Below the pieces are notes generated by a model, which saw only the letters and a list, made by a program, of their open reading frames with translations, was not told where the DNA came from and searched no databases. 64,000 nucleotides of DNA, from the IMG/VR virus record IMGVR_UViG_3300034117_001294, positions 62,001 through 126,000 of that record; one strand, written 5' to 3'. Shown here in pieces: positions 1 through 64,000 of the stretch (within the stretch, counting starts at the first letter, position 1; every line of letters begins with the position of its first letter). The position numbers and the translations under genes were made by a program.

Positions 1-2
1 TA

Positions 3-821
3 ATACAAGCAACTGCGGATTACATTAGCGGATTGATTGCTAGGATATACGAATGCAACGGTGGTTCAACTTCGATGCACTCTGCATGTTCAACTGGACT
101 AACTGGTATTGATTATGCTATTAAGCAACTAGAATTTAATGACGATCTCGATGCTGTCATTGTGGGAGGTGCCGACGTACCCATTGAAGGCTTCCAAGTA
201 TACTACTTTCAAAATCTCGGTGCATTAAGTTTACAACCAGCAGAAATTGCCAGTAGACCTTTTGACAAAGATAGATCAGGATTTGTAGCAGGAGAAGCTG
301 CTGGCACACTAATTATCGAACCGTTAGATAAAGCCAAAGCACGGGGTGCAAAGATTTACGGAATAATCAAGTCTGTGGGAATTGCCACAGCTGGTAATAA
401 TGATACTGCCCCAGATAAAAACGGTGACGCTGCAAAGTTAGCAGTAACCAGAGCAATAAAACAAGCAGGCATACAGTTAGCCGATGTCGGATATATTAAT
501 GCACACGCTACCGGAACTAAAGTCGGAGATGACATTGAATTTTATGCCATGCGTGAGTTGTTGCCAGGCACAACAATGACGGCAAATAAAGGACAAATTG
601 GACACACGTTGGCTGCAAGCGGAATTGTTGAAACTATCTACACTGTGTTAGCACTACGAGATCAAATATCACCCCCTACTGTAAATTTAACTAACCCAAT
701 TGATGTAGGAATCAATATTCCTACCAAGGCCACGGTGATTGCAACTAAGTATGCAATAAAGAACAATTTTGCATTCGGCGGCAGGGCTGCTTGTGCAGTA
801 TTAGAACGTTACGAGGATTAA
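3..821 (+). CDS. fabF: beta-ketoacyl-ACP synthase II-like (5' partial)
   Basis: SACSTG catalytic Cys, HATGT and GHTLAA His motifs, NNFAFGG; frame open from the window edge. Confidence 0.9.
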   Translation: MQATADYISGLIARIYECNGGSTSMHSACSTGLTGIDYAIKQLEFNDDLDAVIVGGADVPIEGFQVYYFQNLGALSLQPAEIASRPFDKDRSGFVAGEAAGTLIIEPLDKAKARGAKIYGIIKSVGIATAGNNDTAPDKNGDAAKLAVTRAIKQAGIQLADVGYINAHATGTKVGDDIEFYAMRELLPGTTMTANKGQIGHTLAASGIVETIYTVLALRDQISPPTVNLTNPIDVGINIPTKATVIATKYAIKNNFAFGGRAACAVLERYED

Positions 822-1373
822 ATGAGTCTTAAAGAATTAACAGCAGAAAATCACGATCGTGCAGAACACACACCTTTTATGAAGGCAGTGTTTGCAAAGA
901 CATTACCCAGAGAAATATGGACAGACTGGACTTTACAAAAGTCCTTATTTTACGGTGCAATCGAAGGTGCAGCCGGTGCTAACAGATTACTAGGCGACTT
1001 GCCCGATCTGCGTAGAGAATTTTATCTAAACATGGACTACAATGAGATGAACGGGCAAAATCCTCGTCACTCATATCGCCCATTGGTTATTGATTATTAC
1101 AACTATATATTAAGCATCAGTCAAGATCCTAATAAGGTTATGGCACATTTATATGTGTGGCATATGGGAGATATGTTCGGCGGACAAATGATTAAGAAGA
1201 TTGTTCCGGGTCCGCATCGCAATTTAGAATTTGAAGATGCTAACACATTAAAAACTAACATTCGTGCTAAGTTAGATGACAGCATGGGCGACGAAGCCAA
1301 TGTAGCTTTTGAATGGGCTATCAAAATTATGGAGTCATATAACAATGAGCTTGGTCTGGAACAGTCTAATTGA
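822..1373 (+). CDS. heme oxygenase
   Basis: N-terminal H (ENHDRAE), AHLYVWHMGDMFGGQMI motif, EANVAF. Confidence 0.9.
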   Translation: MSLKELTAENHDRAEHTPFMKAVFAKTLPREIWTDWTLQKSLFYGAIEGAAGANRLLGDLPDLRREFYLNMDYNEMNGQNPRHSYRPLVIDYYNYILSISQDPNKVMAHLYVWHMGDMFGGQMIKKIVPGPHRNLEFEDANTLKTNIRAKLDDSMGDEANVAFEWAIKIMESYNNELGLEQSN

Positions 1374-2025
1374 TATACAAACTGAGTTTGAAAGACAATT
1401 CAATCTCAGTGGTACAGAAGTACAAGAGCCGGGCTTAGAAAGATTCAGTTGGTACAACAAAGTCTGGACCAGTAGCTTATATCGCAGAGCACACATCGAT
1501 GTAGTAGATGCTAGAGAAACCAAGGGCCTATGGATGATGCATTGCTGTGTGTTTCCGCATACTCATAATCCTGCACCTATCTTTGGATTTGATGTAGTAG
1601 CTGGCAAAAACAAAGTAACAGGTGCGTTTCACGACTTTAGTCCTGCTGGTGATCCAGAGCATCCGATGCTAGATTATTTTGCAGACGAAGCACAAAAATT
1701 AGAGTGGAACAAAGTTAGACGTTTGCCCGACTGGGCAGAGCGTATCTTTACTCCTAGCATGATCAGTGCGGGAAACGTTAACGATCCAACTGAGCTTCAA
1801 CAACTGTATTTTACTGCTATTAATAACTTAAAGCATTTCATTAACACAGTAGGCGAGACAAACGGAACTGCATTAGACACTGGTCCTGCACAGGATTACT
1901 ATTGTGAAAATCAAAGACAGAATCCCCATACTCCTAAAGTAATGACTGCATTGGGTTTGAATCCAGAAGACGTTCGTGTGTTTATACAGGACTGCCTGTT
2001 TCCTAAGATAGGAACACATCAATGA
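1345..2025 (+). CDS. ferredoxin-dependent bilin reductase, PcyX/PcyA-like (paralog 1)
   Basis: RRAHID, MHCCVFP, PIFGFD, QDYYCENQRQNPHT; follows heme oxygenase; start placed at ATG 1345. Confidence 0.85.
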   Translation: MSLVWNSLIDIQTEFERQFNLSGTEVQEPGLERFSWYNKVWTSSLYRRAHIDVVDARETKGLWMMHCCVFPHTHNPAPIFGFDVVAGKNKVTGAFHDFSPAGDPEHPMLDYFADEAQKLEWNKVRRLPDWAERIFTPSMISAGNVNDPTELQQLYFTAINNLKHFINTVGETNGTALDTGPAQDYYCENQRQNPHTPKVMTALGLNPEDVRVFIQDCLFPKIGTHQ

Positions 2026-2690
2026 GCACAGTATGGACACAGATGCAGCAGTGTGCTGAAACTATGCAGGCCATGATGGAACATGCAGGGTACAGAGCAG
2101 AAGATCCTAGTTTAGATCAATACGACTGGGAAAATCATGTATACCATAGTAATCTGTTTCGTAGAGGACACGTGGAAGTAGTAGACAAGACTACAACACA
2201 CGGAATATACATCCTACATGCAACAGTATTCCCACACCCAGACGATCCTAGTCCTATCTGGGGTTTTGATGCTGTCTGCGGCAAGAACAAGATCACAGGT
2301 GCGTTTCATGATTTTAGTCTAGTAAGCAAAAGCCATTGGTTGCACGACTGGTTTGCAGATACTGTAAAAGACGTAACTTGGAACAAGAAACGAGAATTAC
2401 CCGGGTGGGCTCGTAATATTTTTAGCCCTGCTATGGTAGCAGCGGGTAATATTAGCGAGCAGCACGAGTTAGATAATATTATAGATCTAGGAATTAAAAC
2501 CCTAGATTACTATCTACACAATGTAGGAGATCGCATTAACGGGGTCGATGTTACTGACCAACAAAATTACTACTGTCAAAATCAGAAACAAAATCCCCAT
2601 GTGTATCGCAGCATGATTGCTATGGGAGTGCCGGAAGCAACTATCCGACAGTTTGTTGAGCAAGTGCTGTTCCCTGAAATTGGTAAATAA
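2022..2690 (+). CDS. ferredoxin-dependent bilin reductase, PcyA-like (paralog 2)
   Basis: RRGHVE, ILHATVFP, PIWGFD, YYCQNQKQNPH; clear paralog of the upstream gene. Confidence 0.85.
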   Translation: MSTVWTQMQQCAETMQAMMEHAGYRAEDPSLDQYDWENHVYHSNLFRRGHVEVVDKTTTHGIYILHATVFPHPDDPSPIWGFDAVCGKNKITGAFHDFSLVSKSHWLHDWFADTVKDVTWNKKRELPGWARNIFSPAMVAAGNISEQHELDNIIDLGIKTLDYYLHNVGDRINGVDVTDQQNYYCQNQKQNPHVYRSMIAMGVPEATIRQFVEQVLFPEIGK

Positions 2691-2696
2691 CTTATT

Positions 2697-4385
2697 ATGC
2701 GAGCACGTGAATTTTTAAAAGAATCTTTTCTAGTTGAAAAACTAATGAGCCAGGGCGGGTCAGATAATGACTGGCTAAAAGACAAATACTATATTCTATT
2801 TTTTGAAGGTATTTTAAACAATCAAGTTTATTCTTTCGGAGTAGGTGGTAGTACTAGTAAAAAGAATCCTAGTAGTCCAACAAACTTCATGGGTATAGTA
2901 CAAAATCCGCAAGATGTGGTTGCACAGATGAAACGTGCAATTAAGAATAAAGATTTTAGTGATGTGTATTTCGATGTAGAGGAAGTCGACGACGAAACTT
3001 TGGAACCTAATGGCGAGATTTGGGAAAATGTTAGGCCGGGTAATATTTTCAAAGATGAAAAGGTCACCGGGGTATTAAAACCTAACATGGGTAATGTTTC
3101 CGAAGCAATTCTAGGATGTGCCGTTGCTGCTAAATTTAGCAATCAAGGCGGCATGATAACCGAAGCTCAGGTTGTTAATTTAGCAAAACAGTTAGCAAAA
3201 AATAGAGGGCAACTAAATTTACAAGCAGGCAAAGATGTTTTAGAATTTAAAGTTACTATTCCTTTTATGGACAAAAAGGCGTTTTACGCCTGGCTCAACG
3301 AGGATAGCAGAGGCAAAACTCTCAAAGACTATAAAGTTCCCGATGATAGTATAAAAATGTTCGATCAAAGACTTAAGAGTGCAATAGAGTACGCCAACAA
3401 ATCAAAAAAAATATTAAGTGCAGTTAGTGAAGCAGTAGATGATCCGGGTAAAAATAAGATCGACGTTATCAGTGACGGTGCTGAAAAAGAAAATCAAAAT
3501 ACAACCAAAGTTGACTTAAAAATCTTAATAGATGGTAAAGAAACTGCTAAACGATTATTAAGTGTAAAGGCCGGAAACGTTGAACAGTTTGGTCAGGCCG
3601 GTGGACATAATTTTAACAACTTAAATGAGTTTTTTACTTCAATTGTAGGATTAGGTTTACCAGAAACTTTTAGAAAGAAATTTCATGAAATTCCTAAACA
3701 AGCACCTGCAGAATGGAATGTTAAGAAAAAAGAAAACTTTGAAAATAGTTTTGCAGTATCATACGAATTTATAGCTAAACAGTTATCTATACAGGCAAAA
3801 AGAGATCCCGACGGATTTGTTGAAAATGTTTATAGAGGGCTACTTAATCATTTAACTAGAAACGAAGCAGGAGTCGAAATGGTTATTTTAGATCCTGATA
3901 GTAAAAAAGCATTCTCTGAATTAGAATTTGGTAAAGATTTTGAAGATGCATTACGTCAGCTTCAATTAGTAGTGGATTTTAGACAGGCAACAGGATATGC
4001 TCTTTCTGTTTACGGATTACCAAAAACTCAATTGGCTAGTAAATTTATTCCTAAAAAACAAGGTGAGCCCACAAGATTAATTGATCTAAGATCTCAATAT
4101 GATAGCAGAACTAATGCAATTAGAAATAGAATCAATATGGGTCCTTTGTTAAAGAAAATAGCAGATATCGAAAATTATCTCGAAAAGAATCCAGAAGATA
4201 CTATGCAGCAGCCTGCACCTGTTTCAATGCCTGTTGCAAAAGCCCCAGTTGCAAAACCGCCAGTAGCTACGCCAAAACAGCCTGCACTAGCGGTAAGCAA
4301 GCCCAAAATAGGAGCACCGGTACAGCCCAAAGGCACACTGGGCTCAACTCCTGCACCCCAAACTGGTATCAAACCAGGAATTTAA
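2697..4385 (+). CDS. hypothetical phage protein, possible PD-(D/E)xK-like core, Pro-rich tail
   Basis: 562-aa ORF; MRAREFLKE N-terminus; E...KVD...SVK spacing; TAAATA upstream. Confidence 0.5.
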   Translation: MRAREFLKESFLVEKLMSQGGSDNDWLKDKYYILFFEGILNNQVYSFGVGGSTSKKNPSSPTNFMGIVQNPQDVVAQMKRAIKNKDFSDVYFDVEEVDDETLEPNGEIWENVRPGNIFKDEKVTGVLKPNMGNVSEAILGCAVAAKFSNQGGMITEAQVVNLAKQLAKNRGQLNLQAGKDVLEFKVTIPFMDKKAFYAWLNEDSRGKTLKDYKVPDDSIKMFDQRLKSAIEYANKSKKILSAVSEAVDDPGKNKIDVISDGAEKENQNTTKVDLKILIDGKETAKRLLSVKAGNVEQFGQAGGHNFNNLNEFFTSIVGLGLPETFRKKFHEIPKQAPAEWNVKKKENFENSFAVSYEFIAKQLSIQAKRDPDGFVENVYRGLLNHLTRNEAGVEMVILDPDSKKAFSELEFGKDFEDALRQLQLVVDFRQATGYALSVYGLPKTQLASKFIPKKQGEPTRLIDLRSQYDSRTNAIRNRINMGPLLKKIADIENYLEKNPEDTMQQPAPVSMPVAKAPVAKPPVATPKQPALAVSKPKIGAPVQPKGTLGSTPAPQTGIKPGI

Positions 4386-4461
4386 TCTAGATTAATAAAC
4401 TGCTATGTAAATATCGCATTCTGACCCTGTAAATACTAATACACTATACTGGGGACTTAGG

Positions 4462-4944
4462 ATGCGATTTTTAATTCTCGGCCTGGCCTTGTCTGCAATG
4501 ACGGTACAGGCTGCACCAATAAATGACTTTACTTTTAAAAGTCCGGCCTTCAACGGAGCAGGTTACAGTAGTCACGTCTTAACTATCGAAAATCAAGAAG
4601 CGACTCGTAGAAAAGCTCTACAAGATAGACTTCAAGCAGCATTAGACAAAGAGGCTGCTGACAAAAAGAACACTAACTTGGCTAAGTTTTTAAACAACTT
4701 AGAGTCTAGAATCTATGCACAAGTTAGCCAAAACGTAGCAACTGCTATGTTTTCTAATAGCGGATGCACCAGTACTACTCCTACAGCAGATTGTAAAGGT
4801 GAGGTTGATTTCCAAGGCAGCAAAATCAGCTGGCAAAAAGTTATATTAGTAGACGGCAACTTTATTCGTCTAACTGTAGTAGGTCCAGATATCAATACCA
4901 CTATTGATATTCCGTTAAGTCAATTTGTAGTTCCGGGGATATAA
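4462..4944 (+). CDS. csgF: CsgF-like curli assembly protein
   Basis: signal peptide, FTFKSPAFNG motif, LESRIYAQ; next to CsgG. Confidence 0.75.
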   Translation: MRFLILGLALSAMTVQAAPINDFTFKSPAFNGAGYSSHVLTIENQEATRRKALQDRLQAALDKEAADKKNTNLAKFLNNLESRIYAQVSQNVATAMFSNSGCTSTTPTADCKGEVDFQGSKISWQKVILVDGNFIRLTVVGPDINTTIDIPLSQFVVPGI

Positions 4945-4945
4945 T

Positions 4946-5860
4946 ATGAAAAAAATATTATTAGTACTAGTCTTTACAAGTTTTCTAACAGGGTGTGCAA
5001 TACATCAAAATAATCCTTTAGTAGAGGCGGACAAGCCCGAAGTTACCGCAGTGATGATGCAGAAAGAATTTGATACTATACAGGAGCCTGCACACGGAAA
5101 ACCTGTTAGTGTTGCGGTGTATAGTTTTAAAGATATGACTGGTCAGAGAAAGCCGCAGGCCAATATTGCCAGTTTAAGTTCCGCAGTTACACAAGGTGCA
5201 GAAAGCTTCTTGATCAAAGCACTGCAAGATGTAGGTCGAGGACAATGGTTTGATGTTGTTGAGCGGGTAGGTATCGATAACTTGACCAAAGAAAGATTAA
5301 TTATTCGTCAGATGCGTGAAGCATATGAAGGAGCGGCTGCAAAGCCATTAATGCCAATGCAGTTTGCTGGCATGATTATTGAAGGTGGTATAGTAGGTTA
5401 TGACAGTTCAACAAAGAGTGGCGGCATTGGTGCAAGAGTCTTTGGTATTGGAAAACAGACTCAGTGGAGTCAGGATATTGTAACCATAAGCCTAAGAGCA
5501 GTGAGTGTTAATACTGGAAAAGTATTAGCATCTGTAACTGTGCAAAAAACAATTCTTAGTTCGGCTGATGCAATAACTGCTCTTAAATTCTTTGACCTAG
5601 GCACTAGGGCATTTGAAGGCGAAGCAGGATTAACAATAAACGAGCCAGGAACATATGCTGTAAAATCAGCAATCGAAGCCGGAGTGGTTGAACTTATCAA
5701 AGAAGGAGCTCGTAAGGGGCTTTGGAATTATAAGGGAGCAAAAAATGAGTTGGTTCAAAAGAACACCGAAAGCGAAAGAGCCCCAGAAGGCCCTTCCGCA
5801 ACGCCGCAGTCCAGTGTCAGAAAAGATGCTGAAGGAAGCAAAGAAGTCAGGGCCAAGTAA
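4946..5860 (+). CDS. csgG: CsgG-like curli secretion lipoprotein
   Basis: lipobox LTGC, AVYSFKDMTGQRK, WFDVVER, EGGIVGYD. Confidence 0.9.
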   Translation: MKKILLVLVFTSFLTGCAIHQNNPLVEADKPEVTAVMMQKEFDTIQEPAHGKPVSVAVYSFKDMTGQRKPQANIASLSSAVTQGAESFLIKALQDVGRGQWFDVVERVGIDNLTKERLIIRQMREAYEGAAAKPLMPMQFAGMIIEGGIVGYDSSTKSGGIGARVFGIGKQTQWSQDIVTISLRAVSVNTGKVLASVTVQKTILSSADAITALKFFDLGTRAFEGEAGLTINEPGTYAVKSAIEAGVVELIKEGARKGLWNYKGAKNELVQKNTESERAPEGPSATPQSSVRKDAEGSKEVRAK

Positions 5861-5879
5861 GTCGGGGAGCAATACATAA
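5745..5879 (+). CDS. small basic ORF overlapping the csgG 3' end (MSWFKRTPK...)
   Basis: GGAG SD before ATG 5745; 44 aa in a different frame. Confidence 0.35.
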   Translation: MSWFKRTPKAKEPQKALPQRRSPVSEKMLKEAKKSGPSKSGSNT

Positions 5880-5916
5880 CACCCCAAGGAGCAGTTTCAA
5901 AAGAACTGATAAAAAC

Positions 5917-6696
5917 ATGAAGAAGCTAAATCAAGTAATGACAGCGATTGTGATGTTAGTCGCTTTACAAGTTTTCGCAGCAGACAATAGTATCTATATT
6001 GATCAAACAGGTGACAACTCTGTTATCACTATGCTACAAGATGGTGCAACCAACCGCGTCCGCGGCATACAAGGCACGGGCACAGGCAACACTACTCCGT
6101 CAAAAATCAAAGGTGATAATTTAACTTTGATTGTTGAACAAATTGGTAGTGCTAACATTTTAAACTTGGGTGTTGTAACTGCCACAGCTAGTGGCGGCGT
6201 TGATACTAGTGTTATATATCGAGTAACAGGTAATAGCGGTATCGGTACTATCAATATGAACAATAGCGAGCAGGGTACTGCAAATAGTAATACTGTTTCT
6301 ATTGATCAAACAGGCGATTATACTATTGCTAACCTTAATTTACTAGGATCTAATAACATATTCAATGCTGTTACAGACGGTAACTTGAATCAAATTGTTG
6401 CTACAATTGATGCGGATCAAGTTACTGTAAACATCAATAAGAGTAGCGGAACTGCAAATAACACTACACTAAATTTAACTGGTGCAAAAGGCACAGTAGA
6501 TTTAACCATATTAGGTGCTAGTAACGCAACGAATATTACTCAAAGTGGTGGTGGTGCCGACGGACACATTGCAACATTGAATATCAATGGATCTAATAAC
6601 AATACCACAGTTGTACAAAGTGGTACTATCAATACCAATGTTAATCTTGCTGTGGCAGGAAGCGGAAACACAGTCAGCATTACTACTGGTAATTAA
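5917..6696 (+). CDS. curlin-repeat (CsgA/CsgB-like) secreted protein
   Basis: signal peptide; repeated N-x-I-x-Q-x-G-x-x-N units; G/N/T rich. Confidence 0.75.
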   Translation: MKKLNQVMTAIVMLVALQVFAADNSIYIDQTGDNSVITMLQDGATNRVRGIQGTGTGNTTPSKIKGDNLTLIVEQIGSANILNLGVVTATASGGVDTSVIYRVTGNSGIGTINMNNSEQGTANSNTVSIDQTGDYTIANLNLLGSNNIFNAVTDGNLNQIVATIDADQVTVNINKSSGTANNTTLNLTGAKGTVDLTILGASNATNITQSGGGADGHIATLNINGSNNNTTVVQSGTINTNVNLAVAGSGNTVSITTGN

Positions 6697-6704
6697 GGTG
6701 TGAG

Positions 6705-7820
6705 ATGTCTGTATGTCGCTTAATCTTATTAGGCTTATTGATCAGTACCTCGCTGAACAGTCAAGCCAGCATCGGAACAGTGACGGAGTTGCTGAACGCA
6801 CCTCCCAGCATACAGAGAAAGAATTCAACTCTAACAGGCAACAAGGGCACGGGAGTAGAAATGAACGACTCTGTGAAAACAGCAGCGGGCAAAGTGGGCA
6901 TAACGTTCGAGGATCAGACTCGAGTACAGGTTAATGAAAACTCTAGATTGGTCATTGACGACTTTGTATACGATTCAAAATCAAAATCCGGTAAGCTGGG
7001 TGTTAAAGTTGCATTGGGCACTGTTAGATACGCCAGTGGACAAATTGCCAAGAACTCACCGCAGAACGTTGCAGTTAACACACCCACTGCTACTATCTCA
7101 GTTCGTGGAACTGATTTTACCGCCACCGTAGATGAAATGGGTGGCAGTACTGTAATTTTGTTACCAAGTTGCCCAAATGATCGTCCTACTCGTACAAATA
7201 GAGATATTGAAGCCAATTGTGTTGTAGGGACTATCATAGTTGAAACAGATGTTGGTCAGGTTATTCTTAATCAAGCATTCCAAGCAACCAAAGTAGCTAG
7301 CAGGGCTGCACTGCCTACTAAACCTGTTATCCTTACTCTCAGTGAAGATGCTATTAGTAATTTGTTAATCATAAGTCCTCCACAAGAACTAAAGCAGGGC
7401 GGTAAAAGAGAAACAAGTCTAAATCATAATGCATTAGATGCTGACTTCTTGAGAGAGCAAGGACTTGAAAACAAATTAGATCAACAAAATGCACAATTTT
7501 TTGAAGATAGACTTACTCGTAACTTTTTAGATAATAATTTTTTAGCTAACATATTTGATGTAATAGGTAGCGGCTTAGATGAAGATTATCTAAAAGACGA
7601 AACGGACAGCATATTGCCAGACTGGAAAAGAGCAAGCGGTATTATTGTGACTAAGGACGAGGGTCAAATTGGGTTATGTAGAGATAACGGTAGCGATATA
7701 CAATGCGTAACAACACCGTTGACACAGAACAGTTTGATAACGCAGATACAAGGTAGTATTGAATTTAGTAACAGAGTAAATTCGGGCGGTAATACTATTA
7801 TTACCATAGTACAAAGATGA
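6705..7820 (+). CDS. FecR-domain protein
   Basis: ITFEDQTRVQVNENSRL, TPTATISVRGTDF. Confidence 0.85.
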   Translation: MSVCRLILLGLLISTSLNSQASIGTVTELLNAPPSIQRKNSTLTGNKGTGVEMNDSVKTAAGKVGITFEDQTRVQVNENSRLVIDDFVYDSKSKSGKLGVKVALGTVRYASGQIAKNSPQNVAVNTPTATISVRGTDFTATVDEMGGSTVILLPSCPNDRPTRTNRDIEANCVVGTIIVETDVGQVILNQAFQATKVASRAALPTKPVILTLSEDAISNLLIISPPQELKQGGKRETSLNHNALDADFLREQGLENKLDQQNAQFFEDRLTRNFLDNNFLANIFDVIGSGLDEDYLKDETDSILPDWKRASGIIVTKDEGQIGLCRDNGSDIQCVTTPLTQNSLITQIQGSIEFSNRVNSGGNTIITIVQR

Positions 7821-9562
7821 AGAAAATATTATTAGCATTAATGTTATTATGTTCAAATGCCTTTGGTGCTATCACTGACGGTAAGTTTGGTATCAATCAA
7901 ATATTCGATGTTCAATATTACTGGAGTGGTAACACACTAAACGCCAGCAACTTTATTGCACCTTATAATAAAAACTTTCAAACAGTAACCGTAACCTCAG
8001 GACAGTACTTCCAATTCTTTGACAGCACAACCAATCCAGGTAAGCACGGATTGAAGTTAATGAACAGCAATGGAACACAACACAGCATTGTTCACGACCA
8101 CGGTGACATTACAGCACTAGGCAATGGTGCCATTTTTTATATCGGTTCGGGATTCTTTGGCAATGTTATTACTACTGCTCAGGGTTATAACTACGGTGCT
8201 AGTGCCAGTTTCACTAACATGGATACTAGTGTTACTAGCACAGACTTAAACAATTATACCTATGCGAGTTCAACTCCGTTATCAGCAGGACAAACAGCAG
8301 CCCCTCCTCCGCCTACAACTGATTGGAAAACAATCAAGACTAACAGCACGCCTGTTGTGATTAGTAACATTTACCCAACTAGTAATAACAGTCCAGCAGG
8401 CGAAGGTGCAGGCAATGCGTTCGACGGTAATACTGGTACAAAATACTTAAATTTTGATAAAAAGAATGCAGGAGTTACAGTTAAATTAAGTCAAGGTCGT
8501 GTAGTACAAAAATTTACCTTAACTACTGCTAACGACTTTGAAGGACGCGATCCTACTAGTTACAAACTCTACGGAAGCAATGACGGCGTAAATTGGGTAT
8601 TAATTAAACAGGATACCGTGTCTTTAAGCGATCAAAGATTTTGGACCAGTCCGGAGATACAAACAGGCAACACTACTGCCTATGTCTATTACTTTATTTT
8701 ATTCCCTACTACTAAATCAGGAGACGGATGCGGCCTTAACTGCGACAGTATGCAGATCGCTGAAATCACTTTTTACTACGACTTAAATGACGGAGTCACT
8801 AGCACTGCAACAGGTTCGGGCAGTACTCCAAACAATCCGGGTACTGCTGGCAGCGTCTGTGCTGACTGCGGTCCAACTGTAGTAGGCGGAACAATCACAC
8901 AGACAAATGCACCATCAAATCAAACTATACAAAGTGGCGGTACTTATGTTAATAATTCTAGTAGAGCTGCACAACAGACTAGAATCAATACTTGGGTTAA
9001 CAGTACTTCACCTTATAGTAATTCGGTGCATGTTGATCAGATAGGTGGGGACAACAATAACATAACTATCAACGTAACAGGAACAAAGAACCGAGTTGAG
9101 TTGACTTTAGACGGAGCTGGAACTAATACTATCGGCATCACACAAGTTGGTTCAAACTACGTAACAGCAGATGTTAATGGTTATCAAAATAACTTGACAT
9201 CCAGCCAGACAAATACCATTGGTACTAATTATACTGAAACTGTGATAAACGGCAATAACAACACTGCAAATCACACACAGGGCAACAGTCAGTTGTTATT
9301 CAGCACAGTTAGCGGTAATAACAATACGCTAGTCACTAGCCAAACAGGCACGGGACAACATTATCTCGATGTTAAGATGACGGGCAACGGGCACAATGTA
9401 AATGTTAATCAATTTGGTTCCATGGCTAATAATGCAAGAATTGATGTGACCAATGCCGGCGGGGCCGCAACTGTAGATCTAGAACAAAGCGGCGGCAAGA
9501 GTTTTACTCTAATACAGAGTTGTGCAATTTTATCAGGATGTAACACCACAGTTAGACAGTAA
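7817..9562 (+). CDS. secreted protein with F5/8 type C (discoidin/CBM32-like) domain and C-terminal curlin repeats
   Basis: NAFDGNTGTKYL, RDPTSYKLYGSNDG.NW, MQIAEI; Q-x-G-x-x-N repeats. Confidence 0.7.
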   Translation: MKKILLALMLLCSNAFGAITDGKFGINQIFDVQYYWSGNTLNASNFIAPYNKNFQTVTVTSGQYFQFFDSTTNPGKHGLKLMNSNGTQHSIVHDHGDITALGNGAIFYIGSGFFGNVITTAQGYNYGASASFTNMDTSVTSTDLNNYTYASSTPLSAGQTAAPPPPTTDWKTIKTNSTPVVISNIYPTSNNSPAGEGAGNAFDGNTGTKYLNFDKKNAGVTVKLSQGRVVQKFTLTTANDFEGRDPTSYKLYGSNDGVNWVLIKQDTVSLSDQRFWTSPEIQTGNTTAYVYYFILFPTTKSGDGCGLNCDSMQIAEITFYYDLNDGVTSTATGSGSTPNNPGTAGSVCADCGPTVVGGTITQTNAPSNQTIQSGGTYVNNSSRAAQQTRINTWVNSTSPYSNSVHVDQIGGDNNNITINVTGTKNRVELTLDGAGTNTIGITQVGSNYVTADVNGYQNNLTSSQTNTIGTNYTETVINGNNNTANHTQGNSQLLFSTVSGNNNTLVTSQTGTGQHYLDVKMTGNGHNVNVNQFGSMANNARIDVTNAGGAATVDLEQSGGKSFTLIQSCAILSGCNTTVRQ

Positions 9563-9573
9563 TAAATAGAGAT

Positions 9574-9675
9574 ATGAACTTTATCATATCTCTATTCCGT
9601 GAGTTCCAAGAGCGTAGACGCATACGTAAAAAATTAAAAGAGTTTCGTAAAAGAGACCCTTTCATTTACAAATGA
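9574..9675 (+). CDS. small basic protein (33 aa, ...KRDPFIYK)
   Basis: ORF coupled (ATGA) to the carbamoyltransferase; TAAATA upstream. Confidence 0.55.
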   Translation: MNFIISLFREFQERRRIRKKLKEFRKRDPFIYK

Positions 9676-10541
9676 CTGTAGTAGGAATAAACGCTCTTAA
9701 CCACGATGCTAGTATTGCGGTTGTGGACAATGGTCAAATATTGCACCATGAACGATCCCTGTGTGGAGTTGACCTTTGTCCTGAACTAGTTGATCGTGCA
9801 TTATCATACGGAGCAGTAGATGCAATTGCTTGGTACGAAAGGCCTTGGCTGAAAAAGTCACGGCAGCTATACGCAGGGCAATACAGAGATGCAGTCAGCA
9901 TTGATCAGCTACCTCATTACTATCTAAAAAAATTTAACATACCTTCTGTTCCAATTTATTATGTGCCGCATCATTTAAGTCATGCAGCCAATGCAGTATA
10001 TGAAAGTAGATTAGCTGAGACTGCGGTCGTAGTAGCCGATGCAATTGGAGAGTGGGATACTGTGAGTATCTGGCATTATAAAGATCAAAAATTTAAAAAA
10101 GTATTTTCAAAAGGTTATCCTTATAGCCTTGGTTTGTTCTACTCAGCATTTACAGAGTTACTGGGATTTAAACCTGTCCAAGAAGAGAGCAAACTTACTA
10201 TGCTAGCAACATCTGGTGATTGGGAACCAAACTACTTAACAGTCTGCGGCTACCTAACAAAGAATCTGCATAAAGGAATCTGGGATTGGGAAGTAGCAGA
10301 AAAAGATCGTGCAGACGTAGCTGCCAGCGTACAACGTGTGTTCATGGAACAGATAAAAAATTGCTTTAAACTTGCCTCTTTTCACAGTAATTCTTGTGTT
10401 TTTACAGGCGGATGTGCCTATAATGTGCCTGCAAAAAGGCTTCTTTCATCTACATTTAAACACAGCTATGTTCCAAAAAATCCAGGCGATGCAGGGTCAA
10501 GCATGGGTGCTGCACTATACATATCGGATAAACTAAAATAA
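9672..10541 (+). CDS. carbamoyltransferase N-terminal (Kae1-like) domain, NodU/CmcH family
   Basis: NHDASIA, HHLSHAA, DAIGE, SLGLFY, GGCAYN, PGDAGSSMGAA. Confidence 0.85.
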   Translation: MTVVGINALNHDASIAVVDNGQILHHERSLCGVDLCPELVDRALSYGAVDAIAWYERPWLKKSRQLYAGQYRDAVSIDQLPHYYLKKFNIPSVPIYYVPHHLSHAANAVYESRLAETAVVVADAIGEWDTVSIWHYKDQKFKKVFSKGYPYSLGLFYSAFTELLGFKPVQEESKLTMLATSGDWEPNYLTVCGYLTKNLHKGIWDWEVAEKDRADVAASVQRVFMEQIKNCFKLASFHSNSCVFTGGCAYNVPAKRLLSSTFKHSYVPKNPGDAGSSMGAALYISDKLK

Positions 10542-10548
10542 ATACATC

Positions 10549-10833
10549 ATGAGAGCACACGAATTTATTAACGAAGACTGGAATAAAGTCAACAGAAAAG
10601 ATAAGACTGATGGTCTAAGCCAAAAGGCAGTAAATGCTTACCGAAGAGAGAATCCGGGTAGTAAGTTAAAGACAGCAGTAACTACTAAGCCTAGCAAATT
10701 AAAAGCAGGTAGCAAGGATGCTAAACGCCGTAAGAGTTTCTGTGCCCGTATGAGTGGCAATAAAGGTCCTATGAAAAAGCCTAACGGAAAACCTACACCA
10801 AAAGCATTAGCACTACGCCGATGGAATTGCTAA
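10549..10833 (+). CDS. small basic phage protein
   Basis: MRAHEFINE N-terminus; RRKSFCARM...ALRRWNC. Confidence 0.7.
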   Translation: MRAHEFINEDWNKVNRKDKTDGLSQKAVNAYRRENPGSKLKTAVTTKPSKLKAGSKDAKRRKSFCARMSGNKGPMKKPNGKPTPKALALRRWNC

Positions 10834-10836
10834 TTT

Positions 10837-11484
10837 ATGAAACCTACCGTTGCCCTGTTTTTGTATGATCCTAAATGTAGCGTACAGTCAGGCAATGGAG
10901 TTATACGATCATTACAGTCACATTATAACTTTAAAATATTCAGCATCAATCCCTTAGAAGATAACTTCTTTGATGATGTAGACATGATAGTTATTCCTGG
11001 CGGCTTTGGTGATGCTAGTACATTTGACCGTGCATTTAAATATACTAAAGATAGAGTTAAAACATTTGTAAGCGGTGGTGGTAAGTATTTAGGTATATGC
11101 ATGGGTGCGTATTGGGCCGGCCAACACTATTTTGATATACTGGACAGCGTTGATGCTGTTCAATACTCAACGCAACCCAATACAGATACACGCAGACCAC
11201 ACGCTAAAAATATCAGTATAACTTGGAAAAACCAGCCAATGAATATGTTTTGGTATGATGGTTGTGCTTTAGTAGGTAACTCTGCTAAGTTTAACACCAT
11301 TGCCACATATGCAAACGGAGACGCTATGGCTATTATACAAAACAATATCGGTGTAATAGGTTGCCATCCAGAAAGTGAAAACTATTGGTACGATAGCTAC
11401 TCATGGATGGCGGGCAAGTATCACAATGGACAACATCACCGTCTGCTTTTAGACTTTGCTAACCAACTAAATACTGGATGTTGA
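10837..11484 (+). CDS. class I glutamine amidotransferase-like (BPL_N-type) protein
   Basis: IPGG, YLGICMGAY nucleophile elbow, HPE. Confidence 0.8.
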   Translation: MKPTVALFLYDPKCSVQSGNGVIRSLQSHYNFKIFSINPLEDNFFDDVDMIVIPGGFGDASTFDRAFKYTKDRVKTFVSGGGKYLGICMGAYWAGQHYFDILDSVDAVQYSTQPNTDTRRPHAKNISITWKNQPMNMFWYDGCALVGNSAKFNTIATYANGDAMAIIQNNIGVIGCHPESENYWYDSYSWMAGKYHNGQHHRLLLDFANQLNTGC

Positions 11485-13532
11485 AAAAAATCCTAACAAG
11501 TCCATGGACAGCATTGCTGACATTGGCACTTATTTTAAGTATAAGAATTGCTGATCCTGTCTTTGTAGAAAGTATAAGACTACGCTATTTTGATACGCTG
11601 ATTACATCTAAAGAAACTACTGTTAACAACATTGTTACAGTAAACATTGATGAAGGGAGCTTAGACAAATATGGACAATGGCCGTTACCTCGTGTTGAGT
11701 ATTCCCGACTTATACGAGATTTATATCAGAGGGGAGCGGGCCTTGTGGTACTTAACGTACTCATGCCAGAAACAGATCGTACAGGTGGTGACAGTCAACT
11801 GGGTAAAGCTCTAAAAGAATACCCAGTTGTATTAGGCAGCATTCCTGCACAGAAAACAAAGAACGAACCACGCAATCCCGGTTCGGCAGTATTAGGTCCT
11901 GAGTACTTGGATCAAATTATACAGTATCCGGGTTTGATTGCCAACGTACCTGTGTTAGAGAACGCAGCAGCAGGTGTTGGTATCGTAAACACACTGCCAG
12001 AAGTAGATGGTGTTAATCGCAGATTGCCGTTAATTGTCACAGTTGACGGTAAGTTATATCCTAGTCTAGCTATGGAAACACTCCGCGTAGCGGCAGGCGA
12101 TTCAACATTCCAAGTCAAGCTATTTGAAGGTGGAGTTGAGAAGATGCGTATACCTAAGTTTGGTCCTGTAGCAACAGATAACTTAGGTCGCATATGGATT
12201 GATTGGAGTCAGGCAAGTCACAGCGTTAGTGCAGTAAACCTGCCAAAAGATCTAGCAGGTGCTATTGTTATCGTAGGCCCAACAGCCGCAGGTATTGCTA
12301 ATCCATTACCCACTAGTAAGGGTGCAGTATTTCCACACGAAGTACAGGCCGCAGTAATAGGCACAATGATGAACAATGTAACTATCCAGCGTCCGGATTA
12401 CGCAGATGGTGTGGAAATTATTGTACTGTTAGCAGCAGGCGTACTATTATTATTTTTAACAAGGTGGGTATATGTTGGACTTGGAACAGTGGTTGCTCTT
12501 TCTATGGGTGGTGTTGCTGTCAGCATGTATGCTTATAGCCAGTATCTTTATCTGTTTGATGCTACTGCTTTTGTCAGTGGCATATTGCTTGTGGCATTAC
12601 ATGCATACGGAGTTAAATTCGTAAGCGAGTTTTTACAGAAGCAGGCAATCAAGAAACAGTTTGCAGGTTACGCTAGTCCTACAGTGGTTAGATTACTGCA
12701 AGAAAATCCAGACCTTATTAAGAAGGGTGTTAAGAAAGAAGTCAGCATACTGTTTTCAGACTTACGTGGCTTTACACCCCTAGGTGAAAGCTTTGGTGAT
12801 GATGTTGCGGGGCTTACACGTATAATGAACGGCTACATGGACGCTATTACGCAACCTGTATTAGATGCAGACGGAATGATTATCAAGTACATCGGTGATG
12901 CCAGTATGCACATACACAATGCACCCATTGAAGATCTTAATCACCCGTCAACAGCAGTTCGCACAGGATTAAAGATGCTTAGAGCTGTAGATACTTTTAA
13001 CCGAGACGTGATTGTTCCGCAAGGCAGACCACCAGTTGGTATGGGTGCAGGCATTAATACAGGATTGGGCTACATCGGTGAGATGGGCAGTACAGCTCGA
13101 CACAGTTACGATGTACTAGGCGATGCCGTTAGCACAGCCGCACGTATCGAAAGCAAGTGTAAAGAATACGGTTGCCTGTTATTAGTAGGTGGAGCAACCG
13201 TTCAACGATGTGCTGACGAGTTCTTCTTCCTTAAGATTGACGACCTAGCAGTTAAAGGTAAGAGTGTAGGAGTTGCTATCTATACAGTACTTGACCCTGA
13301 CGTAACTGTTGCCGCAGAATATTTGTTAGCACAAGAAACTCATAATGAAATGCACTCATGTTATAGACAGCAGAAATGGGACGATGCCATTACACTGTGT
13401 GAAGAACTGAAAGATGAGTTCGACGGGCAAATGAAAAAATACTACAGCATGTGGATAGAACGCTGTGAGTTTCAAAAGACTCAAATACTTCCAGCCGACT
13501 GGAATGGCGTATTCATAGCCACAAGCAAGTAA
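11478..13532 (+). CDS. CHASE2-domain class III adenylate/guanylate cyclase
   Basis: IDEGSL..YGQWPLPR CHASE2 motif, TM helices, FSDLRGFT, KYIGDA, GDAVSTAARIES. Confidence 0.92.
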   Translation: MLKKILTSPWTALLTLALILSIRIADPVFVESIRLRYFDTLITSKETTVNNIVTVNIDEGSLDKYGQWPLPRVEYSRLIRDLYQRGAGLVVLNVLMPETDRTGGDSQLGKALKEYPVVLGSIPAQKTKNEPRNPGSAVLGPEYLDQIIQYPGLIANVPVLENAAAGVGIVNTLPEVDGVNRRLPLIVTVDGKLYPSLAMETLRVAAGDSTFQVKLFEGGVEKMRIPKFGPVATDNLGRIWIDWSQASHSVSAVNLPKDLAGAIVIVGPTAAGIANPLPTSKGAVFPHEVQAAVIGTMMNNVTIQRPDYADGVEIIVLLAAGVLLLFLTRWVYVGLGTVVALSMGGVAVSMYAYSQYLYLFDATAFVSGILLVALHAYGVKFVSEFLQKQAIKKQFAGYASPTVVRLLQENPDLIKKGVKKEVSILFSDLRGFTPLGESFGDDVAGLTRIMNGYMDAITQPVLDADGMIIKYIGDASMHIHNAPIEDLNHPSTAVRTGLKMLRAVDTFNRDVIVPQGRPPVGMGAGINTGLGYIGEMGSTARHSYDVLGDAVSTAARIESKCKEYGCLLLVGGATVQRCADEFFFLKIDDLAVKGKSVGVAIYTVLDPDVTVAAEYLLAQETHNEMHSCYRQQKWDDAITLCEELKDEFDGQMKKYYSMWIERCEFQKTQILPADWNGVFIATSK

Positions 13533-13539
13533 TATCTGC

Positions 13540-14000
13540 AGGCCTACTATCCAAAATAGATCGCCATTTCGGTCGCAATCATTTTGGATAGCCTGTATAA
13601 TGTAAGTTACACACTTACATTCACACTCCCATTATTCGCAACTTAAGGTGAAACAGCACCGGTAATTTTCTGTTGGTCAAGGTTCTGACGTGTGACCCAA
13701 TGACCTAGCCTCATTGCGAGGGCGATTTCAATCCACTACCCGAGAGGATGCTTAAACGTCTGCCCACTGGCACGAAACGTTTGGATTGTCATAATAGTTG
13801 AAAAGATTTTCTATACTCTCATAGGAACAGTGACACCGCAGTTTCTTTAAAAGTCGTAGTAGGTTGGGTAAGGTACAGAGCCCAGAAGAGTGAAGATCAA
13901 ATACCTACTGTCAAGTGTGTGCAGAGCAACTCAGCAAACATCATAAGATCACCCTCCGTAGAGGGTGTCGTATGGCTTCACAATCTAGCAAAACTTTCTC
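13540..14000 (+). ncRNA. candidate large structured ncRNA
   Basis: ~460 nt without a credible ORF, packed with hairpins; strand not certain. Confidence 0.55.
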
Positions 14001-14003
14001 AAA

Positions 14004-14339
14004 TCAACTTTCACCTGATGTAGCTGACTTAGTATCTTCGTTACCCTCGCTTTTAGAGCGGTCTATTTTATTAATTGCTTTCTCTGCTTCTACACGTTCA
14101 AACTCAATTGTCTTACCACGTAGATGTAACACTGTATTAACTTTTTGGTTAAGTCTGATAAGGTCATTATCCAACATACGTATACGATCAATTAGTGCAA
14201 TCAAAACTGTGTTAGCATCGCTAATAACTGGTTTCACTTCCTTAGTAGCCCATTCCCACACATACTTGATAATGAATCCCATGCCTACTGCCATAACAAT
14301 AGGGAATCCGTACTTGTTAACTAATTCAACGACATCCAT
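14004..14339 (-). CDS. small membrane protein (paralog of 14663-14944)
   Basis: N-terminal TM (YGFPIVMAVGMG), LIDRIRMLDNDLIRL; start at ATG 14339. Confidence 0.7.
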   Translation of the reverse strand: MDVVELVNKYGFPIVMAVGMGFIIKYVWEWATKEVKPVISDANTVLIALIDRIRMLDNDLIRLNQKVNTVLHLRGKTIEFERVEAEKAINKIDRSKSEGNEDTKSATSGES

Positions 14340-14485
14340 TATAATATTACTCCTAGAATGAATCCTACTACTAATCCGAACATGCCGGCTCTCCACATGT
14401 CGCTATCGTGCCAAATTGGTTGGCTTTTTAAATAAATTTTGGTTGATTGGGGTAAACTGTCCCACCATGCTTCATACTTGCTCAT
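14339..14485 (-). CDS. small membrane protein (48 aa)
   Basis: MSKYEAWWDSL...GLVVGFILGVIL; fills the gap with coupled stop/start. Confidence 0.55.
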   Translation of the reverse strand: MSKYEAWWDSLPQSTKIYLKSQPIWHDSDMWRAGMFGLVVGFILGVIL

Positions 14486-14663
14486 ACTGTTTACTCCTTA
14501 TGAATTTTTCAAGAGGATCTATTTTGACTAGCATTTGCTTACCGTCGACATTGATAAACTTAAACATGTCGCCTGCTCGCCATCCTAATCTATCTGTATT
14601 AAGTTCTTCATCTAAAACAATCTTGTCTGGATGTAGATCCCAACGATAATCAATGTGCAACAT
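14472..14663 (-). CDS. hypothetical protein
   Basis: coupled ORF within the operon. Confidence 0.6.
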   Translation of the reverse strand: MLHIDYRWDLHPDKIVLDEELNTDRLGWRAGDMFKFINVDGKQMLVKIDPLEKFIRSKQYEQV

Positions 14664-14944
14664 TAATCTCTCCTTGCATCGTTTTTGCCGTCTGCACGAG
14701 CAATACGATCTGCATCAGGACGCAGACCTAGAGCATTGGATACAATTGTATCGATACGTATAACATCGTGATTCATAGTTTTTACACGATTGTCCAGTGC
14801 TGTGATAATACCAGCCATTCCTTTTATTGACCCAAGAACGCCCTGCAACAACAGCTTGATAGTTAAGTACACAAAGTACCCGCCTGCAAGTGCTGCCGCA
14901 ACTGGCATACCGAGGTCGCCGATAATTTTAAAAATATCGCCCAT
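14663..14944 (-). CDS. small membrane protein
   Basis: TM segment, ALDNRVKTMNHDVIRID; GGAG SD. Confidence 0.7.
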   Translation of the reverse strand: MGDIFKIIGDLGMPVAAALAGGYFVYLTIKLLLQGVLGSIKGMAGIITALDNRVKTMNHDVIRIDTIVSNALGLRPDADRIARADGKNDARRD

Positions 14945-15020
14945 TTTTGCTCCTAGTCCTAAGTTGTGGTGTAATCGTATTTACTAGGTATATAATTTTT
15001 AAAACCTGGTACTTAATAAC

Positions 15021-15095
15021 CTATTAGCGTTATAGGAACAATCAATGGAAAACCATGAGATTTTAGTTGATTTCTATTGTAAATATATGTACAAT
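15021..15095 (+). promoter_or_regulatory. partial OxyR-type box and sigma70 promoter for ahpC
   Basis: CTAT-N7-ATAG-N7-CAAT at 15021-15046; TTGATT-17-TACAAT at 15067-15095. Confidence 0.5.
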
Positions 15096-15152
15096 AACTG
15101 TACAGTACATAAGATGTACAGAAATTTTTTCATTTAACACACAGGAGATATT

Positions 15153-15692
15153 ATGAAAACAGTCGGTGACAAATTAGCCCCATTCGCAGTAACAGGCGTA
15201 AAGTTTGGACAACCAGAAGATGCATTCTTCGAAATTACAGAGAAGTCATTTCCAGGCAAGTGGAAAGTAATCGTTTACTATCCAAAAGACTTTACATTTG
15301 TTTGTCCTACAGAAATTGTAGCCTACGACAAACTAGCCGCAGATTTTGATGACCGTGACGCAGTATTGCTCACAGGGTCAACAGACAATGAGTTCTGTAA
15401 AGTCAGCTGGCAAAATGCTCACGCTGATCTAAAGAACATTCGTCATAATCAATTCGCAGACACACAGCGTGGTGAGTTGAGTTTGATTGAGCAGTTGGGC
15501 GTATTCTATGCACCTGCAGGTGCCGCACTTCGTGCAACATTCATTGTTGACCCCAACAACGAGATCCAACACGTAACTGTGAACAACTTGAACGTTGGTC
15601 GCAACCCAGAAGAAACACTTCGTGTTCTTGATGCGTTACAAACAGGCGAGCTATGTGCTTGTAACCGTACAGTTGGTGGCGAGACTCTATAA
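15153..15692 (+). CDS. ahpC: peroxiredoxin AhpC
   Basis: YPKDFTFVCPTE, GRNPEE.LR.LDALQ, ELCACN. Confidence 0.95.
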   Translation: MKTVGDKLAPFAVTGVKFGQPEDAFFEITEKSFPGKWKVIVYYPKDFTFVCPTEIVAYDKLAADFDDRDAVLLTGSTDNEFCKVSWQNAHADLKNIRHNQFADTQRGELSLIEQLGVFYAPAGAALRATFIVDPNNEIQHVTVNNLNVGRNPEETLRVLDALQTGELCACNRTVGGETL

Positions 15693-16087
15693 TGTTAGAA
15701 TGCCTTATCTTAGGCGATAGTATTGCTCAAGGCATTAGCACAGTTCGTAAAGAATGTGTTGCTTATGTTAAGAGCGGTATTAACAGCTACAACTGGAACA
15801 ATAGAAATATTGTCAAAGATTTATCTGCCAATACTGTGATTATCAGTCTCGGAACTAATGATCCTGATACTATAAACTCTTTTAAAGAATTGTTGTTACT
15901 GAGGCAACAAATCTATGCAAAAAAAGTCATGTGGGTAATGCCGCCTATTAAACCAGCGGTGCAGGATATTGTTAGAATCATTGCTAACAGTTTTGGTGAT
16001 ACTATTTTGACAATCCCAGAGTTATCGAAAGATAAGGTACATCCTACATATAATGGATATAAACAATTAGCGGAGATGACAAAATGA
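15692..16087 (+). CDS. SGNH/GDSL hydrolase-like protein
   Basis: GDSI, SLGTND, DKVHP. Confidence 0.8.
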   Translation: MLECLILGDSIAQGISTVRKECVAYVKSGINSYNWNNRNIVKDLSANTVIISLGTNDPDTINSFKELLLLRQQIYAKKVMWVMPPIKPAVQDIVRIIANSFGDTILTIPELSKDKVHPTYNGYKQLAEMTK

Positions 16088-16590
16088 GTTTTATTGAATC
16101 AGTAAAAGGTGCGTTGCCAGACTATGCAAAGGACACCAAGTTAAATCTTGATGCTGTTCTACTGCGTAGCACACTGGATGCAGATGTAGCCTTAGGGTGT
16201 GCTGTGGCTGCATTGGCTGCAACTGGCAACGGTAAAGTACTTAGCATCCTGTTAGCAGATGCCCCAGTACATGCAGAGTCAGCAATGACTGCGGCCAGTA
16301 TCATGGCACAGAACAATGTATGGTATCCATATGTTGAGATGGCAGATGATCCTGCCCTAAAAGGCCTGCCAGCACAGTTACGCATGAACGCCATTGCGTC
16401 ACACGGCGGAACTACCAAATCAAACTTTGAAGCGTTTAGTCTTGCAGCCAGTATTGTTGGAAAATGCCACTTCTGTGTAAAAGCACATTACGAAACATTA
16501 AAGACTGAAGGCTATACAGTGGAACAACTTCGTGACATTGGCCGAATCGCTTCTGTTATGAACTCAGTAGCAAAAGTTTTAAATAGCTGA
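16084..16590 (+). CDS. ahpD: alkylhydroperoxidase AhpD
   Basis: LPDYAKDTKLNL, MAQNNVWY, CHFCVKAH. Confidence 0.92.
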   Translation: MSFIESVKGALPDYAKDTKLNLDAVLLRSTLDADVALGCAVAALAATGNGKVLSILLADAPVHAESAMTAASIMAQNNVWYPYVEMADDPALKGLPAQLRMNAIASHGGTTKSNFEAFSLAASIVGKCHFCVKAHYETLKTEGYTVEQLRDIGRIASVMNSVAKVLNS

Positions 16591-17099
16591 TGCGAGTTGT
16601 AATCACAGGACACACAGGCGGGCTCGGGCTCGCCTTTTTCAATTACTTAACACAATCAGGTCACGAGGTTGTGGGTGTGTCTAGATCAAATGGTTATACA
16701 CTGCCTGAAAAGTTTGAAGAAGTTGTCAACTTAGCAGAGACTGCTGATCTGTTCATTAACAATTTACACCTTCACACTATACAATATGAATTTTTAAAAC
16801 GTTTATATAATAAGACTTCTATTATAACTTGCGGATCTATGGCTGCTGACTACCCTAATCCAGACATTATTCGTTATGCTACTGCAAAAAAACTTATTGA
16901 AATTGAACATAAGAAATTAAAAAAGGAATCTCAATTTCCAATGTTGTTGCTGAAAATGGGATTCCTTGAAAACTGGACACAGTATGATTCAATTCCGTAT
17001 CAACAGATTATAAATGCTGTTGACTTTTGGATTAAGAATCCTCGTGCAAGTTTAATAGAGTTTGATAATGTTAACTACAATAACGGCTTTACCAAATAA
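16590..17099 (+). CDS. short SDR/Rossmann-fold protein
   Basis: VITGHTGGLG, YxxxK. Confidence 0.65.
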   Translation: MRVVITGHTGGLGLAFFNYLTQSGHEVVGVSRSNGYTLPEKFEEVVNLAETADLFINNLHLHTIQYEFLKRLYNKTSIITCGSMAADYPNPDIIRYATAKKLIEIEHKKLKKESQFPMLLLKMGFLENWTQYDSIPYQQIINAVDFWIKNPRASLIEFDNVNYNNGFTK

Positions 17100-18027
17100 A
17101 GTTTTTAGTATAATACTTAACGATACTTTTCAACTCTGAATCAAACTTAGCAACTGGTTTCCAGCCAAGGTGTTGTAATTTAGCATCGTCAATTGCATAT
17201 CGTACATCTTGACCTGGGCGTTTTTCTGTAGTGTCTAGATACTGATCTGGATCTCCCTTTAGGCCCATTGCTTTAATAATCTTCCTGGCAACTACAATAT
17301 TTTGTTCTTCGTAGTTTCCACTAATGTTATATACTTCGTTTACAACGCCTACTTCTATAATTTTAATAACTGCGGCTGCTGTATCACTGGCATGTAACCA
17401 TGTACGTCTTGGTGTGCCGTTATCGTGCAATGTTGCCTTTTTACCTAAACTCAAATATTTTATAGTGTGAGGAATAAACTTCTCAGTATATTGTCCAATA
17501 CCGTAATTGTTAGTAGGACGAACAATTACATAAGATATACCGTAGGTACGTGCCCAAGCTGTAATTAACATGTCAGCCGATGCCTTTGTAGCAGAATACG
17601 GGTTGCTAGGCTTTAATAGATCTTCTTCTGTATGGAATCCTTTTTCAATATCTCCATAAACTTCATCTGTAGAAAAATGTAAGAATATAGGCTGTTTTCT
17701 AGCAGCCTTTATTTTTTCTAAAATATGATGAACTCCGTTAATGTTACTTTCTAAAAATACTTTGCTACTGGTAATACTGTTATCTACATGAGTCTCGGCA
17801 GCGGTATTAATGAAATAATCACACTCATACAATTTGTCTATTTCATTTATATCTTTGTTTTCAAATATAAATCTTTTATATTTTTTTAAGTCGTCTAGCA
17901 AATTCCAATTGGCTGCATAGGTGCCTTTGTCAATGCCACGAACGTGCCATCCTCGTTCTAAACAGGCCAGTGTTACATGATAACCTATAAAACCTAAACA
18001 CCCTGTTACATATACTGTTTTAATCAT
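17089..18027 (-). CDS. dTDP-glucose 4,6-dehydratase-like
   Basis: TGCLGFIG, AAETHVDNS, STDEVYG, PYSATK; start at ATG 18027. Confidence 0.88.
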   Translation of the reverse strand: MIKTVYVTGCLGFIGYHVTLACLERGWHVRGIDKGTYAANWNLLDDLKKYKRFIFENKDINEIDKLYECDYFINTAAETHVDNSITSSKVFLESNINGVHHILEKIKAARKQPIFLHFSTDEVYGDIEKGFHTEEDLLKPSNPYSATKASADMLITAWARTYGISYVIVRPTNNYGIGQYTEKFIPHTIKYLSLGKKATLHDNGTPRRTWLHASDTAAAVIKIIEVGVVNEVYNISGNYEEQNIVVARKIIKAMGLKGDPDQYLDTTEKRPGQDVRYAIDDAKLQHLGWKPVAKFDSELKSIVKYYTKNFIW

Positions 18028-18028
18028 T

Positions 18029-18970
18029 TTAATTCCTTGATAACCATTCTGGATTGGCCAAGTACCAATCAATTGTTTGTTTTAGTCTATCCTCTAAACT
18101 CGAAGGTTCTACCCAACCTCTATCATATAACTTCCAGGGATCTACTGAAAAGCATAAATCGTGTCCAGGCCGATCGACTGGCACATATTCTAAACTAATT
18201 TCTTTGTTCATTAGCTTGGCAATAATCTGAGCAAGGTCTGCGTTATTAACAAACTTCCTACCTGCACTATTCCATTTTTCACAAATGTCTTTTTGATTAT
18301 CTAAAATGAATCTAGTATGTAATGCAACATCTTCTGCATGAAACCATCTACGTCCGCCTATTGCTTTGCTAGGACCTACATGAATAGATAAAGGTTCTCC
18401 CTTTAAAATTTTAGACATAGCAATAACTGGAAATCTATTAGACTGGCACATTGGACCGAATGTGTTATTGATATGAATAATACTTACCGGAAGCCCAAAT
18501 GATTTACTATAAGAAACACATAATTCTTCGCCTGCTGCTTTACTTGCGGCGTAAGGACTGTTAGAATTGTATGCATCGTTTTCATAACTATCTTGCCCGA
18601 TTGGAATAGGACCAAACACTTCGCCGGAACTGTAGTAAACAAACTTTTCTACTTTTGATTTTCGAGCAAACTCTAATAAGTTTACAGTACCAATAACATT
18701 ATCTGTTACAGCACCCACCGGGTCGTTGATACTGTCGGCTGCACTAGGATTAGCACCTGCGTGTAGTATAATATCAATGTCGTGTATATTTGGTAATGGT
18801 TCTCTAATGTTATGGTTAACAAATTCAACCATACTGTATACGTCTAACAAACGATCTAAATTTTTAGATCCCGGACGAACAAGACACACCACCTTGTGAT
18901 CTTTTAAAAACTCTTTAACTAAATTGTGGCCTATAAATCCTGTGCCGCCTGTAATTAAAACTTTTTTCAT
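18029..18970 (-). CDS. NAD-dependent nucleotide-sugar epimerase/dehydratase
   Basis: TGGTGFIG, SSGEVFG, YAASK. Confidence 0.88.
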   Translation of the reverse strand: MKKVLITGGTGFIGHNLVKEFLKDHKVVCLVRPGSKNLDRLLDVYSMVEFVNHNIREPLPNIHDIDIILHAGANPSAADSINDPVGAVTDNVIGTVNLLEFARKSKVEKFVYYSSGEVFGPIPIGQDSYENDAYNSNSPYAASKAAGEELCVSYSKSFGLPVSIIHINNTFGPMCQSNRFPVIAMSKILKGEPLSIHVGPSKAIGGRRWFHAEDVALHTRFILDNQKDICEKWNSAGRKFVNNADLAQIIAKLMNKEISLEYVPVDRPGHDLCFSVDPWKLYDRGWVEPSSLEDRLKQTIDWYLANPEWLSRN

Positions 18971-19602
18971 TTTGCTACATAAACTCTATCAGACCAGTAC
19001 TCGGTTACAAACTCATAATTCCAACGAGCTAGATATGTTTCGATCATTTCAAGCGTTACACCGTATCGATGAGCCCATTCCTCCCACCATTCGATACAAA
19101 TAACAGGTCTAAACTTTTCAATAGTTTGTTCTGCACCTAGTAGCCCAAAATACTCAAATCCTTCAGTATCTAAATGGATAGCATCGCAAGCATCTAATCC
19201 CAAGTCGTCAATGCGTAAAGTAGGTAAGATTCCCGATCCCGATACATGTGTAGCACCTACATCAGTTGCCCAATGTCCTAGTCCGTGTAATCCTCGTTCA
19301 TTTCCTAAACAGGCTTGAAACTTTACTACATTAGAGGTATCTGCATTTAGCGTGAGAGATAAAAAATTTAAAGGATCTGGTTCAAAAGTATAGACACGAT
19401 CAAACATTTCTCCGTACTTTTTAACATAGAACCCTACATTGCCGCCTGCCTGTACAAGAACGCCTTTGTTTGGAACATGTGTAGCAAACTTTTCAGGTAC
19501 ATCCGGATGGCTATGCATAAAGTCCCAACAACCTTGATCGTGATTGGGCCACCAGTATTCTCCACGCTCGCCTATTAAATTTGTTAAATTTGTTTTACTC
19601 AT
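18967..19602 (-). CDS. FkbM-family methyltransferase
   Basis: QAGGNVG, FEPD, LDTEGFE. Confidence 0.8.
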   Translation of the reverse strand: MSKTNLTNLIGERGEYWWPNHDQGCWDFMHSHPDVPEKFATHVPNKGVLVQAGGNVGFYVKKYGEMFDRVYTFEPDPLNFLSLTLNADTSNVVKFQACLGNERGLHGLGHWATDVGATHVSGSGILPTLRIDDLGLDACDAIHLDTEGFEYFGLLGAEQTIEKFRPVICIEWWEEWAHRYGVTLEMIETYLARWNYEFVTEYWSDRVYVAK

Positions 19603-19603
19603 T

Positions 19604-20083
19604 TTATGTCCTTCTTATGTTTAGATAGCAAGGCCTGTCGTTATAAAGGAACTCTTCCCAAATATCGTTTAGCTCTTCAATGCTGTTTGGTTTATAAATC
19701 TTAATATTAGGAAATGCTCGTAATGCATCTTCATCATCGATTGCCCAATGACTAAATCCTAAATGGCCGTAATCTTTATCTCGACCTGTACCTACTAATT
19801 TAACAGGAGCACCTTCATGGTTGAGATAGTTACGCAACCATTCATATGGTCGGAAAATTACAAAAGGTGTGATACTGTAACAAATAGGAATTTTATTATG
19901 GTGAGTAAGTCCTACTGCGGCTCCCAGCATAAGCTGTTCAGCGGCACCTACGTTATATGCACGATCGGGTGCAACTTCTCTAGCTTTGTTTAATACACCA
20001 AATCCTAAGTCACCTGTTAACAGCCAAAGGCGACTGTCCTTTGATATACTTTCAGCTAACAGTTCTCCAAATCTATTTCTCAT
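19604..20083 (-). CDS. transketolase-like pyrimidine-binding subunit
   Basis: TGDLG, NVGAAEQ, GFSH. Confidence 0.85.
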   Translation of the reverse strand: MRNRFGELLAESISKDSRLWLLTGDLGFGVLNKAREVAPDRAYNVGAAEQLMLGAAVGLTHHNKIPICYSITPFVIFRPYEWLRNYLNHEGAPVKLVGTGRDKDYGHLGFSHWAIDDEDALRAFPNIKIYKPNSIEELNDIWEEFLYNDRPCYLNIRRT

Positions 20084-20688
20084 AATTGTGCATAGTCCTC
20101 TGGCTTTAATACGTAATAGTGTGTTAGAATACCTTCAGCCCATGGCCACTTAGGCGGTTCTGTTTCGCGAATGTTAATGCGTGGTAAGAAAGCACGTAAC
20201 CGATTAATGATATATTCTTTGTCAATAAAGTCGTAGGCGATCATCCCGTTGACGTTTACATATACTTCTAAGTTATCTAACTTGGCTTCGTAGATAAAAC
20301 GCAATGCTTCCCAAATACTACCTTCTCCGCATTCGCCGTCGCTGATAAGACAATGTACCTTTCGAGTTCTGTCTGCTAGGGCATAACCGGTGGCAACAGT
20401 AAGCCCCATCCCGAGACTACCTGTACTACAATAGATACCACTGCCAACATCACGATGAGGATGTACCCCATGCTTGTGGAATAAAGATTCTGCATTTTGT
20501 CCTTCATATTTTTCCAATACAACATATAACGCTAGGGCCGCATGACCAGAACTTAAAATAAAGGGCTCGTCTATCTTTTTATTTTTATAAATTTCTTCAA
20601 TGATATTAACCGCATTAAGATTAGAACTAAGATGTCCAATCTTTTCTTTGTAGCTAATATCAATTACTCTACGTTCTACGCCATTCAT
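20080..20688 (-). CDS. transketolase-like TPP-binding subunit
   Basis: GHLSS, LSSGH, STGSLGMG, SDGECGEGSIWEA. Confidence 0.88.
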   Translation of the reverse strand: MNGVERRVIDISYKEKIGHLSSNLNAVNIIEEIYKNKKIDEPFILSSGHAALALYVVLEKYEGQNAESLFHKHGVHPHRDVGSGIYCSTGSLGMGLTVATGYALADRTRKVHCLISDGECGEGSIWEALRFIYEAKLDNLEVYVNVNGMIAYDFIDKEYIINRLRAFLPRINIRETEPPKWPWAEGILTHYYVLKPEDYAQL

Positions 20689-22004
20689 ACAAATAAACTC
20701 ATAAAGCCGTCAACCTTCTCACCAATGTAGGCAATCTGTTCCGGAGTAATAACAGGACTAGTACCATGAAAGAAAGTATTCTTCATAGTGTAGGTTGCTA
20801 CTGGAAAGTTATCACGTGCGTCTACAGGATTCATTAAATGACTATATGCAGGCTGCAACATAATATTGCCAGCAAAGTAAGGACGAGTTTGGATTAAATT
20901 TTCTTCTAAATAATCAACAATGTCCATTCGCTTAAACGGAGCACCTTCTCTAATAGTTAATGGAAAGGCAAACCAGCTGACATCTGCTTTGTCACGGGCA
21001 CGTGGCAAGTGAAAGAATTGTTCATACTTTTCATAGATCTTAAACAACAATTCATAGTTACGTTGACGCAGTTGATGAATCTCCGGTAGCTTTTTAATTT
21101 GCTCAAGGCCCATTGCACTTTGTAATTCAATCGGCTTTAGATTGTAACCAATTTCATCGTATACATATTTGTGATCAAAAATTTCGCCGGGCATCTCTGG
21201 AATCCATTCCTGGAAACGTTTGCCACACGAACCGCATTTTAACTTGTTAGCCTCCGGACCCACACAGTAACAGCCGCGGCCCCATTCTCGTAGACTGCGA
21301 ACAATAACTTCTTGTTGAGGATCATTCATTGCAACAAAGCCGCCTTCGCCCATGGTCATGTGGTGTGCTGGATAAAAACTGCACGAAGCCATTTCACCAA
21401 AGCTACCTAACGGTTTGCCGTTATATGTAGTACCTAGGCCGTCACAACAATCTTCTAACAGTACTAGATTATACTTGTTAACTAACTCCATGACTCGATC
21501 CATGTTAGGAGGATTTCCTAACACGTGAGCAAACGTAATAATTTTAATGTCTGGCTGTTCTTGTAGCAGTCGTTCTGCATGATCTAAATCGAGATTCAAT
21601 GTATCAATCTCAATGTCACAGAATACTGGTGTAAATTTATTTTGAAGTGTAGGATTAAGTGTTGTAGGAAAGCCTGCAATAGGCATTAACACTTTTGTAC
21701 CTTCTGGGAAGTTGTGTCCTCGTTTAGACTTCATTGCTGCCATCATCAGCAGATTGGCACTACTACCGCTATTAGTTAGTATGCCTCTTTCTTTACCGAA
21801 CTCTTTAGGGAATTGGCGTTCAAACTGAATGCTTTTATTTCCCATAACAAGCCAGCCATTTAATAAAGTCTCTGCGGCTGCTACGTATTCGTCTGCTGAA
21901 AAATGTGGGCCTGCGTAGTTAACAAAGTCCTTGCCCGCAGTCCATGTTTTGTTCTCTTGTTTTTCTTCGATGAACTGTCGAATTTGGTCTAAGATTTCTT
22001 TCAT
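20685..22004 (-). CDS. rfbH: CDP-6-deoxy-4-keto-hexose 3-dehydrase (RfbH/DdhC)
   Basis: NSGSSANL, EDCCD, SFYPAHHMTMGEGG, WGRGCYC, DHKY. Confidence 0.9.
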   Translation of the reverse strand: MKEILDQIRQFIEEKQENKTWTAGKDFVNYAGPHFSADEYVAAAETLLNGWLVMGNKSIQFERQFPKEFGKERGILTNSGSSANLLMMAAMKSKRGHNFPEGTKVLMPIAGFPTTLNPTLQNKFTPVFCDIEIDTLNLDLDHAERLLQEQPDIKIITFAHVLGNPPNMDRVMELVNKYNLVLLEDCCDGLGTTYNGKPLGSFGEMASCSFYPAHHMTMGEGGFVAMNDPQQEVIVRSLREWGRGCYCVGPEANKLKCGSCGKRFQEWIPEMPGEIFDHKYVYDEIGYNLKPIELQSAMGLEQIKKLPEIHQLRQRNYELLFKIYEKYEQFFHLPRARDKADVSWFAFPLTIREGAPFKRMDIVDYLEENLIQTRPYFAGNIMLQPAYSHLMNPVDARDNFPVATYTMKNTFFHGTSPVITPEQIAYIGEKVDGFMSLFV

Positions 22005-22007
22005 AGT

Positions 22008-22652
22008 TTATTTTACTACTTCGTTCATAAAATGTCTAGCCAGTTGGAGGCGAAGATCCAAACTAGTTCCGGGCCAGTGGATTAACCAATCACTGTTTTG
22101 CCAAGTACCATCGTTACCTAGTAGATCGTATTTGCTTTGATGCGGGTACAGGTCATTCTTATAAGCATTCAAGTATCGTTGCGGAACAATCTTAATTTTA
22201 TCTTTATTGTCTGGATACGAGTCAATCATAGCCTGTTGTTCTAAAAACATTGCAGTTTTATACTTAGGCCAGCTGTTATATATGTCTTGCAACCACTTTT
22301 TGCTCCAGGCTGTATTTTTAATTAAGAAACTGTCGTTGTTAATTTCATTGCAGTCTGTTGCTATAATTAGATCATAATCTGGAAGAATTTTATCCTCAAT
22401 TTTGATTGTGAAATTTGTGATCATAGCATCGCAGCCAGTCCACCAAACCCACTCAACTTCTTTCTGTGTTTCAAACAACTCTTTGATTAATCTGCATCTT
22501 TCAAAACCTCCAGTTATGTTCTTATCAAAACCGCTGGTCCAATTTATTCCTAGATATCCGTGACGTTCACAATACTGTTGCTTGTTCTGATTCCATGTTA
22601 GATCAGCAAGCGGTTGATATTTTTCGTCGTTTAAACTTACAACTGCGTACAT
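22008..22652 (-). CDS. GT34-like glycosyltransferase
   Basis: YCERHGY, WVWW..CDAMITN, EQQAM, IHWPG. Confidence 0.7.
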   Translation of the reverse strand: MYAVVSLNDEKYQPLADLTWNQNKQQYCERHGYLGINWTSGFDKNITGGFERCRLIKELFETQKEVEWVWWTGCDAMITNFTIKIEDKILPDYDLIIATDCNEINNDSFLIKNTAWSKKWLQDIYNSWPKYKTAMFLEQQAMIDSYPDNKDKIKIVPQRYLNAYKNDLYPHQSKYDLLGNDGTWQNSDWLIHWPGTSLDLRLQLARHFMNEVVK

Positions 22653-22660
22653 ATATGTCC

Positions 22661-23470
22661 TTAAAAGTAAAAGCCGTTAGCACGGGGAAACCATGTGTCT
22701 CCATAGCCACCGTGTGGTGTTTTTGTCTGTTCGTAATCAGCACGTACTTCGCACCAATAAGTCTTGCCTAAACCGATTGCAACACTCAATGCGGCACTCT
22801 GGTTTCCAATAAACATTTCACTGCCTTGAATAAGTCTTGCAACTTCTAGCAGGTCTTCTGTTTTCTGATAGTGTATTTTTGTTTTGAATGTATCTTCAAA
22901 GCTAGCATGTTCGTCAGGTGTGCCAACAAACGCACCATATTCTCCGATCTGATTCTCAATGAACTTTTGCTCAATCCATCCGCCGCCGCCTTCTGCTCCG
23001 TGTAGATGCCTGTTAGTTCTGTTCACAATAATAGGCTTGCCTGGAATATGAATTGGTTGTACGGGAGTCAACCAAGGCTCGTGTAACAATTTCTTTTTAA
23101 TTTCTGGATCGTGAATGTTCCAACCCATAGCAAGTGCATAACATTCTGTTTGATTGCCTTGCCAACCGCGGATTAGGTGCTGTTTCCAATGATCTAGCAG
23201 TTGAGGAAAGTCGTCTACTTCGTCTTTCCATACTGCAACTTTGCCAATATAGTCTTGTGCTTCTAACAATGGTGCTACAATGTCGAAGTCTTTTTGTGTT
23301 AGTCTGCCACTTGCTGGGCCTGCGTTAGGCCACCCTAAAACTTTTTGTGCAAATTCATCGTGATAGTTTAATCTCACGTATAGGTCGCCTGGACCAATCA
23401 TTCGCATAACGCAGAGACTATAAACAATGTCTCCAAAAGTTGAGTGTGTGATATAGTTTGTATTTTTCAT
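22661..23470 (-). CDS. glycosyltransferase-like protein (GT9-like)
   Basis: FGDIV, LLEVARLI..SEMFIGNQS...A.GLG. Confidence 0.55.
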   Translation of the reverse strand: MKNTNYITHSTFGDIVYSLCVMRMIGPGDLYVRLNYHDEFAQKVLGWPNAGPASGRLTQKDFDIVAPLLEAQDYIGKVAVWKDEVDDFPQLLDHWKQHLIRGWQGNQTECYALAMGWNIHDPEIKKKLLHEPWLTPVQPIHIPGKPIIVNRTNRHLHGAEGGGGWIEQKFIENQIGEYGAFVGTPDEHASFEDTFKTKIHYQKTEDLLEVARLIQGSEMFIGNQSAALSVAIGLGKTYWCEVRADYEQTKTPHGGYGDTWFPRANGFYF

Positions 23471-23557
23471 AAGCTCTTAAAATTATAGCTGTATTTAATT
23501 ATAACTGCAACACCTAGAAAAATTTAAGGCATTGTTGCCAAAAAACAACACTGGATC

Positions 23558-23760
23558 TTGACAAGACTAAATAAACACTATACAATAGAGACTAGTTTGT
23601 AAGTTAGGTAGAGAAATTTTTAGCCACAGTTAAAATAGTGGTTGACAAGAGAACTAAATAACTGTACAATTAAGGCATAGTTAGTTAGAAAAGTTGTTAA
23701 AAAACTTTTTAGTCAAAAGATTAAAAAGAGGTTGACAACAACACTAAATAACTGTATAAT
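23558..23760 (+). promoter_or_regulatory. three tandem sigma70 promoters, each with CTAAATA in the spacer
   Basis: TTGACA-17-TACAAT at 23558 and 23642; TTGACA-17-TATAAT at 23732. Confidence 0.9.
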
Positions 23761-23819
23761 TAACACATAGGCAGCAATGGTGCTGTCAATGTAAAGAAAG
23801 TTTTTAAAGAGAAAACAAA

Positions 23820-23969
23820 ATGCAATCGAATTTTAGACATCAACAATTTAATACGATGCCCAAACAGGCAGGCTTTAACGCCTCCAATTGGTTATCTATT
23901 GAGTGTGGTAGTCTATCATATGATCGCACACCAGAGATTACAAGGGTCCGGGAGGGCTGGGATGGTTAA
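23820..23969 (+). CDS. putative attenuator leader peptide (49 aa, all 20 amino acids)
   Basis: MQSNFRHQQFNTMPKQAGFNASNWLSIECGSLSYDRTPEITRVREGWDG; lies between the promoters and the terminator. Confidence 0.6.
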   Translation: MQSNFRHQQFNTMPKQAGFNASNWLSIECGSLSYDRTPEITRVREGWDG

Positions 23970-24000
23970 GTAACAACTTAATTACATTTCAAAACTTCAA

Positions 24001-24036
24001 GGACCCTAGGATTAAAACCCTGGGGTTTTTTGTTTT
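24001..24036 (+). terminator. intrinsic terminator (candidate attenuator)
   Basis: GGACCCTAGG-loop-CCTGGGGTTT then T-tract; 5' arm complementary to AGGGTCC at 23943-23949. Confidence 0.8.
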
Positions 24037-24048
24037 CCGCAAGGAAGA

Positions 24049-24204
24049 ATGATAGAGAAAAAGATTAGAGAAGCAGAGTTTACTAGACAGCATACGCTTA
24101 GTCCAGAGCAACTTAAAAAATTGCTCGAAGGCAAAATGGCTCGTGCTAGACAGTATTACGAAGCAGTATCAAAGAAGCGAGAGGTAATCAAGGTTGCCGA
24201 TTGA
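24049..24204 (+). CDS. hypothetical 51-aa basic protein
   Basis: AAGGA SD, MIEKKIREAEF... Confidence 0.55.
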   Translation: MIEKKIREAEFTRQHTLSPEQLKKLLEGKMARARQYYEAVSKKREVIKVAD

Positions 24205-24315
24205 ATCGCAAAGTGTGAATATACAGGAAACGAGGTCCTGGCTCTGCACTATAAACACAGAGCAAACGGGCGGTGACGAGGATGGCTTACCCTTATGTGG
24301 GTAAAAAAATTCGTC

Positions 24316-24408
24316 ATATTAAAGCATATACTTGCCTGACTGCAAACGTCGTGGTAAACTACTAGAGAAAGGGGTTCGAATCCCCGGGACTGGTATGTGC
24401 TTTAATAT
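24316..24408 (+). ncRNA. 16-bp clamp enclosing a partial tRNA (CTGCAAA loop plus T arm)
   Basis: ATATTAAAGCATATAC/GTATGTGCTTTAATAT; GGGG-TTCGAAT-CCCC inside. Confidence 0.55.
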
Positions 24409-24472
24409 ACACTCTCCAGTCACTGACTCTGAATCAGCTGACAGGCGTAGCCGGAGAGTGTTAACAATTAAT

Positions 24473-24559
24473 GGAGCGTGTTCCCTGTTGCCGGCTGTAA
24501 CCCGGTAGTCACATTAAGCAGGGTGGCGACAAGAGGTTCGATTCCTTCACGCTCCACCA
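24473..24559 (+). tRNA. tRNA-Tyr(GTA)-like, no D arm, 8-bp acceptor
   Basis: GGAGCGTG/CACGCTCC-ACCA, CTGTAAC loop, TTCGATT. Confidence 0.65.
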
Positions 24560-24565
24560 ATAATT

Positions 24566-24640
24566 CCTCTTGTAGCTCAATGGCTAGAGCAATCGGCTGA
24601 TAACCGGTAGACATAAGTTCGATTCTTATCGAGAGGACCA
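24566..24640 (+). tRNA. tRNA-Ile(GAT)
   Basis: cloverleaf, CTGATAA loop, CCA. Confidence 0.9.
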
Positions 24641-24647
24641 AGTTTAT

Positions 24648-24722
24648 ACCGCAGTAGTCCTCTGGGAGGGCAACGGATTGTCTATCCGACTTAGGTGAGT
24701 TCGATCCTCACACACGGAGCCA
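24648..24722 (+). tRNA. tRNA-Asp(GTC), chimeric with mispaired acceptor
   Basis: TTGTCTA loop; 3' part identical to the Asn tRNA at 26253-26286. Confidence 0.6.
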
Positions 24723-24807
24723 TTATAGAAGCACATACAGATCCGCCCGAGTAGTAAGGGAGATAGCGACTAACCGTTGAAGGACTGTTTAAATGTGTTT
24801 CTATAAT

Positions 24808-24882
24808 GGGGGCAGCAGAGGGCTGCGGAGTTGCCTTGCAAGCATCTTGTCTAGAGGGGTTCGATACCCCCGGCCTCCACCA
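24808..24882 (+). tRNA. tRNA-Ala(TGC), atypical D arm
   Basis: G3:U70, CTTGCAA loop, CCA. Confidence 0.7.
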
Positions 24883-24889
24883 ATTTTAT

Positions 24890-24965
24890 CTCTCTAAAGC
24901 GTTATCAGGTTGCGTACACGGTTTGGGGCCGTGTGGTCCAGGTTCGAATCCTGGTAGGGAGACCA
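24890..24965 (+). tRNA. tRNA-Pro(TGG)
   Basis: cloverleaf, TTTGGGG loop, CCA. Confidence 0.88.
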
Positions 24966-24971
24966 ATTAAT

Positions 24972-25047
24972 GCACCTTTAGCTGATGTGGTCATAGCGGC
25001 GGTCTGAAGAACCGTTGAAGTTGGTTCGATTCCAACAGGGTGTACCA
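24972..25047 (+). tRNA. tRNA-Phe(GAA)
   Basis: CTGAAGA loop, CCA. Confidence 0.9.
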
Positions 25048-25052
25048 AATTT

Positions 25053-25127
25053 GCCCTTTTATCCTTAATGGTAGAGGTCCTGTTTTGTAATCAGGGTGTG
25101 TGGGTTCGATTCCTGCAAGGGGCACCA
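25053..25127 (+). tRNA. tRNA-Thr(TGT)
   Basis: TTTGTAA loop, CCA. Confidence 0.88.
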
Positions 25128-25137
25128 AGCAAATTAT

Positions 25138-25212
25138 ACTCCGGTCGTCTAGTGGCTAGGACGCCAGCCTTTCAAGTTGGAGAAGCGGGATCGAAACCCG
25201 TTCGGAGTACCA
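25138..25212 (+). tRNA. tRNA-Glu(TTC)
   Basis: CTTTCAA loop, CCA. Confidence 0.88.
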
Positions 25213-25219
25213 AGTTTAT

Positions 25220-25306
25220 GGAGATGTAGGAAAATTGGTAACCCCAGTGGACTGTAAATCCGCCGCCCGAAAGGCACTACTGGTTCGACTCCAGTCGTCT
25301 CCACCA
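25220..25306 (+). tRNA. tRNA-Tyr(GTA)
   Basis: CTGTAAA loop, long variable arm, CCA. Confidence 0.92.
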
Positions 25307-25311
25307 TTTTA

Positions 25312-25386
25312 GGTCTGTTCGTATAGAGGTTATTACTGCGGATTGTCTATCCGCTTACGGGGGTTCGATTCCCCCACAGACCGCCA
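25312..25386 (+). tRNA. tRNA-Asp(GTC)
   Basis: TTGTCTA loop, GCCA. Confidence 0.9.
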
Positions 25387-25389
25387 AGT

Positions 25390-25587
25390 TTTGTAAGTGT
25401 CAGCAAGAGAAAGACTCGCTAGGAAGATTCTTCGAAGGTCAACCTAGTGTTAAAGTAGGGCGGGTTCGAGTACCGTAAATGCAATGGTGCACCTATGTCA
25501 AGTATTCCAAGTGACTTACCTCCTCCCGTCCGGACTTGCATGAATCGGGTGAATGGTTGCGATTACAGAGGTGCAACTACTTACAAA
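25390..25587 (+). ncRNA. CAGCAA-clamp variant RNA
   Basis: TTTGTAAGT-GTCAGCAA ... ACTTACAAA, internal hairpins. Confidence 0.5.
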
Positions 25588-25597
25588 TTCATTTCAG

Positions 25598-25626
25598 TTG
25601 ACAACTACTGCAAAAGGTTGTATAAT
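25598..25626 (+). promoter_or_regulatory. sigma70 promoter
   Basis: TTGACA-17-TATAAT. Confidence 0.85.
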
Positions 25627-25740
25627 ACTAACTTAAACAAAAAGGAAAATTGACATGAAACGTTCAGGTAAACTGTAGTGTCATCCTAGACCCCCGTATG
25701 GTCCTGGATGGCACGTGAAAGACAATTCTTTACGATCCAT

Positions 25741-25816
25741 CCACAGCTGGCGTTAACGGTAGCGTACTCGGCTCTTAACCGATGAGGTGTCAGTTCGAAT
25801 CTGACGCTGTGGACCA
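25741..25816 (+). tRNA. tRNA-Lys(CTT)
   Basis: CTCTTAA loop, CCA. Confidence 0.88.
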
Positions 25817-25819
25817 TAT

Positions 25820-25894
25820 GGGGGTATAATTCAACGGCTAGAATAGCTGGCTTTTAACCAGTCTATCAGGGTTCGATTCCCTGTGCCCCTACCA
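25820..25894 (+). tRNA. tRNA-Lys(TTT)
   Basis: CTTTTAA loop, CCA. Confidence 0.9.
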
Positions 25895-25974
25895 TATGCA
25901 AACACATTACTGCACAGCATTTTGACTTCCAGGTCTTTTTGTATGTTGTGGTCGTCTGTAGTGTGTTTACATAT

Positions 25975-26050
25975 GGTGATGTAGCATAGTGGCTAATGCA
26001 GTTCCTTCATACGGAAAAGATCGTCGGTTCGAGTCCGACCATCACTACCA
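25975..26050 (+). tRNA. tRNA-Met/Ile2(CAT)
   Basis: TTCATAC loop, 1-72 paired, CCA. Confidence 0.85.
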
Positions 26051-26056
26051 ATTTAT

Positions 26057-26131
26057 GGAGCTATCGTCTATCGGTTAGGACATCTGGTTTTCATCCAGGC
26101 AAGCGGGGTTCGATTCCCCGTAGCTCTTCCA
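26057..26131 (+). tRNA. tRNA-Glu(TTC)
   Basis: TTTTCAT loop, CCA. Confidence 0.88.
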
Positions 26132-26135
26132 AGTT

Positions 26136-26195
26136 TAGGATCGGTTCAGCAAACAAAAAGCTAACTTTTGGTGTCTAGCGACAAAAACGATCCTG
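26136..26195 (+). ncRNA. CAGCAA-clamp RNA 1 (TTG anticodon-like loop)
   Basis: TAGGATCG-GTTCAGCAA...CGATCCTG; inner hairpin loop TTTTGGT. Confidence 0.7.
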
Positions 26196-26205
26196 TTATT
26201 TCTAT

Positions 26206-26284
26206 TCCGTGAAATCCAAGCATGGTGCAAGGACTTGACTGTTAATCAATGATTAGGTGAGTTCGATCCTCACACACGGAGCCA
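26206..26284 (+). tRNA. tRNA-Asn(GTT)
   Basis: CTGTTAA loop, GCCA. Confidence 0.85.
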
Positions 26285-26809
26285 TTCATTAATATCCCAA
26301 CGCTGATTAATCCTAAACAAGATTACAACCCGCGGAAGGATATTACAATTTTGAAAAGCATGTGGAACTTGTGTATTAACAATTGCAGGCTCATTTGTTT
26401 CCACTTTTCCAACAAACTCACAGTCACTGTGGTTGTATAGCATGTAGGTAACATTGCCTTGCCCTGTACCTTGTATTCTCGGCTCTGTAGTTGAAGAATA
26501 AAAATTTAGAAAAGTATTATCAAATCCAAGGATAGGAATGTTTAGACTATAAACAAACCCTCCTGTATCTTTGTGAATAGGATATGTTCCTTTAAGACTT
26601 ACGTTAATAACTGCATAATGAAGATATTGATATAGTCCGTATGTTTGAAGTTGTTCTTTGAGTTCTGGAATATCAGTAAACTCCGAAGCTTTAACATATT
26701 GAAATAAAGGCTCATTAAGTTTTGTATGTTTGAGAACAACATCAACCATTTTATTTCTAATGGTGTCAATGTTTTCAAACTTGATTGATCTATAAAGTGC
26801 CGGATCCAT
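26270..26809 (-). CDS. 2OG-Fe(II)/cupin-like oxygenase
   Basis: IHKD...SLNIP...PHAFQN...R. Confidence 0.65.
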   Translation of the reverse strand: MDPALYRSIKFENIDTIRNKMVDVVLKHTKLNEPLFQYVKASEFTDIPELKEQLQTYGLYQYLHYAVINVSLKGTYPIHKDTGGFVYSLNIPILGFDNTFLNFYSSTTEPRIQGTGQGNVTYMLYNHSDCEFVGKVETNEPAIVNTQVPHAFQNCNILPRVVILFRINQRWDINEWLRV

Positions 26810-26833
26810 TCCGATATTTATAGCAAGTATTAT

Positions 26834-26909
26834 ACCGTCGTAGTAATCTGGGTATTACACCTCCCTGTCTAGGAGATCAAGGCGAGTTCGATTCTCGTCG
26901 GCGGTGCCA
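26834..26909 (+). tRNA. tRNA-Asp(GTC)
   Basis: CTGTCTA loop, GCCA. Confidence 0.85.
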
Positions 26910-26913
26910 ATTT

Positions 26914-26976
26914 TAGGATGCGTTCAGCAAACTTTATACATTCAACTTTTAATTGAAAACGTAAAAAAGCATCCTG
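26914..26976 (+). ncRNA. CAGCAA-clamp RNA 2 (Lys TTT anticodon stem-loop)
   Basis: TAGGATGC-GTTCAGCAA...GCATCCTG; TTCAA-CTTTTAA-TTGAA. Confidence 0.75.
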
Positions 26977-26987
26977 TTTTATTTTGT

Positions 26988-27061
26988 TGGTCTATGGTGT
27001 AATGGTAACACAACAGACTTTGACTCTGTCGTTCCAGGTTCGAGCCCTGGTAGGCCTGCCA
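26988..27061 (+). tRNA. tRNA-Gln(TTG)
   Basis: CTTTGAC loop, GCCA. Confidence 0.9.
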
Positions 27062-27070
27062 ACAATTCAT

Positions 27071-27147
27071 ACCCGCGTAACTCAGTGGACTAGAGTACTA
27101 CGCTACGAACGTAGGAGTCGGAGGTTCGAATCCTTCCGTGGGTGCCA
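27071..27147 (+). tRNA. tRNA-Arg(ACG)
   Basis: CTACGAA loop, GCCA. Confidence 0.9.
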
Positions 27148-27715
27148 AGTACTTGGTTAGCATATTGATAGATCGTTGCATAGAGGGTCTATATACACAT
27201 CCATCTTTTAAAGATGATAATACTAGACTGATACAATATCTATCTTCGATAGGATTAATGATATTATGAGGTACTCCGACTTGCACAACTGAAGGAAATC
27301 CTATAGGGGCTGAAAACAACAAATCAACTTCAGTTCGATTATATCCTATGTAATGTGAGTTAACCGCAGATAAACTTTGCTCAGTGCGAACAATATTATC
27401 TTTTGGTTTGTACCAATTCATAATGCTGTTAGCACCTCCAAATATCCAATTTATTTTAGTAAAGTCTCCATGTTTAACATCAACATGTATACCGCTAAAA
27501 AAATTAGGAGTAGAGTAGAACACTTCGCAATGATCTGGAAAAATATCTAAATCTGCTAGCAAGTCTAGCATGTCCGAGTTAATATGTTCCTTGATACTAA
27601 TTGAAGAATGATAGGATTTTTTGCCATTAACTATGTTAGGAAGACTTGTTAAACTATGTTTGTTTTTTAACAAGTCAACATTAAAATTTAAGTTATGATG
27701 ATACGTTGTCATCAT
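27098..27715 (-). CDS. 2OG-Fe(II)/cupin-like oxygenase
   Basis: IHVD...KINW...WY...PHNIIN...RYCIS; 3' end runs antisense into tRNA-Arg. Confidence 0.65.
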   Translation of the reverse strand: MMTTYHHNLNFNVDLLKNKHSLTSLPNIVNGKKSYHSSISIKEHINSDMLDLLADLDIFPDHCEVFYSTPNFFSGIHVDVKHGDFTKINWIFGGANSIMNWYKPKDNIVRTEQSLSAVNSHYIGYNRTEVDLLFSAPIGFPSVVQVGVPHNIINPIEDRYCISLVLSSLKDGCVYRPSMQRSINMLTKYLAPTEGFEPPTPTFVA

Positions 27716-27740
27716 TTATTTACCGAAAGACTTATTAGGT

Positions 27741-27811
27741 GTGGCTATGTTGTAATGGTAGCAACCTAGACTGTGACTCTGGTAGTACGGGTTCGAGTCC
27801 CGTTAGTCACC
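27741..27811 (+). tRNA. tRNA-His(GTG), no encoded G-1 or CCA
   Basis: CTGTGAC loop, C73; flanked by a 10-bp inverted repeat. Confidence 0.85.
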
Positions 27812-27850
27812 CCTAATAAGTTTTTGCCACATTGTGGCACCAATAAATAC

Positions 27851-27942
27851 GGAAAGTAATGCAGGGGAGTTGGTTCCCCGACCAGCCTTGAAAACTGGGT
27901 TCTCAGAAATGGGATGGGGTTCGACTCCTCTGCTTTCCACCA
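27851..27942 (+). tRNA. tRNA-Ser(TGA), 8/4-type fold with long D stem
   Basis: GGAAAGTA/TGCTTTCC, CTTGAAA loop, 4-bp T stem. Confidence 0.7.
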
Positions 27943-27947
27943 ATAAT

Positions 27948-28460
27948 ATGAACGAAGATTATTTTATCCCTGTTAACACTGACATTAATTTTTTACCTAA
28001 AGTAAAAGAATTTATTCCGAATGCAATTTGGAAATGGGTTCCGTCTATGTTTATTGCTACAAATTTATCTAGTACGCACATCGGTGATGATCAATTACTG
28101 AGTAAAATTCATAAGGAATTTTTAGGAGAGTTAAATCTTTATAAAATTCCATGTAAATCTGTCTATGGATGGCACCAGGATAAAAATTCAATAGGGTGTT
28201 CATTAAATATGGCATTAGATCGATATCATTGTCATACATTGTTTTCAGTTGGGAATCACGGAACTCCTTTCTTACAAAAAGTAATTGAACTTGAGTACGA
28301 TCCTAATACATGGTATGCATTTAATTCAAAACAGGTGCATACTGTAATAAATCTAGACGAAAAAGATAGATATCTACTTTCATATGTACTACCGGGAATT
28401 TTTTCCTACACAGATCTAAAATCTTGGTTAGTACAGCATACATATACTTCTCTGATGTAA
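27948..28460 (+). CDS. 2OG-Fe(II)/cupin-like oxygenase
   Basis: WHQD...SLN...VHTVIN...RYLLS; start moved to ATG 27948 after the tRNA. Confidence 0.65.
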   Translation: MNEDYFIPVNTDINFLPKVKEFIPNAIWKWVPSMFIATNLSSTHIGDDQLLSKIHKEFLGELNLYKIPCKSVYGWHQDKNSIGCSLNMALDRYHCHTLFSVGNHGTPFLQKVIELEYDPNTWYAFNSKQVHTVINLDEKDRYLLSYVLPGIFSYTDLKSWLVQHTYTSLM

Positions 28461-28519
28461 TGGCAGCATAGCGGTCTCCAAAACCGTTCGTTGGGGTTCG
28501 AGTCCCTAGGGGAGTGCCA
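28446..28519 (+). tRNA. tRNA-Trp(CCA)
   Basis: CTCCAAA loop, GCCA. Confidence 0.88.
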
Positions 28520-28524
28520 GTTTA

Positions 28525-28639
28525 AGGATACATACAGCAATGTCTAACGACACGTTGGTTCGATTCCAACATTATCCGCTTTGGATGATTCGCTCAATGG
28601 TAGAGCAATGGGCTTCATGCCCATCGAAACTGTATCCTG
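28525..28639 (+). ncRNA. CAGCAA-clamp RNA 3 containing a circularly permuted tRNA (TCA anticodon)
   Basis: order T arm, closed acceptor, D arm, anticodon arm inside AGGATACA/TGTATCCT. Confidence 0.75.
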
Positions 28640-28648
28640 TTTTATTAT

Positions 28649-28726
28649 GTAGGGGTTCCAGAGAGGCTTAATGGCACTGATTGCAAACCAGTTGATTCGT
28701 GGGTTCAAATCCCACTCCCTACTCCA
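28649..28726 (+). tRNA. tRNA-Cys(GCA)
   Basis: TTGCAAA loop, U73 CCA. Confidence 0.88.
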
Positions 28727-28731
28727 TTTAT

Positions 28732-28805
28732 GCGTGGTTAGTTTAATGGTAGAACCAGACGTTGCCAACGTTTAAGCAGGAGTTCGATTCTCCTACCCCG
28801 CACCA
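28732..28805 (+). tRNA. tRNA-Gly(GCC)
   Basis: TTGCCAA loop, CCA. Confidence 0.88.
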
Positions 28806-28825
28806 AGTTAGTTGTAAATATTGTT

Positions 28826-29395
28826 ATGTATTTTGTTAAATTAAAAGAACAATTTTTTCTAACACTAGATGCAAATATTGCAAAAGAAGAATTTGCAAAT
28901 TTTGGATCTGTAATCGGCAATGAATTTAAAGGTATACAATATAATAGAATACCGCAGTATTGTACTGATACTATGTTAGAAGTCGTTCCGGAAAATTATA
29001 GAAAACATTTTACATCGGGCATTATGAAAATTAATGTACCGTATGCAAGACCACACACTGATAGCGGAGTAACCGCAGTATTAAATTTTTATGTACAGAC
29101 TGCTGATGCTGTGACAGTATTTTATAATCAGCTTACTGAAGATTCGGTTTTAACAAAGATAAAAAATCAAACTAACGGAAGTGTCTTTAAATTAAAAGAT
29201 CTAGTTCCTGCTGCAAATTTTAAAGCATTGCCGGGAGACGTTTGGTTACTGGATGTAACGAAGCCGCATTCTGTTATTGCTGCATCCGCAGTTGATAGAG
29301 TAGCATTCTGTTTACACACTAACAGTTTATCTTTCGAAGAAGTCAAAAAAATATTTGAATGCCCGGGTGGTGGAATGGTAGACACACTTTACTGA
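28826..29395 (+). CDS. 2OG-Fe(II)/cupin-like oxygenase
   Basis: PHTD...LNFY...PHSV...R; 3' end runs into a tRNA. Confidence 0.65.
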   Translation: MYFVKLKEQFFLTLDANIAKEEFANFGSVIGNEFKGIQYNRIPQYCTDTMLEVVPENYRKHFTSGIMKINVPYARPHTDSGVTAVLNFYVQTADAVTVFYNQLTEDSVLTKIKNQTNGSVFKLKDLVPAANFKALPGDVWLLDVTKPHSVIAASAVDRVAFCLHTNSLSFEEVKKIFECPGGGMVDTLY

Positions 29396-29446
29396 GGTAA
29401 GGAAAAACACTAGGATGTGAGAGTTCGAATCTCTCCTCGGGAACCA
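29361..29446 (+). tRNA. tRNA-Leu(GAG), degenerate anticodon arm
   Basis: Leu-type D arm, CTGAGG loop, T arm, CCA. Confidence 0.6.
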
Positions 29447-29451
29447 TGTAT

Positions 29452-29528
29452 GCCTTCGTACGCTAATTGGGAGTGCGGCTTGCCTTAGAAGCAGGTGGTT
29501 GGGGGTTCGAATCCGCCCGAAGGTACCA
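29452..29528 (+). tRNA. tRNA with TAG (Leu) anticodon, short variable loop
   Basis: CTTAGAA loop, CCA. Confidence 0.75.
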
Positions 29529-29666
29529 TTTTTGTTATCCCGTTTGATCCCAAAGTGTTCGCATAATGGGTAGGGTATCGAGCAGTGCGGCGATATAGTT
29601 GCCATTGCGTCGTGAGGTTGTGGAACAATAAACTGATAAAATCCACAATATAACAAATCTGTTTAT

Positions 29667-29743
29667 GCCCCGTTACGCTAATTGGTAGTGCGGATTCTCT
29701 CAAAAGGAGTTGGCTGTCTGTTCGAATCAGACACGGGGTACCA
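29667..29743 (+). tRNA. tRNA with CAA (Leu) anticodon, short variable loop
   Basis: CTCAAAA loop, CCA; D arm near-identical to the tRNA at 29452. Confidence 0.75.
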
Positions 29744-29748
29744 ATTAC

Positions 29749-29823
29749 AGTTCCTTATTTCAGAGGTAGAATATCACATTGACATTGTGAAGGTCACTGG
29801 TTCGATCCCAGTAGGAACTACCA
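29749..29823 (+). tRNA. tRNA-Val(GAC)
   Basis: TTGACAT loop, CCA. Confidence 0.88.
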
Positions 29824-29824
29824 A

Positions 29825-30400
29825 TTATATAATTAAAGGTTTGAAAAGCTCAACTATTTCTTCCCAAGTAGAAAATTTTGCAGTTGCCCGAATGCTTAGA
29901 CACCAGCGAATATTTGCAATGTCCCGATTAGCAACATTATGAGGTATATTAGTTCTAACTAAACAAGGCCCTTCAATTCTAGCAGATTCAATGCAGACAA
30001 CATCGGCTCGATCAAAATGAATATATGGTGTGCCGCCGCTTGACATTTTAATATTATTTTGTTTACCGGGCAACGGGGAATACCAAAACATTTCTGAATT
30101 AGCAGACCCCCATACTATATTGATACCCCATACACAATGAGTAACTCCGTTAATAGTATCAATATGAATGTCTAGATTGCTGTTAGCATTACCTCTAAAA
30201 AAAATACATTCTGAAAGAATATCTATTCCGAAATTTTTAAAAAATTCAATAGACTCATCTGTAAGAAATTCTTTATGGTCAACTAACTTCATAGCCCAAT
30301 TGTGCTCTGATTTAGAATAAACCAAATCAATATAATGTTGCATGTCTATATTATCTTTTAATATTTTGACAGGAATATTTAATTTGTAATGGTTTTGCAT
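29825..30400 (-). CDS. 2OG-Fe(II)/cupin-like oxygenase
   Basis: IHID...GIN...WY...PHNVAN...RWCLS. Confidence 0.65.
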   Translation of the reverse strand: MQNHYKLNIPVKILKDNIDMQHYIDLVYSKSEHNWAMKLVDHKEFLTDESIEFFKNFGIDILSECIFFRGNANSNLDIHIDTINGVTHCVWGINIVWGSANSEMFWYSPLPGKQNNIKMSSGGTPYIHFDRADVVCIESARIEGPCLVRTNIPHNVANRDIANIRWCLSIRATAKFSTWEEIVELFKPLII

Positions 30401-30412
30401 TACGTATTTATT

Positions 30413-30487
30413 GCCCTAGTAGCTCAGTGGTAGAGCACCGTCTTGATAAGGCGGGTGTCCGTGGATCGTTCCCACGCTAGGGTACCA
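30413..30487 (+). tRNA. tRNA-Ile(GAT), unusual T loop
   Basis: TTGATAA loop; T loop ATCGTTC. Confidence 0.8.
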
Positions 30488-30506
30488 AAAAAAAAATAAA
30501 AAAGAC

Positions 30507-30575
30507 TTGACAGAGTCTTAAATAGACTGTATAATAAACACATACGCTAGCAACTGTTAGCACTGTTCTTTAAAA
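30507..30575 (+). promoter_or_regulatory. sigma70 promoter followed by boxB-like hairpin and boxA
   Basis: TTGACA-17-TATAAT; GCTAGC-AACT-GTTAGC; TGTTCTTTAAAA at 30564. Confidence 0.75.
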
Positions 30576-30591
30576 AGTTAAGTTGGTATTT

Positions 30592-30675
30592 GCCCCGGTG
30601 GTGTAATGGTAGCCACGCTGGTCTTAGAAGCCAGTGGAGAAATCCGTGTCGGTTCGAGTCCGACCTGGGGCACCA
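30592..30675 (+). tRNA. tRNA-Leu(TAG)
   Basis: CTTAGAA loop, long variable arm. Confidence 0.92.
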
Positions 30676-30790
30676 TATACAAACATACTATAGGTTGGGT
30701 TAGATTCGCGGTCTAACTATTTGGGTCTGTAGTGTAGCCCTCCAAAACTACACGCGACTAAGATACATAGTGTGTTTCTATATGGTGAAT

Positions 30791-30874
30791 GCGAGAGTGG
30801 AGAAATGGTATACTCAGGAGACTTAAAATCTCCCGTCGAAAGGCATGCGGGTTCGAGTCCCGCCTCTCGTACCA
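30791..30874 (+). tRNA. tRNA-Leu(TAA)
   Basis: CTTAAAA loop, long variable arm. Confidence 0.92.
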
Positions 30875-30883
30875 AACAATTAC

Positions 30884-30958
30884 CTGGCGTTCGTTCAATG
30901 GATAGGACAGCATTCTTCTAAAGTGCGAATAGAGGTTCGATTCCTCTACGCCGGACCA
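30884..30958 (+). tRNA. tRNA-Arg(TCT)
   Basis: CTTCTAA loop, CCA. Confidence 0.9.
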
Positions 30959-30979
30959 AGTTTTTTATTAAGGATCAAA

Positions 30980-31213
30980 ATGAGAGCAAGAACATCTGCA
31001 ACTTTTAAGTTGAGTAAGCGAACAAAAACAATGTTAGCATTGATGAAGTTTAAAAATAATCAAGACCGTCATGGTTTTAAAAATGCAATGATTGATGCAC
31101 AAGTGGCAGCAAGCATTGTTCCAAAATCAGAAAAGCGTGATCGTAACGCACCTCGCCCACAAGGCACTAGTTACGTGACCAATGACACTGGTACTGCAAG
31201 TACTAGCGTTTGA
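30980..31213 (+). CDS. hypothetical basic protein
   Basis: AAGGA SD; start at ATG 30980. Confidence 0.6.
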   Translation: MRARTSATFKLSKRTKTMLALMKFKNNQDRHGFKNAMIDAQVAASIVPKSEKRDRNAPRPQGTSYVTNDTGTASTSV

Positions 31214-31224
31214 GTAAAAAATAT

Positions 31225-31300
31225 TCCGCAGTAGCTCAGTCGGTAGAGTAGAAGACTGTTAATCTTTTGGTCCGTGGTTCGAGCCCACGCTGTGGAGCCA
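31225..31300 (+). tRNA. tRNA-Asn(GTT)
   Basis: CTGTTAA loop, GCCA. Confidence 0.92.
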
Positions 31301-31308
31301 AGTTAAAT

Positions 31309-31398
31309 GGTGCGGTCCTATAATGGTATTAGAGCGGATTGCTAATCCGTCGATCGGTGAAAGCCGGTTTCTGAGTTCGAGTCTCAGTCGCACCGCCA
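31309..31398 (+). tRNA. tRNA-Ser(GCT)
   Basis: TTGCTAA loop, long variable arm, GCCA. Confidence 0.9.
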
Positions 31399-31405
31399 AG
31401 TTTTT

Positions 31406-31469
31406 TAGGATCAGTTCAGCAAACATAATAAAAATTTCATTTATACTGAAACATAAAAAGTTGATCCTG
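31406..31469 (+). ncRNA. CAGCAA-clamp RNA 4 (TAT anticodon stem-loop)
   Basis: TAGGATCA-GTTCAGCAA...TGATCCTG; TTTCA-TTTATAC-TGAAA. Confidence 0.72.
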
Positions 31470-31478
31470 TTATTTTAT

Positions 31479-31570
31479 GCCCCTGTAGTTTAATGGTAGA
31501 ACAGCGGATTTATATCCCGTATGCAACAGATAATTGGTTAGTGTGGGTTCGACTCCCGCCGGGGGTACCA
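31479..31570 (+). tRNA. tRNA-Ile(TAT) with long variable region
   Basis: TTTATAT loop, CCA. Confidence 0.75.
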
Positions 31571-31728
31571 AGTTTTGAGATAGACGATGAGATGAGTCCC
31601 TTGTATTCTAGTGCCCTATTCTTGAGCATGACACACCAGTAGAATTGTACAAGGTCTGCATAAACTCTCTCATTCGAGACAACCCAGCGAGTCCTTAAGA
31701 AAGATAGTTGGTCTCTCAAAAACCTATT

Positions 31729-31789
31729 TAGGTTAATTACAGCAATAAAAAATGGCTGTCTGCTAGGACTTTAAACTAGTATTAACCTG
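31729..31789 (+). ncRNA. CAGCAA-clamp RNA 5
   Basis: TAGGTTAA-TTACAGCAA...TTAACCTG. Confidence 0.7.
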
Positions 31790-32081
31790 TTGAAAACCCG
31801 GTTTACTGTTTTACGTTATTAAAACAGCGTCCCTGAAACGATAGAACAGGGGGTACACTAGGACCTGACCTTACAGTCTTCTGTTCGGAGATACTGAAAA
31901 CTGCCTAGGGGCGGGAACAAAACCCGTCCAGATGGAAAAATTAGTGGACAGAGTAACCGCTCAGTTTGGGGCTCATGTGGTGTGAGTGGCTAGACACTTT
32001 ATTGAAATGCATTAGGTATCGTATCAAGTAGTGTAACTACTTTGCCAGCGGTGTTAGTGTGTTTCAATAAATAGATTTAAT

Positions 32082-32155
32082 GCGGGGTTAGTTTAGTGGT
32101 AAAACGAGATCCTTCCAAGTTCAAGTCGCGAGTTCGATTCTCGCACCCCGCTCCA
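32082..32155 (+). tRNA. tRNA-Gly(TCC)
   Basis: CTTCCAA loop, U73 CCA. Confidence 0.9.
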
Positions 32156-32163
32156 AGTTTTTT

Positions 32164-32239
32164 GCGTCCTTAACTCAGTTGGTAGAGTTCTGCCTTTACA
32201 CGGCAGCTGTCGGCGGTTCGAGCCCGTCAGGACGTACCA
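32164..32239 (+). tRNA. tRNA-Val(TAC)
   Basis: TTTACAC loop, CCA. Confidence 0.92.
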
Positions 32240-32246
32240 AGATAAT

Positions 32247-32323
32247 CGGTGTGTAGCTCAGCTTGGTAGAGCTCTGCGTTTGGGACGCAGTGGTCGCATG
32301 TTCGAATCGTGTCACACCGACCA
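32247..32323 (+). tRNA. tRNA-Pro(TGG)
   Basis: TTTGGGA loop, CCA. Confidence 0.92.
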
Positions 32324-32488
32324 ATAAACTCTCCCTTACATACGGAGTACAATGAGATAAGTAGTATGTAAACGAATTTAGACCGGACCTGTATCCATAC
32401 TCCGGTTCCGCTGAAGCGAAAACAGGATGGGCTGCTCTCACGGGGTTTGATGGTTTCCCGACACAACAATAATCATCAACAAGAATTA

Positions 32489-32562
32489 CGCGGGTAGGGT
32501 GGTCACCACACCGGTCTCATAAGCCAGGTGCATCGGAGGTTCGAATCCTTCACCCGCATCCA
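32489..32562 (+). tRNA. initiator-like tRNA-Met(CAT) with reduced D arm
   Basis: C1:A72 mismatch, CTCATAA loop, CCA. Confidence 0.7.
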
Positions 32563-32567
32563 TATTT

Positions 32568-32642
32568 GGGCTGATAGTGATAATGGGAGCACAGTGGCTT
32601 TGCAAGCCTCGGGTGGGAGTTCGATCCTCCCTCGGTCCACCA
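32568..32642 (+). tRNA. tRNA-Ala(TGC)
   Basis: G3:U70, TTTGCAA loop. Confidence 0.88.
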
Positions 32643-32657
32643 ACAAAGGAATGTTAT

Positions 32658-32795
32658 ATGAGTACAAAAGATACACTTGATAAAGCATATGGCAATATTC
32701 CCAAAGAGCCGGTATCATTTATACAATTTGATTTACCGACATTTAGAGGAATTAAGTATTACTGGCTGCGGCTAGTAAGACTTTTTACTCGTTAA
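32658..32795 (+). CDS. hypothetical 45-aa protein
   Basis: AAGGA SD, ATG 32658. Confidence 0.5.
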   Translation: MSTKDTLDKAYGNIPKEPVSFIQFDLPTFRGIKYYWLRLVRLFTR

Positions 32796-32806
32796 GTTTT
32801 GACCTT

Positions 32807-32924
32807 TAGGTTCTTTTCAGCAATTAAAAATAATCTTTCTGTAAAAAAGAGGGGCTGGGTTCGAATCCCGGGCGTGAGTTGGTCTTCACGTTGGTGTAGT
32901 GGTAGCACGTAAAAAGAGAACCTG
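32807..32924 (+). ncRNA. CAGCAA-clamp RNA 6 containing a circularly permuted tRNA (GTA anticodon)
   Basis: order anticodon arm, T arm, closed acceptor, D arm inside AGGTTCT/AGAACCT. Confidence 0.75.
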
Positions 32925-32955
32925 TTTAACTTTAACTTTAACTTCAAGGAAACAC

Positions 32956-33183
32956 ATGGCACGTTTAACGTCACAAGCAGCGGTAGAGATGGTAGGTAAT
33001 CGTTTTGATCTAGTATTGATTGCATCAATTCGTGCTAGAGAATTAAAGCGTGGGCATATGCCTATGGTTACCTGTAATAACGGATTCAACGTCACTGCAC
33101 TTCGAGAAATTGAAGCAGGTAAAGTGGGACGTGATTATTTGGAAAAGCTTCGCAAGCCTCCTAAAAAGAGTGAACACTATTAA
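32956..33183 (+). CDS. rpoZ: RNA polymerase omega subunit
   Basis: MARLT...VGNRFDLVLIAS.RAREL...ALREIEAG; SD before ATG 32956. Confidence 0.85.
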   Translation: MARLTSQAAVEMVGNRFDLVLIASIRARELKRGHMPMVTCNNGFNVTALREIEAGKVGRDYLEKLRKPPKKSEHY

Positions 33184-33188
33184 AGATC

Positions 33189-33647
33189 ATGCAGCCAATC
33201 TATCTTAATAAAGAAGTCGATAAGACCGGCGTTGAGCTAGAAATTTTACACGTTGAACAAATAGCCAATAGTCCAGTCTATACATTTTTTATCAGACACA
33301 TGGCCGAATTGATAGATTCCGGGTTCGCAATGGCACGAACTAGTTGGAATGACAATGATTGTGGAGCCATTTATGCAGAAGAGAATGGTGTTATAGTAGG
33401 GGCCATAATCTACAGTAGAGCATACCTACACAAAAATTGCCTGTGGATCGAACTTAGTGCAGTACGTAGTGATTGCCGGAAACGCGGCATTTATTCAGTG
33501 TTACATAATTATTTTGAAATGCTTGCAAAAAAAATGAACTGCGATTCTATTTCTAGTAAAGTACATAAAAACAATGTAATTCGATTATCTTCAGCAGAAA
33601 AAGTTGGCATGAATATTGCTTTCTACCAAATGGTTAAAATGATCTAA
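33189..33647 (+). CDS. GNAT acetyltransferase
   Basis: V..D.RKRGI motif A; KVH..N. Confidence 0.7.
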   Translation: MQPIYLNKEVDKTGVELEILHVEQIANSPVYTFFIRHMAELIDSGFAMARTSWNDNDCGAIYAEENGVIVGAIIYSRAYLHKNCLWIELSAVRSDCRKRGIYSVLHNYFEMLAKKMNCDSISSKVHKNNVIRLSSAEKVGMNIAFYQMVKMI

Positions 33648-33688
33648 TAAATATTAAACAATATGCGTGAATACTTGCATTAATTAAT

Positions 33689-34438
33689 ATGAAAATAGAT
33701 CAATACTTAAAACCAAAAAATATACCGGGATGGCTAGAGAAAGTATTAGCTTCTCAGCAACGAACAGAGTATAATAAAATACCAACTTATCCAGAAGTTG
33801 AAACTATCAGAGAGTTTTACACTGCACACACATGCAATACTTTTGTTGATCTAGGATGTTGGCTAGGAGTTTTATCAGCACAGGTTAAAAAAGCAGTAAA
33901 TCCGAACAAGCACATACTGATCGATGCTGTGCCTACATACCTGTATCTTGCAAAAAGTCTATTGACAACAGAACAATTAGATGCTAATATAGATATAGTC
34001 GAAATGTCAATTATCGATCGTGAAGAATTTCCAAGTCATTTAACAGTAAATCTTGATGATACATTAAACACTTCTTCAATTAGAACAACCACCAAAGCTG
34101 ATATAACAGTTAACATTCCAATTGCAAATCCAAAAACATGCAATGATGCCGCAGTTGAGATTTTTAATCTTGCACCGAATAGTACATATTTAAAAATGGA
34201 TTTAGATGGAGTTGATTACTCATTTTTAAAATCTTTAATAAATCTCTCTATACTGCCCAGCGTTATTCATTTTGAAGCATGGCTAATGACTCCTTCAGAA
34301 TTTAAAGAATGTATTAGTATTTTGGCTCAGTTTGAATCGCTCGGTTACAAAGTTCCTAATCCTCTCGAACTTCTTGGTGCAGATATTAGGGTAATCGTTA
34401 TTTCAAGACAACAATTTAAAAACATCAAAGTAAGGTAA
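33689..34438 (+). CDS. FkbM-like methyltransferase
   Basis: FVDLGCWLG, LKMDLDG.D, IHFE. Confidence 0.6.
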   Translation: MKIDQYLKPKNIPGWLEKVLASQQRTEYNKIPTYPEVETIREFYTAHTCNTFVDLGCWLGVLSAQVKKAVNPNKHILIDAVPTYLYLAKSLLTTEQLDANIDIVEMSIIDREEFPSHLTVNLDDTLNTSSIRTTTKADITVNIPIANPKTCNDAAVEIFNLAPNSTYLKMDLDGVDYSFLKSLINLSILPSVIHFEAWLMTPSEFKECISILAQFESLGYKVPNPLELLGADIRVIVISRQQFKNIKVR

Positions 34439-34440
34439 AA

Positions 34441-34905
34441 ATGGCAAAATGTTATCAATTGGTCGGAGTGCCTGCCTCGGGCAAGAGCACTTGGATTAAA
34501 GAACAAGATTGGGCTTCTGACTGCGTAGTAGTGAGTACTGACGATTTTGTTGAAGCCTATGCTGTAGAACAAGGCAAGACCTACTCGGAAGTATTTGTAG
34601 AGTACATGCCGACGGCTGTAAATCTAATGGCTGACAAAGTTGTACAAGCACGTGAAGCTGGCAAGGACATTATATGGGATCAAACCAGTACTACTCTAGT
34701 AAGCCGTATTCGTAAGTTTAATATGTTGCCTGACTACGAGCATATTGCTGTGGTGTTTAAGACACCGGAACATAAAGAACTGTTTAGACGGTTATGGAGT
34801 CGCCCAGGCAAAGACATTCCAGAGCATGTTATCGCCAGCATGATTGCCAGTTGGGAAGAGCCTACTGTAGAGGAAGGCTTTAAGGAAGTTTGGTTCGCCC
34901 AATAA
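34441..34905 (+). CDS. P-loop kinase (AAA_33, polynucleotide-kinase-like)
   Basis: GVPASGKSTW, STDD, WDQT, EPT.EEGF. Confidence 0.8.
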   Translation: MAKCYQLVGVPASGKSTWIKEQDWASDCVVVSTDDFVEAYAVEQGKTYSEVFVEYMPTAVNLMADKVVQAREAGKDIIWDQTSTTLVSRIRKFNMLPDYEHIAVVFKTPEHKELFRRLWSRPGKDIPEHVIASMIASWEEPTVEEGFKEVWFAQ

Positions 34906-34910
34906 TTACT

Positions 34911-34946
34911 GCCCTGCTTGACAGGGCTTTCTTTTGACTGTATAAT
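34911..34946 (+). promoter_or_regulatory. terminator hairpin overlapping a sigma70 promoter
   Basis: GCCCTG-CTTGA-CAGGGC-TTTCTTTT; TTGACA 34918, TATAAT 34941. Confidence 0.7.
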
Positions 34947-34974
34947 ATGTACTTACTACACTTAAGGAAACATC

Positions 34975-35148
34975 ATGGCAGGCAAAGCAAAATCAATCTA
35001 TCTCACAATATTGCCTAAGGGCAAGCATATGAGCGTATTCAAGAAGGTGTTCTTTGAAGCTAAATCCTACAATGAATATGTTAAGACTGAAGAATTTAAG
35101 GCTGCATGGCCTGCTGAACTATATGATATTATAAAAGAGACGTATTGA
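34975..35148 (+). CDS. hypothetical 57-aa protein
   Basis: AAGGA SD; coupled to the next gene. Confidence 0.6.
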   Translation: MAGKAKSIYLTILPKGKHMSVFKKVFFEAKSYNEYVKTEEFKAAWPAELYDIIKETY

Positions 35149-35699
35149 TGAAAATATGGATAACTAGCGACCTACATTTTGGACATAAGAACATTATGAA
35201 GTTCTGTCCACAGACAAGAGCACGATTTAGAGACGATGTTGCGTATATGAATAATGCAATGGCGGAAGAATGGAATGCTAAGGTCGCTCCCGAGGATATG
35301 GTTTACATCTTAGGAGATGTAGCATTTATGTCAGGCAGTGATGCAGGCCGAATGATGCATCGCTTAAATGGTGATAAAATTTTAGTTGAAGGTAATCACG
35401 ATCGCAAGACACTAATGGACGAAACGTTCCGTAGTGCATTTAAGGAAATACACAAGTATTTGGATATTACCTATGACGGCCACAAGTGCGTGATGTTTCA
35501 TTATCCAATTGCCGAATGGGACCAAATGCACAGAGGTGCATTACACTTTCATGGTCACTTACATGGTGGTAAGAGTGGAATCGAACAGTATCGTGCGTTG
35601 GACGTAGGAATGGATTCAACCGGAGAAATTGTTATATCTATGGATCGTGCTGTACGTATGATCAAAGATAATGTGATTAAAGGACATCATACCGGTTGA
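35148..35699 (+). CDS. calcineurin-like metallophosphoesterase
   Basis: SDLHFGH, LGD, GNHD, HGHLH. Confidence 0.9.
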   Translation: MKIWITSDLHFGHKNIMKFCPQTRARFRDDVAYMNNAMAEEWNAKVAPEDMVYILGDVAFMSGSDAGRMMHRLNGDKILVEGNHDRKTLMDETFRSAFKEIHKYLDITYDGHKCVMFHYPIAEWDQMHRGALHFHGHLHGGKSGIEQYRALDVGMDSTGEIVISMDRAVRMIKDNVIKGHHTG

Positions 35700-35749
35700 C
35701 AGTATGGTAAAACCATGCTATAATATAACTTATTAACAAGGAGAGTAGC

Positions 35750-36286
35750 ATGGAAGAATTTACTATGGAATTAACTGGGATGGATTTGGTCCATAAGGCC
35801 CAAGTTTTCGCTATTGCTGCTCACAGTGCCGTGGGTCAAAAGCGTAAGTATACCGGAGAACCTTACTTTGTTCACCCTGCAGAAGTTGCAAGGATTGTGG
35901 CAGAGGTTCCTGGCAGTACTGCTGAAATGGTAGCGGCTGCTTGGTTACACGATACAGTAGAAGATACCGGAGTTACCGCCACTGACATCCATATGAATTT
36001 TGGTCCGGAGGTTGCGGCGTTAGTTGGTTGGTTAACTGACGTGTCAAAGCCAGAAGATGGCAATCGTGCTCATCGCAAGGCCATGGACCGTGCTCACACT
36101 GCTGAAGCACCTGCTGAAGCACAGACTGTTAAGTTGGCAGATTTGATCTCCAACAGTCGTAGCATCATGGCACACGATCCTGCTTTTGCTAGGACTTACT
36201 TAGAAGAAAAGCGTTTGATGTTAGAAGTAATGACTCGAGGTGATCGTGGGTTGCACGCCGAAGCCAGCCGGTTCGTAGGTGTATGA
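35750..36286 (+). CDS. HD-domain hydrolase (SpoT/Mesh1-like)
   Basis: H..QKRK.TGEPY..HP, LHDTVED, VKLAD; own sigma70 promoter at 35696-35724. Confidence 0.85.
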   Translation: MEEFTMELTGMDLVHKAQVFAIAAHSAVGQKRKYTGEPYFVHPAEVARIVAEVPGSTAEMVAAAWLHDTVEDTGVTATDIHMNFGPEVAALVGWLTDVSKPEDGNRAHRKAMDRAHTAEAPAEAQTVKLADLISNSRSIMAHDPAFARTYLEEKRLMLEVMTRGDRGLHAEASRFVGV

Positions 36287-36576
36287 TTGATTTAGACGTT
36301 AATAGTTTTTATCCGCATACTCCTATGAACTGGTTTACTAAACGCCCCCGTAGTTTAGAACTGCGGGTTCGAGAAGATCTTGCTCCTCAGAAATACACTG
36401 TGTATTTTTCGGGCGGTGATTGGTGGGAAGAAAAAGATAAGATGACAGAGTGGTGCTCGAAGCAGTTTGGACACAGAAACAATGGATATAACAATCCTCG
36501 TTGGAGTCCTGGACCTTTTGAGTATAGATTTAAAAATGAAAAGGACGCTACGTTCTTTATGTTAAAGTGGGGATGA
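36283..36576 (+). CDS. hypothetical phage protein
   Basis: coupled ORF, C-terminal FMLKW. Confidence 0.6.
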   Translation: MIDLDVNSFYPHTPMNWFTKRPRSLELRVREDLAPQKYTVYFSGGDWWEEKDKMTEWCSKQFGHRNNGYNNPRWSPGPFEYRFKNEKDATFFMLKWG

Positions 36577-36577
36577 T

Positions 36578-36784
36578 ATGAAATTCTTTTGGGGCGATGC
36601 GAAAGGGCTCAAGGCAGATGTCGAACGTCATCGTGCTCACGAAGCCGAACTGGATGCTAAGATAGCAGAGTTAGAAGGCAAGGAAGATCCCATGAGCATT
36701 GCCGCATTGCGAGTATATCGTCGCTTCCGTGCCCAACTGCTACAGAGCAAGGCCGATGTTGTAACAAAGATTGGACGAAAATAA
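36578..36784 (+). CDS. hypothetical protein
   Basis: ORF in operon. Confidence 0.55.
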   Translation: MKFFWGDAKGLKADVERHRAHEAELDAKIAELEGKEDPMSIAALRVYRRFRAQLLQSKADVVTKIGRK

Positions 36785-36893
36785 TGTATATCACAAATAA
36801 ATTTAAATCAATCCGACTGCCCAATGAACCGGGCATGTTGGAATGGTTGAAAGAAACATACCCTAATTCAGGATACTATATTGTGGAGACAGT

Positions 36894-37079
36894 ATGAAAG
36901 ATGAAGGCCATTTACCTGTTGCAGAACAGAGCTTGATATTTCGTTTACGTAAACGAGCAGAGATCCGCAGACAGATTCAAGGACGTAAAAGCGTAGAAGA
37001 AGGCAAGCCGGATCGTATTGCGGATCTCTTAGAAGAAGCCGCCAACGAAATTGAACGGCTAAATTCGGAGCAAATATAA
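36894..37079 (+). CDS. hypothetical protein
   Basis: GGAG SD, coupled ORF. Confidence 0.6.
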   Translation: MKDEGHLPVAEQSLIFRLRKRAEIRRQIQGRKSVEEGKPDRIADLLEEAANEIERLNSEQI

Positions 37080-37285
37080 TGCAAATATCAAGAGCAGAAC
37101 AAAGTGTTATAAAGTACAATCAAGAACAATATCGTCTGGATCAGACTCGCTTGGAAAAACAACGAACTGAAGATTACGCAAAAAAAATTGAAGAACGTAG
37201 GCTTGATCAAATCATAGCAGAACGAGTAGCAAGAAATCTTCGTTTAGATTTGGACAAGGGCAGAAATATAGATATCGAATGTTAG
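37079..37285 (+). CDS. hypothetical coiled-coil protein
   Basis: coupled ORF. Confidence 0.55.
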   Translation: MQISRAEQSVIKYNQEQYRLDQTRLEKQRTEDYAKKIEERRLDQIIAERVARNLRLDLDKGRNIDIEC

Positions 37286-37294
37286 GAGGCAATC

Positions 37295-37762
37295 ATGCCA
37301 TGGATTGAAAATGTAGCCGCAGATGATATTCCGAAGAGATTTCATCACGAGGCAGGTGAGAACAGTATGCTGATCAGCATTGTTGATCCAGCAAGCTGGC
37401 GACCTACTCCTGCACACAAGTTCAAAGAAATTCACAATTTTGAATTTTTGGACGTCGAAGAAAAGGATGAGGTGCTGGAAGAAGCTATGAAGTGTAGTCA
37501 TGAGCAGGCCGCAGAGCTTGTTCGATTACTGCAACATGCACTGGAAAATAAGATGAACGTGGTTGTTCATTGCTATGCAGGTGTTTGCCGTAGTGGTGCT
37601 GTGTGTGAACTCGGAGTCATGATGGGCTTTGAAGACACTGGCCGCTTCCGTAGTCCTAACTTACTAGTTAAGCATCGCATGATGAAGTCATTAGGCTGGA
37701 CATATGATGCAGATGAAAAGCCAAACATTGATGATTGGCGAACTTTTAGAAGTGTAGACTAA
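37295..37762 (+). CDS. Cys-based (CX5R) phosphatase
   Basis: VHCYAGVCRSGA. Confidence 0.8.
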   Translation: MPWIENVAADDIPKRFHHEAGENSMLISIVDPASWRPTPAHKFKEIHNFEFLDVEEKDEVLEEAMKCSHEQAAELVRLLQHALENKMNVVVHCYAGVCRSGAVCELGVMMGFEDTGRFRSPNLLVKHRMMKSLGWTYDADEKPNIDDWRTFRSVD

Positions 37763-38637
37763 TGAAAGATCAGCAACACACATCCTCAAAGTTTCACACA
37801 CAGAATATAGTGTCGTATCCTTATGCAGAATACGGCATTAAGGGAGTCGGTAAGAATCGACTCCCTATTTTGTCAATGGACAAATATATTGATCACAGTC
37901 AAGACCAAAAACTTCATATCGAATGTTGCAAAGGTCTTGCATTAAACGAAGAATATAAAATGGGGATGACCTACGGAGCATTACCCCCAGAAGAAGTTGC
38001 CAGGTTTGGTGGACACGATTGTTGGAGTGAGATGCTTCAGCAACTGCATAAGTACGATCCAACAGGAGTGCATCGAGAAGCTCTTAAAGAAGTTATTGAT
38101 CGAAGTCCCGGAAAAGAAATGCAGGCAATGTACAAATATGCTTATTTTGCCATGGGTGCAGTTATTCCGTGGTTCTTTGCATTGTACTTAAAGAAAAATG
38201 ATTTTGGAAAGAAAACAGAGGACTTTGGGCAATGGACCGAAGCTGCAAAATTGTTTCCTAATGTAGTTGAGTACATTAACCAACTGCCGTTTAAGACAAT
38301 TGGTCGAGTTTTATTTTTTACAACTTACCCAAATGCCGGAGTAGTAACACATCGAGACAGTGTTATGGCTGAACACAGTGATCACAATATCAATTTATTT
38401 TTTGCAAGTGGAAGTCGCCCTAGTTTTATTTGGGACGAAAAGGCTAAGAAAAAGATTTATCTAGATAGTGACGCTCGTAGCTACTTCTTTAATAACCGCG
38501 ACTACCACGGAGTTGACCCAGAACCAGTATTTCGATATACTTTAAGAGTTGACGGAACGTTTACTGACGAGCTATGTGAACAATTAGGATTGGAAGACGG
38601 CCGCACTTGGAAGTGGAGTTACGAAACTCCTGATTAG
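37762..38637 (+). CDS. 2OG-Fe(II)/cupin-like oxygenase
   Basis: THRD...DYHGV...YTLRVDG. Confidence 0.6.
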   Translation: MKDQQHTSSKFHTQNIVSYPYAEYGIKGVGKNRLPILSMDKYIDHSQDQKLHIECCKGLALNEEYKMGMTYGALPPEEVARFGGHDCWSEMLQQLHKYDPTGVHREALKEVIDRSPGKEMQAMYKYAYFAMGAVIPWFFALYLKKNDFGKKTEDFGQWTEAAKLFPNVVEYINQLPFKTIGRVLFFTTYPNAGVVTHRDSVMAEHSDHNINLFFASGSRPSFIWDEKAKKKIYLDSDARSYFFNNRDYHGVDPEPVFRYTLRVDGTFTDELCEQLGLEDGRTWKWSYETPD

Positions 38638-39254
38638 AGTTTACCGTGATCTGTTAGACCGAGTGTTTGATATGCCCACATTCTTTCGCTACATTGAAAA
38701 CATTTTAAACATCTACCTGTTACTTGTTCAGTACAGGTATGCGTTAGATTTGCGAGTGCCTGAATTTCAAGTTGATCAACAAGATCAACTATGTGTGTCT
38801 TGTACAGCATCATAAAAGGCATCTCTATTCTAGGATTACTATTAGATATAGGCCTGTTAGGAAACTGCCATTTTGGATCTCCCCAAGGTTGTGGCGGATT
38901 TTGATTGATGCCTATAAACAATTTTTCTATTTCTGGATACTTTATTAGAACATGTCTAATGCCTGTTTGATTAATCTGGGTATGATGAATATCCGGTGAC
39001 CCTACTTTGATAGGGTCAGGTAGTCGAATATTAAACAGTAGATTTATGTACTCAATGATACCGTCAATGTACGCATACGAGCCGTCGTGTTTGGCAATAT
39101 AAAAAGGTTGGATGCTAGCAGTAGGACAATCTTTAAGCATTAGATAGAGCAATACTGCACTGTCTAGTCCTCCGGACATCATTAACCCGTAAGCTGTATT
39201 CTGTTGTAAATTCACAACGATCTGTTTACCATCTATCCTTGACTGAATTTCCAT
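38634..39254 (-). CDS. QueC-like PP-loop ATPase
   Basis: SGGLDS; C..CxxCxxC (TC...RCLKCFQC). Confidence 0.65.
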   Translation of the reverse strand: MEIQSRIDGKQIVVNLQQNTAYGLMMSGGLDSAVLLYLMLKDCPTASIQPFYIAKHDGSYAYIDGIIEYINLLFNIRLPDPIKVGSPDIHHTQINQTGIRHVLIKYPEIEKLFIGINQNPPQPWGDPKWQFPNRPISNSNPRIEMPFMMLYKTHIVDLVDQLEIQALANLTHTCTEQVTGRCLKCFQCSERMWAYQTLGLTDHGKL

Positions 39255-39294
39255 AATGTTGTATAATTAAAGTATATTTAAAAGAAAAAGATTT

Positions 39295-39368
39295 GCTCCT
39301 GTAGTATAAAGGCAGTACACTTCCTTGGTAAGGATGAGAAGCTGGATCGTTCCCAGCCTGGAGCACCA
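39295..39368 (+). tRNA. tRNA-Thr(GGT), unusual T loop
   Basis: TTGGTAA loop; T loop ATCGTTC; promoter at 39239-39267. Confidence 0.8.
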
Positions 39369-39372
39369 AATG

Positions 39373-39447
39373 CGGCCATTAGTGAAATGGATATCATGCT
39401 TGTCTTCGAAACAAGCGGTGTGGGTTCGATTCCTGCATGGCCGGCCA
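39373..39447 (+). tRNA. tRNA-Arg(TCG)
   Basis: CTTCGAA loop, GCCA. Confidence 0.88.
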
Positions 39448-39451
39448 ATAT

Positions 39452-39961
39452 ATGTATTTTATTCCAATAACTACAAAAAACGTATTTTCATATCATCTAA
39501 ATCCAAATGTTGGAAATTTTTGGGGTGTTGTAGATTCCTCGCCTTATTTAAAAATGTTAGGATTGGAAGATTTAGTCGATGATGTATATACCCTTTCTAT
39601 TTGGTTGAGTCCAAACTCGAAAGACATAATACATAAAGATCAACGGCTAGACGGTACGGGAGTTCGTTGGTCATTAGTAGTAGCACCAATAGGTCATGAG
39701 GATGTTTCGATAGAAATTTTTGACCAGATAAATGATACAACTAATACCTTTCATCAAAATTTTCATAAAAGTTCTATACCTTTATTAGATGAAAATAACG
39801 CAAAATTAGTTGACCAATGGAGTATGAAAAATGGCAGTTGTATTTTTGATGCGTACAATTATTGGCATACTGTAGTAAATTCTACAGATCAATTTAAAAA
39901 TATTATCAGTATAAGATCGGATCATTTAGAATTAGAGAAAATATTAGAAAAGTTTTTATAA
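39452..39961 (+). CDS. 2OG-Fe(II)/cupin-like oxygenase
   Basis: IHKD...WHTVVN...ISIR; start at ATG 39452. Confidence 0.55.
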   Translation: MYFIPITTKNVFSYHLNPNVGNFWGVVDSSPYLKMLGLEDLVDDVYTLSIWLSPNSKDIIHKDQRLDGTGVRWSLVVAPIGHEDVSIEIFDQINDTTNTFHQNFHKSSIPLLDENNAKLVDQWSMKNGSCIFDAYNYWHTVVNSTDQFKNIISIRSDHLELEKILEKFL

Positions 39962-40036
39962 CCCGCTATAGTTCAATGGATAGAACGGGGACCTCCTAAG
40001 TCTCAGATACAGGTTCGATTCCTGTTGGTGGGACCA
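39962..40036 (+). tRNA. tRNA-Arg(CCT)
   Basis: CTCCTAA loop, CCA. Confidence 0.9.
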
Positions 40037-40077
40037 AACGTTGTTGTGATGAGTAAGAAAAGAAAGTAAAATTAACA

Positions 40078-40305
40078 ATGTATAAAGTAATAAGCAAAAA
40101 TAAATTGACATTAAATGAATGTCTAACATTAAGTGACGCAATGATATTTGCCAAAACTGTTGGCATGTTTGTAACAATTAAAGGTCCTGACTTTGAAATT
40201 GTAGGCATGTTCGGAGTTGACAGTGTGAAAGACGGCAAGTGCCCGGACGGTGTTGCATACGATTGGAACAAAGCCAGTCGTATTGGGGCACCGAAGCGTC
40301 GATAA
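40078..40305 (+). CDS. hypothetical protein
   Basis: 75-aa ORF between tRNAs. Confidence 0.55.
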   Translation: MYKVISKNKLTLNECLTLSDAMIFAKTVGMFVTIKGPDFEIVGMFGVDSVKDGKCPDGVAYDWNKASRIGAPKRR

Positions 40306-40308
40306 AAT

Positions 40309-40398
40309 AGTGGGTTGCCAGAGCGGTTTATTGGCACATCTTGGAAAGGTGCAGGTTGCGAAAGCGGCACAAGAGTTCGAATCTCTTACCCACTGCCA
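40309..40398 (+). tRNA. tRNA-Ser(GGA)
   Basis: TTGGAAA loop, long variable arm, GCCA. Confidence 0.9.
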
Positions 40399-40429
40399 GA
40401 CATTTTGGATAACAAACTTAAAAAATTTG

Positions 40430-40458
40430 TTGACAACAAGAGTTAATTAGTATATAAT
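40430..40458 (+). promoter_or_regulatory. sigma70 promoter for the clamp-RNA/DUF2828 unit
   Basis: TTGACA-17-TATAAT. Confidence 0.85.
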
Positions 40459-40495
40459 TAATACATAGCAAGCAGTAATGCAAGCTAAGAAGTTT

Positions 40496-41003
40496 TAGGT
40501 TAGGTACAGCAACATTCATTAACTATGAACTGTTAGACACTGTGGTAGAAACTGGAGCAGAGTGCGTAAAAACACCGAGCGTTGAAGGGGTCTATTGAAG
40601 CAAGACTAACGAGCACAGAGTGATGGCCTGTGTAAAATAAAAGCAGTCAACAACTAACCTGTTAAATCCTAGGATGGATTCAGCAACTTAAACAATAAAC
40701 TCTGAACTAACTGCTATAGAAGATGGTCGCAGGACACAGTAGAAATACTGTTCTAGGAAACTAGACTCGAAGGAATAGACGACACATTGGAAAGACTTTG
40801 TATGATGATTGTACAGACACAACACAATCTAGGCGACATGAATTGTATGCTAGGCTTGCGAGACTTGAACCGATATACTGGGGATGGGGGTAAGCAGAAA
40901 ATAAAAATCCGTCTCAGCCATCCTGTTGTAGTTAGGTTAATTACAGCAATTTTAAATTGTATCATTAAAACCCGTGGGAACAACAAAGCCCACATTTAAC
41001 CTG
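40496..41003 (+). ncRNA. three tandem CAGCAA-clamp RNAs (40496-40661, 40670-40925, 40933-41003)
   Basis: TAGGTTAG/CTAACCTG, TAGGATGG/CCATCCTG, TAGGTTAA/TTAACCTG, each with WCAGCAA. Confidence 0.75.
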
Positions 41004-41015
41004 AAGGAAAAGAAA

Positions 41016-42431
41016 ATGAACGCATTTGTAGAAGCCGTTAAAAACCAAGAAGCCCGTACTGCCAATGGCATGAAGGCTCGCAAATCTACTGCCAACGCAG
41101 TAGTTGATCTGTTCTTCAAGATCGGTGCAAGCCGTGGTAAGGACATCACTAAGGACTTTGTTGCCGCGTATGTGGAAGACAAAGATCTAGCCCTGCGTGT
41201 TGCACAATGGGCACGAGACGTTCGTGGAGGTTCCGGTGAACGTGAACTGTTCCGTAGCATCTTAAAGTATCTGGAAAAGCACGATCCAGCAGCCGCAGAA
41301 GTGCTGATGGACAAGATCCCAGAACTTGGTCGTTGGGACGACTTGTTTGTATTTGAGTCCAAAGCATTGAAGGCTAAGGCTTTCACACTGCTAGGCGATG
41401 CACTTCGTGCTCGCAATGGCTTGGCTGCAAAGTGGACTCCTCGTAAGGGTAAAGTCGCCGCAGAAATCCGTGATTTCTTTGGTATGACTCCTAAGCAATA
41501 CCGTAAGTCATTGGTAGCAATGACTACAGTTGTTGAAACACAAATGTGTGCCAACGACTGGGATAACATCAACTTCAACCACGTGCCATCCGTTGCGGCA
41601 GCACGTTACAAGAAGGCCTTCGGCCGTCATACTGAAAAGTTTGCGGAATACGTGGCTAAATTGGCTAAGGGTGAAGCAGGTGTCAAGGTTAACGCCGGAG
41701 CTGTTTACCCATACGATGTCTTGAAGGGCGTGATCAACCACTACGGTGGTGTCAAGTTCAACAAGACAGAACTGGACCACATTGTAGCACAGTGGGAAGC
41801 ACTGCCTAACTTTGTCGGTGATGCTAGCATCCTACCATTGGTAGACGTTAGCGGCTCTATGAGCACACCAGCAGGTAAGGGAAGTTCTTTCTCTTGTATG
41901 GATGTTGCTGTCAGCTTGGGCTTGTACCTTGCTGATAAGAACAAAGGTGTGTTCAAGGACACATTCCTAACATTTAGCGGTTCACCAGAACTGTTGACTC
42001 TGAAGGGTAATGTGGTTCAAAAGGCTGAACAAATGGTTAAGTCTAAGTGGGATATGAACACTAACTTGGTTAAGGCTATGGACAAGATCCTTAGTGTAGC
42101 TGTTAATGGTGCTGTTCCACAAGAAGACATGCCAAAGATGCTGTTGATCTTGAGCGACATGCAGTTTGACGCCTGTGCAAAGTACGATGACTCTGCTATG
42201 CAGATGATCAAGCGTAAGTTCACAGACGCCGGATACGATGTTCCAAACATTGTATTCTGGAATTTGAACGCTAGCGACAACGTGCCTGTCAAATATGACA
42301 CACGTGGAGCGGCATTGGTTAGTGGTTTTAGCCCAAGCATCGTGAAAGCGGTCTTGAGTGCGGACACTGAACAATTCACTCCAGAAGGCATTATGATGAA
42401 AACCATCATGGTTCCACGCTACGATCTGTAA
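41016..42431 (+). CDS. DUF2828-type helical + VWA protein (Ro60/TROVE-like architecture)
   Basis: RDVRGG.GER, GRWDDL, AKWTPR, MIDAS DVSGSM, SDMQFD, WNL; SD AAGGA before ATG 41016. Confidence 0.78.
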   Translation: MNAFVEAVKNQEARTANGMKARKSTANAVVDLFFKIGASRGKDITKDFVAAYVEDKDLALRVAQWARDVRGGSGERELFRSILKYLEKHDPAAAEVLMDKIPELGRWDDLFVFESKALKAKAFTLLGDALRARNGLAAKWTPRKGKVAAEIRDFFGMTPKQYRKSLVAMTTVVETQMCANDWDNINFNHVPSVAAARYKKAFGRHTEKFAEYVAKLAKGEAGVKVNAGAVYPYDVLKGVINHYGGVKFNKTELDHIVAQWEALPNFVGDASILPLVDVSGSMSTPAGKGSSFSCMDVAVSLGLYLADKNKGVFKDTFLTFSGSPELLTLKGNVVQKAEQMVKSKWDMNTNLVKAMDKILSVAVNGAVPQEDMPKMLLILSDMQFDACAKYDDSAMQMIKRKFTDAGYDVPNIVFWNLNASDNVPVKYDTRGAALVSGFSPSIVKAVLSADTEQFTPEGIMMKTIMVPRYDL

Positions 42432-42446
42432 TAGGATTGTAGATCC

Positions 42447-42473
42447 AATACCCGCTTCGGCGGGTATTTTTTT
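42447..42473 (+). terminator. intrinsic terminator
   Basis: AATACCCGC-TTCG-GCGGGTATT-TTTTT. Confidence 0.9.
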
Positions 42474-42488
42474 GACTTAAATATCATC

Positions 42489-43412
42489 ATGAACTACGGC
42501 TTCGAAAACAATCAATTTTATGTAGAATTCCCAGCATTAACTAGGGTGCCAGGAAACATGCGAGAAGAGTCAGATAGAAGGGCTCGAAAACTTGCAGAAA
42601 ATCATCACAAGTTGATTTTAGGAATGAGTTCGGGTGTTGATAGTCAGAGTGTATTACACAGTTTCTTTACTCAAGGCATTCCGCTCGACTGTGTATTTTA
42701 TTATATGCCGGGGTATAATGATATAGAATACGAACAATTGCAATTAGTTAAGAAGAAGTACGGTGTACGCATCGATATTATTGATTTAGATCCGATACAG
42801 TACGAGGAACAAGTAATGAAAATTGCACAGGATCAATGTATCCATCCTGTGCAAGTAATGCAGAGTATTTTTACTAGACTTTTACCTGACGACGCCGATG
42901 TCATTCAAATGATTCATGATCCATTTGTACATATTACTCCGGACAATAAGTTTTATTTTTATCAAGGATATCACAGTCCCGAGGTAGCGAGAATGCGATC
43001 AATGGAGTTATTAAAAAGAAAAGGAAAGTATATACCTTACGGAGATCCATCAGAATTTCTTTATAGTATTTTAAATGATGATGTTTATCAATCGGCAATG
43101 CATACTCATAGATATTTTGACGGAAATGGGCTGTGCAAGGAAAACTTTCACTTAGATAGTGTAGATAGATGGGACTATTATATTAAACCAATAATTTATG
43201 GAAAGTATTGGAAAGACGAATTATTATACTTCCCAAAGTTTGGCGGATGGGAAAATGTTCCTTTTATGAAAAACGAACCATCTAATCCTGAATTAAAACT
43301 AACTGTTGGAAATTTGTATAGAAAGACTGCTGTGCTTATTCCTTACTTTGAATTTATTAAAGAATTAAAAAGTTCTAAAGTATCTTTGAAATACTTTCAG
43401 CGACCAGATTAA
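42489..43412 (+). CDS. PP-loop (adenine nucleotide alpha hydrolase-like) protein
   Basis: LGMSSGVDS. Confidence 0.5.
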   Translation: MNYGFENNQFYVEFPALTRVPGNMREESDRRARKLAENHHKLILGMSSGVDSQSVLHSFFTQGIPLDCVFYYMPGYNDIEYEQLQLVKKKYGVRIDIIDLDPIQYEEQVMKIAQDQCIHPVQVMQSIFTRLLPDDADVIQMIHDPFVHITPDNKFYFYQGYHSPEVARMRSMELLKRKGKYIPYGDPSEFLYSILNDDVYQSAMHTHRYFDGNGLCKENFHLDSVDRWDYYIKPIIYGKYWKDELLYFPKFGGWENVPFMKNEPSNPELKLTVGNLYRKTAVLIPYFEFIKELKSSKVSLKYFQRPD

Positions 43413-43463
43413 CTAGCTTATAGAAAAGTTAACATAGGTTACCAAACTGTTTAAATACGTTAT

Positions 43464-44891
43464 ATGAGAAATATAATATTTTGGAGCGGTGTCTGGCCGA
43501 ATTTTACTTACGAAAAACTGCCAACTATGCAGCGTCCAATGGCCGCATATGCGTTAGCTCATTGGATGCGGAAGAATCGATTTCAATGTCAGGTTATAGA
43601 TTTCTTACAACATTTTACTGCTAAAGAAATTATTGAATTTACAGAGCCTTTAATAACTAAAGACACTGTTTGTATTGCACTCACTACAGTATTTTGGAAC
43701 GCAGATAGTTCTTATCCGCCCGGGGCTATTATGATAGCAATACAGTATTTTAAAAAGAAATTTCCAAATCTTCCAATTGTAGGAGGTGGGCCGTACTCTA
43801 ACAATTACAAGATGTTAGATCGTGCATTTGTCGGGGAAGGTGAAGACCAATTTCTAAAATGGTGTCAAGAACAGAGTATGGGAGTAGCATTGCCAAATTC
43901 TGTTTTTGATATAACTCAAAACGATCATACATTTCACGAAGATGATTGTATTATGCCCGATGAAGCAGTTCCTATAGAATTAGGTCGAGGGTGTATTTTT
44001 AAGTGCAGTTTCTGTACGTATCCAAATCTAGGTAAATCTAAAGGGTCATATATTAGGAAACCTGAATACTTATTAAATGAAATGCTACGAAACAGAGATG
44101 TATTTGGAACTACTAACTATGTTTTCTTAGACGATACCTGCAACGAAGATCAAGATAAGATAGCTGAGATTGCTAATATAAACAAACAACTTGATTATAA
44201 AATTAGATGGTCTGGCTTTGTACGTGCAGATTTGATATGGAGCCATGAAAATCACAATCTAATGTTGGAAAGCGGAGTAGACCAGGTATACTTTGGCATG
44301 GAGAGTTTTCATCCAGAAGCTGCTCGAAAGGTAGGAAAGGGATGGAATGCTAAACACGGAAAAGATTACTTACCTAAATTACACAATGATCTCTGGAAAA
44401 ATCAAGTAGGTATCGAAGCAAGTTTTATTTCAGGACTACCTGGAGAAGATATACCCCATCTTAGATCAACAGTAGATTGGATTAAAGAGAATAATTTTAT
44501 AAGAGGATATTTTCGAGGACTTGTCATATTGCCAAAATCTGAGTTTGCAAATAATCCCGAAAAGTTTTTTCTAAAAAAGAAAGCATATTGGAAAAATTCT
44601 GACGATCAATCTGGAGATGCAGAAGTCATGGGGTGGGAAGATACTAGAGACCCCAAAAATAATCACGAACTGCACGAAGCACTATCACACGAGTTTAATG
44701 ATATCTTGCAACCGACTTGGCCTATGACTGGATTTTATACTTCTTCGCTTTATTCATTAGGGTATACTAAGGAAGAAATTAAACAATACGGTTGGAAAGA
44801 TTGGGCTATGTTAGTAATGGCAAGGAAAGATCCTTTTATTTCTACATATAAAGAAAAATTAAAAACAATAATAAATCGAGGATGGAGATGA
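43464..44891 (+). CDS. B12-binding radical SAM protein
   Basis: RGCIFKCSFC, DDTCN, FGMES. Confidence 0.85.
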   Translation: MRNIIFWSGVWPNFTYEKLPTMQRPMAAYALAHWMRKNRFQCQVIDFLQHFTAKEIIEFTEPLITKDTVCIALTTVFWNADSSYPPGAIMIAIQYFKKKFPNLPIVGGGPYSNNYKMLDRAFVGEGEDQFLKWCQEQSMGVALPNSVFDITQNDHTFHEDDCIMPDEAVPIELGRGCIFKCSFCTYPNLGKSKGSYIRKPEYLLNEMLRNRDVFGTTNYVFLDDTCNEDQDKIAEIANINKQLDYKIRWSGFVRADLIWSHENHNLMLESGVDQVYFGMESFHPEAARKVGKGWNAKHGKDYLPKLHNDLWKNQVGIEASFISGLPGEDIPHLRSTVDWIKENNFIRGYFRGLVILPKSEFANNPEKFFLKKKAYWKNSDDQSGDAEVMGWEDTRDPKNNHELHEALSHEFNDILQPTWPMTGFYTSSLYSLGYTKEEIKQYGWKDWAMLVMARKDPFISTYKEKLKTIINRGWR

Positions 44892-45514
44892 ATTTAAAAG
44901 ATATTATACTAATGCCTATTGATTTGCCTAAGTTAAATTTAGATAGACAGAAAGTTTTGGAATACTTTGACGCAAGAAAGCTACCTCATCAAGACTGGGC
45001 TTGGGTAAATTTTAAACCAATGAACAAGCCAATAGACCCGGATCTGCTAAAGTTGTTTCCCGACCTTGATGAAAAATTAAGAGCATTGCCGCTGTTAGAT
45101 TATGAAAATAATGGACATTTTGATTTTAGAGAGCAGATAGTCAATAATAAGCCGCACCAAGATCCAATAGCTAAATCGTTAGCTGATGGAGAATTAGGAC
45201 CCACTGCTTATAAAAATTTAGTAATGCGTGACATGTTAGAAACATTCTATGTGCTGCCAACGTCATCTAATCCCGATATTGTACAATACGATCAAAGACC
45301 TAGAAACTTATTATCACCTGTGTTTCCTGTACTACCCAATGACACTGATTGGTTTGTATTAAACAACCATGTAGGCTATCATGGATCTTTCATAGCACCT
45401 GCAGAATATAGAAAAATTACCATGTTCATTGCAGGAAGATTAGATACTGATAAACATTTAGAACTTATGTCTAGAAGTATTGAAAAGTACAAAGATTACA
45501 TTATCTATAATTAA
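44882..45514 (+). CDS. hypothetical, possible cupin/2OG-like protein
   Basis: PHQD...YHGS...RK. Confidence 0.45.
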   Translation: MEMNLKDIILMPIDLPKLNLDRQKVLEYFDARKLPHQDWAWVNFKPMNKPIDPDLLKLFPDLDEKLRALPLLDYENNGHFDFREQIVNNKPHQDPIAKSLADGELGPTAYKNLVMRDMLETFYVLPTSSNPDIVQYDQRPRNLLSPVFPVLPNDTDWFVLNNHVGYHGSFIAPAEYRKITMFIAGRLDTDKHLELMSRSIEKYKDYIIYN

Positions 45515-46119
45515 TGCAGAATATACTTTCAACTCCGTTACACATGCCCAGGATTGAACCAATTAATTGGGATAATTGGTGGTCACTATGGTATAAAGAA
45601 TCTAAGCCTGTACAAAAAATACAAACTAATCACAATACTAATGCTGCACCATGGAGAGGTTTTGATATCTGGGTAAAGCCCGGAGTTGACGCAGAAGAAA
45701 CTACAAAATACAAATCTAAAAATTTAAACTGTCCAGAACTATTTCCATCTATCTTTGATAATCTAGACAAGTTTCCTATTGATATAGAAGTAGTAAGATT
45801 TGTTTCTAGCATGGGAGCAGTACTTCCGCACACCGATTATGATTCAGAAAGTTTAAGTGTAAGGTCGCTAGTATATGATAATAATGTGCGTCCTAATTTT
45901 TATTACCTAAAAGATACTAAAAGAGAATATCAACTATTACCTTCGGATACAAACACTTGGGCTTATTGGGACCACAAAAGAAAACACGGAACTGATTGGT
46001 ATTTTGGACACAGTAAAATTTTAATCACATATTTTGGAAAACCAAAAGAAGATGCATATCAAAGCATCATAACCGAGAATGCAAAACGGTATCAAGAATA
46101 CGTTATTTTTGCAGATTAA
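45514..46119 (+). CDS. hypothetical, possible cupin/2OG-like protein
   Basis: PHTD...KHGT...K. Confidence 0.45.
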   Translation: MQNILSTPLHMPRIEPINWDNWWSLWYKESKPVQKIQTNHNTNAAPWRGFDIWVKPGVDAEETTKYKSKNLNCPELFPSIFDNLDKFPIDIEVVRFVSSMGAVLPHTDYDSESLSVRSLVYDNNVRPNFYYLKDTKREYQLLPSDTNTWAYWDHKRKHGTDWYFGHSKILITYFGKPKEDAYQSIITENAKRYQEYVIFAD

Positions 46120-47557
46120 ATTTATTTTTAAAAAATTCTAATTTTTTATATTTGTAAACGTCTACAAATTTAGCGGCTTTGTTTATAAGATCAGGAACAT
46201 CTAAATTATTTTTATTCTCTTTTAGTAATTGATCTATATCGTATCCGTGTACAGTAATTGAAAATGCTGACCACGGATTTATCTTTTTGTTATTGTATCT
46301 TTTTGCGTTGAGCTCTGCTGATAGTTTTTCAGAAGTATATGTATTAAAATGTTTATTTTCCCAAATAATACGTATATCATCTTCTTCAATTTTTTTGTAT
46401 CCGTACAATCTCCAGTTATCTGCAAAATATGAAGTTAGTACCATTCCGCTTTTTGCAGGGATATTCAATGGATATGTTGACCATGCATCTAATACCATTG
46501 AAGTATCACACCAATTAAATGTATCTTCTAAACATTGTGCATCCTCGTATGGTAGCCCAACAATAAAACTAGAATGTAAGAACAAGTTAGGATGTTTTTG
46601 TTTAACACTAGTTAAATATTCTTTCATTTTAGATCCGCTAAATGCTTTTCCTATTAGTTTACTAGCTTCGGGATGGAATGTTTCTATTCCAAAATGCATG
46701 GCTTTAAATCCTGCTTCTACTAGTTTATCAACAGTAGTGCCTCTGGCATGCATTAAATCAGCTCTAATGAACCCCATGATAGACAATTTAAAAGGAAGTT
46801 GTTTGGATATTCTTAATAAGCTATCGACTTTTAATTCATTATCGTTAAATGTATCATCTGAGATAATGTAGTGTGTTGTTCCCCATTGATTGTAATTTCT
46901 GATAAGTTCTTTTAATATATCTTCATCTTCTCTAAGATAATCGTTTTTATTTTTGCCTATTAACGGAAAATCACAAAACTTACATTTAAAAATACATCCT
47001 CTAGAGTATTCTAATACTAATGTCTCATTAGGGGAAATAAAATCGCTAGCTTGATATATAGTCTCTAATTTTTGATTGTTTACCAATGGATATGTATGCG
47101 TGACTTTTACAGTAGGCTTTCCATTAAACGATTCAATTTGCATAGAATGTACTTGATCTTCTACAAATCTAACGATATCGTCTATTGCTTCTTCAACAAA
47201 TCCTTCTGTATATAAGTCGGCCCCGGGTGCGTCCTTTGCATAGACATTAGTTCCGCCGACTATAATTTTTGCCCACGGTAAATTTTTTCTTATAAATTTA
47301 ACTACTGAATCTATTTTGCCTTTAGGATAATAAGTGATGCTGGCACTAAACCCTATAAATTTTAAATCGTTATCATACAGGCTTAGTATTTGAAATATTT
47401 CATCTAGACTAAAACTTAAAAAGAAATCAACTACTTCTGTGTCAATACCTTTTTTTCTCAGTAACGTAGCAACTCTATGAGCCCCAGTTGTCCTAGCAAT
47501 TCCTACTCTGTGTATACCTGCGGGGATAAAATTATCCCCAAATATAATTGCCTTCAT
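46103..47557 (-). CDS. B12-binding radical SAM protein
   Basis: SRGCIFKCKFC, DDTFND, FGIET. Confidence 0.85.
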   Translation of the reverse strand: MKAIIFGDNFIPAGIHRVGIARTTGAHRVATLLRKKGIDTEVVDFFLSFSLDEIFQILSLYDNDLKFIGFSASITYYPKGKIDSVVKFIRKNLPWAKIIVGGTNVYAKDAPGADLYTEGFVEEAIDDIVRFVEDQVHSMQIESFNGKPTVKVTHTYPLVNNQKLETIYQASDFISPNETLVLEYSRGCIFKCKFCDFPLIGKNKNDYLREDEDILKELIRNYNQWGTTHYIISDDTFNDNELKVDSLLRISKQLPFKLSIMGFIRADLMHARGTTVDKLVEAGFKAMHFGIETFHPEASKLIGKAFSGSKMKEYLTSVKQKHPNLFLHSSFIVGLPYEDAQCLEDTFNWCDTSMVLDAWSTYPLNIPAKSGMVLTSYFADNWRLYGYKKIEEDDIRIIWENKHFNTYTSEKLSAELNAKRYNNKKINPWSAFSITVHGYDIDQLLKENKNNLDVPDLINKAAKFVDVYKYKKLEFFKNKFNLQK

Positions 47558-48312
47558 TTAGAAATAGCTTTAATCACAATACCTGCAGGATCAATCTCCC
47601 ACCACTTTTCGTGAGTAGTAGCTGATTTAGGATTACCGTGATGATTATTATGCCACGCATCTCCCATAATTAAAGGCCATAGTAATGCGTTATTAGTGCT
47701 AGTGTCAGTTGTTTTGTAGTTCCTATATCCGTAACTATGACCAACATAATTAAAGATATTCTGACTCATCTGTACTAGAAAGACGGGAACTATCCATGTA
47801 AAGTAAACGAGATTGATATCTATCATTGCTAGAATGGATAACCATACAATAATTATTGCATAGTAGTATTCGTTGATGAACACTTGCTCTTTATTCATTA
47901 AATCTTTTATCATGAACACGTTAACTTTACCGCTGTTAGATTCAATATGTTTAAAGCCGAATGGTTTAAATCCTATTGTTTTAGGTCCATGGGGATCTTT
48001 ATCAGTGTCCGAATATGCATGATGCAATCGATGAACATATACCCAACCTAGTACACTTGCTCTACCAGCCAGTATTGCAAACAATGTAAAGAGCCATTTA
48101 ATTGCAGGATGAATAAATTCAAATGATTTGTGAGTATAGTATCTGTGCAGTGTAATACCAATACCAAAAACTCCGTATACATAAAACGATGCTAATATTA
48201 AGAACATATTAGTCATTGTAAAATCAAAATAAAACAGTCCAATAATTGATAAAATTCCTGTAGTAATTTGTACCTTGGTAATAGTATCTGCAGATGCGGA
48301 GAAGATTTTCAT
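47554..48312 (-). CDS. membrane fatty-acid (delta9-like) desaturase
   Basis: HRYYTH, HRLHH, WHNNHH. Confidence 0.9.
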   Translation of the reverse strand: MKIFSASADTITKVQITTGILSIIGLFYFDFTMTNMFLILASFYVYGVFGIGITLHRYYTHKSFEFIHPAIKWLFTLFAILAGRASVLGWVYVHRLHHAYSDTDKDPHGPKTIGFKPFGFKHIESNSGKVNVFMIKDLMNKEQVFINEYYYAIIIVWLSILAMIDINLVYFTWIVPVFLVQMSQNIFNYVGHSYGYRNYKTTDTSTNNALLWPLIMGDAWHNNHHGNPKSATTHEKWWEIDPAGIVIKAISK

Positions 48313-48345
48313 ACTGGTATTTATTTGAAGGATAAGTACGTTGAT

Positions 48346-48918
48346 ATGATAAAGATATTAGGCCCCGAACACTTTGATGCCTGTTTAAAAATCAAACAGT
48401 TACGACCAAAAATTGGCGGAACAGTGGCAATTAGTGACCAATCATTTATAGAAGGATATCAGAAGTTCTTCGAATCAAATGATACAAATTTTGCAATTGG
48501 CTATTTTGAAAATAATGATTTAGTGAGTTGGATATCGATGGGAATATATGACAGTAGCTTACGAGGAAAATTTTGGGTAGTCCCTTGTTTTTTTTCTAGC
48601 CGGCAACAATCGTATTTTAGTTTTAACCATCCAGATTTGAGTATGATGATTAAAGAAGCATTTGCAATTGCAGAGTCTAAAAATTGTTATACATACTACT
48701 ATGCAATATCTGAAAAGATATCAAGAGTATACGACAAACAGTGGCAAAAGAATTCTTTTATGCAGGTAGGAAGGTATCACTTATCAACATTAGATGTTGT
48801 CCCCCCAAATACTAAACCCGATCAATCACTGTATTGGAAGTTAATGGGGGAAGAATTAAAACCCGATGCAACACTAATTAAACAGCGAGTTCTTAAATTA
48901 GAATTTAGATCACGTTAA
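48346..48918 (+). CDS. hypothetical GNAT-like protein
   Basis: resembles 55123-55740; start at ATG 48346. Confidence 0.45.
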   Translation: MIKILGPEHFDACLKIKQLRPKIGGTVAISDQSFIEGYQKFFESNDTNFAIGYFENNDLVSWISMGIYDSSLRGKFWVVPCFFSSRQQSYFSFNHPDLSMMIKEAFAIAESKNCYTYYYAISEKISRVYDKQWQKNSFMQVGRYHLSTLDVVPPNTKPDQSLYWKLMGEELKPDATLIKQRVLKLEFRSR

Positions 48919-49842
48919 AATATTAAACATTTCTTCGTGAGTTCCAATAAACGACAACTCACTGGTCCCGTACTGTTTCTTCAGCTTGTGTTGATATTCT
49001 TTTAACAAATGCCACACTGCATCGGGAGCACCGATCTTAGGACGAGGATCTTTTTTCATTATCTTAAATTTGTTTTCTTCGCTGTTTAACGACATATCTC
49101 TTTCTTTAATGTAAGCAAGAACAATCTCAGGATTCCAGCTTAAAAAGTTATAGGTATGATAACCAGGATTATACATATCTACATAGAAGTCGTCTTCGTG
49201 TAATAACCAACCTGATTTTTTTGTACCGTCTTCATTAAAAAATCCAGAGTCATTAACAATATCTATCAAATACTCTAATGTGTAGTCGGGATAATATTCA
49301 GGAAATGCTTGACCGTTTATCACAACACCGTCGTGTTGCACTGCAAACTCTGACAATATAATATTTTGTGCAGGGTATAATTTTCTTCCTTTAATTTTAT
49401 CAATTAATGGCTTAATATCTGCAAACATTTCCAACGTAGTTGTATTTTTTACAATCGGAGTGATATTATGTTTTTTGCACCAACGATACGCCCACCAAGA
49501 ATCTGCATAAGTTAGTTGAAGTCCCAATGACCAAACTTCGTGTATTATAGGAGTGAACGGAATCTTTAACTGCAAAAAGGTATCTGCAACTGTTTCGCTA
49601 TCACACCCACCACTCATTGGAACAAATATAGTTTGGTGTCTATTAAGTTCATAAAGCTCTTCTGCTACTAATTTACAAGCAGTATTAAATGTAGGAGCAG
49701 ATGTTGCTTTCTTTGTAAATGTTACTTCAAAATTATCTTTGGGATTTACTCTAGTTCGATTTCCGTTAAAATGATATTTGATCCAATTATCCTGGCCTAT
49801 GCCATTAACATCTAAGTTAAATTTATTCCATTTGCTTGTCAT
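48910..49842 (-). CDS. PP-loop protein
   Basis: PMSGGCDS. Confidence 0.5.
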   Translation of the reverse strand: MTSKWNKFNLDVNGIGQDNWIKYHFNGNRTRVNPKDNFEVTFTKKATSAPTFNTACKLVAEELYELNRHQTIFVPMSGGCDSETVADTFLQLKIPFTPIIHEVWSLGLQLTYADSWWAYRWCKKHNITPIVKNTTTLEMFADIKPLIDKIKGRKLYPAQNIILSEFAVQHDGVVINGQAFPEYYPDYTLEYLIDIVNDSGFFNEDGTKKSGWLLHEDDFYVDMYNPGYHTYNFLSWNPEIVLAYIKERDMSLNSEENKFKIMKKDPRPKIGAPDAVWHLLKEYQHKLKKQYGTSELSFIGTHEEMFNILT

Positions 49843-50704
49843 GTAGCCAGTCTCTAAAATGTTGTTTAGATTTCTCTAAGTTGTCTTGATTAAATTCGGT
49901 TAATAATTCAGCTTGCTGTTTATCTTGCTTCCATGCAAGTTCCCAAACTTCTTCATTAATTTTCCAATTCGTGTCATTATATCTATTGTCTCTGTATTTA
50001 AAAACATGCACCTTTGCCTGAGACGAAGTTTGATTTGTAGCAACTGTGATAAACAACGCACCCGGTTGCCACTCAATCATTGTTCCTGGATATATAGAAA
50101 GCCATGCTGCCCTATAAGGATTATTTTTATCTTCGTCTAGTAATGTACCCGCAAATTCAGGACACTGACTATCATTCTTTACTAATTGAAGATTACCAAA
50201 CGAATAATATTTCCAAATGACATCGGTGGATAATTTAAATCCTATTCGATCATAAACACCTGAATGTACTATTGGAATATGGTCGACATCTAAAAATAGA
50301 TCCATGACGTTTTTAAAATTACTGTTAACAGTATCTACCCGTTGCTCTACTAGACTAAAATTTTTAAAGTCAATAAAATTCAAATCTTCGCATTCAACTT
50401 GATTAGAAAATATTAATTCCTTCCAGACAAATGCATCTGTATTTGTTAATGCAGTGTGATTTGGACAGAGTCTATTAGCACGCTCTGTTACTATCACCGT
50501 GCCGGCAAAGTCGAAACTTAGACCGTGATACGGACATACTCTAATGCCTTGCTGTTCTGTTGTAGAGATTAAACTCTTTTGATGCGGACAAATATTGCTT
50601 TGCATATAAGGAGAGTCTGTATTGACCAACACTAATTTATTGTCGCACTGAGATAGTGGACGCAACCCGTCCTTATGTATATCTGACCTATGTGCTAGAA
50701 ACAT
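49823..50704 (-). CDS. Rieske non-heme iron oxygenase
   Basis: CPH...CPYH, D.DH..IVH, QD. Confidence 0.8.
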   Translation of the reverse strand: MFLAHRSDIHKDGLRPLSQCDNKLVLVNTDSPYMQSNICPHQKSLISTTEQQGIRVCPYHGLSFDFAGTVIVTERANRLCPNHTALTNTDAFVWKELIFSNQVECEDLNFIDFKNFSLVEQRVDTVNSNFKNVMDLFLDVDHIPIVHSGVYDRIGFKLSTDVIWKYYSFGNLQLVKNDSQCPEFAGTLLDEDKNNPYRAAWLSIYPGTMIEWQPGALFITVATNQTSSQAKVHVFKYRDNRYNDTNWKINEEVWELAWKQDKQQAELLTEFNQDNLEKSKQHFRDWLHDKQME

Positions 50705-50705
50705 C

Positions 50706-52142
50706 TTATAACCTCTTTATTTTTTCTTTATATTTTGAAATAAGTTTCTTCCTAGAAGAATACAATTTTTTATAGCTTATATCTTTAATTGTAAGATCTT
50801 TAATTTCGTCTAGTTCAAAGTGATTTAAAATTGCAAAGAGATAAGAACCTGAAGGTTTATTCTTTCCATACGCATATTCTGTATTAATTATTGATGCAAT
50901 TCTTTCAGCAGTATGTTGTGTCATAACATCATTGCACCATACATCATCTTTGACAGTATATCCATACTTATTATAATTTTTTTCAAAATCACTTTGATAA
51001 TATGTTCCCCCGGAATCTTTCAATCTCAATGGCTCGAAATGAAAACTAAAAGGAGTTTCTTTTAACCAACTAACGCTGTTAAAAATATCTTCTTCAGTCT
51101 CATGCGGGAGACCGACTATCATACCTAAGAATATTGAAACATCCTTATTCCAATGTACATTATATAAATCAATTAAGAACTGTTTAACAATTTCAGGCTT
51201 TAGACTTTTTCCAATTATTTTTAATGTATCTTGCCTAAATGATTCAATACCAAAAAATACTGTTGACAATCCCATCTCTTTAAGCATGTTGATAGTTTCT
51301 GGATTCTTATAAAGAAGATCTAATCTCATCCAACAGCTGAATTCAATTTTAAACGGCAATGATGTGATAACTTTATGCAGCTCTTCAATTTTAAATACGC
51401 TGTCGTTAAGGGTGTCGTCATTAAAGAAATATCTAGTAGTTCCGAAATGTTTATAGTTATATTCTAGTTCTTCTTTAATTTGTTCAATATCTCTCAAGTA
51501 ATCTAGTTTACGTTTTCCGTTAAGAGGAAATGCACAAAATTTACATTTAAAAATACAACCCCTACTAATCTCAATTGGCAGTACTTCTTTTTCTAAAATG
51601 CAGTCTTCTAGTAAAAACTTATGATTAAGGGACTGGATATCAAAAGAAGAATTCTGTTTGTCATATATCTTTTTACCAGACACTGTTTTAATAAACTTAT
51701 CTGTCTTACCTTTTTTAAGATTTTCACAGTATTTTAAAAATTGATCTTCTGAATAACCTTGAAATATATCATCTACCCATACGTAATCTACTCCGTGCAA
51801 TGCTTTTGCTCCGCCGAGACATATACGTAATTTAGGAAATTCTTTTTTTAATCTAATACACACATTAGATACATTCTCAGGAATTGAAAGAGGCAAGACT
51901 GATTTGTTGTCAACCATCATTTTAAACTCGTTAAAAAACGAAGTTGATATTCCTAAACACAATGTATCTGTGGAAACAAATTGTTTAGCAGTATCATATA
52001 ATTCCTGCTCTGAAAAGTCTTGTATAAAATCAATAACTTGACAACTAAAACCGTGCTGCCTGCAATTATGTGCAAGTTGATATGCCCCTAACGATCGTTG
52101 AAAGACTAAACCAGATACTGTGGTTAATAAAAGGATGTCCAT
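50706..52142 (-). CDS. B12-binding radical SAM protein
   Basis: SRGCIFKCKFC, DDTLND, FGIES. Confidence 0.85.
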   Translation of the reverse strand: MDILLLTTVSGLVFQRSLGAYQLAHNCRQHGFSCQVIDFIQDFSEQELYDTAKQFVSTDTLCLGISTSFFNEFKMMVDNKSVLPLSIPENVSNVCIRLKKEFPKLRICLGGAKALHGVDYVWVDDIFQGYSEDQFLKYCENLKKGKTDKFIKTVSGKKIYDKQNSSFDIQSLNHKFLLEDCILEKEVLPIEISRGCIFKCKFCAFPLNGKRKLDYLRDIEQIKEELEYNYKHFGTTRYFFNDDTLNDSVFKIEELHKVITSLPFKIEFSCWMRLDLLYKNPETINMLKEMGLSTVFFGIESFRQDTLKIIGKSLKPEIVKQFLIDLYNVHWNKDVSIFLGMIVGLPHETEEDIFNSVSWLKETPFSFHFEPLRLKDSGGTYYQSDFEKNYNKYGYTVKDDVWCNDVMTQHTAERIASIINTEYAYGKNKPSGSYLFAILNHFELDEIKDLTIKDISYKKLYSSRKKLISKYKEKIKRL

Positions 52143-52143
52143 T

Positions 52144-53022
52144 TTAATATTGAAATTCGTTTAATTTTACATGCTCAAAGAATGGGGCTATTTTAAAGTC
52201 TTGTGTAATGCGTCCACGTCGAACACTACCGGGGTCGGGAATATCACTATCTTCAGGAGACCAGTCTGTAATTTTAACCCAAATTTTATTATCAGTATTA
52301 GGAATAGGAAACAATACATTGTGTTCTTCGTCGTAACCGTCGACATTATGATGCTTGTTAATCTCCTCAACAGGCATACCGCTTGCAGCAGATACAATAT
52401 CAATTAGATCATTAAAAGAATAGTTCTCATCTTTCTCAAGGGTATATCGTCCTATTTGTCCAATATTCCTAAATCTAATGACAACTTTTTTATTAAATGT
52501 TTTACATAAGTCGATTAATCTCGGGATAGATGATTCATTAACTCCTTTCATTATTAGACAGTTAATGTTAACGAACATATTCATGTTGACACAGTTTTCT
52601 AATGCTTTAACTTTTCGTTTAGCACACAACATATTATCTGTTTTAAGATACAAATGGTCAAGGTCTGCACCATTCATACTAATAGAAAGTGTACGTAACC
52701 CGCTATCAAATAGTCGACGAACGTAGTCTGCATTAGCTAGTTTTAAACCGTTAGTGTTTAGCATCGGCCGATGCCCTACTCGTCTAATCATTTTGATTAT
52801 TTCGGGTAAGTCTTTTCTAACTGTTGGCTCTGCACCGATTAGTCTAACTTCAGTCCTATTAGGAAACTTACTAATACATTCTTCCAGCTTTGCAATATCC
52901 ATATCAGGGATATCTCGATTAGGAATATAGCAATTAGCACATTCCATATTGCATCGATGTGTTACGTCTGCAATAACAGAATAGAACAAACTATCCTCCG
53001 GGTTATATTCAAAATATTCCAT
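52144..53022 (-). CDS. radical SAM protein (MoaA-like fold)
   Basis: CNMECANC, GAEPT, TNG. Confidence 0.8.
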   Translation of the reverse strand: MEYFEYNPEDSLFYSVIADVTHRCNMECANCYIPNRDIPDMDIAKLEECISKFPNRTEVRLIGAEPTVRKDLPEIIKMIRRVGHRPMLNTNGLKLANADYVRRLFDSGLRTLSISMNGADLDHLYLKTDNMLCAKRKVKALENCVNMNMFVNINCLIMKGVNESSIPRLIDLCKTFNKKVVIRFRNIGQIGRYTLEKDENYSFNDLIDIVSAASGMPVEEINKHHNVDGYDEEHNVLFPIPNTDNKIWVKITDWSPEDSDIPDPGSVRRGRITQDFKIAPFFEHVKLNEFQY

Positions 53023-53023
53023 C

Positions 53024-53782
53024 TTAAATTTTACAGTTATCCATTAAGGTCATTAAGTCATTGCTAGAACTAAAATGGTCATATACTGACAAATTAACAC
53101 TAAGAGTTATTCTATCAGTAGTACCGTTATTAGATACTGCATGATCTCGGCCTACATCGAACCAATAAAAATTGCCATCAGCGGGAATCTGAAATCTTTC
53201 ACCTTCTACTTCAAACCATGTATCGTCATTAGTATACAATGCCGCATGAACTCTAATTTGCCTGTAATAAGGAAAATCAACATGAGGAGAAATAACTCCT
53301 CTTGGCTTTAAATTTAAAATTCTGCACTTAGTTTTAATACTATGAAATTTATTAACGACTTCGGCAAAATATCCCGAGTATGCTTGAGTCGGTTCAGAAA
53401 AGATCTTTTCATTTAGCTCAGTAGTTTGATCGTTTCCGAACTTAGCAAACGTATCATTAATGTCTAATTCAACTTCTTTTCCATCTTGATATCCGAATAA
53501 TTTTAATCCATCATACTCAGGATCTTCACTTTCTTTTCTAGAAGTTAAACTAATACCTTGATAAGTAGTTCGTATTTTTCCTTTTTTAGAAACTACGAAA
53601 GGTTTAAAGTCGTAATCACCTCTAACCCTAGTTAAGTCTGCACGTAACTTTTCTAAATCAAAAGAATAATATTCTGGCAGCTGTCTCCACTTAACTGATT
53701 GAGGTTTCCACTCAGTGAACGGCGTGTACCAATCTTTATAGTAATCTGCCCCCTCAGTGGTGCTAACATCAAACTTAATCAT
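53024..53782 (-). CDS. aspartyl/asparaginyl beta-hydroxylase-like 2OG oxygenase
   Basis: ISPHVD, RVH, HAVSNNG...R. Confidence 0.7.
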   Translation of the reverse strand: MIKFDVSTTEGADYYKDWYTPFTEWKPQSVKWRQLPEYYSFDLEKLRADLTRVRGDYDFKPFVVSKKGKIRTTYQGISLTSRKESEDPEYDGLKLFGYQDGKEVELDINDTFAKFGNDQTTELNEKIFSEPTQAYSGYFAEVVNKFHSIKTKCRILNLKPRGVISPHVDFPYYRQIRVHAALYTNDDTWFEVEGERFQIPADGNFYWFDVGRDHAVSNNGTTDRITLSVNLSVYDHFSSSNDLMTLMDNCKI

Positions 53783-54515
53783 TTTTCTTCCTTATTAACT
53801 TTATAAATTGCCAAGTTAAATCAAACTCTAAAGGTTTAGTTGAGAAACTCGGCGAGGACGGATTCTTATGATGGTTGTTATGAAACCCTTCACCTCCTAT
53901 TAACCACCCAGCTAACAACATATTAGTACTTAAATCGTCTGTTGCAAAATTTCTATAACCGACCTTGTGATTAACTGCATTTGTAATTGCAGTACTATGA
54001 AACATTAATACTGCCGGAATGCTATAGATCAATATTCCGATCATTGGATTTATTATATATAAGAGTACAATAAATCCTAACAGTAGTTCCATATATCGTT
54101 TGTGAATAAACACTGCTGTTTTGTTTTGCATTAAATCTTTTACAAGGTTACTGGGAATAACAAATGGTTTCCAAATATGGAAATAACTTTGTAAAAAACC
54201 TATTGATACAGGGCTATGAGGATCTTTTTTAGTATCAGAATACGCATGGTGTAACCTATGGGTACCGATCCACCCTATTGGAGTACCAACTGTTGCCGGA
54301 ACACTAGCAAATAACATTATCTTTTCCCATGCTTGGGAAGTTTGAAAACTTTTGTGAGTAAAGTATCTATGAAGACCGCCCGATACTCCTACTACTAATA
54401 AAAATTGATATACTATAAAGGAAACACATAATAACCAGTATTGCTGATAGTATAATAGAAATACTACCAAAGCAACGTGATTTAAAAAATGTATTCCTTT
54501 AAGCACATAGTTCAT
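53775..54515 (-). CDS. membrane fatty-acid desaturase
   Basis: HRYFTH, HRLHH, FHNNHH. Confidence 0.9.
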   Translation of the reverse strand: MNYVLKGIHFLNHVALVVFLLYYQQYWLLCVSFIVYQFLLVVGVSGGLHRYFTHKSFQTSQAWEKIMLFASVPATVGTPIGWIGTHRLHHAYSDTKKDPHSPVSIGFLQSYFHIWKPFVIPSNLVKDLMQNKTAVFIHKRYMELLLGFIVLLYIINPMIGILIYSIPAVLMFHSTAITNAVNHKVGYRNFATDDLSTNMLLAGWLIGGEGFHNNHHKNPSSPSFSTKPLEFDLTWQFIKLIRKKND

Positions 54516-54516
54516 G

Positions 54517-54897
54517 TTAAGCTAATGTAAGTGATGCCTTGTCCGACTCGAATTCGATGTGAAAATCTGTTCCAAATTCTGTTAACAATGTTGCCCTATA
54601 TTCGTCATATGCAGCCTCATCTGTAAAAATTCCAATCCAGGTTAAACTTCTCTCATCAGTAAATTCTGCAAGATGGTTTAACAGTTTATTATCATTGATA
54701 AACTGTTGACGGACTTGTCTTAATTTTGGTAAAAAATTCTCTACTGCTACAACGGGTGCAGAAAAAACGCCCGTCTGAATCATGTAATTGTAGAATAAGA
54801 TTACATAATTTTCACCGCTATCCGGGTTAAAATCGGGATCGGAGATGTGAAAAAATTTAGTAACTATGTGGTGCATATCTGGCTTCCTATAATTCAA
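54517..54897 (-). CDS. hypothetical protein
   Basis: ORF in operon. Confidence 0.55.
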   Translation of the reverse strand: MNYRKPDMHHIVTKFFHISDPDFNPDSGENYVILFYNYMIQTGVFSAPVVAVENFLPKLRQVRQQFINDNKLLNHLAEFTDERSLTWIGIFTDEAAYDEYRATLLTEFGTDFHIEFESDKASLTLA

Positions 54898-55133
54898 TAT
54901 TTATCCGAGATTTTGCCTTCAAGATATAATAACAGCTCGTTAAAATTTACCAGCTTTTCTTCATCCTCTTCTTCGATAGTTACACCAAATTTTTCTGCAA
55001 CAGTTAGCATAACCTCTAAGGTGTCTAAGCTGTCTATTCCTGCCTCTTTCCAAGATTGACTACTAGTAATAGTATGTTTTGTAACCGCCGTTTGATAAGA
55101 AATAATTTCTAGCAATTCTTCTTTAATGTTCAT
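54894..55133 (-). CDS. acyl carrier protein
   Basis: GIDSLDTLEV, acidic, 79 aa. Confidence 0.85.
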   Translation of the reverse strand: MNIKEELLEIISYQTAVTKHTITSSQSWKEAGIDSLDTLEVMLTVAEKFGVTIEEEDEEKLVNFNELLLYLEGKISDKY

Positions 55134-55740
55134 TTAGGTCCTTGAGAATCTTAAGTTTTCGTCGACTGTTTTTTGCAGTCGCACTTCTAATGTAGTATTT
55201 TGAATTATAGGGAGGAGGAAGTCTCGCACTTTCGAGTAACATGTCATACACAGGAAACCCAGTTGATTCGACTCCATCATGCTCAAATTCAACAACGTAT
55301 AGATAATCGTTTAGTTCAGGAACATACTTAGGCCATAGATCAAAAATTTCTTGGCTCATTTGTCGTTCACTAATTGAGGTGTAGAACCTAAAATATCCTT
55401 TTGACTCTGCTAAGTCTAGTGCTAGCTTCATGGCCGCTGCAACACCATTTTTTTCTAGATTAATTGTTAGTGTTCTAATATTAGTTACAATATTACCAAG
55501 ACTCCAATGCGGCATACTTTTCCACCAAGTCATACGTAATGATGCTATTAACTGCCCATCTTGAAAAGTTCCAATATAAGTTCCTGACTTATCGAGCAAT
55601 GTTTTTTCGACATTTTCTAAATTTTTCCAAAAGTCAAATTTTTCTTTTGGCTGATGTTCTGAACGCCAGGGCTCAATTTGATGATAGATATTAGACAATG
55701 CGTTAGCGTCATCTACAGTTAAAATTCTCGTCTCTTGCAT
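55123..55740 (-). CDS. hypothetical GNAT-like protein
   Basis: YIG.F.DGQLIAS, AESKGY. Confidence 0.45.
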   Translation of the reverse strand: MQETRILTVDDANALSNIYHQIEPWRSEHQPKEKFDFWKNLENVEKTLLDKSGTYIGTFQDGQLIASLRMTWWKSMPHWSLGNIVTNIRTLTINLEKNGVAAAMKLALDLAESKGYFRFYTSISERQMSQEIFDLWPKYVPELNDYLYVVEFEHDGVESTGFPVYDMLLESARLPPPYNSKYYIRSATAKNSRRKLKILKDLNEH

Positions 55741-55747
55741 GTCTTAT

Positions 55748-57649
55748 TTAATTTTTTACAATTTCTATCTCTTTAAGAAAGAGTCTGTTTTTTCTTTGAG
55801 AGACTCCGGTGAACATTTGATATGCAAACATTCGTGGTCTCTTTTCCATTGGTATTCTGTAAAAGATTATCTCTTGTTTATCCCAGTCACTAACTCCTAC
55901 TTGTTTATCAACATATCTATATTTGTTAGTTCTTAATGAAATTGATGCTGACCAATTTCTATTGTCAAACCAATTGTCCCAATCAAACAGGGAAGAACAT
56001 AATTTACCCGAAGTAGGATCATACTCCATATCGATAACTTTATTATTTTGCCACTTTATTAAATCTTCAATTTTAGAATTTAATATAGGATGTAGTGACT
56101 CTATCACAGATTGATAGAATTTATCTTTATTTTTTACAAAATGAAAACATAACTTTTCTTCTATCTCAAGACCAGAAACTCCGTCTGGATTCCAATTTAA
56201 AATTGTTCTATCTGTAGTGATCCATTCATTGAGTGCTAAAGTTAAATCTTTAAACAACTCAGGAAAGTTCTCTTCAAGTTTAGCAATTAAATCATCATAA
56301 AAATTTTGATAGCTTTTAATTTTTTTATTATGTAGATAAATGGCAATAACTTTAACTAACCCTAAATCGTGTAGAGCTTGAATGAGCCTACCAAAAATAT
56401 TCATTTTAATCCAGTCATCTGAATCAAATGTTTTGCACCCGATTATAATATCAGACATTTGATCAGGGTCTTTCTCTTTCGAGGACTGATTAAAGTAGTT
56501 TACTGTTGAAAACTGTAGTGCATGTTGATCTATATAGTTTTTATCTGCTGCTGGACTTCCTGGCAAGACACAGAAGTAGTACATCCTTAATTCTTCGTGC
56601 AAGTTTAGTTCAAACACATCATACAAACACTTACGCCATTTTTTAGGAGTATCGCCCGGGTTGCCAATTATTAGCTGTGTAAATGTAGGTATCTTTTTTT
56701 CTAAAAGTTTATCGGACAGTTTTCTAAGTTTATCGATATGCGGATTAATTCTATCAATAATTTCTAAGACTTCTTTGTCAGTATGCTGAAGACTGAACGT
56801 ATAGTTACTAGTTGCACCACTTGAAAATAATATGTCTGCAATTTCTAAATTCCTATCTAAATTATTTTTACTATAACTGACATACATATTTTTTGGCTGA
56901 TTTGTTTTAGATTTTACATCTGCAATAATCTTTGCAATTTCAACATCTCTAGGAAGGATACCAAAATTTGCATCAGCTAGATAAACATAGTTCGGATCTA
57001 AACTGGCAATAAATTCTATTTCAGCTTTAACTACATCAAAAGGCCGCTGTCTAATTTTTGATAGTGTGGAAGATCCCCAATCACAAAATGTACATCCATA
57101 GGGGCATCCCCTATTAGTTTCTAAAATTATGCTCATATTAAAGCTACTGAATTTTTCTTTTAGATCTAATATTGTGTCTTTTTGGAATAGATATGCACTA
57201 ACAGAAAAATCAGTTATCTTTTCTACGAAATATTCTGATAATGATTTGCTTTTAGTACAGGGAATTCTATCAATTGGTTCCCCTTTAATTTTATCAACAA
57301 TTAAATGAATGCATGTTTCTGCTTCGTTAGTAACTACAAACTCAAATATTTCTGTATCATTTTCCAATGTATGTGGGCCACCAGCAATAATCACACCCTT
57401 AGGATTTAAATTTCTGTACCTATCAACAATCTTCATTGTTAAATTTCTATTCCATGCATAGAGACTAACCATCAAGATGTCACTATTTTTTAGATAAGCG
57501 TCATCTATTTCGTGATTGTGTATTATAGGATCTAGAAAATTAAATTTATTTTTAGATTTAGTTTCAACAGTGGTCTTAACTATTAGCCAGGATAAGGGAT
57601 AATGTATAAGGTTGTTGCTGATAGGTAGATGTACAAATCCGATTTTCAT
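55748..57649 (-). CDS. B12-binding radical SAM protein
   Basis: GGPH, ETNRGCPYGCTFCDWG, DANFG. Confidence 0.88.
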   Translation of the reverse strand: MKIGFVHLPISNNLIHYPLSWLIVKTTVETKSKNKFNFLDPIIHNHEIDDAYLKNSDILMVSLYAWNRNLTMKIVDRYRNLNPKGVIIAGGPHTLENDTEIFEFVVTNEAETCIHLIVDKIKGEPIDRIPCTKSKSLSEYFVEKITDFSVSAYLFQKDTILDLKEKFSSFNMSIILETNRGCPYGCTFCDWGSSTLSKIRQRPFDVVKAEIEFIASLDPNYVYLADANFGILPRDVEIAKIIADVKSKTNQPKNMYVSYSKNNLDRNLEIADILFSSGATSNYTFSLQHTDKEVLEIIDRINPHIDKLRKLSDKLLEKKIPTFTQLIIGNPGDTPKKWRKCLYDVFELNLHEELRMYYFCVLPGSPAADKNYIDQHALQFSTVNYFNQSSKEKDPDQMSDIIIGCKTFDSDDWIKMNIFGRLIQALHDLGLVKVIAIYLHNKKIKSYQNFYDDLIAKLEENFPELFKDLTLALNEWITTDRTILNWNPDGVSGLEIEEKLCFHFVKNKDKFYQSVIESLHPILNSKIEDLIKWQNNKVIDMEYDPTSGKLCSSLFDWDNWFDNRNWSASISLRTNKYRYVDKQVGVSDWDKQEIIFYRIPMEKRPRMFAYQMFTGVSQRKNRLFLKEIEIVKN

Positions 57650-58458
57650 TTTTTTCGATCTTGGAACATCTTAATAAATGTTCCGGCTGGGTCAATTTCC
57701 CACCATTTAACACCAAGGTAGCTTTTTCCAGGTTTGGCATGATGATTGTTGTGCCATGTTTCCCCGAATACAAATGGCCAGAGCCACCAAACATTCATAC
57801 TATTATCTTTAGTATCAAAATTTGTATATCCAAAGCCAGGTGTATGATTTAAACTATTAGTAATATTATACGTGATTAAGGTAACAAAAGCAGCCAGTAT
57901 GGAGAAATATAAAAAGAAATCCCAACTGATAATTAAAAATATCAAATTAGAAACTACCCAAACTTTGTTATAGTGAGTACTAAACCATACTACATCTGGA
58001 TTACGAAGGCAATCGATTGCATATTTAAAATTAACTGCGGAGGGTTTAATGCGGTACATCCAAAGGATAAAGCTATGCCAAAACCCATGTATAGGGCTAT
58101 GATGATCTAATTCAGTATCACTGCACCGGTGATGATATCCTCTATGTAACGCTACCCACCAAACAGGACTACCCTGTCCTGCAATCACTGCGGCCCACAA
58201 CATGAGGCGTTCTTTCCATTTACTTGCTTTAAAACTTCTATGACTAAAATACCTGTGAAGTCCGGCAGTCACTCCGATAATGTTGATTACAAAATATCCT
58301 AGCAAGAAATATATTAGTTTAATATGTTCATAGTTTGCAACAATATCATAGCAGGCCCACATACCTAACAGCAAAGTCGGTGTTAATATTAGCAGAAGGT
58401 TAGGCACTTCTTTCAAGTTTTTAAGGATAGGATTAAACATGCTGCTATTTACCGGCAC
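57646..58458 (-). CDS. membrane fatty-acid desaturase
   Basis: HRYFSH, HRGYHH, WHNNHH. Confidence 0.9.
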   Translation of the reverse strand: MPVNSSMFNPILKNLKEVPNLLLILTPTLLLGMWACYDIVANYEHIKLIYFLLGYFVINIIGVTAGLHRYFSHRSFKASKWKERLMLWAAVIAGQGSPVWWVALHRGYHHRCSDTELDHHSPIHGFWHSFILWMYRIKPSAVNFKYAIDCLRNPDVVWFSTHYNKVWVVSNLIFLIISWDFFLYFSILAAFVTLITYNITNSLNHTPGFGYTNFDTKDNSMNVWWLWPFVFGETWHNNHHAKPGKSYLGVKWWEIDPAGTFIKMFQDRKK

Positions 58459-59102
58459 AGTCGATATTGGTGTTTAAGCGTGAATGATAATAAAACTACC
58501 GGGCCCAAAATAGACTTTGGTAAAATAAAACTAAGACCTTTAAATTTAAAAGAATCTAAATCTTGTTGAGATCTAAATATCTGTTCTACTCTAAAATTAT
58601 GAGTCAGCCCCGGAATAGTTTTTGTAAACACTTTGTCAATATATTCGTCTGCCTTAGAAAAATCAGTCATGTTTACTAAACCCTTCGGTGCTTTAATTAC
58701 CATGTACCCAGTATAATATCCTTGTGCTTCAAAGAATGAAGTAGATAATGCTTCTATTGATAAAATTTTATCAGCAGGTGTAGCCCAGGATGTTTCTCTG
58801 AAATATACTAACCCTACGCACCAATAAGGCCAGTAACTTTCTTTAATGCCCCAAACTACTTCTAACTTGTACGCAACAAATATTTGTTCTAATCTGCCAT
58901 TGATAAACTGTCCTGTTATAATAAAATCATTTTGAGATGCTTTATTAAACGTGTCTTTAATCCATGTAACAACACCTACTTGATTCTTATATGCGTATAT
59001 AGGATTAGTTCGTTGAAATTCTCCTTGCAAATAAAGATCGAGTATTTCGTTTAGTTGCTTTACATCATCAACATTAGCTGGATCTAAAAATCTATTAATC
59101 AT
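58449..59102 (-). CDS. hypothetical protein
   Basis: ORF in operon. Confidence 0.55.
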   Translation of the reverse strand: MINRFLDPANVDDVKQLNEILDLYLQGEFQRTNPIYAYKNQVGVVTWIKDTFNKASQNDFIITGQFINGRLEQIFVAYKLEVVWGIKESYWPYWCVGLVYFRETSWATPADKILSIEALSTSFFEAQGYYTGYMVIKAPKGLVNMTDFSKADEYIDKVFTKTIPGLTHNFRVEQIFRSQQDLDSFKFKGLSFILPKSILGPVVLLSFTLKHQYRLCR

Positions 59103-60318
59103 TTTTATATTCTATGCAGATAGACTGTAACAATTTGTTAGCACGATTAGATACTTCAGTGATCGATTTATCTGCAATAATAAAATAACCTTTCTCGTTC
59201 GCTAGCATATCGTGTCTAGACGGATATATTCGTTTTCCGATATCTGGTAATACTAATTCATTAGCAGTGTTATTTTTGCATTCTATGTTTGATATTGTTC
59301 CTGCAGGAAAATTAAAATTATGATAAATGCAAGCACCGTCAAATATTGGCTGGTACTGTTGGTTGTTTAGTAAAGAAATGACCCATAACCCGGTGTATTC
59401 TTTACACAAAGAATGTAATGGTTTTTGGGGATTGTTTGTGACCCTCATACCAAAATCAATAAAATAAAAATCAGTATCACTAATAATCACATCAAATAAA
59501 AAAGGTGAATCATTCAATTGAATATGTTGTAAAAATTGGGCTGCTTGTTCTTTAATTTTTTCAATAACACTACGAGAAATTTTAGAAGGAAATCGAAACA
59601 CTAATTCTGTGCACCACGGCGGGGGAGATGATTCTATATCAAAAATTGAATCAAACGTAATTTGACTACCAACTACTCGACCAGAAACTGTGATTAACTC
59701 ACCTTCTATAAATTCTTGTATAATATAGTTGCTATTAAAATCAAAGTAGCCTTGCTTCCAGAATTCAATTTTTGGTAAAGCGTGTTTATCAATATCAAAA
59801 AATTGCGTCAACTGTTCATTATTAAAAATTACTTTAACACCTATACTACCTGTTCCTGCTGACGGTTTAACAACTACAGGAAATTTTAACGAAGTGTTAT
59901 CTATAAAAGTTTTAGGATACGGTATTCCAATAGTTTCAAAAATTTTATAATATGCTTCTTTATTGCACAGTGCTGATTGTTCTAGTTTTATCCCTGGCAA
60001 ATTAAATTTTGAGTTTAATGATGCAATTACATGATTAATATAATCAGGCATAGTAGGCAATATGTAACAGTACTCTTCAACTTTAATCAATTCTTTAAGA
60101 AATATTTCAAACCTACTATGGGTAGTAGAATCGTAGGTCAATTCACTATTATAAATTTTAATATTGTTTTGAGGAATAAGTCCTTTTAGTTTTCTAATAA
60201 GAAAGTCAAATTCAGTGTTGTCAGTAGCGATAACAACATCGTACTCTATTAACAAATCATTTAAAGATTGTAGACAGCACAGCAGATTTGCATTCAATGA
60301 CGGAATTAATATTTTCAC
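59095..60318 (-). CDS. ATP-grasp ligase
   Basis: FPVVVKP..G.GSIGV, IQEFIEG, IDFG.R. Confidence 0.8.
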   Translation of the reverse strand: MKILIPSLNANLLCCLQSLNDLLIEYDVVIATDNTEFDFLIRKLKGLIPQNNIKIYNSELTYDSTTHSRFEIFLKELIKVEEYCYILPTMPDYINHVIASLNSKFNLPGIKLEQSALCNKEAYYKIFETIGIPYPKTFIDNTSLKFPVVVKPSAGTGSIGVKVIFNNEQLTQFFDIDKHALPKIEFWKQGYFDFNSNYIIQEFIEGELITVSGRVVGSQITFDSIFDIESSPPPWCTELVFRFPSKISRSVIEKIKEQAAQFLQHIQLNDSPFLFDVIISDTDFYFIDFGMRVTNNPQKPLHSLCKEYTGLWVISLLNNQQYQPIFDGACIYHNFNFPAGTISNIECKNNTANELVLPDIGKRIYPSRHDMLANEKGYFIIADKSITEVSNRANKLLQSICIEYKND

Positions 60319-60773
60319 GGTACAGTCTTATAAGTTCTAAATAATATATCCCAGAAGGGATGAAATATCCCATAATTATACGGTCCGTTAAAATGATGAA
60401 CTAGGTGCCACTTTCCGCTAGTACTCAATGGAAAGATATCAAAGGTTCGATTGTGTTCGATTGCTTCTTGAATAAATGCAGACCATATATAAAATATCAC
60501 AGCAATCCACCATTGTCCTGTAATATAGCAAAACAATAGAGTTGGTATAATTTCAGTTAACCAAACATCTATAGTACTGACTTTGTTATCCTGAAAAATA
60601 AAAATATTAGTCCAATGCCAGGTTGGTTCATTATTAACGATAAACTGATGATGTCCAACATGATAGGTTTTTAGGAATGGTACTACATGGGCAGCACGAT
60701 GCATCCAGTATAGCAGTAGCGTCCATACTAGGAAATATATTATACCAAAGATTATGCTTTGAGCACTGACCAA
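60315..60773 (-). CDS. sterol desaturase/fatty-acid hydroxylase family protein
   Basis: YWMHRAAH, HVGHH, HLVHH, NYG...WD.LF.T. Confidence 0.8.
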   Translation of the reverse strand: MVSAQSIIFGIIYFLVWTLLLYWMHRAAHVVPFLKTYHVGHHQFIVNNEPTWHWTNIFIFQDNKVSTIDVWLTEIIPTLLFCYITGQWWIAVIFYIWSAFIQEAIEHNRTFDIFPLSTSGKWHLVHHFNGPYNYGIFHPFWDILFRTYKTVP

Positions 60774-61369
60774 TCAAACTCCCAGGTTGCGTCTATTTTT
60801 TCGTACAGCACCCATTGCGGAGTGTACTGTATATTTACAAGGAAGGGTAGTTCGTTTATGTTAGAAAAGAATAAATGTTCCGGGGATCTCTGAAATACTC
60901 GACCTGTTTGTTCTCCAAGGCGAGTTCTGTAAAAAATGTTCTTTATATTTTTATTGTAATCATTAAAGCATAATGCTACCTGTTTACAGCCTTTATTCAT
61001 ACTCCATACTTTTTGTTTGGGGAGAATGTAATCTCTAATTAACGCACGATGTCGAAACTGTTTTGCAGTCCATGTGCGAGTTCCAGCTAAACTGATGCCT
61101 TTGTTAAATTCACTTAGATAAACTCCACCGCAAGCAGCAATAGTTTCTCCATTAATTAGTACATAAAATTCACCATTGCCGTTTGAAAATCGATCAGTTT
61201 TTAGTAACACATGCGGTAAGGTATGTGGAGCTTCTTCCCAATTATCGTCCCACATGTTAGTTGCTGCAGGTTGATCAGATTCTAGGCTAGCAGCTTTGCA
61301 AAAATCAAAAAAGTATAGACGTTGTTGCTCCGACAAAGACGAAAAGGCAATTAAAATAAATTCAGACAT
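60752..61369 (-). CDS. GNAT-like protein
   Basis: ACGGV, RTW...FR. Confidence 0.45.
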   Translation of the reverse strand: MSEFILIAFSSLSEQQRLYFFDFCKAASLESDQPAATNMWDDNWEEAPHTLPHVLLKTDRFSNGNGEFYVLINGETIAACGGVYLSEFNKGISLAGTRTWTAKQFRHRALIRDYILPKQKVWSMNKGCKQVALCFNDYNKNIKNIFYRTRLGEQTGRVFQRSPEHLFFSNINELPFLVNIQYTPQWVLYEKIDATWEFDWSVLKA

Positions 61370-61406
61370 ATTAAAAACGGTTAAATATTTATATATGGGG
61401 TATCCA

Positions 61407-62201
61407 ATGAAGCAGTATTTTTATCCAAGGGAATGGTTTTTTATCTTAATGCAACTCGTATCTGCAGGAGTGTTTGTGTGGGCACTAACTACAACCGTTA
61501 GTTGGAGCAATTGGTTGCTTGCTCTATTTGGATATTTTTTAATTACATGTTTAGGCATTACAGTTACATTTCATAGATTGCTGACTCATAAATCATATCG
61601 ACTTTGGAAACCCTTAGAGTATTTGTTTAGCTTCTTTGGAAATTTAGGCTGCACCGGTAGCTCAGTAGGATGGGTTTTTGTACATAGAGAACATCATAAA
61701 TTTGCAGATAAGCCTGGCGATCCACACAGCCCAGTAGTACTAGGTCCAATAGGTGCTTTTGTTGGTAACTACGGCGGCAAATTTAACAAATGGTCTGTAA
61801 AAGATATTATCAACGATCCTGTTCATAGATTTATGCACGAATACTATATGCCGATAGTCTTATTGGTTGTAGCAGTATTGGTAGCAATTGATCCAATAAT
61901 TGCTGTGTTCCTCTACATTATTCCTGTATTTTTTAACACGATGGCTTCTAGGTTGAGCAACTGGATTGATCATAGCCCAATGTTTGGTACTCGCGTTGCA
62001 ACCGACCATAGAGATCAGTCACATAATGTTTGGTGGTGGTCGTACTTAACATTTGGCGAAGGTTGGCACTATAACCATCACACTACTCCCGGAAGTTGGA
62101 AAATTGGAAAAGAATGGTGGCAGTTTGACCCCGGTCGATACGTTATCCAAATTTTGATATTTCTAGGACTTGCGTCGGAGAAGAAAATAAGTTATAATTA
62201 A
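61407..62201 (+). CDS. membrane fatty-acid desaturase
   Basis: HRLLTH, HREHH, GEGWHYNHH; start at ATG 61395 or 61407. Confidence 0.9.
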   Translation: MKQYFYPREWFFILMQLVSAGVFVWALTTTVSWSNWLLALFGYFLITCLGITVTFHRLLTHKSYRLWKPLEYLFSFFGNLGCTGSSVGWVFVHREHHKFADKPGDPHSPVVLGPIGAFVGNYGGKFNKWSVKDIINDPVHRFMHEYYMPIVLLVVAVLVAIDPIIAVFLYIIPVFFNTMASRLSNWIDHSPMFGTRVATDHRDQSHNVWWWSYLTFGEGWHYNHHTTPGSWKIGKEWWQFDPGRYVIQILIFLGLASEKKISYN

Positions 62202-62203
62202 TT

Positions 62204-62304
62204 GCGGTCGTGAGCAAATTGGAAAAGCTCCCAAGGTCCACTGAGGGGAACGGGCACGGTCCTAGACGACGCCCTTGTAGGTTCGAAGCCTACCGACCGT
62301 ACCA
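62204..62304 (+). tRNA. tRNA-Leu(GAG)-like, expanded anticodon arm
   Basis: GCGGTCG/CGACCGT-ACCA, T arm, CTGAGG loop; 101 nt. Confidence 0.6.
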
Positions 62305-62317
62305 AATTTAGTAAAGT

Positions 62318-63013
62318 ATGATTAAAACTATAATATCAGGTGTTGATGCTGACAAATACATATACAAAACAAATTTAAAATTTGCAGATGATTTTTGTCA
62401 GGATCTGTTAGGTCAAGTTAAACTTAGCATAGACAATCTTGTTTTTAGAAATAACTACAACGACCCTAGAAATAACCCAAGAGATACTTTTAATTTAATA
62501 GGAATTGAAGATTCAAGAGAATTGATTCGACGAGGCAGGCAAATCAAGGAATACTTTACAGAAAGTAATGTTATTAACTTTACTCAATATTTTCTTACAG
62601 AACATGATACTTCTGAATTCCTTTCACTAACTCCGGACTTTTTAAAAGAACCCACTCCCGGCGAGCCAGTTCCTATATTCCAAATTAGCCACGGAGGAGA
62701 AATCCTGCCGCCCCATAAAGGTCATAAAAGAAAAAGTTCTCTGTTTATGCTACTCGAAGGTAACGGAGAAGAGACTAGATGGTATCGAGAAAAAGAGCCA
62801 TTCGAGATTATTCACACTACTAGAATACCAGACTTAGATAAAATCGAACATGTGGTCAGTGCCCAAATAGAGCCAGGGTATTGGTATGTGTTCAATCATC
62901 TCGAGTGGCATAGTGTACATAAGTTTAGCACTGGTATTCGAATGAACATAGGCCTAGACTTTGACAGTATCTTAGCACCCGAACTAATTAACCTAATAAA
63001 AAAGAATTCTTAA
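62318..63013 (+). CDS. 2OG-Fe(II)/cupin-like oxygenase
   Basis: PPHK.H...WY...WHSV...R. Confidence 0.5.
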   Translation: MIKTIISGVDADKYIYKTNLKFADDFCQDLLGQVKLSIDNLVFRNNYNDPRNNPRDTFNLIGIEDSRELIRRGRQIKEYFTESNVINFTQYFLTEHDTSEFLSLTPDFLKEPTPGEPVPIFQISHGGEILPPHKGHKRKSSLFMLLEGNGEETRWYREKEPFEIIHTTRIPDLDKIEHVVSAQIEPGYWYVFNHLEWHSVHKFSTGIRMNIGLDFDSILAPELINLIKKNS

Positions 63014-63014
63014 A

Positions 63015-63746
63015 ATGTCAGAAGTTAAAAACAACTATATCAAAGCCTCATGGGCACGTAGAGCAGAACTTACAGAATTAGTGTATCAACGAACACAGGG
63101 ATTCGTACATCGAGGTCCATTTCAAGCAATGAAAATTTTGCACAAGTTTAGCTGGGGCGATGGCGACTGTGCTAGCAAATTACTAGGGTTATATGAATGT
63201 GAACTATTTGAAGACATTGAACGAGTTATTAATCAACCGCACGACCTAATCTTAAACATAGGATGTGCTGAAGGTTACTATGGTATTGGTTTGGCAAAAA
63301 GAACACAGACAAAAACCATAGTGTTTGATGTAAACAAAACTGCTGTGGACATTGCAAGAGAAAATGCTGCCGCCAACGGTGTAAACAAAATTCTATTCAG
63401 TACAGACTGCACTATAGACAACTATAGATCATTCCTTGCTTCGGCTAATAATCCGTTTATCTTTATGGATTGCGAAGGTGCAGAAGAAGAAATACTTGAC
63501 CTCAATGTGATGCCAGAACTAACCAAGACCGCAGTAATGGTTGAAAGTCATGACTGTAATAGGCCTGGCCTAACTGATAAGTTAGTTGCACGATTTGCAG
63601 AAACACACAATATTAAACTGATTAGGCAAGGAAATAAAAATCCCTATATGCCGTTAATTGACGATTTAGATGATTATGATAAAATGTTGCTATGTGTGGA
63701 AGCAAGGCCTAGCACAATGATCTGGTTATACATGTATCCTAAATGA
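63015..63746 (+). CDS. class I SAM methyltransferase
   Basis: NIGCAEGYY, MDCEGAE. Confidence 0.75.
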   Translation: MSEVKNNYIKASWARRAELTELVYQRTQGFVHRGPFQAMKILHKFSWGDGDCASKLLGLYECELFEDIERVINQPHDLILNIGCAEGYYGIGLAKRTQTKTIVFDVNKTAVDIARENAAANGVNKILFSTDCTIDNYRSFLASANNPFIFMDCEGAEEEILDLNVMPELTKTAVMVESHDCNRPGLTDKLVARFAETHNIKLIRQGNKNPYMPLIDDLDDYDKMLLCVEARPSTMIWLYMYPK

Positions 63747-64000
63747 AGTACGAAATTTTTAAAGAACCATTTGTCCACATTGTGATAGATGATTTTGTAC
63801 CATGGGTGTACAATTTGCAGATTATCAACGAAGCTTGTAGATTAATTCCTGGAATGATTACTAGCAAGGTCAACAGTAATCAAGGCATTGTTATTAGTCC
63901 CGGCTCGAAGAGCAGTAAGAATATGTGGCTGTTCCAGCAATACGCTGCCCGACCAAACAATTTTCAAATTTCAACTTACCTTGAACAGAGAATTTGGTCC
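63743..64000 (+). CDS. probable 2OG-Fe(II) oxygenase (3' partial)
   Basis: EPFVHIVIDDF N-terminus; frame open to the window edge. Confidence 0.5.
   Translation, partial: MKYEIFKEPFVHIVIDDFVPWVYNLQIINEACRLIPGMITSKVNSNQGIVISPGSKSSKNMWLFQQYAARPNNFQISTYLEQRIWS

What the first reader, a model, noticed from the sequence alone, without database searches (positions are those of the whole stretch)
26136..42431. Family of Y-RNA-like clamp RNAs presenting tRNA mimics, linked to a Ro60-like VWA protein
Seen: nine elements share TAGGWTNN-NTWCAGCAA ... NNAWCCTG (26136, 26914, 28524, 31406, 31729, 32807, 40496, 40670, 40933; variant at 25390). The NN positions covary perfectly with the 3' strand (CG/CG, GC/GC, AC/GT, CA/TG, AA/TT, CT/AG, AG/CT, GG/CC, AA/TT), while CAGCAA is invariant and lies outside the clamp stem. 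The cargo differs: isolated anticodon stem-loops (Lys CTTTTAA, Ile TTTATAC, Gln TTTTGGT, weaker Tyr- and Ser-like loops), two permuted tRNAs and two long structured inserts. Three copies sit in tandem between a sigma70 promoter and the SD of the DUF2828/VWA gene. Known: Ro60/Rsr (TROVE+VWA) binds a conserved stem of Y RNAs, and bacterial YrlA RNAs carry a permuted tRNA-like domain. Inference: a modular RNP in which one protein displays a library of tRNA decoys or adaptors, perhaps to soak up anticodon nucleases or recruit RNA repair or decay enzymes. The clamp sequence differs from the canonical Y RNA Ro site.
Basis: partly seen in the sequence, partly recalled or inferred. Interest (0 to 1): 0.93.

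Follow-up and report, generated by a model that had tools for sequence, protein, structure and literature searches.

The report
Phage handle-and-cargo RNAs with Ro60-like protein
The window holds nine genes for an uncatalogued family of small phage RNAs, each a constant "handle" carrying a tRNA-like "cargo". They travel across very distant phages with a Ro60-like protein, and their handle is almost the same as that of the unexplained Class I RNAs of social amoebae.

Summary
Nine elements match the motif where 0.13 are expected, all on one strand. Each has a 7-bp end-joining helix that covaries, then single-stranded N-U-W-CAGCAA, and ends in G-U-U.

- **Cargo:** anticodon-stem-loop mimics, two capped circularly permuted tRNAs, and two large conserved structured domains.
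- **Operon:** three elements lie between a perfect sigma-70 promoter and the ribosome-binding site of a DUF2828/DUF7788 gene, which ends at a terminator.
- **Protein:** its predicted structure (pLDDT 90) matches only Ro60/TROVE structures over its full length. The MIDAS motif is intact.
- **Co-occurrence:** a covariance model built without window sequences recovers eight of the nine elements, two of them only in part. It also finds elements beside the homologous gene in phages of Escherichia, Listeria, Mycobacterium, Campylobacter, Staphylococcus, Enterococcus, Bacillus, Klebsiella and Prevotella. It finds none in the T4 or T5 tRNA regions.
- **Not a known family:** no Rfam family reaches threshold. 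YrlA scores 26 bits against a cutoff of 69. The nearest match is Dictyostelium Class I RNA, at 40.1 bits against a cutoff of 41.5, with the same stem, motif and ends.

The most likely reading is a new Y-RNA-like partner family for a second Ro lineage. Binding to the protein and a counter-defence or decoy role are inferred, not shown.

The parts
26136..26195 (+). E1: handle plus short cargo with an imperfect Gln-like hairpin (loop UUUUGGU). It starts 5 nt after tRNA-Glu.
   Evidence: Covariance model R1: 50.8 bits, E 1e-9.
26914..26976 (+). E2: handle plus an anticodon-stem-loop mimic (5-bp stem, loop CUUUUAA, Lys UUU). It lies between tRNA-Asp and tRNA-Gln.
   Evidence: R1: 70.7 bits, E 1e-14. 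Weak RF01414 hit.
28524..28639 (+). E3: handle plus a circularly permuted tRNA in the order T arm, capped acceptor, D arm, anticodon arm. The handle sits where the variable loop would be.
   Evidence: ARAGORN reads a cloverleaf after permutation. YrlA RF02553 matches full length at 25.9 bits, below the cutoff of 69. R1: 28.9 bits.
31406..31469 (+). E4: handle plus an anticodon-stem-loop mimic (loop UUUAUAC, Ile UAU). It lies 9 nt upstream of tRNA-Ile(UAU).
   Evidence: R1: 57.1 bits.
31729..31789 (+). E5: handle plus a small hairpin with the 9-nt loop GACUUUAAA.
   Evidence: R1: 40.6 bits.
32807..32924 (+). E6: handle plus a circularly permuted tRNA-Tyr(GUA) in the order anticodon arm, T arm, capped acceptor, D arm. 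The handle sits between the D arm and the anticodon arm.
   Evidence: ARAGORN calls tRNA-Tyr(gta) after permutation. R1 gives a partial hit of 24.2 bits.
40430..40458 (+). Consensus sigma-70 promoter (TTGACA, 17 nt, TATAAT) that drives E7, E8, E9 and the DUF2828 gene.
   Evidence: (12 of 12 positions).
40496..40661 (+). E7: handle plus a conserved structured cargo of about 150 nt and unknown identity.
   Evidence: Alignment A4 has 15 pairs kept through changes on both sides.
40670..40925 (+). E8: handle plus a conserved structured cargo of about 240 nt and unknown identity.
   Evidence: Alignment A2 has 17 pairs kept through changes on both sides. No Rfam match.
40933..41003 (+). E9: handle plus short cargo. 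Its 3' strand abuts the Shine-Dalgarno sequence AAGGA, 13 nt before the ATG.
   Evidence: RF01414: 22 bits. R1: 35.8 bits. In most related loci the last element ends 13-17 nt before the ATG.
41016..42431 (+). Gene for a 471-aa DUF2828 + DUF7788 protein. It is Ro60-like: a HEAT-repeat ring plus a vWA domain with an intact MIDAS motif.
   Evidence: Pfam. PHROG 850. MIDAS residues D277, S279, S281, T349 and D381 are invariant. AlphaFold2 pLDDT 90.1. The six best Foldseek PDB hits are all Ro60/TROVE.
42447..42468 (+). Intrinsic terminator (9-bp GC-rich stem followed by a T run) that closes the operon.
25388..25596 (+). Doubtful divergent member: a 10-bp terminal stem followed by GUCAGCAAG, without the AG/CUG ends.
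   Evidence: R1 does not find it. Fold z-score -0.75. Weak permuted-tmRNA hit of 18.7 bits.

Best explanation
The nine elements are genes for small non-coding RNAs built on one plan.

**Plan of the RNA.** The constant handle is a 7-bp helix that joins the two ends, with 5'-A-G... pairing to ...C-U-3'. A single-stranded N-U-W-CAGCAA follows on the 5' side, and the RNA ends in G-U-U. The exchangeable cargo comes in three kinds:
- mimics of tRNA anticodon stem-loops;
- whole tRNAs that are circularly permuted, with the acceptor end capped by a loop so they cannot be charged;
- conserved structured domains of 150-250 nt.

**How they are made (inferred).** Six copies lie inside tRNA polycistrons and would be cut out by the tRNA-processing enzymes. 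Three are transcribed from a consensus promoter as the leader of the mRNA for a Ro60-like DUF2828/DUF7788 protein.

**Most likely mechanism (inferred).** The Ro-like ring protein docks on the handle, as Ro60 docks on the conserved stem of Y RNAs. This would give a set of RNPs that present tRNA-like surfaces.
- The cargo would engage proteins that recognise tRNA anticodon arms or tRNA bodies. Host tRNA-targeting defence nucleases seem the most plausible targets, with RNA repair or decay enzymes as the alternative. That would make the system a phage counter-defence or RNA-surveillance module.
- The handle of E9 touches the Shine-Dalgarno sequence, so protein binding there probably also feeds back on the protein's own translation.

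**Shown here**
- the RNA architecture and its covariation;
- the linkage of the RNAs to the gene across phyla;
- the Ro60-like predicted fold.

**Inferred**
- binding of the protein to the handle;
- the processing route;
- the target proteins;
- the autoregulation.
For: **RNA family**
- The motif occurs 9 times where 0.13 are expected.
- In 83 sequences, 301 elements lie on the gene strand and 21 on the opposite strand.
- For the helix, 99.5% of cells pair. The covariation score is 0.774 against 0.188 in shuffles, reached by 0 of 500 shuffles, and it collapses when the partner strand is slid by 1-3 columns.
- Model R1, built only from other phages, finds E1-E5 and E9 in full and E6 and E7 in part. 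It does not find E8, and it finds nothing else in the 64 kb.

**Linkage to the gene**
- In 78 of 83 loci, 1-4 elements lie within 700 nt upstream of the gene. In most of these the last one ends 13-17 nt before the ATG.
- The promoter and terminator bracket E7, E8, E9 and the gene.
- Elements sit next to the gene, on its strand, in these phages:
  - Synechococcus phage BUCT-ZZ01 and Cronobacter phage S13;
  - Escherichia phage HY02;
  - Listeria phage WIL-1;
  - Mycobacterium phage Archie;
  - phages of Campylobacter, Staphylococcus, Enterococcus, Bacillus, Klebsiella and Prevotella (Lak).
- A scan that started from the motif alone found 78 new viral loci. In them, 90 of 103 hits carry the matching 3' strand. 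A DUF2828 homologue lies within the roughly 9 kb fetched in 30 of the 78.
- The tRNA regions of T4 and T5 give no hit.

**Protein**
- The AlphaFold2 model has pLDDT 90.1 and pTM 0.88.
- The six best PDB matches are all Ro60, Rsr or phage phiRo60, with E-values from 6.5e-10 to 6.8e-08 and TM-scores of 0.47-0.66 over the full length.
- The MIDAS residues are invariant in 74 homologues.

**tRNA mimicry:**

**Functional hints from the literature**
- Bas63 gp130, a Felixounavirus homologue, counters the Ppl defence system (PMC11482910).
- A canonical phage Ro60 binds adjacent Y-like RNAs and host PNPase (PMC12135203).
- RtcB and RNA ligase genes sit beside the gene in Listeria phage WIL-1 and Serratia phage BF.
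Against: - No experiment or structure prediction here shows that the protein contacts the handle.
- The handle lacks the sequence features of known Ro-binding sites, and YrlA scores far below threshold.
- The protein does not match the Pfam TROVE model.
- Six of the nine copies lie 8-15 kb from the gene.
- Three of 15 lineages tested gave no model hit near the gene: phiM12, Serratia phage BF, and Vibrio phage nt-1, which has only a pattern match.
- The only reported defence that a homologue counters (Ppl) is predicted to act on DNA, not tRNA.
- In Dictyostelium, the one protein shown to bind the look-alike Class I RNAs directly is an RRM protein, Rnp1A, not a Ro-like protein (PMC7919456).
Confidence: 0.6

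Rival explanations
1. The RNAs are real, but the Ro-like protein is not their stable partner. Another protein, from the host or the phage, reads the handle. An RRM protein is one candidate, as for Class I RNAs. On this reading the Ro-like protein sits nearby because it surveys or degrades damaged tRNA-like RNAs in general.
For: - Dictyostelium Class I RNA with the same handle binds the RRM protein Rnp1A directly.
- Ro60 proteins also bind misfolded RNAs that are not Y RNAs.
- Many copies lie far from the gene.
Against: - Tandem elements stay next to the gene, on its strand, in about a dozen lineages with only 30-50% protein identity.
- The operon structure is shared.
- Positions 3-5 of the handle differ by lineage: AGGAU, AGACC, AAGAC and UGGNC. 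This is what co-evolution with a phage-encoded reader would give.
Confidence: 0.15
2. The elements are divergent members of the known YrlA / Y RNA family, so the finding is already described.
For: - E3 aligns to the YrlA model over its full length, with a local E-value of 7.5e-4.
- Y-like RNAs next to phage Ro60 genes are known.
Against: - The score is 25.9 bits against a gathering score of 69, and the match rests on the tRNA-like cargo, not on the handle.
- Seven of the nine elements have no tRNA body at all.
- The handle motif UWCAGCAA is absent from the YrlA consensus.
- The protein belongs to DUF2828, not to Pfam TROVE.
Confidence: 0.07
3. E3 and E6 are precursors of functional tRNAs encoded by permuted genes. 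The handle would be a cut-and-ligate signal that circularises the RNA. RNase P and 3' trimming would then open the acceptor loop, as in the red alga Cyanidioschyzon merolae.
For: - Removing the handle in silico gives tRNAs that ARAGORN accepts.
- Some relatives carry RtcB or RNA ligase genes next to the Ro-like gene.
Against: - Most elements carry only a 17-nt hairpin or a non-tRNA domain, so the handle cannot be a tRNA maturation signal in general.
- The E6 acceptor stem has G.U pairs at both ends and no encoded CCA.
- The window already encodes a standard tRNA-Tyr.
- The handle sits at different places in the two tRNA bodies.
Confidence: 0.05
4. The elements are repeats without an RNA function of their own: processing punctuation for the tRNA array, or a purely cis-acting leader of the DUF2828 mRNA.
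For: - They sit 5-12 nt from tRNA ends.
- E9 abuts the ribosome-binding site.
Against: - An invariant single-stranded octamer and conserved cargo types are kept across phyla.
- The large cargos covary.
- Most copies are not next to any coding start.
- The T4 and T5 tRNA arrays do without them.
Confidence: 0.04

Closest known systems
Ro60-Y RNA RNPs: bacterial Rsr-YrlA/YrlB and Thermus phage phiLo phiRo60-Yrl1/Yrl2
   Same: - A ring protein of HEAT repeats plus a vWA/MIDAS domain, here by predicted fold.
- Small RNAs encoded next to the gene on the same strand, often in tandem.
- A terminal stem as the presumed docking site.
- A module that mimics tRNA with a capped acceptor, as in E3 and E6.
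- A link to RNA repair genes in some genomes.
   Different: - The protein belongs to DUF2828/DUF7788, not to Pfam TROVE, and shares 12-14% identity with solved Ro60 structures.
- The handle sequence is different and the YrlA model fails.
- The cargo is far more varied: bare anticodon stem-loops and large non-tRNA domains.
- There are many copies per genome, scattered through tRNA arrays.
Class I RNAs of dictyostelid social amoebae (Rfam RF01414)
   Same: - A helix of 6-7 bp joins the two ends. It begins (A)AG and is followed by CUG(U).
- The conserved motif next to the 5' strand is CCUUACAGCAA in the amoebae and N-U-W-CAGCAA in the phages.
- Four of the five motif positions that are near-invariant across Dictyostelia (C6, C9, A10, A11) are invariant in the phage family.
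- The interior is variable and the stretch before the 3' strand is A-rich.
- The short form is about 50-65 nt.
- The Rfam model scores a phage element in L019 at 40.1 bits, E 3.6e-4.
   Different: - The hosts differ: amoebae against phages.
- The score stays just under the gathering score of 41.5.
- Phage elements also come with cargos of 100-250 nt and with tRNA-like cargos.
- Class I RNAs have a DUSE promoter and were reported as unique to Dictyostelia.
- Their known direct binder is the RRM protein Rnp1A.
- Whether dictyostelids have a DUF2828 protein could not be tested here.
Phage tRNA genes used against tRNA-cleaving defences (for example T5 tRNAs against PARIS)
   Same: - Location inside large phage tRNA arrays.
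- Anticodon loops of types that known anticodon nucleases attack, such as Lys, Tyr, Asn, Arg and Gln (literature list).
   Different: - These RNAs cannot be charged or read codons, because they have no free acceptor end or no tRNA body.
- If they act in defence it would be as decoys or baits, not as replacement tRNAs.
Stable RNAs of unknown function in the T4 (rnaC, rnaD) and T5 (RNA I-IV, RNA1-3, RNAX) tRNA regions
   Same: Small stable RNAs co-transcribed with phage tRNAs, some of them tRNA-like.
   Different: - They have no handle motif, and model R1 finds nothing in either region.
- To my knowledge neither phage encodes a DUF2828 protein.
Circularly permuted tRNA genes of Cyanidioschyzon merolae
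   Same: The gene order of tRNA parts is permuted, and a stem joins the transcript ends.
   Different: - In the alga the product is a working tRNA, made through a circular intermediate.
- Here the acceptor is capped, and the same handle carries cargos that are not tRNAs.

Membership tests
Ro60 / TROVE proteins | HEAT-repeat ring followed by a vWA domain (overall fold) | tested here: met
   The AlphaFold2 model has pLDDT 90.1. The six best Foldseek PDB hits are all Ro60, Rsr or phiRo60, with probability 1.00 and TM-scores of 0.47-0.66 over about 500-550 aligned columns.
Ro60 / TROVE proteins | MIDAS motif (DxSxS, T, D) in the vWA domain | tested here: met
   D277, S279, S281, T349 and D381 are invariant in 74 homologues.
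Ro60 / TROVE proteins | Sequence match to the Pfam TROVE model, or to solved Ro60 sequences | tested here: not met
   Pfam reports only DUF7788 and DUF2828. phmmer against PDB sequences finds nothing at E up to 10.
Ro60 / TROVE proteins | Binds a Y RNA stem on the outer surface and RNA 3' ends in the central hole | not testable with these tools
   This needs binding assays or a structure of the complex.
YrlA / bacterial Y RNA (RF02553) | Reaches the Rfam gathering score | tested here: not met
   The best hit is E3 at 25.9 bits against a cutoff of 69. The other elements do not match.
YrlA / bacterial Y RNA (RF02553) | Encoded within about 4 kb of the Ro gene on the same strand | tested here: met
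   E7-E9 lie within 520 nt upstream. The same holds in 78 of 83 related loci.
YrlA / bacterial Y RNA (RF02553) | tRNA-like domain with T arm, D arm and a closed acceptor stem | tested here: inconclusive
   Present in E3 and E6 and absent from the other seven elements. In E3 and E6 the handle leaves the tRNA body at other places than in YrlA.
Dictyostelid Class I RNA (RF01414) | Reaches the Rfam gathering score | tested here: not met
   Window E2 scores 23 bits and E9 22 bits. The best relative scores 40.1 bits against a cutoff of 41.5.
Dictyostelid Class I RNA (RF01414) | Short helix joining the 5' and 3' ends, with conserved AAG start and CUGU end | tested here: met
   The phage consensus is U-A-G...C-U-G-U-U with a covarying 7-bp helix.
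Dictyostelid Class I RNA (RF01414) | Conserved 11-nt motif CCUUACAGCAA next to the 5' strand, mostly unpaired | tested here: met
   U-W-CAGCAA sits in the same place. CAGCAA is invariant in 211-216 of 216 elements.
Dictyostelid Class I RNA (RF01414) | Length 42-65 nt, DUSE promoter, dictyostelid genome | tested here: not met
   The short elements are 50-75 nt, but others reach 255 nt. They have bacterial promoters and a phage genome.
tRNA | Cloverleaf with a free 5' end and a 3' CCA acceptor end | tested here: not met
   ARAGORN and the Rfam tRNA model do not call any element as it stands. E3 and E6 fold as cloverleaves only after in-silico permutation, and their acceptor stems are closed by loops.

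The most novel reading that the evidence does not exclude
The phage handle-and-cargo RNAs and the Class I RNAs of dictyostelid amoebae are one RNA family. On this reading they are the cognate 'Y RNAs' of the DUF2828/DUF7788 branch of Ro-like proteins. That branch occurs in phages of many bacterial phyla and in giant viruses of protists. It is also reported in mimivirus-like sequences and in plants. Class I RNAs would then not be an invention of social amoebae tied to multicellularity. They would be the eukaryotic outpost of an ancient, virus-borne RNP that presents RNA cargo.
Probability: 0.35. Interest if true: 0.92.

Novelty: new variant of a known kind. Interest (0 to 1): 0.85.

Why it matters
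- **A likely partner RNA for an uncharacterised protein family.** The family is large: 711 phage genome records and 6304 clusters at 50% identity. It includes phages used in the laboratory and in biocontrol, such as Felix O1-like, P100-like and Campylobacter phages.
- **An account of unannotated DNA in phage tRNA arrays.** These stretches would be genes for uncharged tRNA mimics. This points to a way of engaging tRNA-binding enzymes that differs from supplying spare tRNAs.
- **A testable candidate mechanism for a reported counter-defence.** Bas63 gp130 was reported to counter the Ppl defence system.
- **A lead on Dictyostelium Class I RNAs.** Their function has been open since 2004, and they were reported as unique to Dictyostelia. 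The handle match gives a concrete hypothesis to test.
- **A compact natural scaffold.** A handle of about 25 nt accepts cargos from 17 to about 240 nt. That may be useful for displaying RNA on a protein ring.

Tried and rejected
- **Rfam.** No family reaches its gathering score on any element. The only sub-threshold hits on the elements are YrlA and Dicty_Class_I_RNA.
- **T4 rnaC/rnaD and the T5 stable RNAs as relatives.** Rejected. They lack the motif and the model does not hit them.
- **The variant at 25390.** It is not recovered by the model and does not fold better than shuffles. A permuted-tmRNA hit there is weak at 18.7 bits, although a relative (L019) has a strong permuted tmRNA at 119 bits.
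- **ARAGORN on permuted E3 and E6 with the handle kept in.** Nothing was found. A first E6 construct with acceptor cuts that were off by 1-2 nt also failed.
- **DNA similarity to known phages.** No megablast match, so the window phage is uncultivated. Identical DUF2828 genes occur on IMG/VR contigs of 164-229 kb.
- **A looser pattern scan (6-bp stem).** It missed elements in distant phages that the covariance model found.
- **phiM12, Serratia phage BF and Vibrio phage nt-1.** No model hit within the 4-6 kb flanks. nt-1 has one long-cargo candidate found by pattern only.
- **Papers.** Avesson 2011 and Aspegren 2004 are not held, so the three other proteins that bind Class I RNA remain unknown to me. 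No paper on DUF2828 function was found.
- **Expression evidence from Listeria phage CKA15.** The one highly transcribed region with published coordinates maps by distance to a different unannotated stretch of about 500 nt, not to the clamp trio. I therefore do not claim expression evidence from that paper.
- **DUF2828 in dictyostelids.** I could not test whether they encode such a protein. The collections at hand hold no eukaryotic genomes, and the protein search lists only the closest hits, which are from phages or metagenomes.

Full report
**1. Context**

The window comes from an uncultivated large phage. It has no megablast match to 50,697 phage records. Identical copies of the key gene sit on IMG/VR contigs of 164-229 kb. 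Between about 24.5 and 40.4 kb it carries 38 tRNA genes, all on the + strand. Five perfect sigma-70 consensus promoters drive this region.

**2.

All nine are on the + strand, against 0.13 expected.

Reading the sequence and a pairing scan show that each copy is closed by a complementary strand ending in CCUG. The two free positions pair in all nine, and the W position covaries as well.

**3. The handle, defined from relatives**

I fetched 80 viral contigs that encode relatives of the neighbouring protein at 72-100% identity. A strict scan of these found 301 elements on the gene strand and 21 on the other strand. The 222 distinct sequences define the handle:
- Upstream flank: U-rich.
- Helix: 7 bp, reading A-U, G-C, R-Y, W-W, U-A, N-N, N-N.
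- 5' side after the helix: one unpaired base, then U-W-C-A-G-C-A-A. CAGCAA is invariant.
- Interior: variable.
- Before the 3' strand: an A-rich run.
- After the 3' strand: G-U-U.

On an alignment of 28 short elements from other phages (A3), 99.5% of helix cells pair. The covariation score is 0.774 against 0.188 in shuffles, reached by 0 of 500 shuffles. Sliding the partner strand by 1-3 columns destroys the signal. These sequences were picked with a pairing criterion, so two independent tests matter more:
- A motif-only scan of the viral collection (5' half only) gave 103 hits in 78 new loci. Of these, 90 have the exact 7-bp partner followed by G within 500 nt. My estimate of the chance rate is about 0.01 per hit.
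- Covariance model R1, built from A3 without any window sequence, recovers E2 (70.7 bits), E4, E1, E5, E9 and E3. It recovers E6 and E7 in part and does not recover E8. It hits nothing else in the 64 kb on either strand.

**4. Cargo**

- **Short elements.** They carry AU-rich 5-bp hairpins with 7-nt loops of the canonical anticodon-loop form C/U-U-NNN-R-N. In the window these are Lys UUU (E2) and Ile UAU (E4). Relatives add Thr UGU, Arg UCU, Ile GAU, Asn GUU, Cys GCA, Tyr GUA, Ser UGA/CGA/GGA, Gln UUG and Leu UAA. Such a hairpin is present in 34 of 89 distinct short cargos, against 0.58 in shuffles with a maximum of 3.
- **E3 and E6.** Each contains all four tRNA arms in permuted order, with the acceptor stem closed by a loop. 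After in-silico permutation and removal of the handle, ARAGORN draws a cloverleaf for both: E6 as tRNA-Tyr(GUA), and E3 with the loop CUUCAUG. The handle leaves the tRNA body at the variable loop in E3 and between the D arm and the anticodon arm in E6.
- **E7 and E8.** These carry domains of about 150 and 240 nt that are conserved in relatives, with 15 and 17 pairs kept through changes on both sides. They match no Rfam family. Their identity is unexplained.
- **The element just before the gene (E9 type).** In most relatives it has a 9-nt loop such as AAGCAUAUC.

**5. The neighbouring protein**

The ORF at 41016-42431 matches Pfam DUF7788 (E 2.7e-50) and DUF2828 (E 7.3e-27), and PHROG 850 'RNA-binding protein'. 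It has no sequence match in the PDB.

I built an alignment of 74 diverse homologues. In it the MIDAS residues of the vWA domain are invariant. With this alignment AlphaFold2 gives pLDDT 90.1 and pTM 0.88.

Foldseek against the PDB returns Ro60 or TROVE structures as its six best hits:
- Thermus phage phiRo60 (9KOP);
- Xenopus Ro60 (2I91, 1YVR, 1YVP);
- Deinococcus Rsr (2NVO);
- a Ro60/La complex (9NFA).

They align over the full length with E-values from 6.5e-10 to 6.8e-08. Every later hit covers the vWA domain only.

The family is large:
- 711 phage records;
- 6304 clusters at 50% identity;
- members in giant viruses of protists: Pithovirus, Cafeteria roenbergensis virus, ChoanoV1 and Marseillevirus.

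Others have already called it Ro-like. SEA-PHAGES annotations use that name. A Listeria phage paper makes the same call. A preprint reports that Bas63 gp130 counters the Ppl defence system.

**6. Linkage between RNA and protein**

*In the window.* A 12-of-12 promoter (40430-40458) is followed by E7, E8, E9, the Shine-Dalgarno sequence, the gene and a strong terminator at 42447-42468.

*In relatives.* In 78 of 83 loci there are 1-4 elements within 700 nt upstream of the gene. Three of the five loci without any have almost no upstream sequence on the contig. In most loci with elements, the last one ends 13-17 nt before the ATG.

*In distant phages* (30-51% protein identity), elements with the same plan sit beside the gene, on its strand:

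| Phage | Position relative to the gene |
|---|---|
| Synechococcus phage BUCT-ZZ01 | three tandem, upstream |
| Cronobacter phage S13 | in the tRNA region upstream and just downstream |
| Escherichia phage HY02 (Felixounavirus) | four, downstream |
| Listeria phage WIL-1 | three tandem, upstream |
| Mycobacterium phage Archie | three tandem, downstream |
| Campylobacter, Staphylococcus, Enterococcus, Bacillus, Klebsiella phages and Prevotella Lak phage | adjacent, found by R1 |

- The inner handle sequence differs by lineage (AGGAU, AGACC, AAGAC, UGGNC), while CAGCAA and the 3' G stay fixed.
- Cargo types recur. HY02 and S13 carry a permuted tRNA. Campylobacter and Klebsiella phages carry Ile- and Ser-type loops.
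- In the motif-first scan, 30 of 78 loci held a DUF2828 homologue within the roughly 9 kb fetched.
- phiM12 and Serratia phage BF gave no hit within 4 kb. Vibrio phage nt-1 gave only a pattern match.
- The tRNA regions of T4 and T5 are rich in stable RNAs of unknown function, yet they have no element.

**7. Comparison with known RNA families**

*YrlA.* The model aligns to E3 end to end, but at 25.9 bits against a cutoff of 69. The match is carried by the tRNA-like part. The elements are therefore not YrlA members.

*Dictyostelid Class I RNA (RF01414).* This was the unexpected result.
- It hits E2 and E9 weakly (22-23 bits). It hits a relative's element at 40.1 bits, with E 3.6e-4 for 61 kb searched against all 4227 families. 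The gathering score is 41.5.
- The published description matches feature by feature (PMC7919456):
  - a 6-bp helix joins the ends;
  - the flanks are a conserved AAG start and CUGU end;
  - the 11-nt motif CCUUACAGCAA lies next to the 5' strand and is mostly unpaired;
  - the interior is variable;
  - the length is about 60 nt.
- With the genomic A included, the amoebal helix is A-U, G-C plus five pairs and then G. That is exactly the phage plan.
- The paper concluded that the class is unique to Dictyostelia. Its one known direct binder is the RRM protein Rnp1A.
- I could not test whether dictyostelids encode a DUF2828 protein.

**8. Mechanism**

*Shown:* the RNA design, its conservation, its operon link to the gene, and the Ro60-like predicted fold.

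*Inferred by analogy* with Ro60-Y RNA and with the phage phiRo60-Yrl-PNPase complex:
- The ring protein docks on the handle.
- The cargos present tRNA-like surfaces to other proteins.

The cargos cannot be charged. Many are bare anticodon arms of types that anticodon nucleases attack. Together with the report that a homologue counters a defence system, this makes a bait or decoy role against tRNA-directed defences the leading idea. Recruitment of repair or decay enzymes is the main alternative. RtcB and RNA ligase genes next to the gene in Listeria and Serratia phages support that alternative.

Because E9's handle touches the ribosome-binding site at a conserved distance, the protein probably also represses its own translation.

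**9. Verdict**

This is a real, widespread and previously uncatalogued RNA family. It is best described as a new variant of the Ro60-Y RNA theme. The possible tie to amoebal Class I RNAs is what makes it worth pursuing.

Noticed in passing
window 32956-33180 (+): A 75-aa ORF just after E6 matches the RNA polymerase omega/Rpb6 family (Pfam PF01192, E 4.8e-13). A phage-encoded omega subunit is unusual.
   Followed up: no
L001 13580-13700 and 13713-13830; L002 13896-14016 and 14026-14138: In Synechococcus phage BUCT-ZZ01 and Cronobacter phage S13, tRNA genes just downstream of the DUF2828 gene have normal acceptor, D and T arms. An insert of about 45-55 nt sits where the anticodon loop should be. 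The insert is a conserved module: GUAGAAAA(A)CG, a small hairpin, then AUUCWGCA. S13 annotates them as a 121-nt 'tRNA-Ser' and as 'tRNA-OTHER'. They may be a second class of partner RNA.
   Followed up: partly
L084 about 4430-5000 (Listeria phage WIL-1): An unannotated region of about 500 nt, driven by its own promoter, lies 1.0-1.5 kb upstream of the DUF2828 gene. By distance it corresponds to the most highly transcribed region reported for the related phage CKA15 (26,236-26,727). It has no handle motif. It is probably a separate large structured RNA.
   Followed up: partly
window 40496-40925; alignments A2 and A4: The large cargos of E7, and of some E8 homologues, share a module: CUGGAG, a hairpin, then UUGAAGG. 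Both also share an A-rich run (GAAAAUAAAA or AAAAUAAAAGCAG) before the 3' strand. The identity of these domains is unknown.
   Followed up: partly
window 25250-25689; L019 1126-1385: A relative's contig carries a strong permuted (two-piece) tmRNA, at 119 bits. In the window a weak hit to the same model (18.7 bits) overlaps the doubtful 'variant' element. The window may hold a degenerate or divergent tmRNA there.
   Followed up: partly
window 29361-29446 and 31479-31570: Two odd tRNA genes. In one ARAGORN reads a two-base anticodon ('ga', type unknown). The other is a 92-nt tRNA-Ile(UAU) with a long extra segment.
   Followed up: no
window 24472-24556, 27851-27938, and the gaps at 24640-24890, 29530-29660, 30680-30790, 31570-31725, 31795-32080 and 32325-32488: Two weak hits to the tRNA-Sec model, below threshold. 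There are also several intergenic stretches of 100-290 nt inside the tRNA array that hold no called gene. They may encode further small RNAs.
   Followed up: no
window 35750-36283 (+), 38637-39254 (-), 43464-44888 (+): Neighbouring genes: an HD-type metal-dependent phosphohydrolase (PHROG 990), a QueC-like fragment on the opposite strand, and a B12-binding radical SAM enzyme just downstream of the operon. An HD-domain gene also follows the DUF2828 gene in Listeria phage WIL-1.
   Followed up: partly
PMC12282133 (Listeria phage CKA15): The CKA15 homologue of the DUF2828 protein was detected in purified virions, with 57% sequence coverage. The protein may therefore be packaged and delivered with the genome.
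   Followed up: no

What the first reader, a model, noticed from the sequence alone, without database searches (positions are those of the whole stretch)
28525..28639. Circularly permuted tRNA with a UCA (opal-reading) anticodon
Seen in order: T arm GTTGG-TTCGATT-CCAAC, acceptor hairpin ATTATCC-GCTTT-GGATGAT, D arm GCTC-AATGGTA-GAGC, anticodon arm ATGGG-CTTCATG-CCCAT, with the clamp at the variable-loop position. All four arms have canonical spacing. End-joining plus opening of the acceptor loop would give a UGA-decoding tRNA; otherwise it is an unchargeable mimic. TGA is used as a normal stop codon in this window.
Basis: partly seen in the sequence, partly recalled or inferred. Interest (0 to 1): 0.8.

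Follow-up and report, generated by a model that had tools for sequence, protein, structure and literature searches.

The report
Phage tRNA-mimic Y-like RNA, not suppressor
The "permuted opal tRNA" is real and conserved, but it is a tRNA-shaped non-coding RNA of the Y-RNA (YrlA) kind, one of at least nine RNAs in this phage's tRNA array that share a stem-plus-CAGCAA module found next to a Ro60-like protein gene in many phages; it is very unlikely to decode UGA.

Summary
At 28525-28638(+) an 8-bp terminal stem encloses a small hairpin, a T arm, a closed 7-bp acceptor-like hairpin, a D arm and an anticodon-like hairpin. Twelve distinct orthologues keep this fold: 97.8% of cells are paired and 9 pairs change on both sides.

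The decoding interpretation fails. The "anticodon" loop varies in length (6 or 7 nt) and in sequence, UCA occurs only in this phage population, and the acceptor hairpin loop carries no conserved NCCA.

The best Rfam match is YrlA, full length but below threshold. The terminal stem is a module, A-R-R-N4 / 3 nt / CAGCAA ... complement / G. It occurs 9 times on the + strand of the tRNA region, against about 0.1 expected by chance.

The last three copies end 14 nt before a DUF2828/DUF7788 gene. Its predicted structure matches only Ro60/TROVE proteins over its full length. The same motif flanks this gene in 10 of 10 phages of diverse hosts and in 75 of 80 IMG/VR loci.

Most likely this is a phage Y-like RNA that binds the Ro-like protein and displays a tRNA body. 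I found no paper that describes these RNAs.

The parts
28525..28639 (+). Whole element: a Y-RNA-like tRNA mimic lying between tRNA-Trp and tRNA-Cys
   Evidence: Fold; Rfam YrlA 25.9 bits, E 6e-4, model 1-114; 12 orthologues and covariation
28525..28532 (+). 5' strand of the terminal stem (AGGAUACA)
   Evidence: Pairs with 28631-28638. Pair 4 changes A-U to C-G in 3 orthologues; pair 8 changes A-U to U-A in L086
28533..28540 (+). Conserved single-stranded UACAGCAA motif; candidate binding site for the Ro-like protein
   Evidence: CAGCAA is invariant in the orthologues and in 42 motif instances from 11 phages
28541..28552 (+). Small hairpin in the variable-arm position (the V arm of YrlA)
   Evidence: helix 2, 97.8% paired
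28554..28570 (+). T arm, GUUGG-UUCGAUU-CCAAC
   Evidence: Invariant in 12 orthologues
28571..28589 (+). Closed acceptor-like hairpin, 7 bp, loop GCUUU
   Evidence: 6 of 7 pairs change on both sides among orthologues; the loop is unconserved at 4-5 nt
28592..28606 (+). D arm, GCUC-AAUGGUA-GAGC, carrying A14, G18, G19 and A21
   Evidence: Invariant in 12 orthologues
28608..28624 (+). Anticodon-like hairpin, 5 bp, loop CUUCAUG
   Evidence: The stem covaries at 2 pairs. Loop length and sequence are not conserved. The hairpin is absent from the other tRNA-like family members
28631..28638 (+). 3' strand of the terminal stem, followed by GUUUU
26137..26194 (+). Short paralogue with the stem + CAGCAA module
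26915..26975 (+). Short paralogue
31407..31468 (+). Short paralogue
31730..31788 (+). Short paralogue
32808..32923 (+). Paralogue with a classical YrlA-type module (V, T arm, acceptor hairpin, D arm; no anticodon hairpin)
   Evidence: orthologues with a covarying acceptor hairpin in L123, L125, L126, L135 and BUCT-ZZ01
40497..40660 (+). Long paralogue upstream of the Ro-like gene
40671..40924 (+). Long paralogue upstream of the Ro-like gene
40934..41002 (+). Paralogue in the 5' leader of the Ro-like gene; the Shine-Dalgarno sequence follows its 3' strand directly
41016..42431 (+). Gene for the Ro60-fold protein (DUF2828 + DUF7788, phrog_850 'RNA-binding protein'); the proposed protein partner
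   Evidence: MIDAS DxSxS motif; AF2 model pLDDT 92.6; top five Foldseek hits are all Ro60/TROVE
28446..28519 (+). Upstream tRNA-Trp; its CCA end lies 5 nt before the element
28649..28726 (+). Downstream tRNA-Cys; starts 10 nt after the terminal stem

Best explanation
The element is a phage-encoded Y-RNA-like non-coding RNA of the YrlA kind. It is probably transcribed within the polycistronic tRNA array and released when the flanking tRNA-Trp and tRNA-Cys are processed (inferred).

Its paired ends, together with the adjacent single-stranded ACAGCAA, form a module shared by at least nine RNAs of this phage. That module is proposed to be the binding site of the phage's Ro60-fold protein (DUF2828/DUF7788), whose gene lies in the same array (inferred from synteny and co-occurrence; binding was not shown).

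The interior folds as a tRNA body with an intact T-loop/D-loop elbow, a closed acceptor stem and, unusually, an anticodon-like hairpin. In this way the ribonucleoprotein displays a tRNA shape to tRNA-recognising factors. Candidates are RNase P, CCA-adding and modification enzymes, exonucleases, and host tRNA-targeting defence nucleases (inferred).

It does not act as a UGA-decoding tRNA.
For: 1. The structure is real and under selection. z = -4.05. In 12 distinct orthologues 97.8% of cells are paired, against 88.0% in shuffles and 33-39% for slid partners. Nine pairs change on both sides.
2. The T arm, D arm and V hairpin are invariant, while the acceptor hairpin covaries freely. This is the pattern of a fold mimic.
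3. The best Rfam family is YrlA, matched over its full length. YrlA has the same order, V-T-acceptor hairpin-D, inside a terminal stem (PMC4201824).
4. The strict stem + CAGCAA + G motif occurs 9 times on the + strand of the tRNA region and 0 times on the - strand. Shuffles give a mean of 0.77 for the whole window and 0.07 for the region.
5. Three copies abut the DUF2828 gene.
6. The DUF2828 protein has a Ro60 fold. The AF2 model has pLDDT 92.6 and pTM 0.91. The top five Foldseek hits are all Ro60/TROVE over about 500 columns, E 1e-8 to 1e-6. It has a MIDAS DxSxS motif. Mycobacteriophage annotators call it 'Ro-like RNA binding protein'.
7. The motif lies 2-5 times on the gene strand within 6 kb of this gene in 10 of 10 phages, whose hosts are Synechococcus, E. 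coli, Mycobacterium, Vibrio, Listeria, Campylobacter, Bacillus, Sinorhizobium, Staphylococcus and Enterococcus. Shuffles give 0.04-0.32. In 80 IMG/VR loci there are 216 copies on the gene strand, 11 on the other strand, and 2.7 in shuffles.
8. The tRNA region of T5, which has no such gene in the 50 kb examined, has none.
9. tRNA-like family members in Enterococcus phage EA1 and mycobacteriophage LeBron hit YrlA at 47.8, 35.8 and 39.8 bits.
10. Canonical phage Ro60 binds Y-like RNAs encoded upstream of its gene (PMC12135203).
Against: - No binding or expression experiment exists. RNA-library contigs do contain the element, but they could derive from DNA.
- The Rfam YrlA score (25.9) is far below the gathering score (69).
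- The Ro-binding motif of YrlA (GNCGAA) is absent.
- The element lies 12.4 kb from the Ro-like gene, not within 4 kb.
- My motif scan demands perfect complementarity, so complementarity of the stems among paralogues is true by construction. Only the enrichment over shuffles counts as evidence.
- The 80 IMG/VR loci are related phages, not independent samples.
- There is only one negative control, and it covers part of a genome.
- Another protein could be the real partner.
Confidence: 0.72

Rival explanations
1. Two-piece, CCA-tailed tRNA-like RNA. RNase P cuts the acceptor-hairpin loop 5' of G28583, the 5' piece is trimmed and receives CCA, and the terminal stem holds the halves together. This could coexist with the Y-RNA role. 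In its strongest form the molecule is charged and reads UGA.
For: M. smegmatis YrlA, which also has a 7-bp acceptor stem, is cut by RNase P at the equivalent site and gains CCA in vivo (PMC4201824). Here the stem is 7 bp in 11 of 12 orthologues. In the window the cut site reads U|G and the 3' strand is followed by GC. The terminal stem sits where class II tRNAs carry a long variable arm.
Against: The loop after the 3' strand is unconserved (GCUUU, UGAU, UUUU, UUCAU, GUUU, GAUUC). One orthologue has 8 bp, and one has C at +1. The anticodon-like loop is 6 nt in most orthologues and no anticodon is conserved. Position 37 is U here. TGA ends 14 of 52 ORFs, and nothing suggests recoding.
Confidence: 0.15
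2. A true circularly permuted tRNA gene, as in Cyanidioschyzon merolae: the ends are joined through a circular intermediate and the acceptor loop is then opened to give a normal tRNA(UCA).
For: The 3' half precedes the 5' half with exact tRNA spacing.
Against: The ends carry no bulge-helix-bulge motif. Instead there is an 8-bp stem flanked by single strands of 8 and 6 nt. Bacteria and phages are not known to have the splicing endonuclease this needs (established knowledge). No RtcB-type ligase was seen among the window ORFs scanned. No 28638-to-28525 joint appeared in four RNA libraries (contigs only). The anticodon is not conserved. The same terminal module closes eight other RNAs that have no tRNA parts or only partial ones.
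Confidence: 0.02
3. The stem + CAGCAA modules are punctuation or processing signals, or binding sites for some other factor, in the tRNA-array transcript. The tRNA-like interior is a stable by-product, and the Ro-like protein is not the partner.
For: Four of the nine copies start 5-8 nt after a tRNA 3' end, and three end 10-12 nt before the next tRNA. No binding data exist.
Against: In Listeria, Campylobacter, Staphylococcus, Enterococcus, Sinorhizobium and LeBron phages the copies cluster immediately next to the DUF2828 gene, rather than being spread through the tRNA genes. T5's tRNA array has none. The arrangement copies the known Ro60/Y-RNA synteny.
Confidence: 0.12
4. A decayed remnant of two tandem tRNA genes: the 3' half of one and the 5' half of the next.
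For: Tandem tRNAs give weak hits to both the YrlA model and my own model.
Against: The two 'halves' pair with each other and covary at 6 of 7 positions. The terminal stem and CAGCAA are conserved. Twelve orthologues keep every helix.
Confidence: 0.01

Closest known systems
YrlA, the bacterial and mycobacteriophage Y RNA with a tRNA-like domain (Rfam RF02553; Chen et al. 2014, PMC4201824)
   Same: A terminal 5'/3' stem with a single-stranded protein-binding motif just inside the 5' strand. The interior order is V hairpin, T arm, closed acceptor-like hairpin, D arm. The T and D loops are conserved. It is encoded on the same strand as a Ro60-fold gene and has several paralogous RNAs per locus.
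   Different: The motif is ACAGCAA, not GNCGAA. The partner gene is DUF2828/DUF7788, not a Pfam TROVE protein. An extra anticodon-like hairpin moves the terminal stem from the anticodon-stem position to the variable region. It lies inside a tRNA array, 12 kb from the gene. Its Rfam score is below threshold.
Yrl1/Yrl2 of Thermus phage phiLo, bound by phage Ro60 (PMC12135203; PDB 9KOP, 9L5Y)
   Same: Phage-encoded Y-like RNAs next to a phage Ro60-fold gene. 9KOP is the best structural match of the window protein.
   Different: The phiLo protein is a recognisable TROVE protein, its RNAs carry the CGAA motif, and the paper describes no tRNA-like domain.
[quoted passage not shown]
   Same: A 7-bp closed acceptor stem, which is the determinant the authors give for cleavage.
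   Different: Processing was not tested here, and the loop sequence is not conserved among orthologues.
Circularly permuted tRNA genes of Cyanidioschyzon merolae and some other algae and archaea (from my own knowledge)
   Same: The 3' half is encoded upstream of the 5' half.
   Different: Those have a bulge-helix-bulge junction, a conserved functional anticodon and a circular intermediate. None of these is found here.
Phage T5 'tRNA-like stable RNAs with unknown functions' (RNA1, RNA2) in its tRNA region (annotation of NC_005859)
   Same: Small stable RNAs with tRNA-like parts, interspersed among phage tRNA genes.
   Different: No stem + CAGCAA module, and no DUF2828 gene in the 50 kb examined.
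Bas63 gp130, a Ro60-like counter-defence protein (bioRxiv 10.1101/2024.10.10.617714)
   Same: A Ro60-like phage protein encoded directly upstream of a run of tRNA genes. The authors guessed that some of those 'tRNAs' are Y RNAs. In the Felix O1-like phage HY02, four CAGCAA RNAs lie in exactly that position.
   Different: The RNAs were not identified in that work. That gp130 is the DUF2828 orthologue is my inference and was not tested.

Membership tests
YrlA / bacterial Y RNA (RF02553) | Reaches the Rfam gathering score | tested here: not met
   25.9 bits against 69, E 6e-4, full-length match 1-114
YrlA / bacterial Y RNA (RF02553) | tRNA-like domain in the order V, T arm, closed acceptor-like stem-loop, D arm, with tRNA-like T and D loops | tested here: met
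   definition from PMC4201824
YrlA / bacterial Y RNA (RF02553) | GNCGAAN0-1G motif near the 5' end (proposed Ro60 contact) | tested here: not met
   The 5' side carries UACAGCAA instead. A CGAAAC on the 3' side is not conserved among orthologues
YrlA / bacterial Y RNA (RF02553) | Encoded within about 4 kb of a Ro60 orthologue, on the same strand | tested here: inconclusive
   Same strand, but 12.4 kb from a Ro60-fold gene that Pfam files as DUF2828, not TROVE. Three paralogues lie within 520 nt of it
YrlA / bacterial Y RNA (RF02553) | Bound by Ro60/Rsr in vivo | not testable with these tools
   Needs immunoprecipitation or a gel-shift assay
Circularly permuted tRNA gene | 3' half upstream of the 5' half, with all four arms | tested here: met
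Circularly permuted tRNA gene | Bulge-helix-bulge motif where the transcript ends pair | tested here: not met
   An 8-bp stem with unpaired stretches of 8 and 6 nt inside it
Circularly permuted tRNA gene | Canonical 7-nt anticodon loop with an anticodon conserved among orthologues | tested here: not met
   Loops of 6 or 7 nt with eight different sequences
Circularly permuted tRNA gene | Circular or end-joined RNA intermediate | tested here: inconclusive
   No back-joint at 28638/28525 in four RNA libraries, but these are assembled contigs and cannot show absence
Canonical (suppressor) tRNA | Called by tRNA finders; free 5' end and 3' NCCA end | tested here: not met
   ARAGORN makes no call. 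Rfam tRNA scores 19.2 against 29, and only by mis-pairing the ends. The acceptor stem is closed by a loop
Two-piece (permuted) tmRNA | tRNA-like domain plus a tag reading frame; detected by ARAGORN or Rfam | tested here: not met
   No tmRNA call in the window
Ro60/TROVE protein (for the proposed partner, 41016-42431) | Matches the Pfam TROVE domain | tested here: not met
   Pfam gives DUF2828 + DUF7788 only. A family profile hits the vWA region of Ro60/TROVE chains only weakly, E 0.05-0.2
Ro60/TROVE protein (for the proposed partner, 41016-42431) | Helical-repeat ring plus vWA domain with a MIDAS motif | tested here: met
   AF2 pLDDT 92.6. Foldseek top five are 9kop, 1yvr, 2nvo, 9l5y and 9nfa, TM 0.48-0.60 over 504-558 columns. 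D277-S279-S281, T349 and D381 are invariant

The most novel reading that the evidence does not exclude
The stem + CAGCAA RNAs are the so far unidentified RNA subunits of a Ro-like ribonucleoprotein encoded by more than 700 sequenced phages. This member, the only type that carries a full tRNA body including an anticodon-like arm, would serve as a bait or decoy for host tRNA-targeting defence nucleases. Alternatively, after RNase P opening and CCA addition, it would become a chargeable two-piece tRNA-like molecule.
Probability: 0.15. Interest if true: 0.85.

Novelty: new variant of a known kind. Interest (0 to 1): 0.62.

Why it matters
Ro60-fold 'RNA-binding proteins' of the DUF2828 type are encoded by at least 711 phage records of hosts from many phyla. 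One was reported as a counter-defence factor whose RNA partners were only guessed at. A simple, searchable RNA signature next to these genes makes the partners directly testable. They fall into short forms, tRNA-mimicking forms and, here, a form with a complete tRNA body. The result also warns annotators that tRNA-shaped sequences inside phage tRNA arrays need not be tRNAs or suppressors.

Tried and rejected
- Megablast of the region against the phage collection found nothing.
- The 21-nt pattern GTTTAAG-N6-TACAGCAA gave mostly chance hits in prophage contigs. Only L010, L028, L086 and L121 were relevant.
- The plain MAFFT alignment A1 put the anticodon-like arm out of register. I rebuilt the alignment through covariance model R1.
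- Second-tier hits of R1 and weak YrlA hits include tandem tRNA pairs. These mimic the T-acceptor-acceptor-D order and were discarded.
- A single-sequence search of the DUF2828 protein against PDB sequences gave only spurious hits.
- No sigma-70-type promoter or intrinsic terminator flanks the element on the + strand.
- RNA libraries were available only as assembled contigs, so RNA ends and circular forms could not be read.
- The review PMC10870794 is not held.

Full report
**Context.** The window comes from a large freshwater phage. Twenty lake-water DNA runs hold 76-96% of the sampled words of the region, and identical stretches lie on IMG/VR contigs of up to 228 kb. ARAGORN finds 38 tRNA genes between 24.5 and 40.4 kb, all on the + strand. 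The finding lies in the 129-nt gap between tRNA-Trp (ends 28519) and tRNA-Cys (starts 28649).

**The observation.** The minimum-energy fold of 28520-28648 reproduces these helices, in order:
- an 8-bp terminal stem
- a 4-bp hairpin
- the T arm
- a closed 7-bp acceptor-like hairpin
- the D arm
- an anticodon-like hairpin

The fold has an energy of -40.5 kcal/mol and z = -4.05, and none of 200 shuffles folds as well. ARAGORN does not call it. Rfam's tRNA model scores only 19.2 bits.

**Orthologues.** A composite pattern (CAGCAA, T loop, D arm) retrieved 18 IMG/VR loci, which give 12 distinct versions. I built covariance model R1 from seven of them and realigned all twelve.

On that alignment 97.8% of pair cells are standard pairs, against 88.0% for shuffled partners and 33-39% for slid partners. 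Nine pairs change on both sides: six of the seven in the acceptor hairpin, two in the anticodon-like stem and one in the terminal stem. The T arm, D arm, V hairpin and CAGCAA never vary. The alignment was fitted to the model, which favours pairing, but the changes on both sides are visible in the raw sequences.

**Why it is not a decoder.**
- The anticodon-like loop reads CUUCAUG only in this phage population. Elsewhere it is UUACAC, UUCCAA, UUACAA, UUCACA or UUCAUC (6 nt), or UUAAACA or UUAAAAA (7 nt). A tRNA family keeps its loop length and anticodon; this one keeps neither.
- The acceptor hairpin loop is 4-5 nt and unconserved, and one orthologue has 8 bp.
- TGA ends 14 of 52 long ORFs, and the ORFs are intact under the standard code.
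- Four RNA libraries hold contigs with the element. One 213-nt contig spans 28459-28645 with 7 differences, and one matches 28535-28611 exactly. The neighbouring stretch 28000-28399 has zero depth. No contig joins 28638 back to 28525. Because these are contigs, they prove neither transcription nor the absence of a circle.

**What it resembles.** The best Rfam hit is YrlA (Y RNA-like), matched from model position 1 to 114 at 25.9 bits and E 6e-4, below the gathering score of 69. Chen et al. 2014 describe YrlA as a Ro60-bound RNA. Its ends pair, it carries a short motif (GNCGAA) near the 5' end, and its interior mimics tRNA in the order V, T, acceptor-like stem-loop, D. The M. smegmatis YrlA, which has a 7-bp acceptor stem, is cut by RNase P in that loop and receives CCA in vivo.

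**The terminal stem is a repeated module.** Scanning for a 7-bp stem, then 1-4 nt, then CAGCAA, then the complement within 300 nt followed by G gives nine hits. All are on the + strand between 26.1 and 41.0 kb. There are none on the - strand. Shuffles give a mean of 0.77 for the whole window on both strands, and 0.07 for the tRNA region.
- Five hits are short (58-69 nt).
- Two are long (164 and 254 nt).
- Two are about 115 nt and tRNA-like. These are the finding, and 32808-32923, which has V, T, acceptor hairpin and D but no anticodon hairpin. The latter is conserved as far as Synechococcus phage BUCT-ZZ01, with a covarying acceptor hairpin.
- Three copies (40497-41002) run up to 14 nt before the ATG at 41016.

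**The gene at 41016.** It encodes a 471-residue protein that Pfam files as DUF2828 + DUF7788 and PHROGs as phrog_850 'RNA-binding protein'.
- An 86-sequence alignment shows an invariant MIDAS DxSxS motif.
- The AlphaFold model is confident (pLDDT 92.6, pTM 0.91).
- Its five best PDB matches are all Ro60/TROVE proteins aligned over 504-558 columns, with E from 1.4e-8 to 9.9e-7 and TM 0.48-0.60: Thermus phage phiLo Ro60, Xenopus Ro, Deinococcus Rsr and human Ro60. Everything below them is an isolated vWA domain.
- Sequence profiles only graze the Ro60 vWA region.
- Homologues occur in 711 phage records. In cluster L mycobacteriophages they are annotated 'Ro-like RNA binding protein'.

**Co-occurrence.** I fetched 6-15 kb on each side of this gene in ten phages whose hosts are Synechococcus, E. 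coli, Mycobacterium, Vibrio, Listeria, Campylobacter, Bacillus, Sinorhizobium, Staphylococcus and Enterococcus. Each has 2-5 strict motif copies on the gene strand and 0-1 on the other strand. Shuffle means are 0.04-0.32. In most, the copies lie directly upstream or downstream of the gene.

In 80 IMG/VR loci encoding relatives of 64-100% identity, there are 216 copies on the gene strand, 11 on the other strand, and 2.7 in shuffles. Seventy-five loci have at least one copy. In four of the other five the gene lies within about 80 nt of the locus start, so little or no upstream sequence is held; in the fifth the contig ends about 1.2 kb downstream of the gene.

T5, whose tRNA array carries annotated 'tRNA-like stable RNAs', has no copy in that array and no homologue of the protein in the 50 kb examined.

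Over 42 instances the consensus is A-R-R-N4, 3 nt ending mostly in A, CAGCAA, a variable interior, the complement, then G followed mostly by U.

tRNA-like interiors (V-T-acceptor-D) recur in HY02, LeBron, Enterococcus EA1 (two) and Bacillus FADO. Three of these hit YrlA at 35.8-47.8 bits. None has the anticodon-like hairpin, which is therefore special to the finding's orthologue group.

**Mechanism.**
- Shown: a conserved, covarying fold; a repeated terminal module; a Ro60-fold protein gene in tight synteny with that module across phyla.
- Inferred: the protein binds the stem/ACAGCAA module, as Ro60 binds Y RNAs, including in a phage. The RNA is cut out of the array transcript by processing of the flanking tRNAs. 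The tRNA body engages tRNA-recognising factors.
- Neighbouring genes fit an RNA-end-healing or tRNA-related setting: a P-loop kinase (AAA_33), a calcineurin-like phosphoesterase, a DSP-type phosphatase, an HD hydrolase and a partial QueC-like ORF (its match covers only the C-terminal 60 residues of the QueC profile). This is circumstantial.
- A preprint reports that a Ro60-like protein encoded directly upstream of the tRNA genes of phage Bas63 counters the Ppl defence system, and guesses that some of those 'tRNAs' are Y RNAs. In the related phage HY02, four CAGCAA RNAs lie in that position.

**Novelty.** Full-text searches found no paper that links DUF2828 proteins to specific RNAs or that describes this motif. 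The kind is known: Y RNA with a tRNA-like domain, and phage Ro60 with Y-like RNAs. Three things appear new. The first is the partner family. The second is the binding-module signature and its breadth. The third is a member with a full set of tRNA arms, whose terminal stem leaves from the variable region instead of replacing the anticodon stem.

**Limits.**
- There are no wet-lab data.
- There is one negative control.
- The IMG/VR loci are related to each other.
- E-values from R1 are rough.
- That Bas63 gp130 is the DUF2828 orthologue is inferred, not tested.

Noticed in passing
window 27851-27943 (+): An uncalled class II tRNA-like gene. It has an 8-bp acceptor stem, a long variable arm and an encoded CCA. 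Rfam tRNA-Sec scores 35.6 bits (gathering score 47, E 2.4e-5). By my manual parse the anticodon loop reads CUUGAAA, i.e. UGA, Ser rather than Sec. It is present in RNA-library contigs. It overlaps the start of ORF 27834-28460, which therefore looks doubtful.
   Followed up: partly
window 31795-32081 (+): An unannotated, non-tRNA stretch covered by contigs of three RNA libraries (depth 32-114 at 31800-31999). It folds only moderately better than shuffles (z -2.25), and nothing in it matched any Rfam family at E up to 1.
   Followed up: partly
window 40934-41002 (+): The last stem + CAGCAA copy lies in the leader of the Ro-like gene, with the Shine-Dalgarno sequence directly after its 3' strand. 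This suggests possible autoregulation by the protein. A similar arrangement is seen in BUCT-ZZ01 (L002:14846-14906, gene at 15010).
   Followed up: no
window 25390-25587 (+): A 198-nt element with a 9-bp terminal stem and GUCAGCAA, but without the AGG...CCU-G signature. It may be a divergent tenth family member.
   Followed up: no
window 29361-29446 and 31479-31570 (+): ARAGORN reports a tRNA with a two-base 'anticodon' (ga), which Rfam tRNA scores at only 34.7 bits, and a 92-nt tRNA-Ile(tat). Both are odd members of the array.
   Followed up: no
window 32899-33183 (+): A small ORF matching RNA polymerase Rpb6/omega (PF01192, E 8.5e-13). Its listed GTG start overlaps the tRNA-like RNA at 32808-32923.
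   Followed up: no
window 11478-13532 and 43464-57649: A CHASE2-adenylate/guanylate cyclase gene, and a run of four radical SAM proteins of which two (46103-47557 and 55748-57649) also carry a B12-binding domain. Both are unusual cargo for a phage.
   Followed up: no
L002:10789-11085 (Synechococcus phage BUCT-ZZ01): A permuted tmRNA (RF04321, 111.9 bits) in the tRNA array, not annotated in the record.
   Followed up: no
L141:4471-5022 (Listeria phage WIL-1): A ROOL-like RNA (RF03087, 87 bits against gathering score 99.1) about 1 kb upstream of the Ro-like gene. RtcB-type and Rnl-type RNA ligase genes lie just downstream of that gene.
   Followed up: no
L001:665-735 and 1053-1180 (Vibrio phage phi-ST2): KVP40-like phages carry the same kind of RNA after tRNA-Trp (short form) and after tRNA-Gln (with a T arm). 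The blastn match from the window extends past tRNA-Trp into the module.
   Followed up: partly

What the first reader, a model, noticed from the sequence alone, without database searches (positions are those of the whole stretch)
32807..32924. Second permuted tRNA (GUA anticodon) with a different breakpoint
Order: anticodon arm TCTTT-CTGTAAA-AAAGA, T arm CTGGG-TTCGAAT-CCCGG, acceptor hairpin GCGTGAG/TTCACGT, D arm GTGT-AGTGGTA-GCAC. The clamp sits between the D and anticodon arms rather than in the variable loop, indicating independent capture of tRNA shapes by the same scaffold. It lies just upstream of rpoZ.
Basis: seen in the sequence. Interest (0 to 1): 0.72.

Follow-up and report, generated by a model that had tools for sequence, protein, structure and literature searches.

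The report
Permuted tRNA-shaped phage RNA module
A jumbo phage carries, inside its tRNA gene array, a conserved small RNA whose four arms are those of a tRNA in rotated order, held shut by a short stem; it belongs to a large, apparently undescribed family of phage RNAs and most likely imitates a tRNA rather than decoding.

Summary
Window 32808-32923 (+) folds as a 7-11 bp terminal clamp enclosing an anticodon-like hairpin, a canonical T arm, a closed 7-bp acceptor hairpin and a canonical D arm. A 16-sequence MAFFT alignment of versions from other phage contigs pairs 98% of cells; 15 of 26 pairs change on both sides. Cutting the acceptor loop and joining D arm to anticodon stem gives a 71-nt cloverleaf that ARAGORN calls tRNA(GUA); the native order gives none.

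It is one of nine copies in the window of one scaffold: AGG-N4, about 3 nt, CAGCAA, cargo, N4'-CCU, G, UU. At least 173 distinct copies occur in related phages, including cultured Synechococcus phage BUCT-ZZ01. Cargos are modular: a bare anticodon-type hairpin, tRNA bodies permuted at different points, or 150-250 nt RNAs.

I read it as a non-decoding tRNA mimic. It has no CCA (37 of 38 canonical tRNAs encode one), a conserved closed loop UUGGUC, and at least ten different "anticodons" on a near-invariant body. The topology resembles YrlA, but the Ro60 motif and gene are absent. The scaffold unexpectedly resembles Dictyostelium Class I RNAs. The mimic's function is inferred, not shown. I found no paper describing the family.

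The parts
32808..32817 (+). Clamp, 5' strand. The core is AGGTTCT (7 bp). TTT can extend the helix.
   Evidence: MFE fold. Clamps of different sequence pair in other phages, e.g. AGGTTCA/TGAGCCT in L011 and AGAATCG/CGATTCT in L190.
32818..32823 (+). CAGCAA, the single-stranded signature motif of the scaffold family.
   Evidence: Invariant in alignment A1. Present in all 9 window copies and in 173 distinct copies in related loci.
32824..32833 (+). A/U-rich linker. Clamp plus linkers total 26 nt, the length of tRNA positions 1-26.
   Evidence: Read from the sequence.
32834..32850 (+). Anticodon-like hairpin with a 5-bp stem and the 7-nt loop CUGUAAA.
   Evidence: Four of 5 pairs covary. Loop positions 33, 37 and 38 are conserved (0.34-0.67 bit); positions 34 and 35 are nearly random (1.78 and 1.92 bits).
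32851..32854 (+). GGGG, the analogue of the variable loop.
   Evidence: Position in the ARAGORN cloverleaf of the re-threaded sequence.
32855..32871 (+). T arm, CTGGG-TTCGAAT-CCCGG.
   Evidence: The loop and the G53-C61 pair are invariant. Two stem pairs covary and 100% of cells pair.
32872..32891 (+). Closed acceptor-like hairpin of 7 bp. It joins the T stem with no linker. Loop UUGGUC at 32879-32884.
   Evidence: Six of 6 counted pairs covary. The loop consensus UUGGUCW is conserved. There is no CCA.
32892..32908 (+). Analogues of U8 and G9, then the D arm GTGT-AGTGGTA-GCAC.
   Evidence: The analogues of U8, G10, A14 and G19 are invariant; those of G18 and A21 are nearly invariant.
32909..32916 (+). 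Analogue of G26 and the A-rich 3' linker (GUAAAAAG). Many family members share (A)CGUA + A-run here.
   Evidence: Alignment A1. Family listings.
32917..32924 (+). Clamp, 3' strand AGAACCT, then an unpaired G followed by UU.
   Evidence: The 3' flank is GTT in 97 of 173 family copies.
28525..28638 (+). Order: T arm, closed acceptor hairpin, D arm, anticodon-like hairpin with a 5-nt loop.
   Evidence: Full-length but sub-threshold match to Rfam YrlA at 25.9 bits against a cut-off of 69. Versions in other phages score 29-32 bits.
26915..26975 (+). Simple scaffold copy: clamp, CAGCAA and one hairpin with the loop CUUUUAA. Other simple copies are at 26137-26194, 31407-31468, 31730-31788 and 40934-41002.
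   Evidence: 9 clear copies plus 3 probable chance matches in the genome, against about 0.6 in shuffles. Anticodon-loop signature statistics.
40497..40924 (+). Two scaffold copies with large conserved cargos (40497-40660 and 40671-40924) of unknown nature.
   Evidence: The same pair is conserved in L029, L031, L035, L036, L060, L061, L065 and L187. No Rfam match.

Best explanation
The element is a conserved structured RNA, co-transcribed with the phage tRNA array.

**Shown**
- A 7-bp terminal clamp followed by single-stranded CAGCAA forms a scaffold used many times in this phage and its relatives.
- In this copy the scaffold carries an anticodon-type hairpin and a complete tRNA upper body: T arm, closed acceptor helix stacked directly on it, and D arm.
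- The connectivity is canonical and the elbow-forming nucleotides are present, so an L-shaped fold is expected.

**Inferred**
- It is a tRNA mimic, not a decoder. The acceptor end stays closed and is not aminoacylated.
- The RNA is released or stabilised because the clamp resembles a CCA-less acceptor stem (unpaired G, then UU) lying among RNase P and 3'-processing sites.
- It acts by occupying proteins that recognise tRNA shape and anticodon loops.

**Speculative**
- The targets are host tRNA-directed defence nucleases or tRNA-modifying or processing enzymes. The hypervariable triplet in an otherwise fixed loop would fit an arms race.
For: - **Structure.** Covariation in all five helices. The T loop and the analogues of U8, A14, G18, G19 and A21 are invariant or nearly so. 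The re-threaded sequence is a canonical cloverleaf.
- **Family.** 21 strong matches above 80 bits (the window plus 20 distinct phage contigs) and 129 matches in all. Nine scaffold copies in the window against about 0.6 expected. The family is present in the cultured phage BUCT-ZZ01.
- **Not a decoder.**
  - 37 of 38 canonical tRNAs of the window encode CCA; none of the 9 scaffolds does.
  - The acceptor loop UUGGUCW is conserved, and the loop-closing pair is mostly U.G or U-A.
  - Versions with near-identical bodies carry at least 10 different triplets, including AUG and GGA. L091 differs from L076/L187 by one base that turns GUA into GAA.
  - A canonical class II tRNA-Tyr(GUA) already exists at 25220-25306.
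  - Sister classes cannot decode: anticodon-like loops of 5-6 nt, no acceptor hairpin, or no tRNA body at all.
- **Scaffold hairpin.** In simple copies the hairpin has the anticodon-loop form YU-NNN-R in 40% of cases, against 0.6% of shuffles.
- **Transcription.** Metatranscriptome contigs from relatives cover the element. This shows presence only.
- **Precedent.** YrlA has the same T-AS-D order and is modified by tRNA enzymes (PMC4201824).
Against: - There is no direct evidence for ends, stability, modification or binding partners. The read data were assembled contigs, without end information.
- Every feature needed for a real tRNA after processing is present: a 7-bp acceptor, a 7-nt loop with U33 and A37, and a 4-nt variable loop.
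- Eight relatives elsewhere carry N-CCA right after the acceptor 3' strand, so some family members may be genuine permuted tRNA genes.
- M. smegmatis YrlA is cut by RNase P in its acceptor loop and receives CCA (PMC4201824), so a closed loop in the gene does not prove a closed loop in the RNA.
- The decoy idea has no test behind it.
Confidence: 0.6

Rival explanations
1. It is a genuine circularly permuted tRNA gene. RNase P and a 3' nuclease open the acceptor loop and CCA is added. The product is a two-piece tRNA held together by the clamp, or a re-ligated one, that reads Tyr codons.
For: The re-threaded sequence is a canonical cloverleaf. The acceptor hairpin has 7 bp. Eight permuted relatives encode N-CCA after the acceptor 3' strand and have G/C-starting 5' strands. 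M. smegmatis YrlA shows that such processing can occur (PMC4201824).
Against: - There is no CCA, although the phage encodes CCA on 37 of 38 tRNAs.
- The acceptor loop is conserved, and position 1 is U in most versions.
- The triplet changes freely among near-identical versions.
- Bacterial tRNA-Tyr is class II with a long variable arm, from general knowledge; the canonical one at 25220 is 87 nt.
- No CCA-adding enzyme, RtcB or Rnl1 was found in the held 229 kb. The record is only 65% complete, and the Rnl1 control search found the family in none of its control genomes, so that absence is uninformative.
Confidence: 0.12
2. The tRNA body is a handle rather than an effector. It recruits tRNA-processing or modification enzymes, or simply stabilises the RNA. 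The active part is the scaffold (CAGCAA and the A-rich internal loop), which binds an unknown partner common to all cargos.
For: The scaffold motifs are the only features shared by all cargo classes. Cargos range from 30 to 240 nt. The scaffold resembles Class I RNAs, which bind an RRM protein (PMC7919456).
Against: This does not explain why tRNA bodies and anticodon-type loops are the preferred cargo. It also does not explain why the elbow nucleotides are so strictly kept. No RRM protein is encoded in this record or in BUCT-ZZ01.
Confidence: 0.15
3. It is a member of the YrlA/Y RNA family and works with a Ro60 (Rsr) protein.
For: It has the same T arm, closed acceptor stem-loop and D arm order enclosed by a terminal stem. 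The sister element matches the YrlA model over its full length at 26-32 bits.
Against: - This element does not match RF02553 at E up to 10.
- There is no GNCGAAN0-1G motif in the 5' strand.
- There is no TROVE gene in this record or in the complete BUCT-ZZ01 genome.
- Scores of sister elements are far below the cut-off of 69.
Confidence: 0.07
4. It is a cis-regulatory leader of rpoZ, or debris of tRNA gene rearrangement without a function of its own.
For: It lies 32 nt upstream of rpoZ in the window, and in L004 and L011. The array holds interleaved ORFs with no Pfam match that could be homing endonucleases and drive rearrangement. Assigning them that role is a guess.
Against: The element occurs away from rpoZ in L023, L076 and many loci fetched without rpoZ. 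Compensatory changes across 20 other contigs exclude debris.
Confidence: 0.04

Closest known systems
YrlA (Y RNA-like A; Rfam RF02553), the bacterial and mycobacteriophage tRNA mimic
   Same: A terminal stem encloses a T arm, a closed acceptor-like stem-loop and a D arm in that order. tRNA tertiary-contact nucleotides are kept. The family is also found in phages.
   Different: - There is no GNCGAAN0-1G Ro60 motif and no rsr gene nearby or in the genome.
- An extra anticodon-type hairpin sits between the stem and the T arm.
- The scaffold has the CAGCAA motif and is multi-copy inside a tRNA array.
- There is no match to the model for this element.
Circularly permuted tRNA genes (Cyanidioschyzon merolae, some green algae and archaea; Soma 2014, cited in PMC10085705)
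   Same: The 3' half lies upstream of the 5' half. A short spacer joins the two acceptor strands. Paired leader and trailer close the precursor.
   Different: Those genes are eukaryotic or archaeal, are processed by the splicing endonuclease through a circular intermediate, and give a standard tRNA with a fixed anticodon. Here the host is bacterial, the triplet is not conserved, the spacer loop is conserved, and the closing stem carries its own conserved motif.
Two-piece tmRNA from permuted ssrA genes; split tRNAs of Nanoarchaeum (general knowledge)
   Same: A permuted or split gene whose parts are held together by helices.
   Different: There is no mRNA-like domain. ARAGORN found no tmRNA, and RF04321 gave only chance-level scores elsewhere. 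No evidence of cleavage into two pieces exists.
Dictyostelium Class I RNAs (Rfam RF01414; PMC7919456)
   Same: Resemblance to the scaffold, not the tRNA body. Both have a 6-7 bp terminal stem with compensatory changes and termini AG...CU-GU. The single-stranded motif (U)UACAGCAA follows the 5' strand directly. The rest is variable and A/U-rich. A simple copy is about 60 nt, and both families are multi-copy. Simple phage copies score 22-34 bits.
   Different: All scores are below the cut-off of 41.5; this element scores 17.5 bits on its 5' part only. Class I RNAs are eukaryotic nuclear genes with a DUSE promoter. Whether the likeness is common descent or convergence is unknown.
Phage T4 species 1 and 2 RNAs (rnaC, rnaD)
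   Same: Small stable RNAs of unknown function, encoded in a phage tRNA cluster, with partial tRNA features.
   Different: They have no clamp or CAGCAA scaffold and no permuted order. This was read directly from AF158101.

Membership tests
Canonical tRNA (RF00005) | Arms in the order acceptor 5', D, anticodon, T, acceptor 3', recognised by tRNA finders | tested here: not met
   ARAGORN and Rfam find nothing at 32808-32923.
Canonical tRNA (RF00005) | Cloverleaf with conserved tertiary nucleotides once the order is restored | tested here: met
   The re-threaded sequence is called a 71-nt tRNA(GTA). The analogues of U8, A14, G18, G19, A21, T54-C56 and A58 are conserved.
Canonical tRNA (RF00005) | Free acceptor end with CCA, encoded in this phage's tRNAs | tested here: not met
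   The loop is UUGGUC with no CCA, whereas 37 of 38 canonical tRNAs encode it.
Canonical tRNA (RF00005) | Anticodon conserved among orthologues | tested here: not met
   At least 10 different triplets occur on near-identical bodies. Positions 34 and 35 carry 1.78 and 1.92 bits of entropy.
YrlA / bacterial Y RNA (RF02553) | T arm, closed acceptor-like stem-loop and D arm enclosed by a terminal stem | tested here: met
YrlA / bacterial Y RNA (RF02553) | GNCGAAN0-1G motif near the 5' end (PMC4201824) | tested here: not met
   The 5' region reads AGGUUCUUUUCAGCAAUU and holds no such motif.
YrlA / bacterial Y RNA (RF02553) | Encoded within about 4 kb of a Ro60/TROVE gene on the same strand | tested here: not met
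   PF05731 is absent from the 229-kb record, which is 65% complete, and from the complete BUCT-ZZ01 genome.
YrlA / bacterial Y RNA (RF02553) | Score at or above the Rfam gathering cut-off (69 bits) | tested here: not met
   This element gives no hit at E up to 10. Sister class B elements score 26-32 bits.
Circularly permuted tRNA gene | 3' half upstream of the 5' half, with complementary acceptor strands joined by a spacer | tested here: met
Circularly permuted tRNA gene | Processing through circularisation and acceptor opening to a standard mature tRNA | not testable with these tools
   Only assembled metatranscriptome contigs were available, with no end or junction information at this element.
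Dictyostelium Class I RNA (RF01414) | Short terminal stem plus the 11-nt motif CCUUACAGCAA, with a model score at or above the cut-off | tested here: not met
   The element scores 17.5 bits on 32810-32857 only. Simple scaffold copies score 22-34.4 bits against a cut-off of 41.5. The stem and CAGCAA are present.
Phage 'CAGCAA-clamp' scaffold family (defined here) | AGG-N4, 1-4 nt, YAGCAA, cargo, N4'-CCU, G, UU, on the tRNA strand inside a tRNA array | tested here: met

The most novel reading that the evidence does not exclude
Phages of several lineages, from T4-like cyanophages to jumbo phages, share a modular RNA platform. It consists of a Class-I-RNA-like clamp with CAGCAA that displays tRNA parts: bare anticodon loops, upper bodies, or whole permuted tRNAs. 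The platform would be a counter-measure to host systems that sense or cut tRNAs. Some members, those with an encoded CCA, would be processed into split, chargeable tRNAs; these would be the first permuted or split tRNA genes outside archaea and eukaryotes.
Probability: 0.25. Interest if true: 0.9.

Novelty: new variant of a known kind. Interest (0 to 1): 0.78.

Why it matters
**An unannotated layer in phage tRNA arrays.** tRNA finders and Rfam miss these RNAs, so phage tRNA arrays hold a second, hidden set of genes. This window alone has nine, and the related loci hold at least 173 distinct copies.

**Three open questions become testable.**

- What phage tRNA clusters are for, at a time when tRNA-cleaving defence systems are being found.
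- Whether permuted or split tRNA genes exist in the bacterial world.
- Where the Dictyostelium Class I RNA design comes from, since it was thought to be unique to social amoebas.

**A cultured system exists.** Synechococcus elongatus PCC 7942 and phage BUCT-ZZ01 carry a version of this very element.

Tried and rejected
- **Rfam.** Searches at gathering and at permissive thresholds found no family for the element.
- **T4 rnaC/rnaD.** Read directly from the T4 record; they have a different architecture.
- **Ro60 link.** No TROVE gene in the record or in BUCT-ZZ01.
- **Phage-encoded partners.** No CCA-adding enzyme or RtcB in the held record. The Rnl1 search is uninformative because its control found the family in no control genome. 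No RRM protein in this record or in BUCT-ZZ01.
- **Cis-regulation of rpoZ.** Rejected because the position relative to rpoZ varies.
- **Promoter and terminator scan.** Nothing telling around the element.
- **Alternative pairing.** A switch between UCUUU and the 3' AAAGA is not conserved in other versions (read).
- **Cultured phages.** BLAST of the element found only BUCT-ZZ01. The large cargos at 40480-41010 found nothing.
- **Metatranscriptome contigs.** Relatives are present, but no ends, joints or circular junctions are visible at the element.
- **Literature.** Searches for permuted or split tRNAs in phages and for tRNA-like decoys found no description.
- **Known ribozyme or K-turn motifs.** I compared the scaffold loop with them from memory only and saw no fit. 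This was not tested.

Full report
**Setting.** The window is bases 62001-126000 of a 228.8-kb IMG/VR virus record, estimated 65% complete, which makes it a jumbo phage. It holds 38 tRNA genes, all on the + strand, between 24.5 and 40.4 kb. Three consensus sigma-70-type promoters precede the array (read). The finding lies between a small conserved ORF (32659-32795) and an rpoZ-like gene at 32956-33183, which matches PF01192 at E 4.8e-13.

- The minimum-free-energy fold gives a terminal helix, 32807-32817 with 32914-32924, that encloses four hairpins.
- By itself this fold is not statistically remarkable: z = -1.70, and 12 of 200 shuffles fold as well.
- Neither ARAGORN nor Rfam reports anything at the site.

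**Comparative support.** Loci fetched through the rpoZ-like protein and through a motif scan yielded versions of the element from many phage contigs.

- A MAFFT alignment of 16 distinct versions pairs 98.0% of cells in the five helices. Shuffles pair 81% and slid partners 43-54%.
- Fifteen of 26 pairs change on both sides, and 0 of 500 shuffles reach this.
- The acceptor hairpin covaries at all six counted pairs.
- The T loop, the G53-C61 pair and the analogues of U8, G10, A14 and G19 are invariant. The analogues of G18 and A21 are nearly so.
- A covariance model built from the alignment finds 21 matches above 80 bits, the window plus 20 distinct contigs. It finds 129 matches at E < 0.01 in 167 sources.
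- Members found without any requirement for a paired clamp also have perfectly paired clamps of other sequence.

**Is it tRNA-shaped?** Yes.

- The T stem runs straight into the hairpin, as T stem runs into acceptor stem in a tRNA. The hairpin is followed by UG and then the D stem, like positions 8-10.
- The D stem is followed by one G, like position 26. The chain then leaves through the clamp and returns at the anticodon-type stem.
- I cut the hairpin loop and joined G32909 to T32834. ARAGORN called the result a canonical 71-nt tRNA with anticodon GTA.
- The same re-threading works for 90 of 129 family members. It works for 0 of 129 shuffled or reversed cargos.

**The scaffold.** The clamp is not private to this element.

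- Nine copies of AGG-N4, 1-4 nt, YAGCAA, cargo, N4'-CCU, G, UU lie on the + strand of the window, all within the tRNA array. Shuffled genomes give about 0.6.
- In the fetched phage loci there are 173 distinct copies. Four are in the complete genome of the cultured Synechococcus phage BUCT-ZZ01, where they are unannotated.
- The cargos fall into classes:
  - Simple copies of 50-65 nt with one hairpin.
  - This element's class: anticodon-type hairpin, T arm, closed acceptor, D arm.
  - The class of 28525-28638: T arm, acceptor, D arm, then an anticodon-like hairpin with a 5-6 nt loop. Its break is in the variable region.
  - A class with T and D arms only.
  - Whole permuted tRNA-Lys-, Thr- or Asn-like bodies.
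  - Two conserved large cargos of about 160 and 250 nt.
- In simple copies, 63% have a perfect hairpin with a 5-bp stem and 7-nt loop, against 14% of shuffles. The loop has the anticodon-loop form YU-NNN-R in 40%, against 0.6%.
- The anticodon-type hairpin is therefore part of the scaffold's own repertoire. This element can be read as a simple copy with a T-acceptor-D module inserted after that hairpin.

**Decoder or mimic?** Several results argue against decoding.

- Thirty-seven of 38 canonical tRNAs of the window encode CCA; none of the nine scaffolds does.
- The acceptor loop is conserved (UUGGUCW). The pair that closes it is usually U.G or U-A rather than G-C.
- The triplet in the loop differs among versions with almost the same body: GUA, UGA, ACG, GAA, UAG, AUG, GGA, GCA, CAA and CGU.
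- Loop positions 34 and 35 carry 1.78 and 1.92 bits of entropy, while positions 33, 37 and 38 carry 0.34-0.67.
- L004, whose RpoZ is 99% identical, has UGA in place of GUA.
- A canonical class II tRNA-Tyr(GUA) is already present at 25220-25306.
- No CCA-adding enzyme or RtcB is encoded in the held record. The record is incomplete, and the Rnl1 search is uninformative because its control found the family nowhere.

Other results keep the permuted-gene reading alive for part of the family.

- Eight permuted relatives elsewhere carry N-CCA directly after a 7-bp acceptor 3' strand, followed by 1-10 nt and a G/C-starting 5' strand.
- About one such case would be expected by chance. That figure is my own estimate of 1/64 per element, not a tool result.
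- M. smegmatis YrlA is opened by RNase P and receives CCA (PMC4201824).

I therefore rate the true permuted tRNA reading at 0.12 for this element. For some family members it remains open.

**Comparison with known RNAs.**

- *YrlA.* It has the same T-AS-D order inside a terminal stem (PMC4201824). The sister element at 28525 and its relatives match the YrlA model over its full length, but at 26-32 bits against a cut-off of 69. This element does not match. The GNCGAAN0-1G motif is absent, and no TROVE gene exists in this record or in BUCT-ZZ01. It works like a YrlA-type mimic but is not a member.
- *Permuted tRNA genes of algae and archaea.* They share the gene order but not the domain of life, the processing machinery or the fixed anticodon.
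- *T4 rnaC and rnaD.* They do not have the scaffold.
- *Dictyostelium Class I RNAs.* Unexpectedly, the scaffold resembles them. Simple copies score 22-34.4 bits on RF01414 against a cut-off of 41.5. The shared features are a covarying terminal stem, the termini AG...CUGU and the motif UUACAGCAA placed directly after the 5' strand (PMC7919456). That paper used a score of 25 or more plus a stem as its candidate criterion, and it found the class in no other organism. I cannot tell homology from convergence.

**Expression.** Logan contigs of four freshwater metatranscriptomes contain the element of close relatives. X5 record 29 covers 32797-32926 and is joined directly to a tRNA-Gly. X14 record 21 and X12 record 8 run on into rpoZ. 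This shows presence in RNA libraries only. No ends or junctions could be read.

**Mechanism.**

- *Shown:* a conserved five-helix RNA with a tRNA upper body and an anticodon-type loop, on a reused scaffold, in a tRNA operon.
- *Inferred:* it folds into an L shape and stays closed at the acceptor end. It is released or protected because the clamp looks like a CCA-less acceptor stem among processing sites. Several scaffolds start 4-5 nt after the CCA of the preceding tRNA. It then competes for proteins that read tRNA shape.
- *Speculative:* the targets are tRNA-directed defence nucleases. The fixed loop frame with a free triplet would fit that, and recent work shows that phage tRNA loci counter such systems (for example PMC13096335).

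**Novelty.** Six literature searches found no description of permuted tRNA shapes or of this scaffold in phages. I class the element as a new variant of a known kind, a permuted tRNA mimic. The scaffold family itself may deserve a category of its own.

Noticed in passing
window 26137-26194, 26915-26975, 31407-31468, 31730-31788, 40934-41002: Five simple copies of the CAGCAA-clamp scaffold, each about 60 nt. They are mostly wedged a few bases after the CCA of one tRNA and before the next tRNA. Some score 22-23 bits on the Dictyostelium Class I RNA model.
   Followed up: partly
L023:5182-5238: A simple scaffold copy scores 34.4 bits on Rfam RF01414 (cut-off 41.5). It holds CUUACAGCAA, which is 10 of the 11 bases of the Class I motif, and ends in CUG. 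Class I RNAs were reported as unique to social amoebas.
   Followed up: partly
window 40497-40660 and 40671-40924: Two adjacent scaffold copies carry large cargos of about 150 and 240 nt. The pair is conserved in many related phages. It matches no Rfam family and nothing among cultured phages.
   Followed up: partly
L099:9806-9933(-), L129:7577-7700, L127:10492-10618, L137:6585-6711, L170:4733-4855, L154:565-694, L151:9857-9965, L101:829-955(-): These permuted tRNA bodies sit on the same scaffold. Their acceptor 3' strand is followed by N-CCA, a 1-10 nt spacer and a G/C-starting 5' strand. They are candidate true permuted or split tRNA genes in phages.
   Followed up: partly
window 24472-24556 and 27851-27938: Sub-threshold tRNA-Sec-like matches of 30.7 and 35.6 bits against a cut-off of 47. 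The first ends in CCA and seems to lack a normal D arm. Similar matches recur in L119, L005 and L023, so these may be unusual but real tRNAs.
   Followed up: no
window 24640-24730 and 26206-26285: Two unannotated tRNA-like stretches share the same T arm and the same 3' end (...cacacggagcca). Neither tRNA finder reports them.
   Followed up: no
window 25393-25520: A possible variant scaffold (GTAAGTG, t, CAGCAAG ...) with T-arm-like and D-arm-like pieces. Its clamp does not start with AGG. Not verified.
   Followed up: no
window about 23557-23762: Three tandem near-consensus sigma-70 promoters (TTGACA, 17 nt, TACAAT or TATAAT) with a shared spacer sequence lie just upstream of the tRNA array.
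   Followed up: no
window 32956-33183: A phage-encoded homologue of the RNA polymerase omega subunit (PF01192). Relatives occur on at least 129 IMG/VR contigs of up to 525 kb, usually next to tRNA arrays.
   Followed up: partly
window 32659-32795: A small ORF of 45 codons with a ribosome-binding site lies between tRNA-Ala and the element. A homologue sits directly upstream of rpoZ in L072 and L077, which lack the element.
   Followed up: partly
window 26270-26809(-), 27098-27715(-), 27834-28460(+), 28826-29395(+), 29825-30400(-): ORFs of 180-208 codons are interleaved with the tRNA genes. The four that were scanned have no Pfam match; 29825-30400 was not scanned. Whether they are homing endonucleases was not tested.
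   Followed up: no
window 33189-36286: Downstream genes match GNAT acetyltransferase, a methyltransferase (below the Pfam cut-off), an AAA_33 kinase-like protein, a calcineurin-like phosphoesterase and an HD domain. The set is reminiscent of RNA end-healing or repair functions.
   Followed up: no
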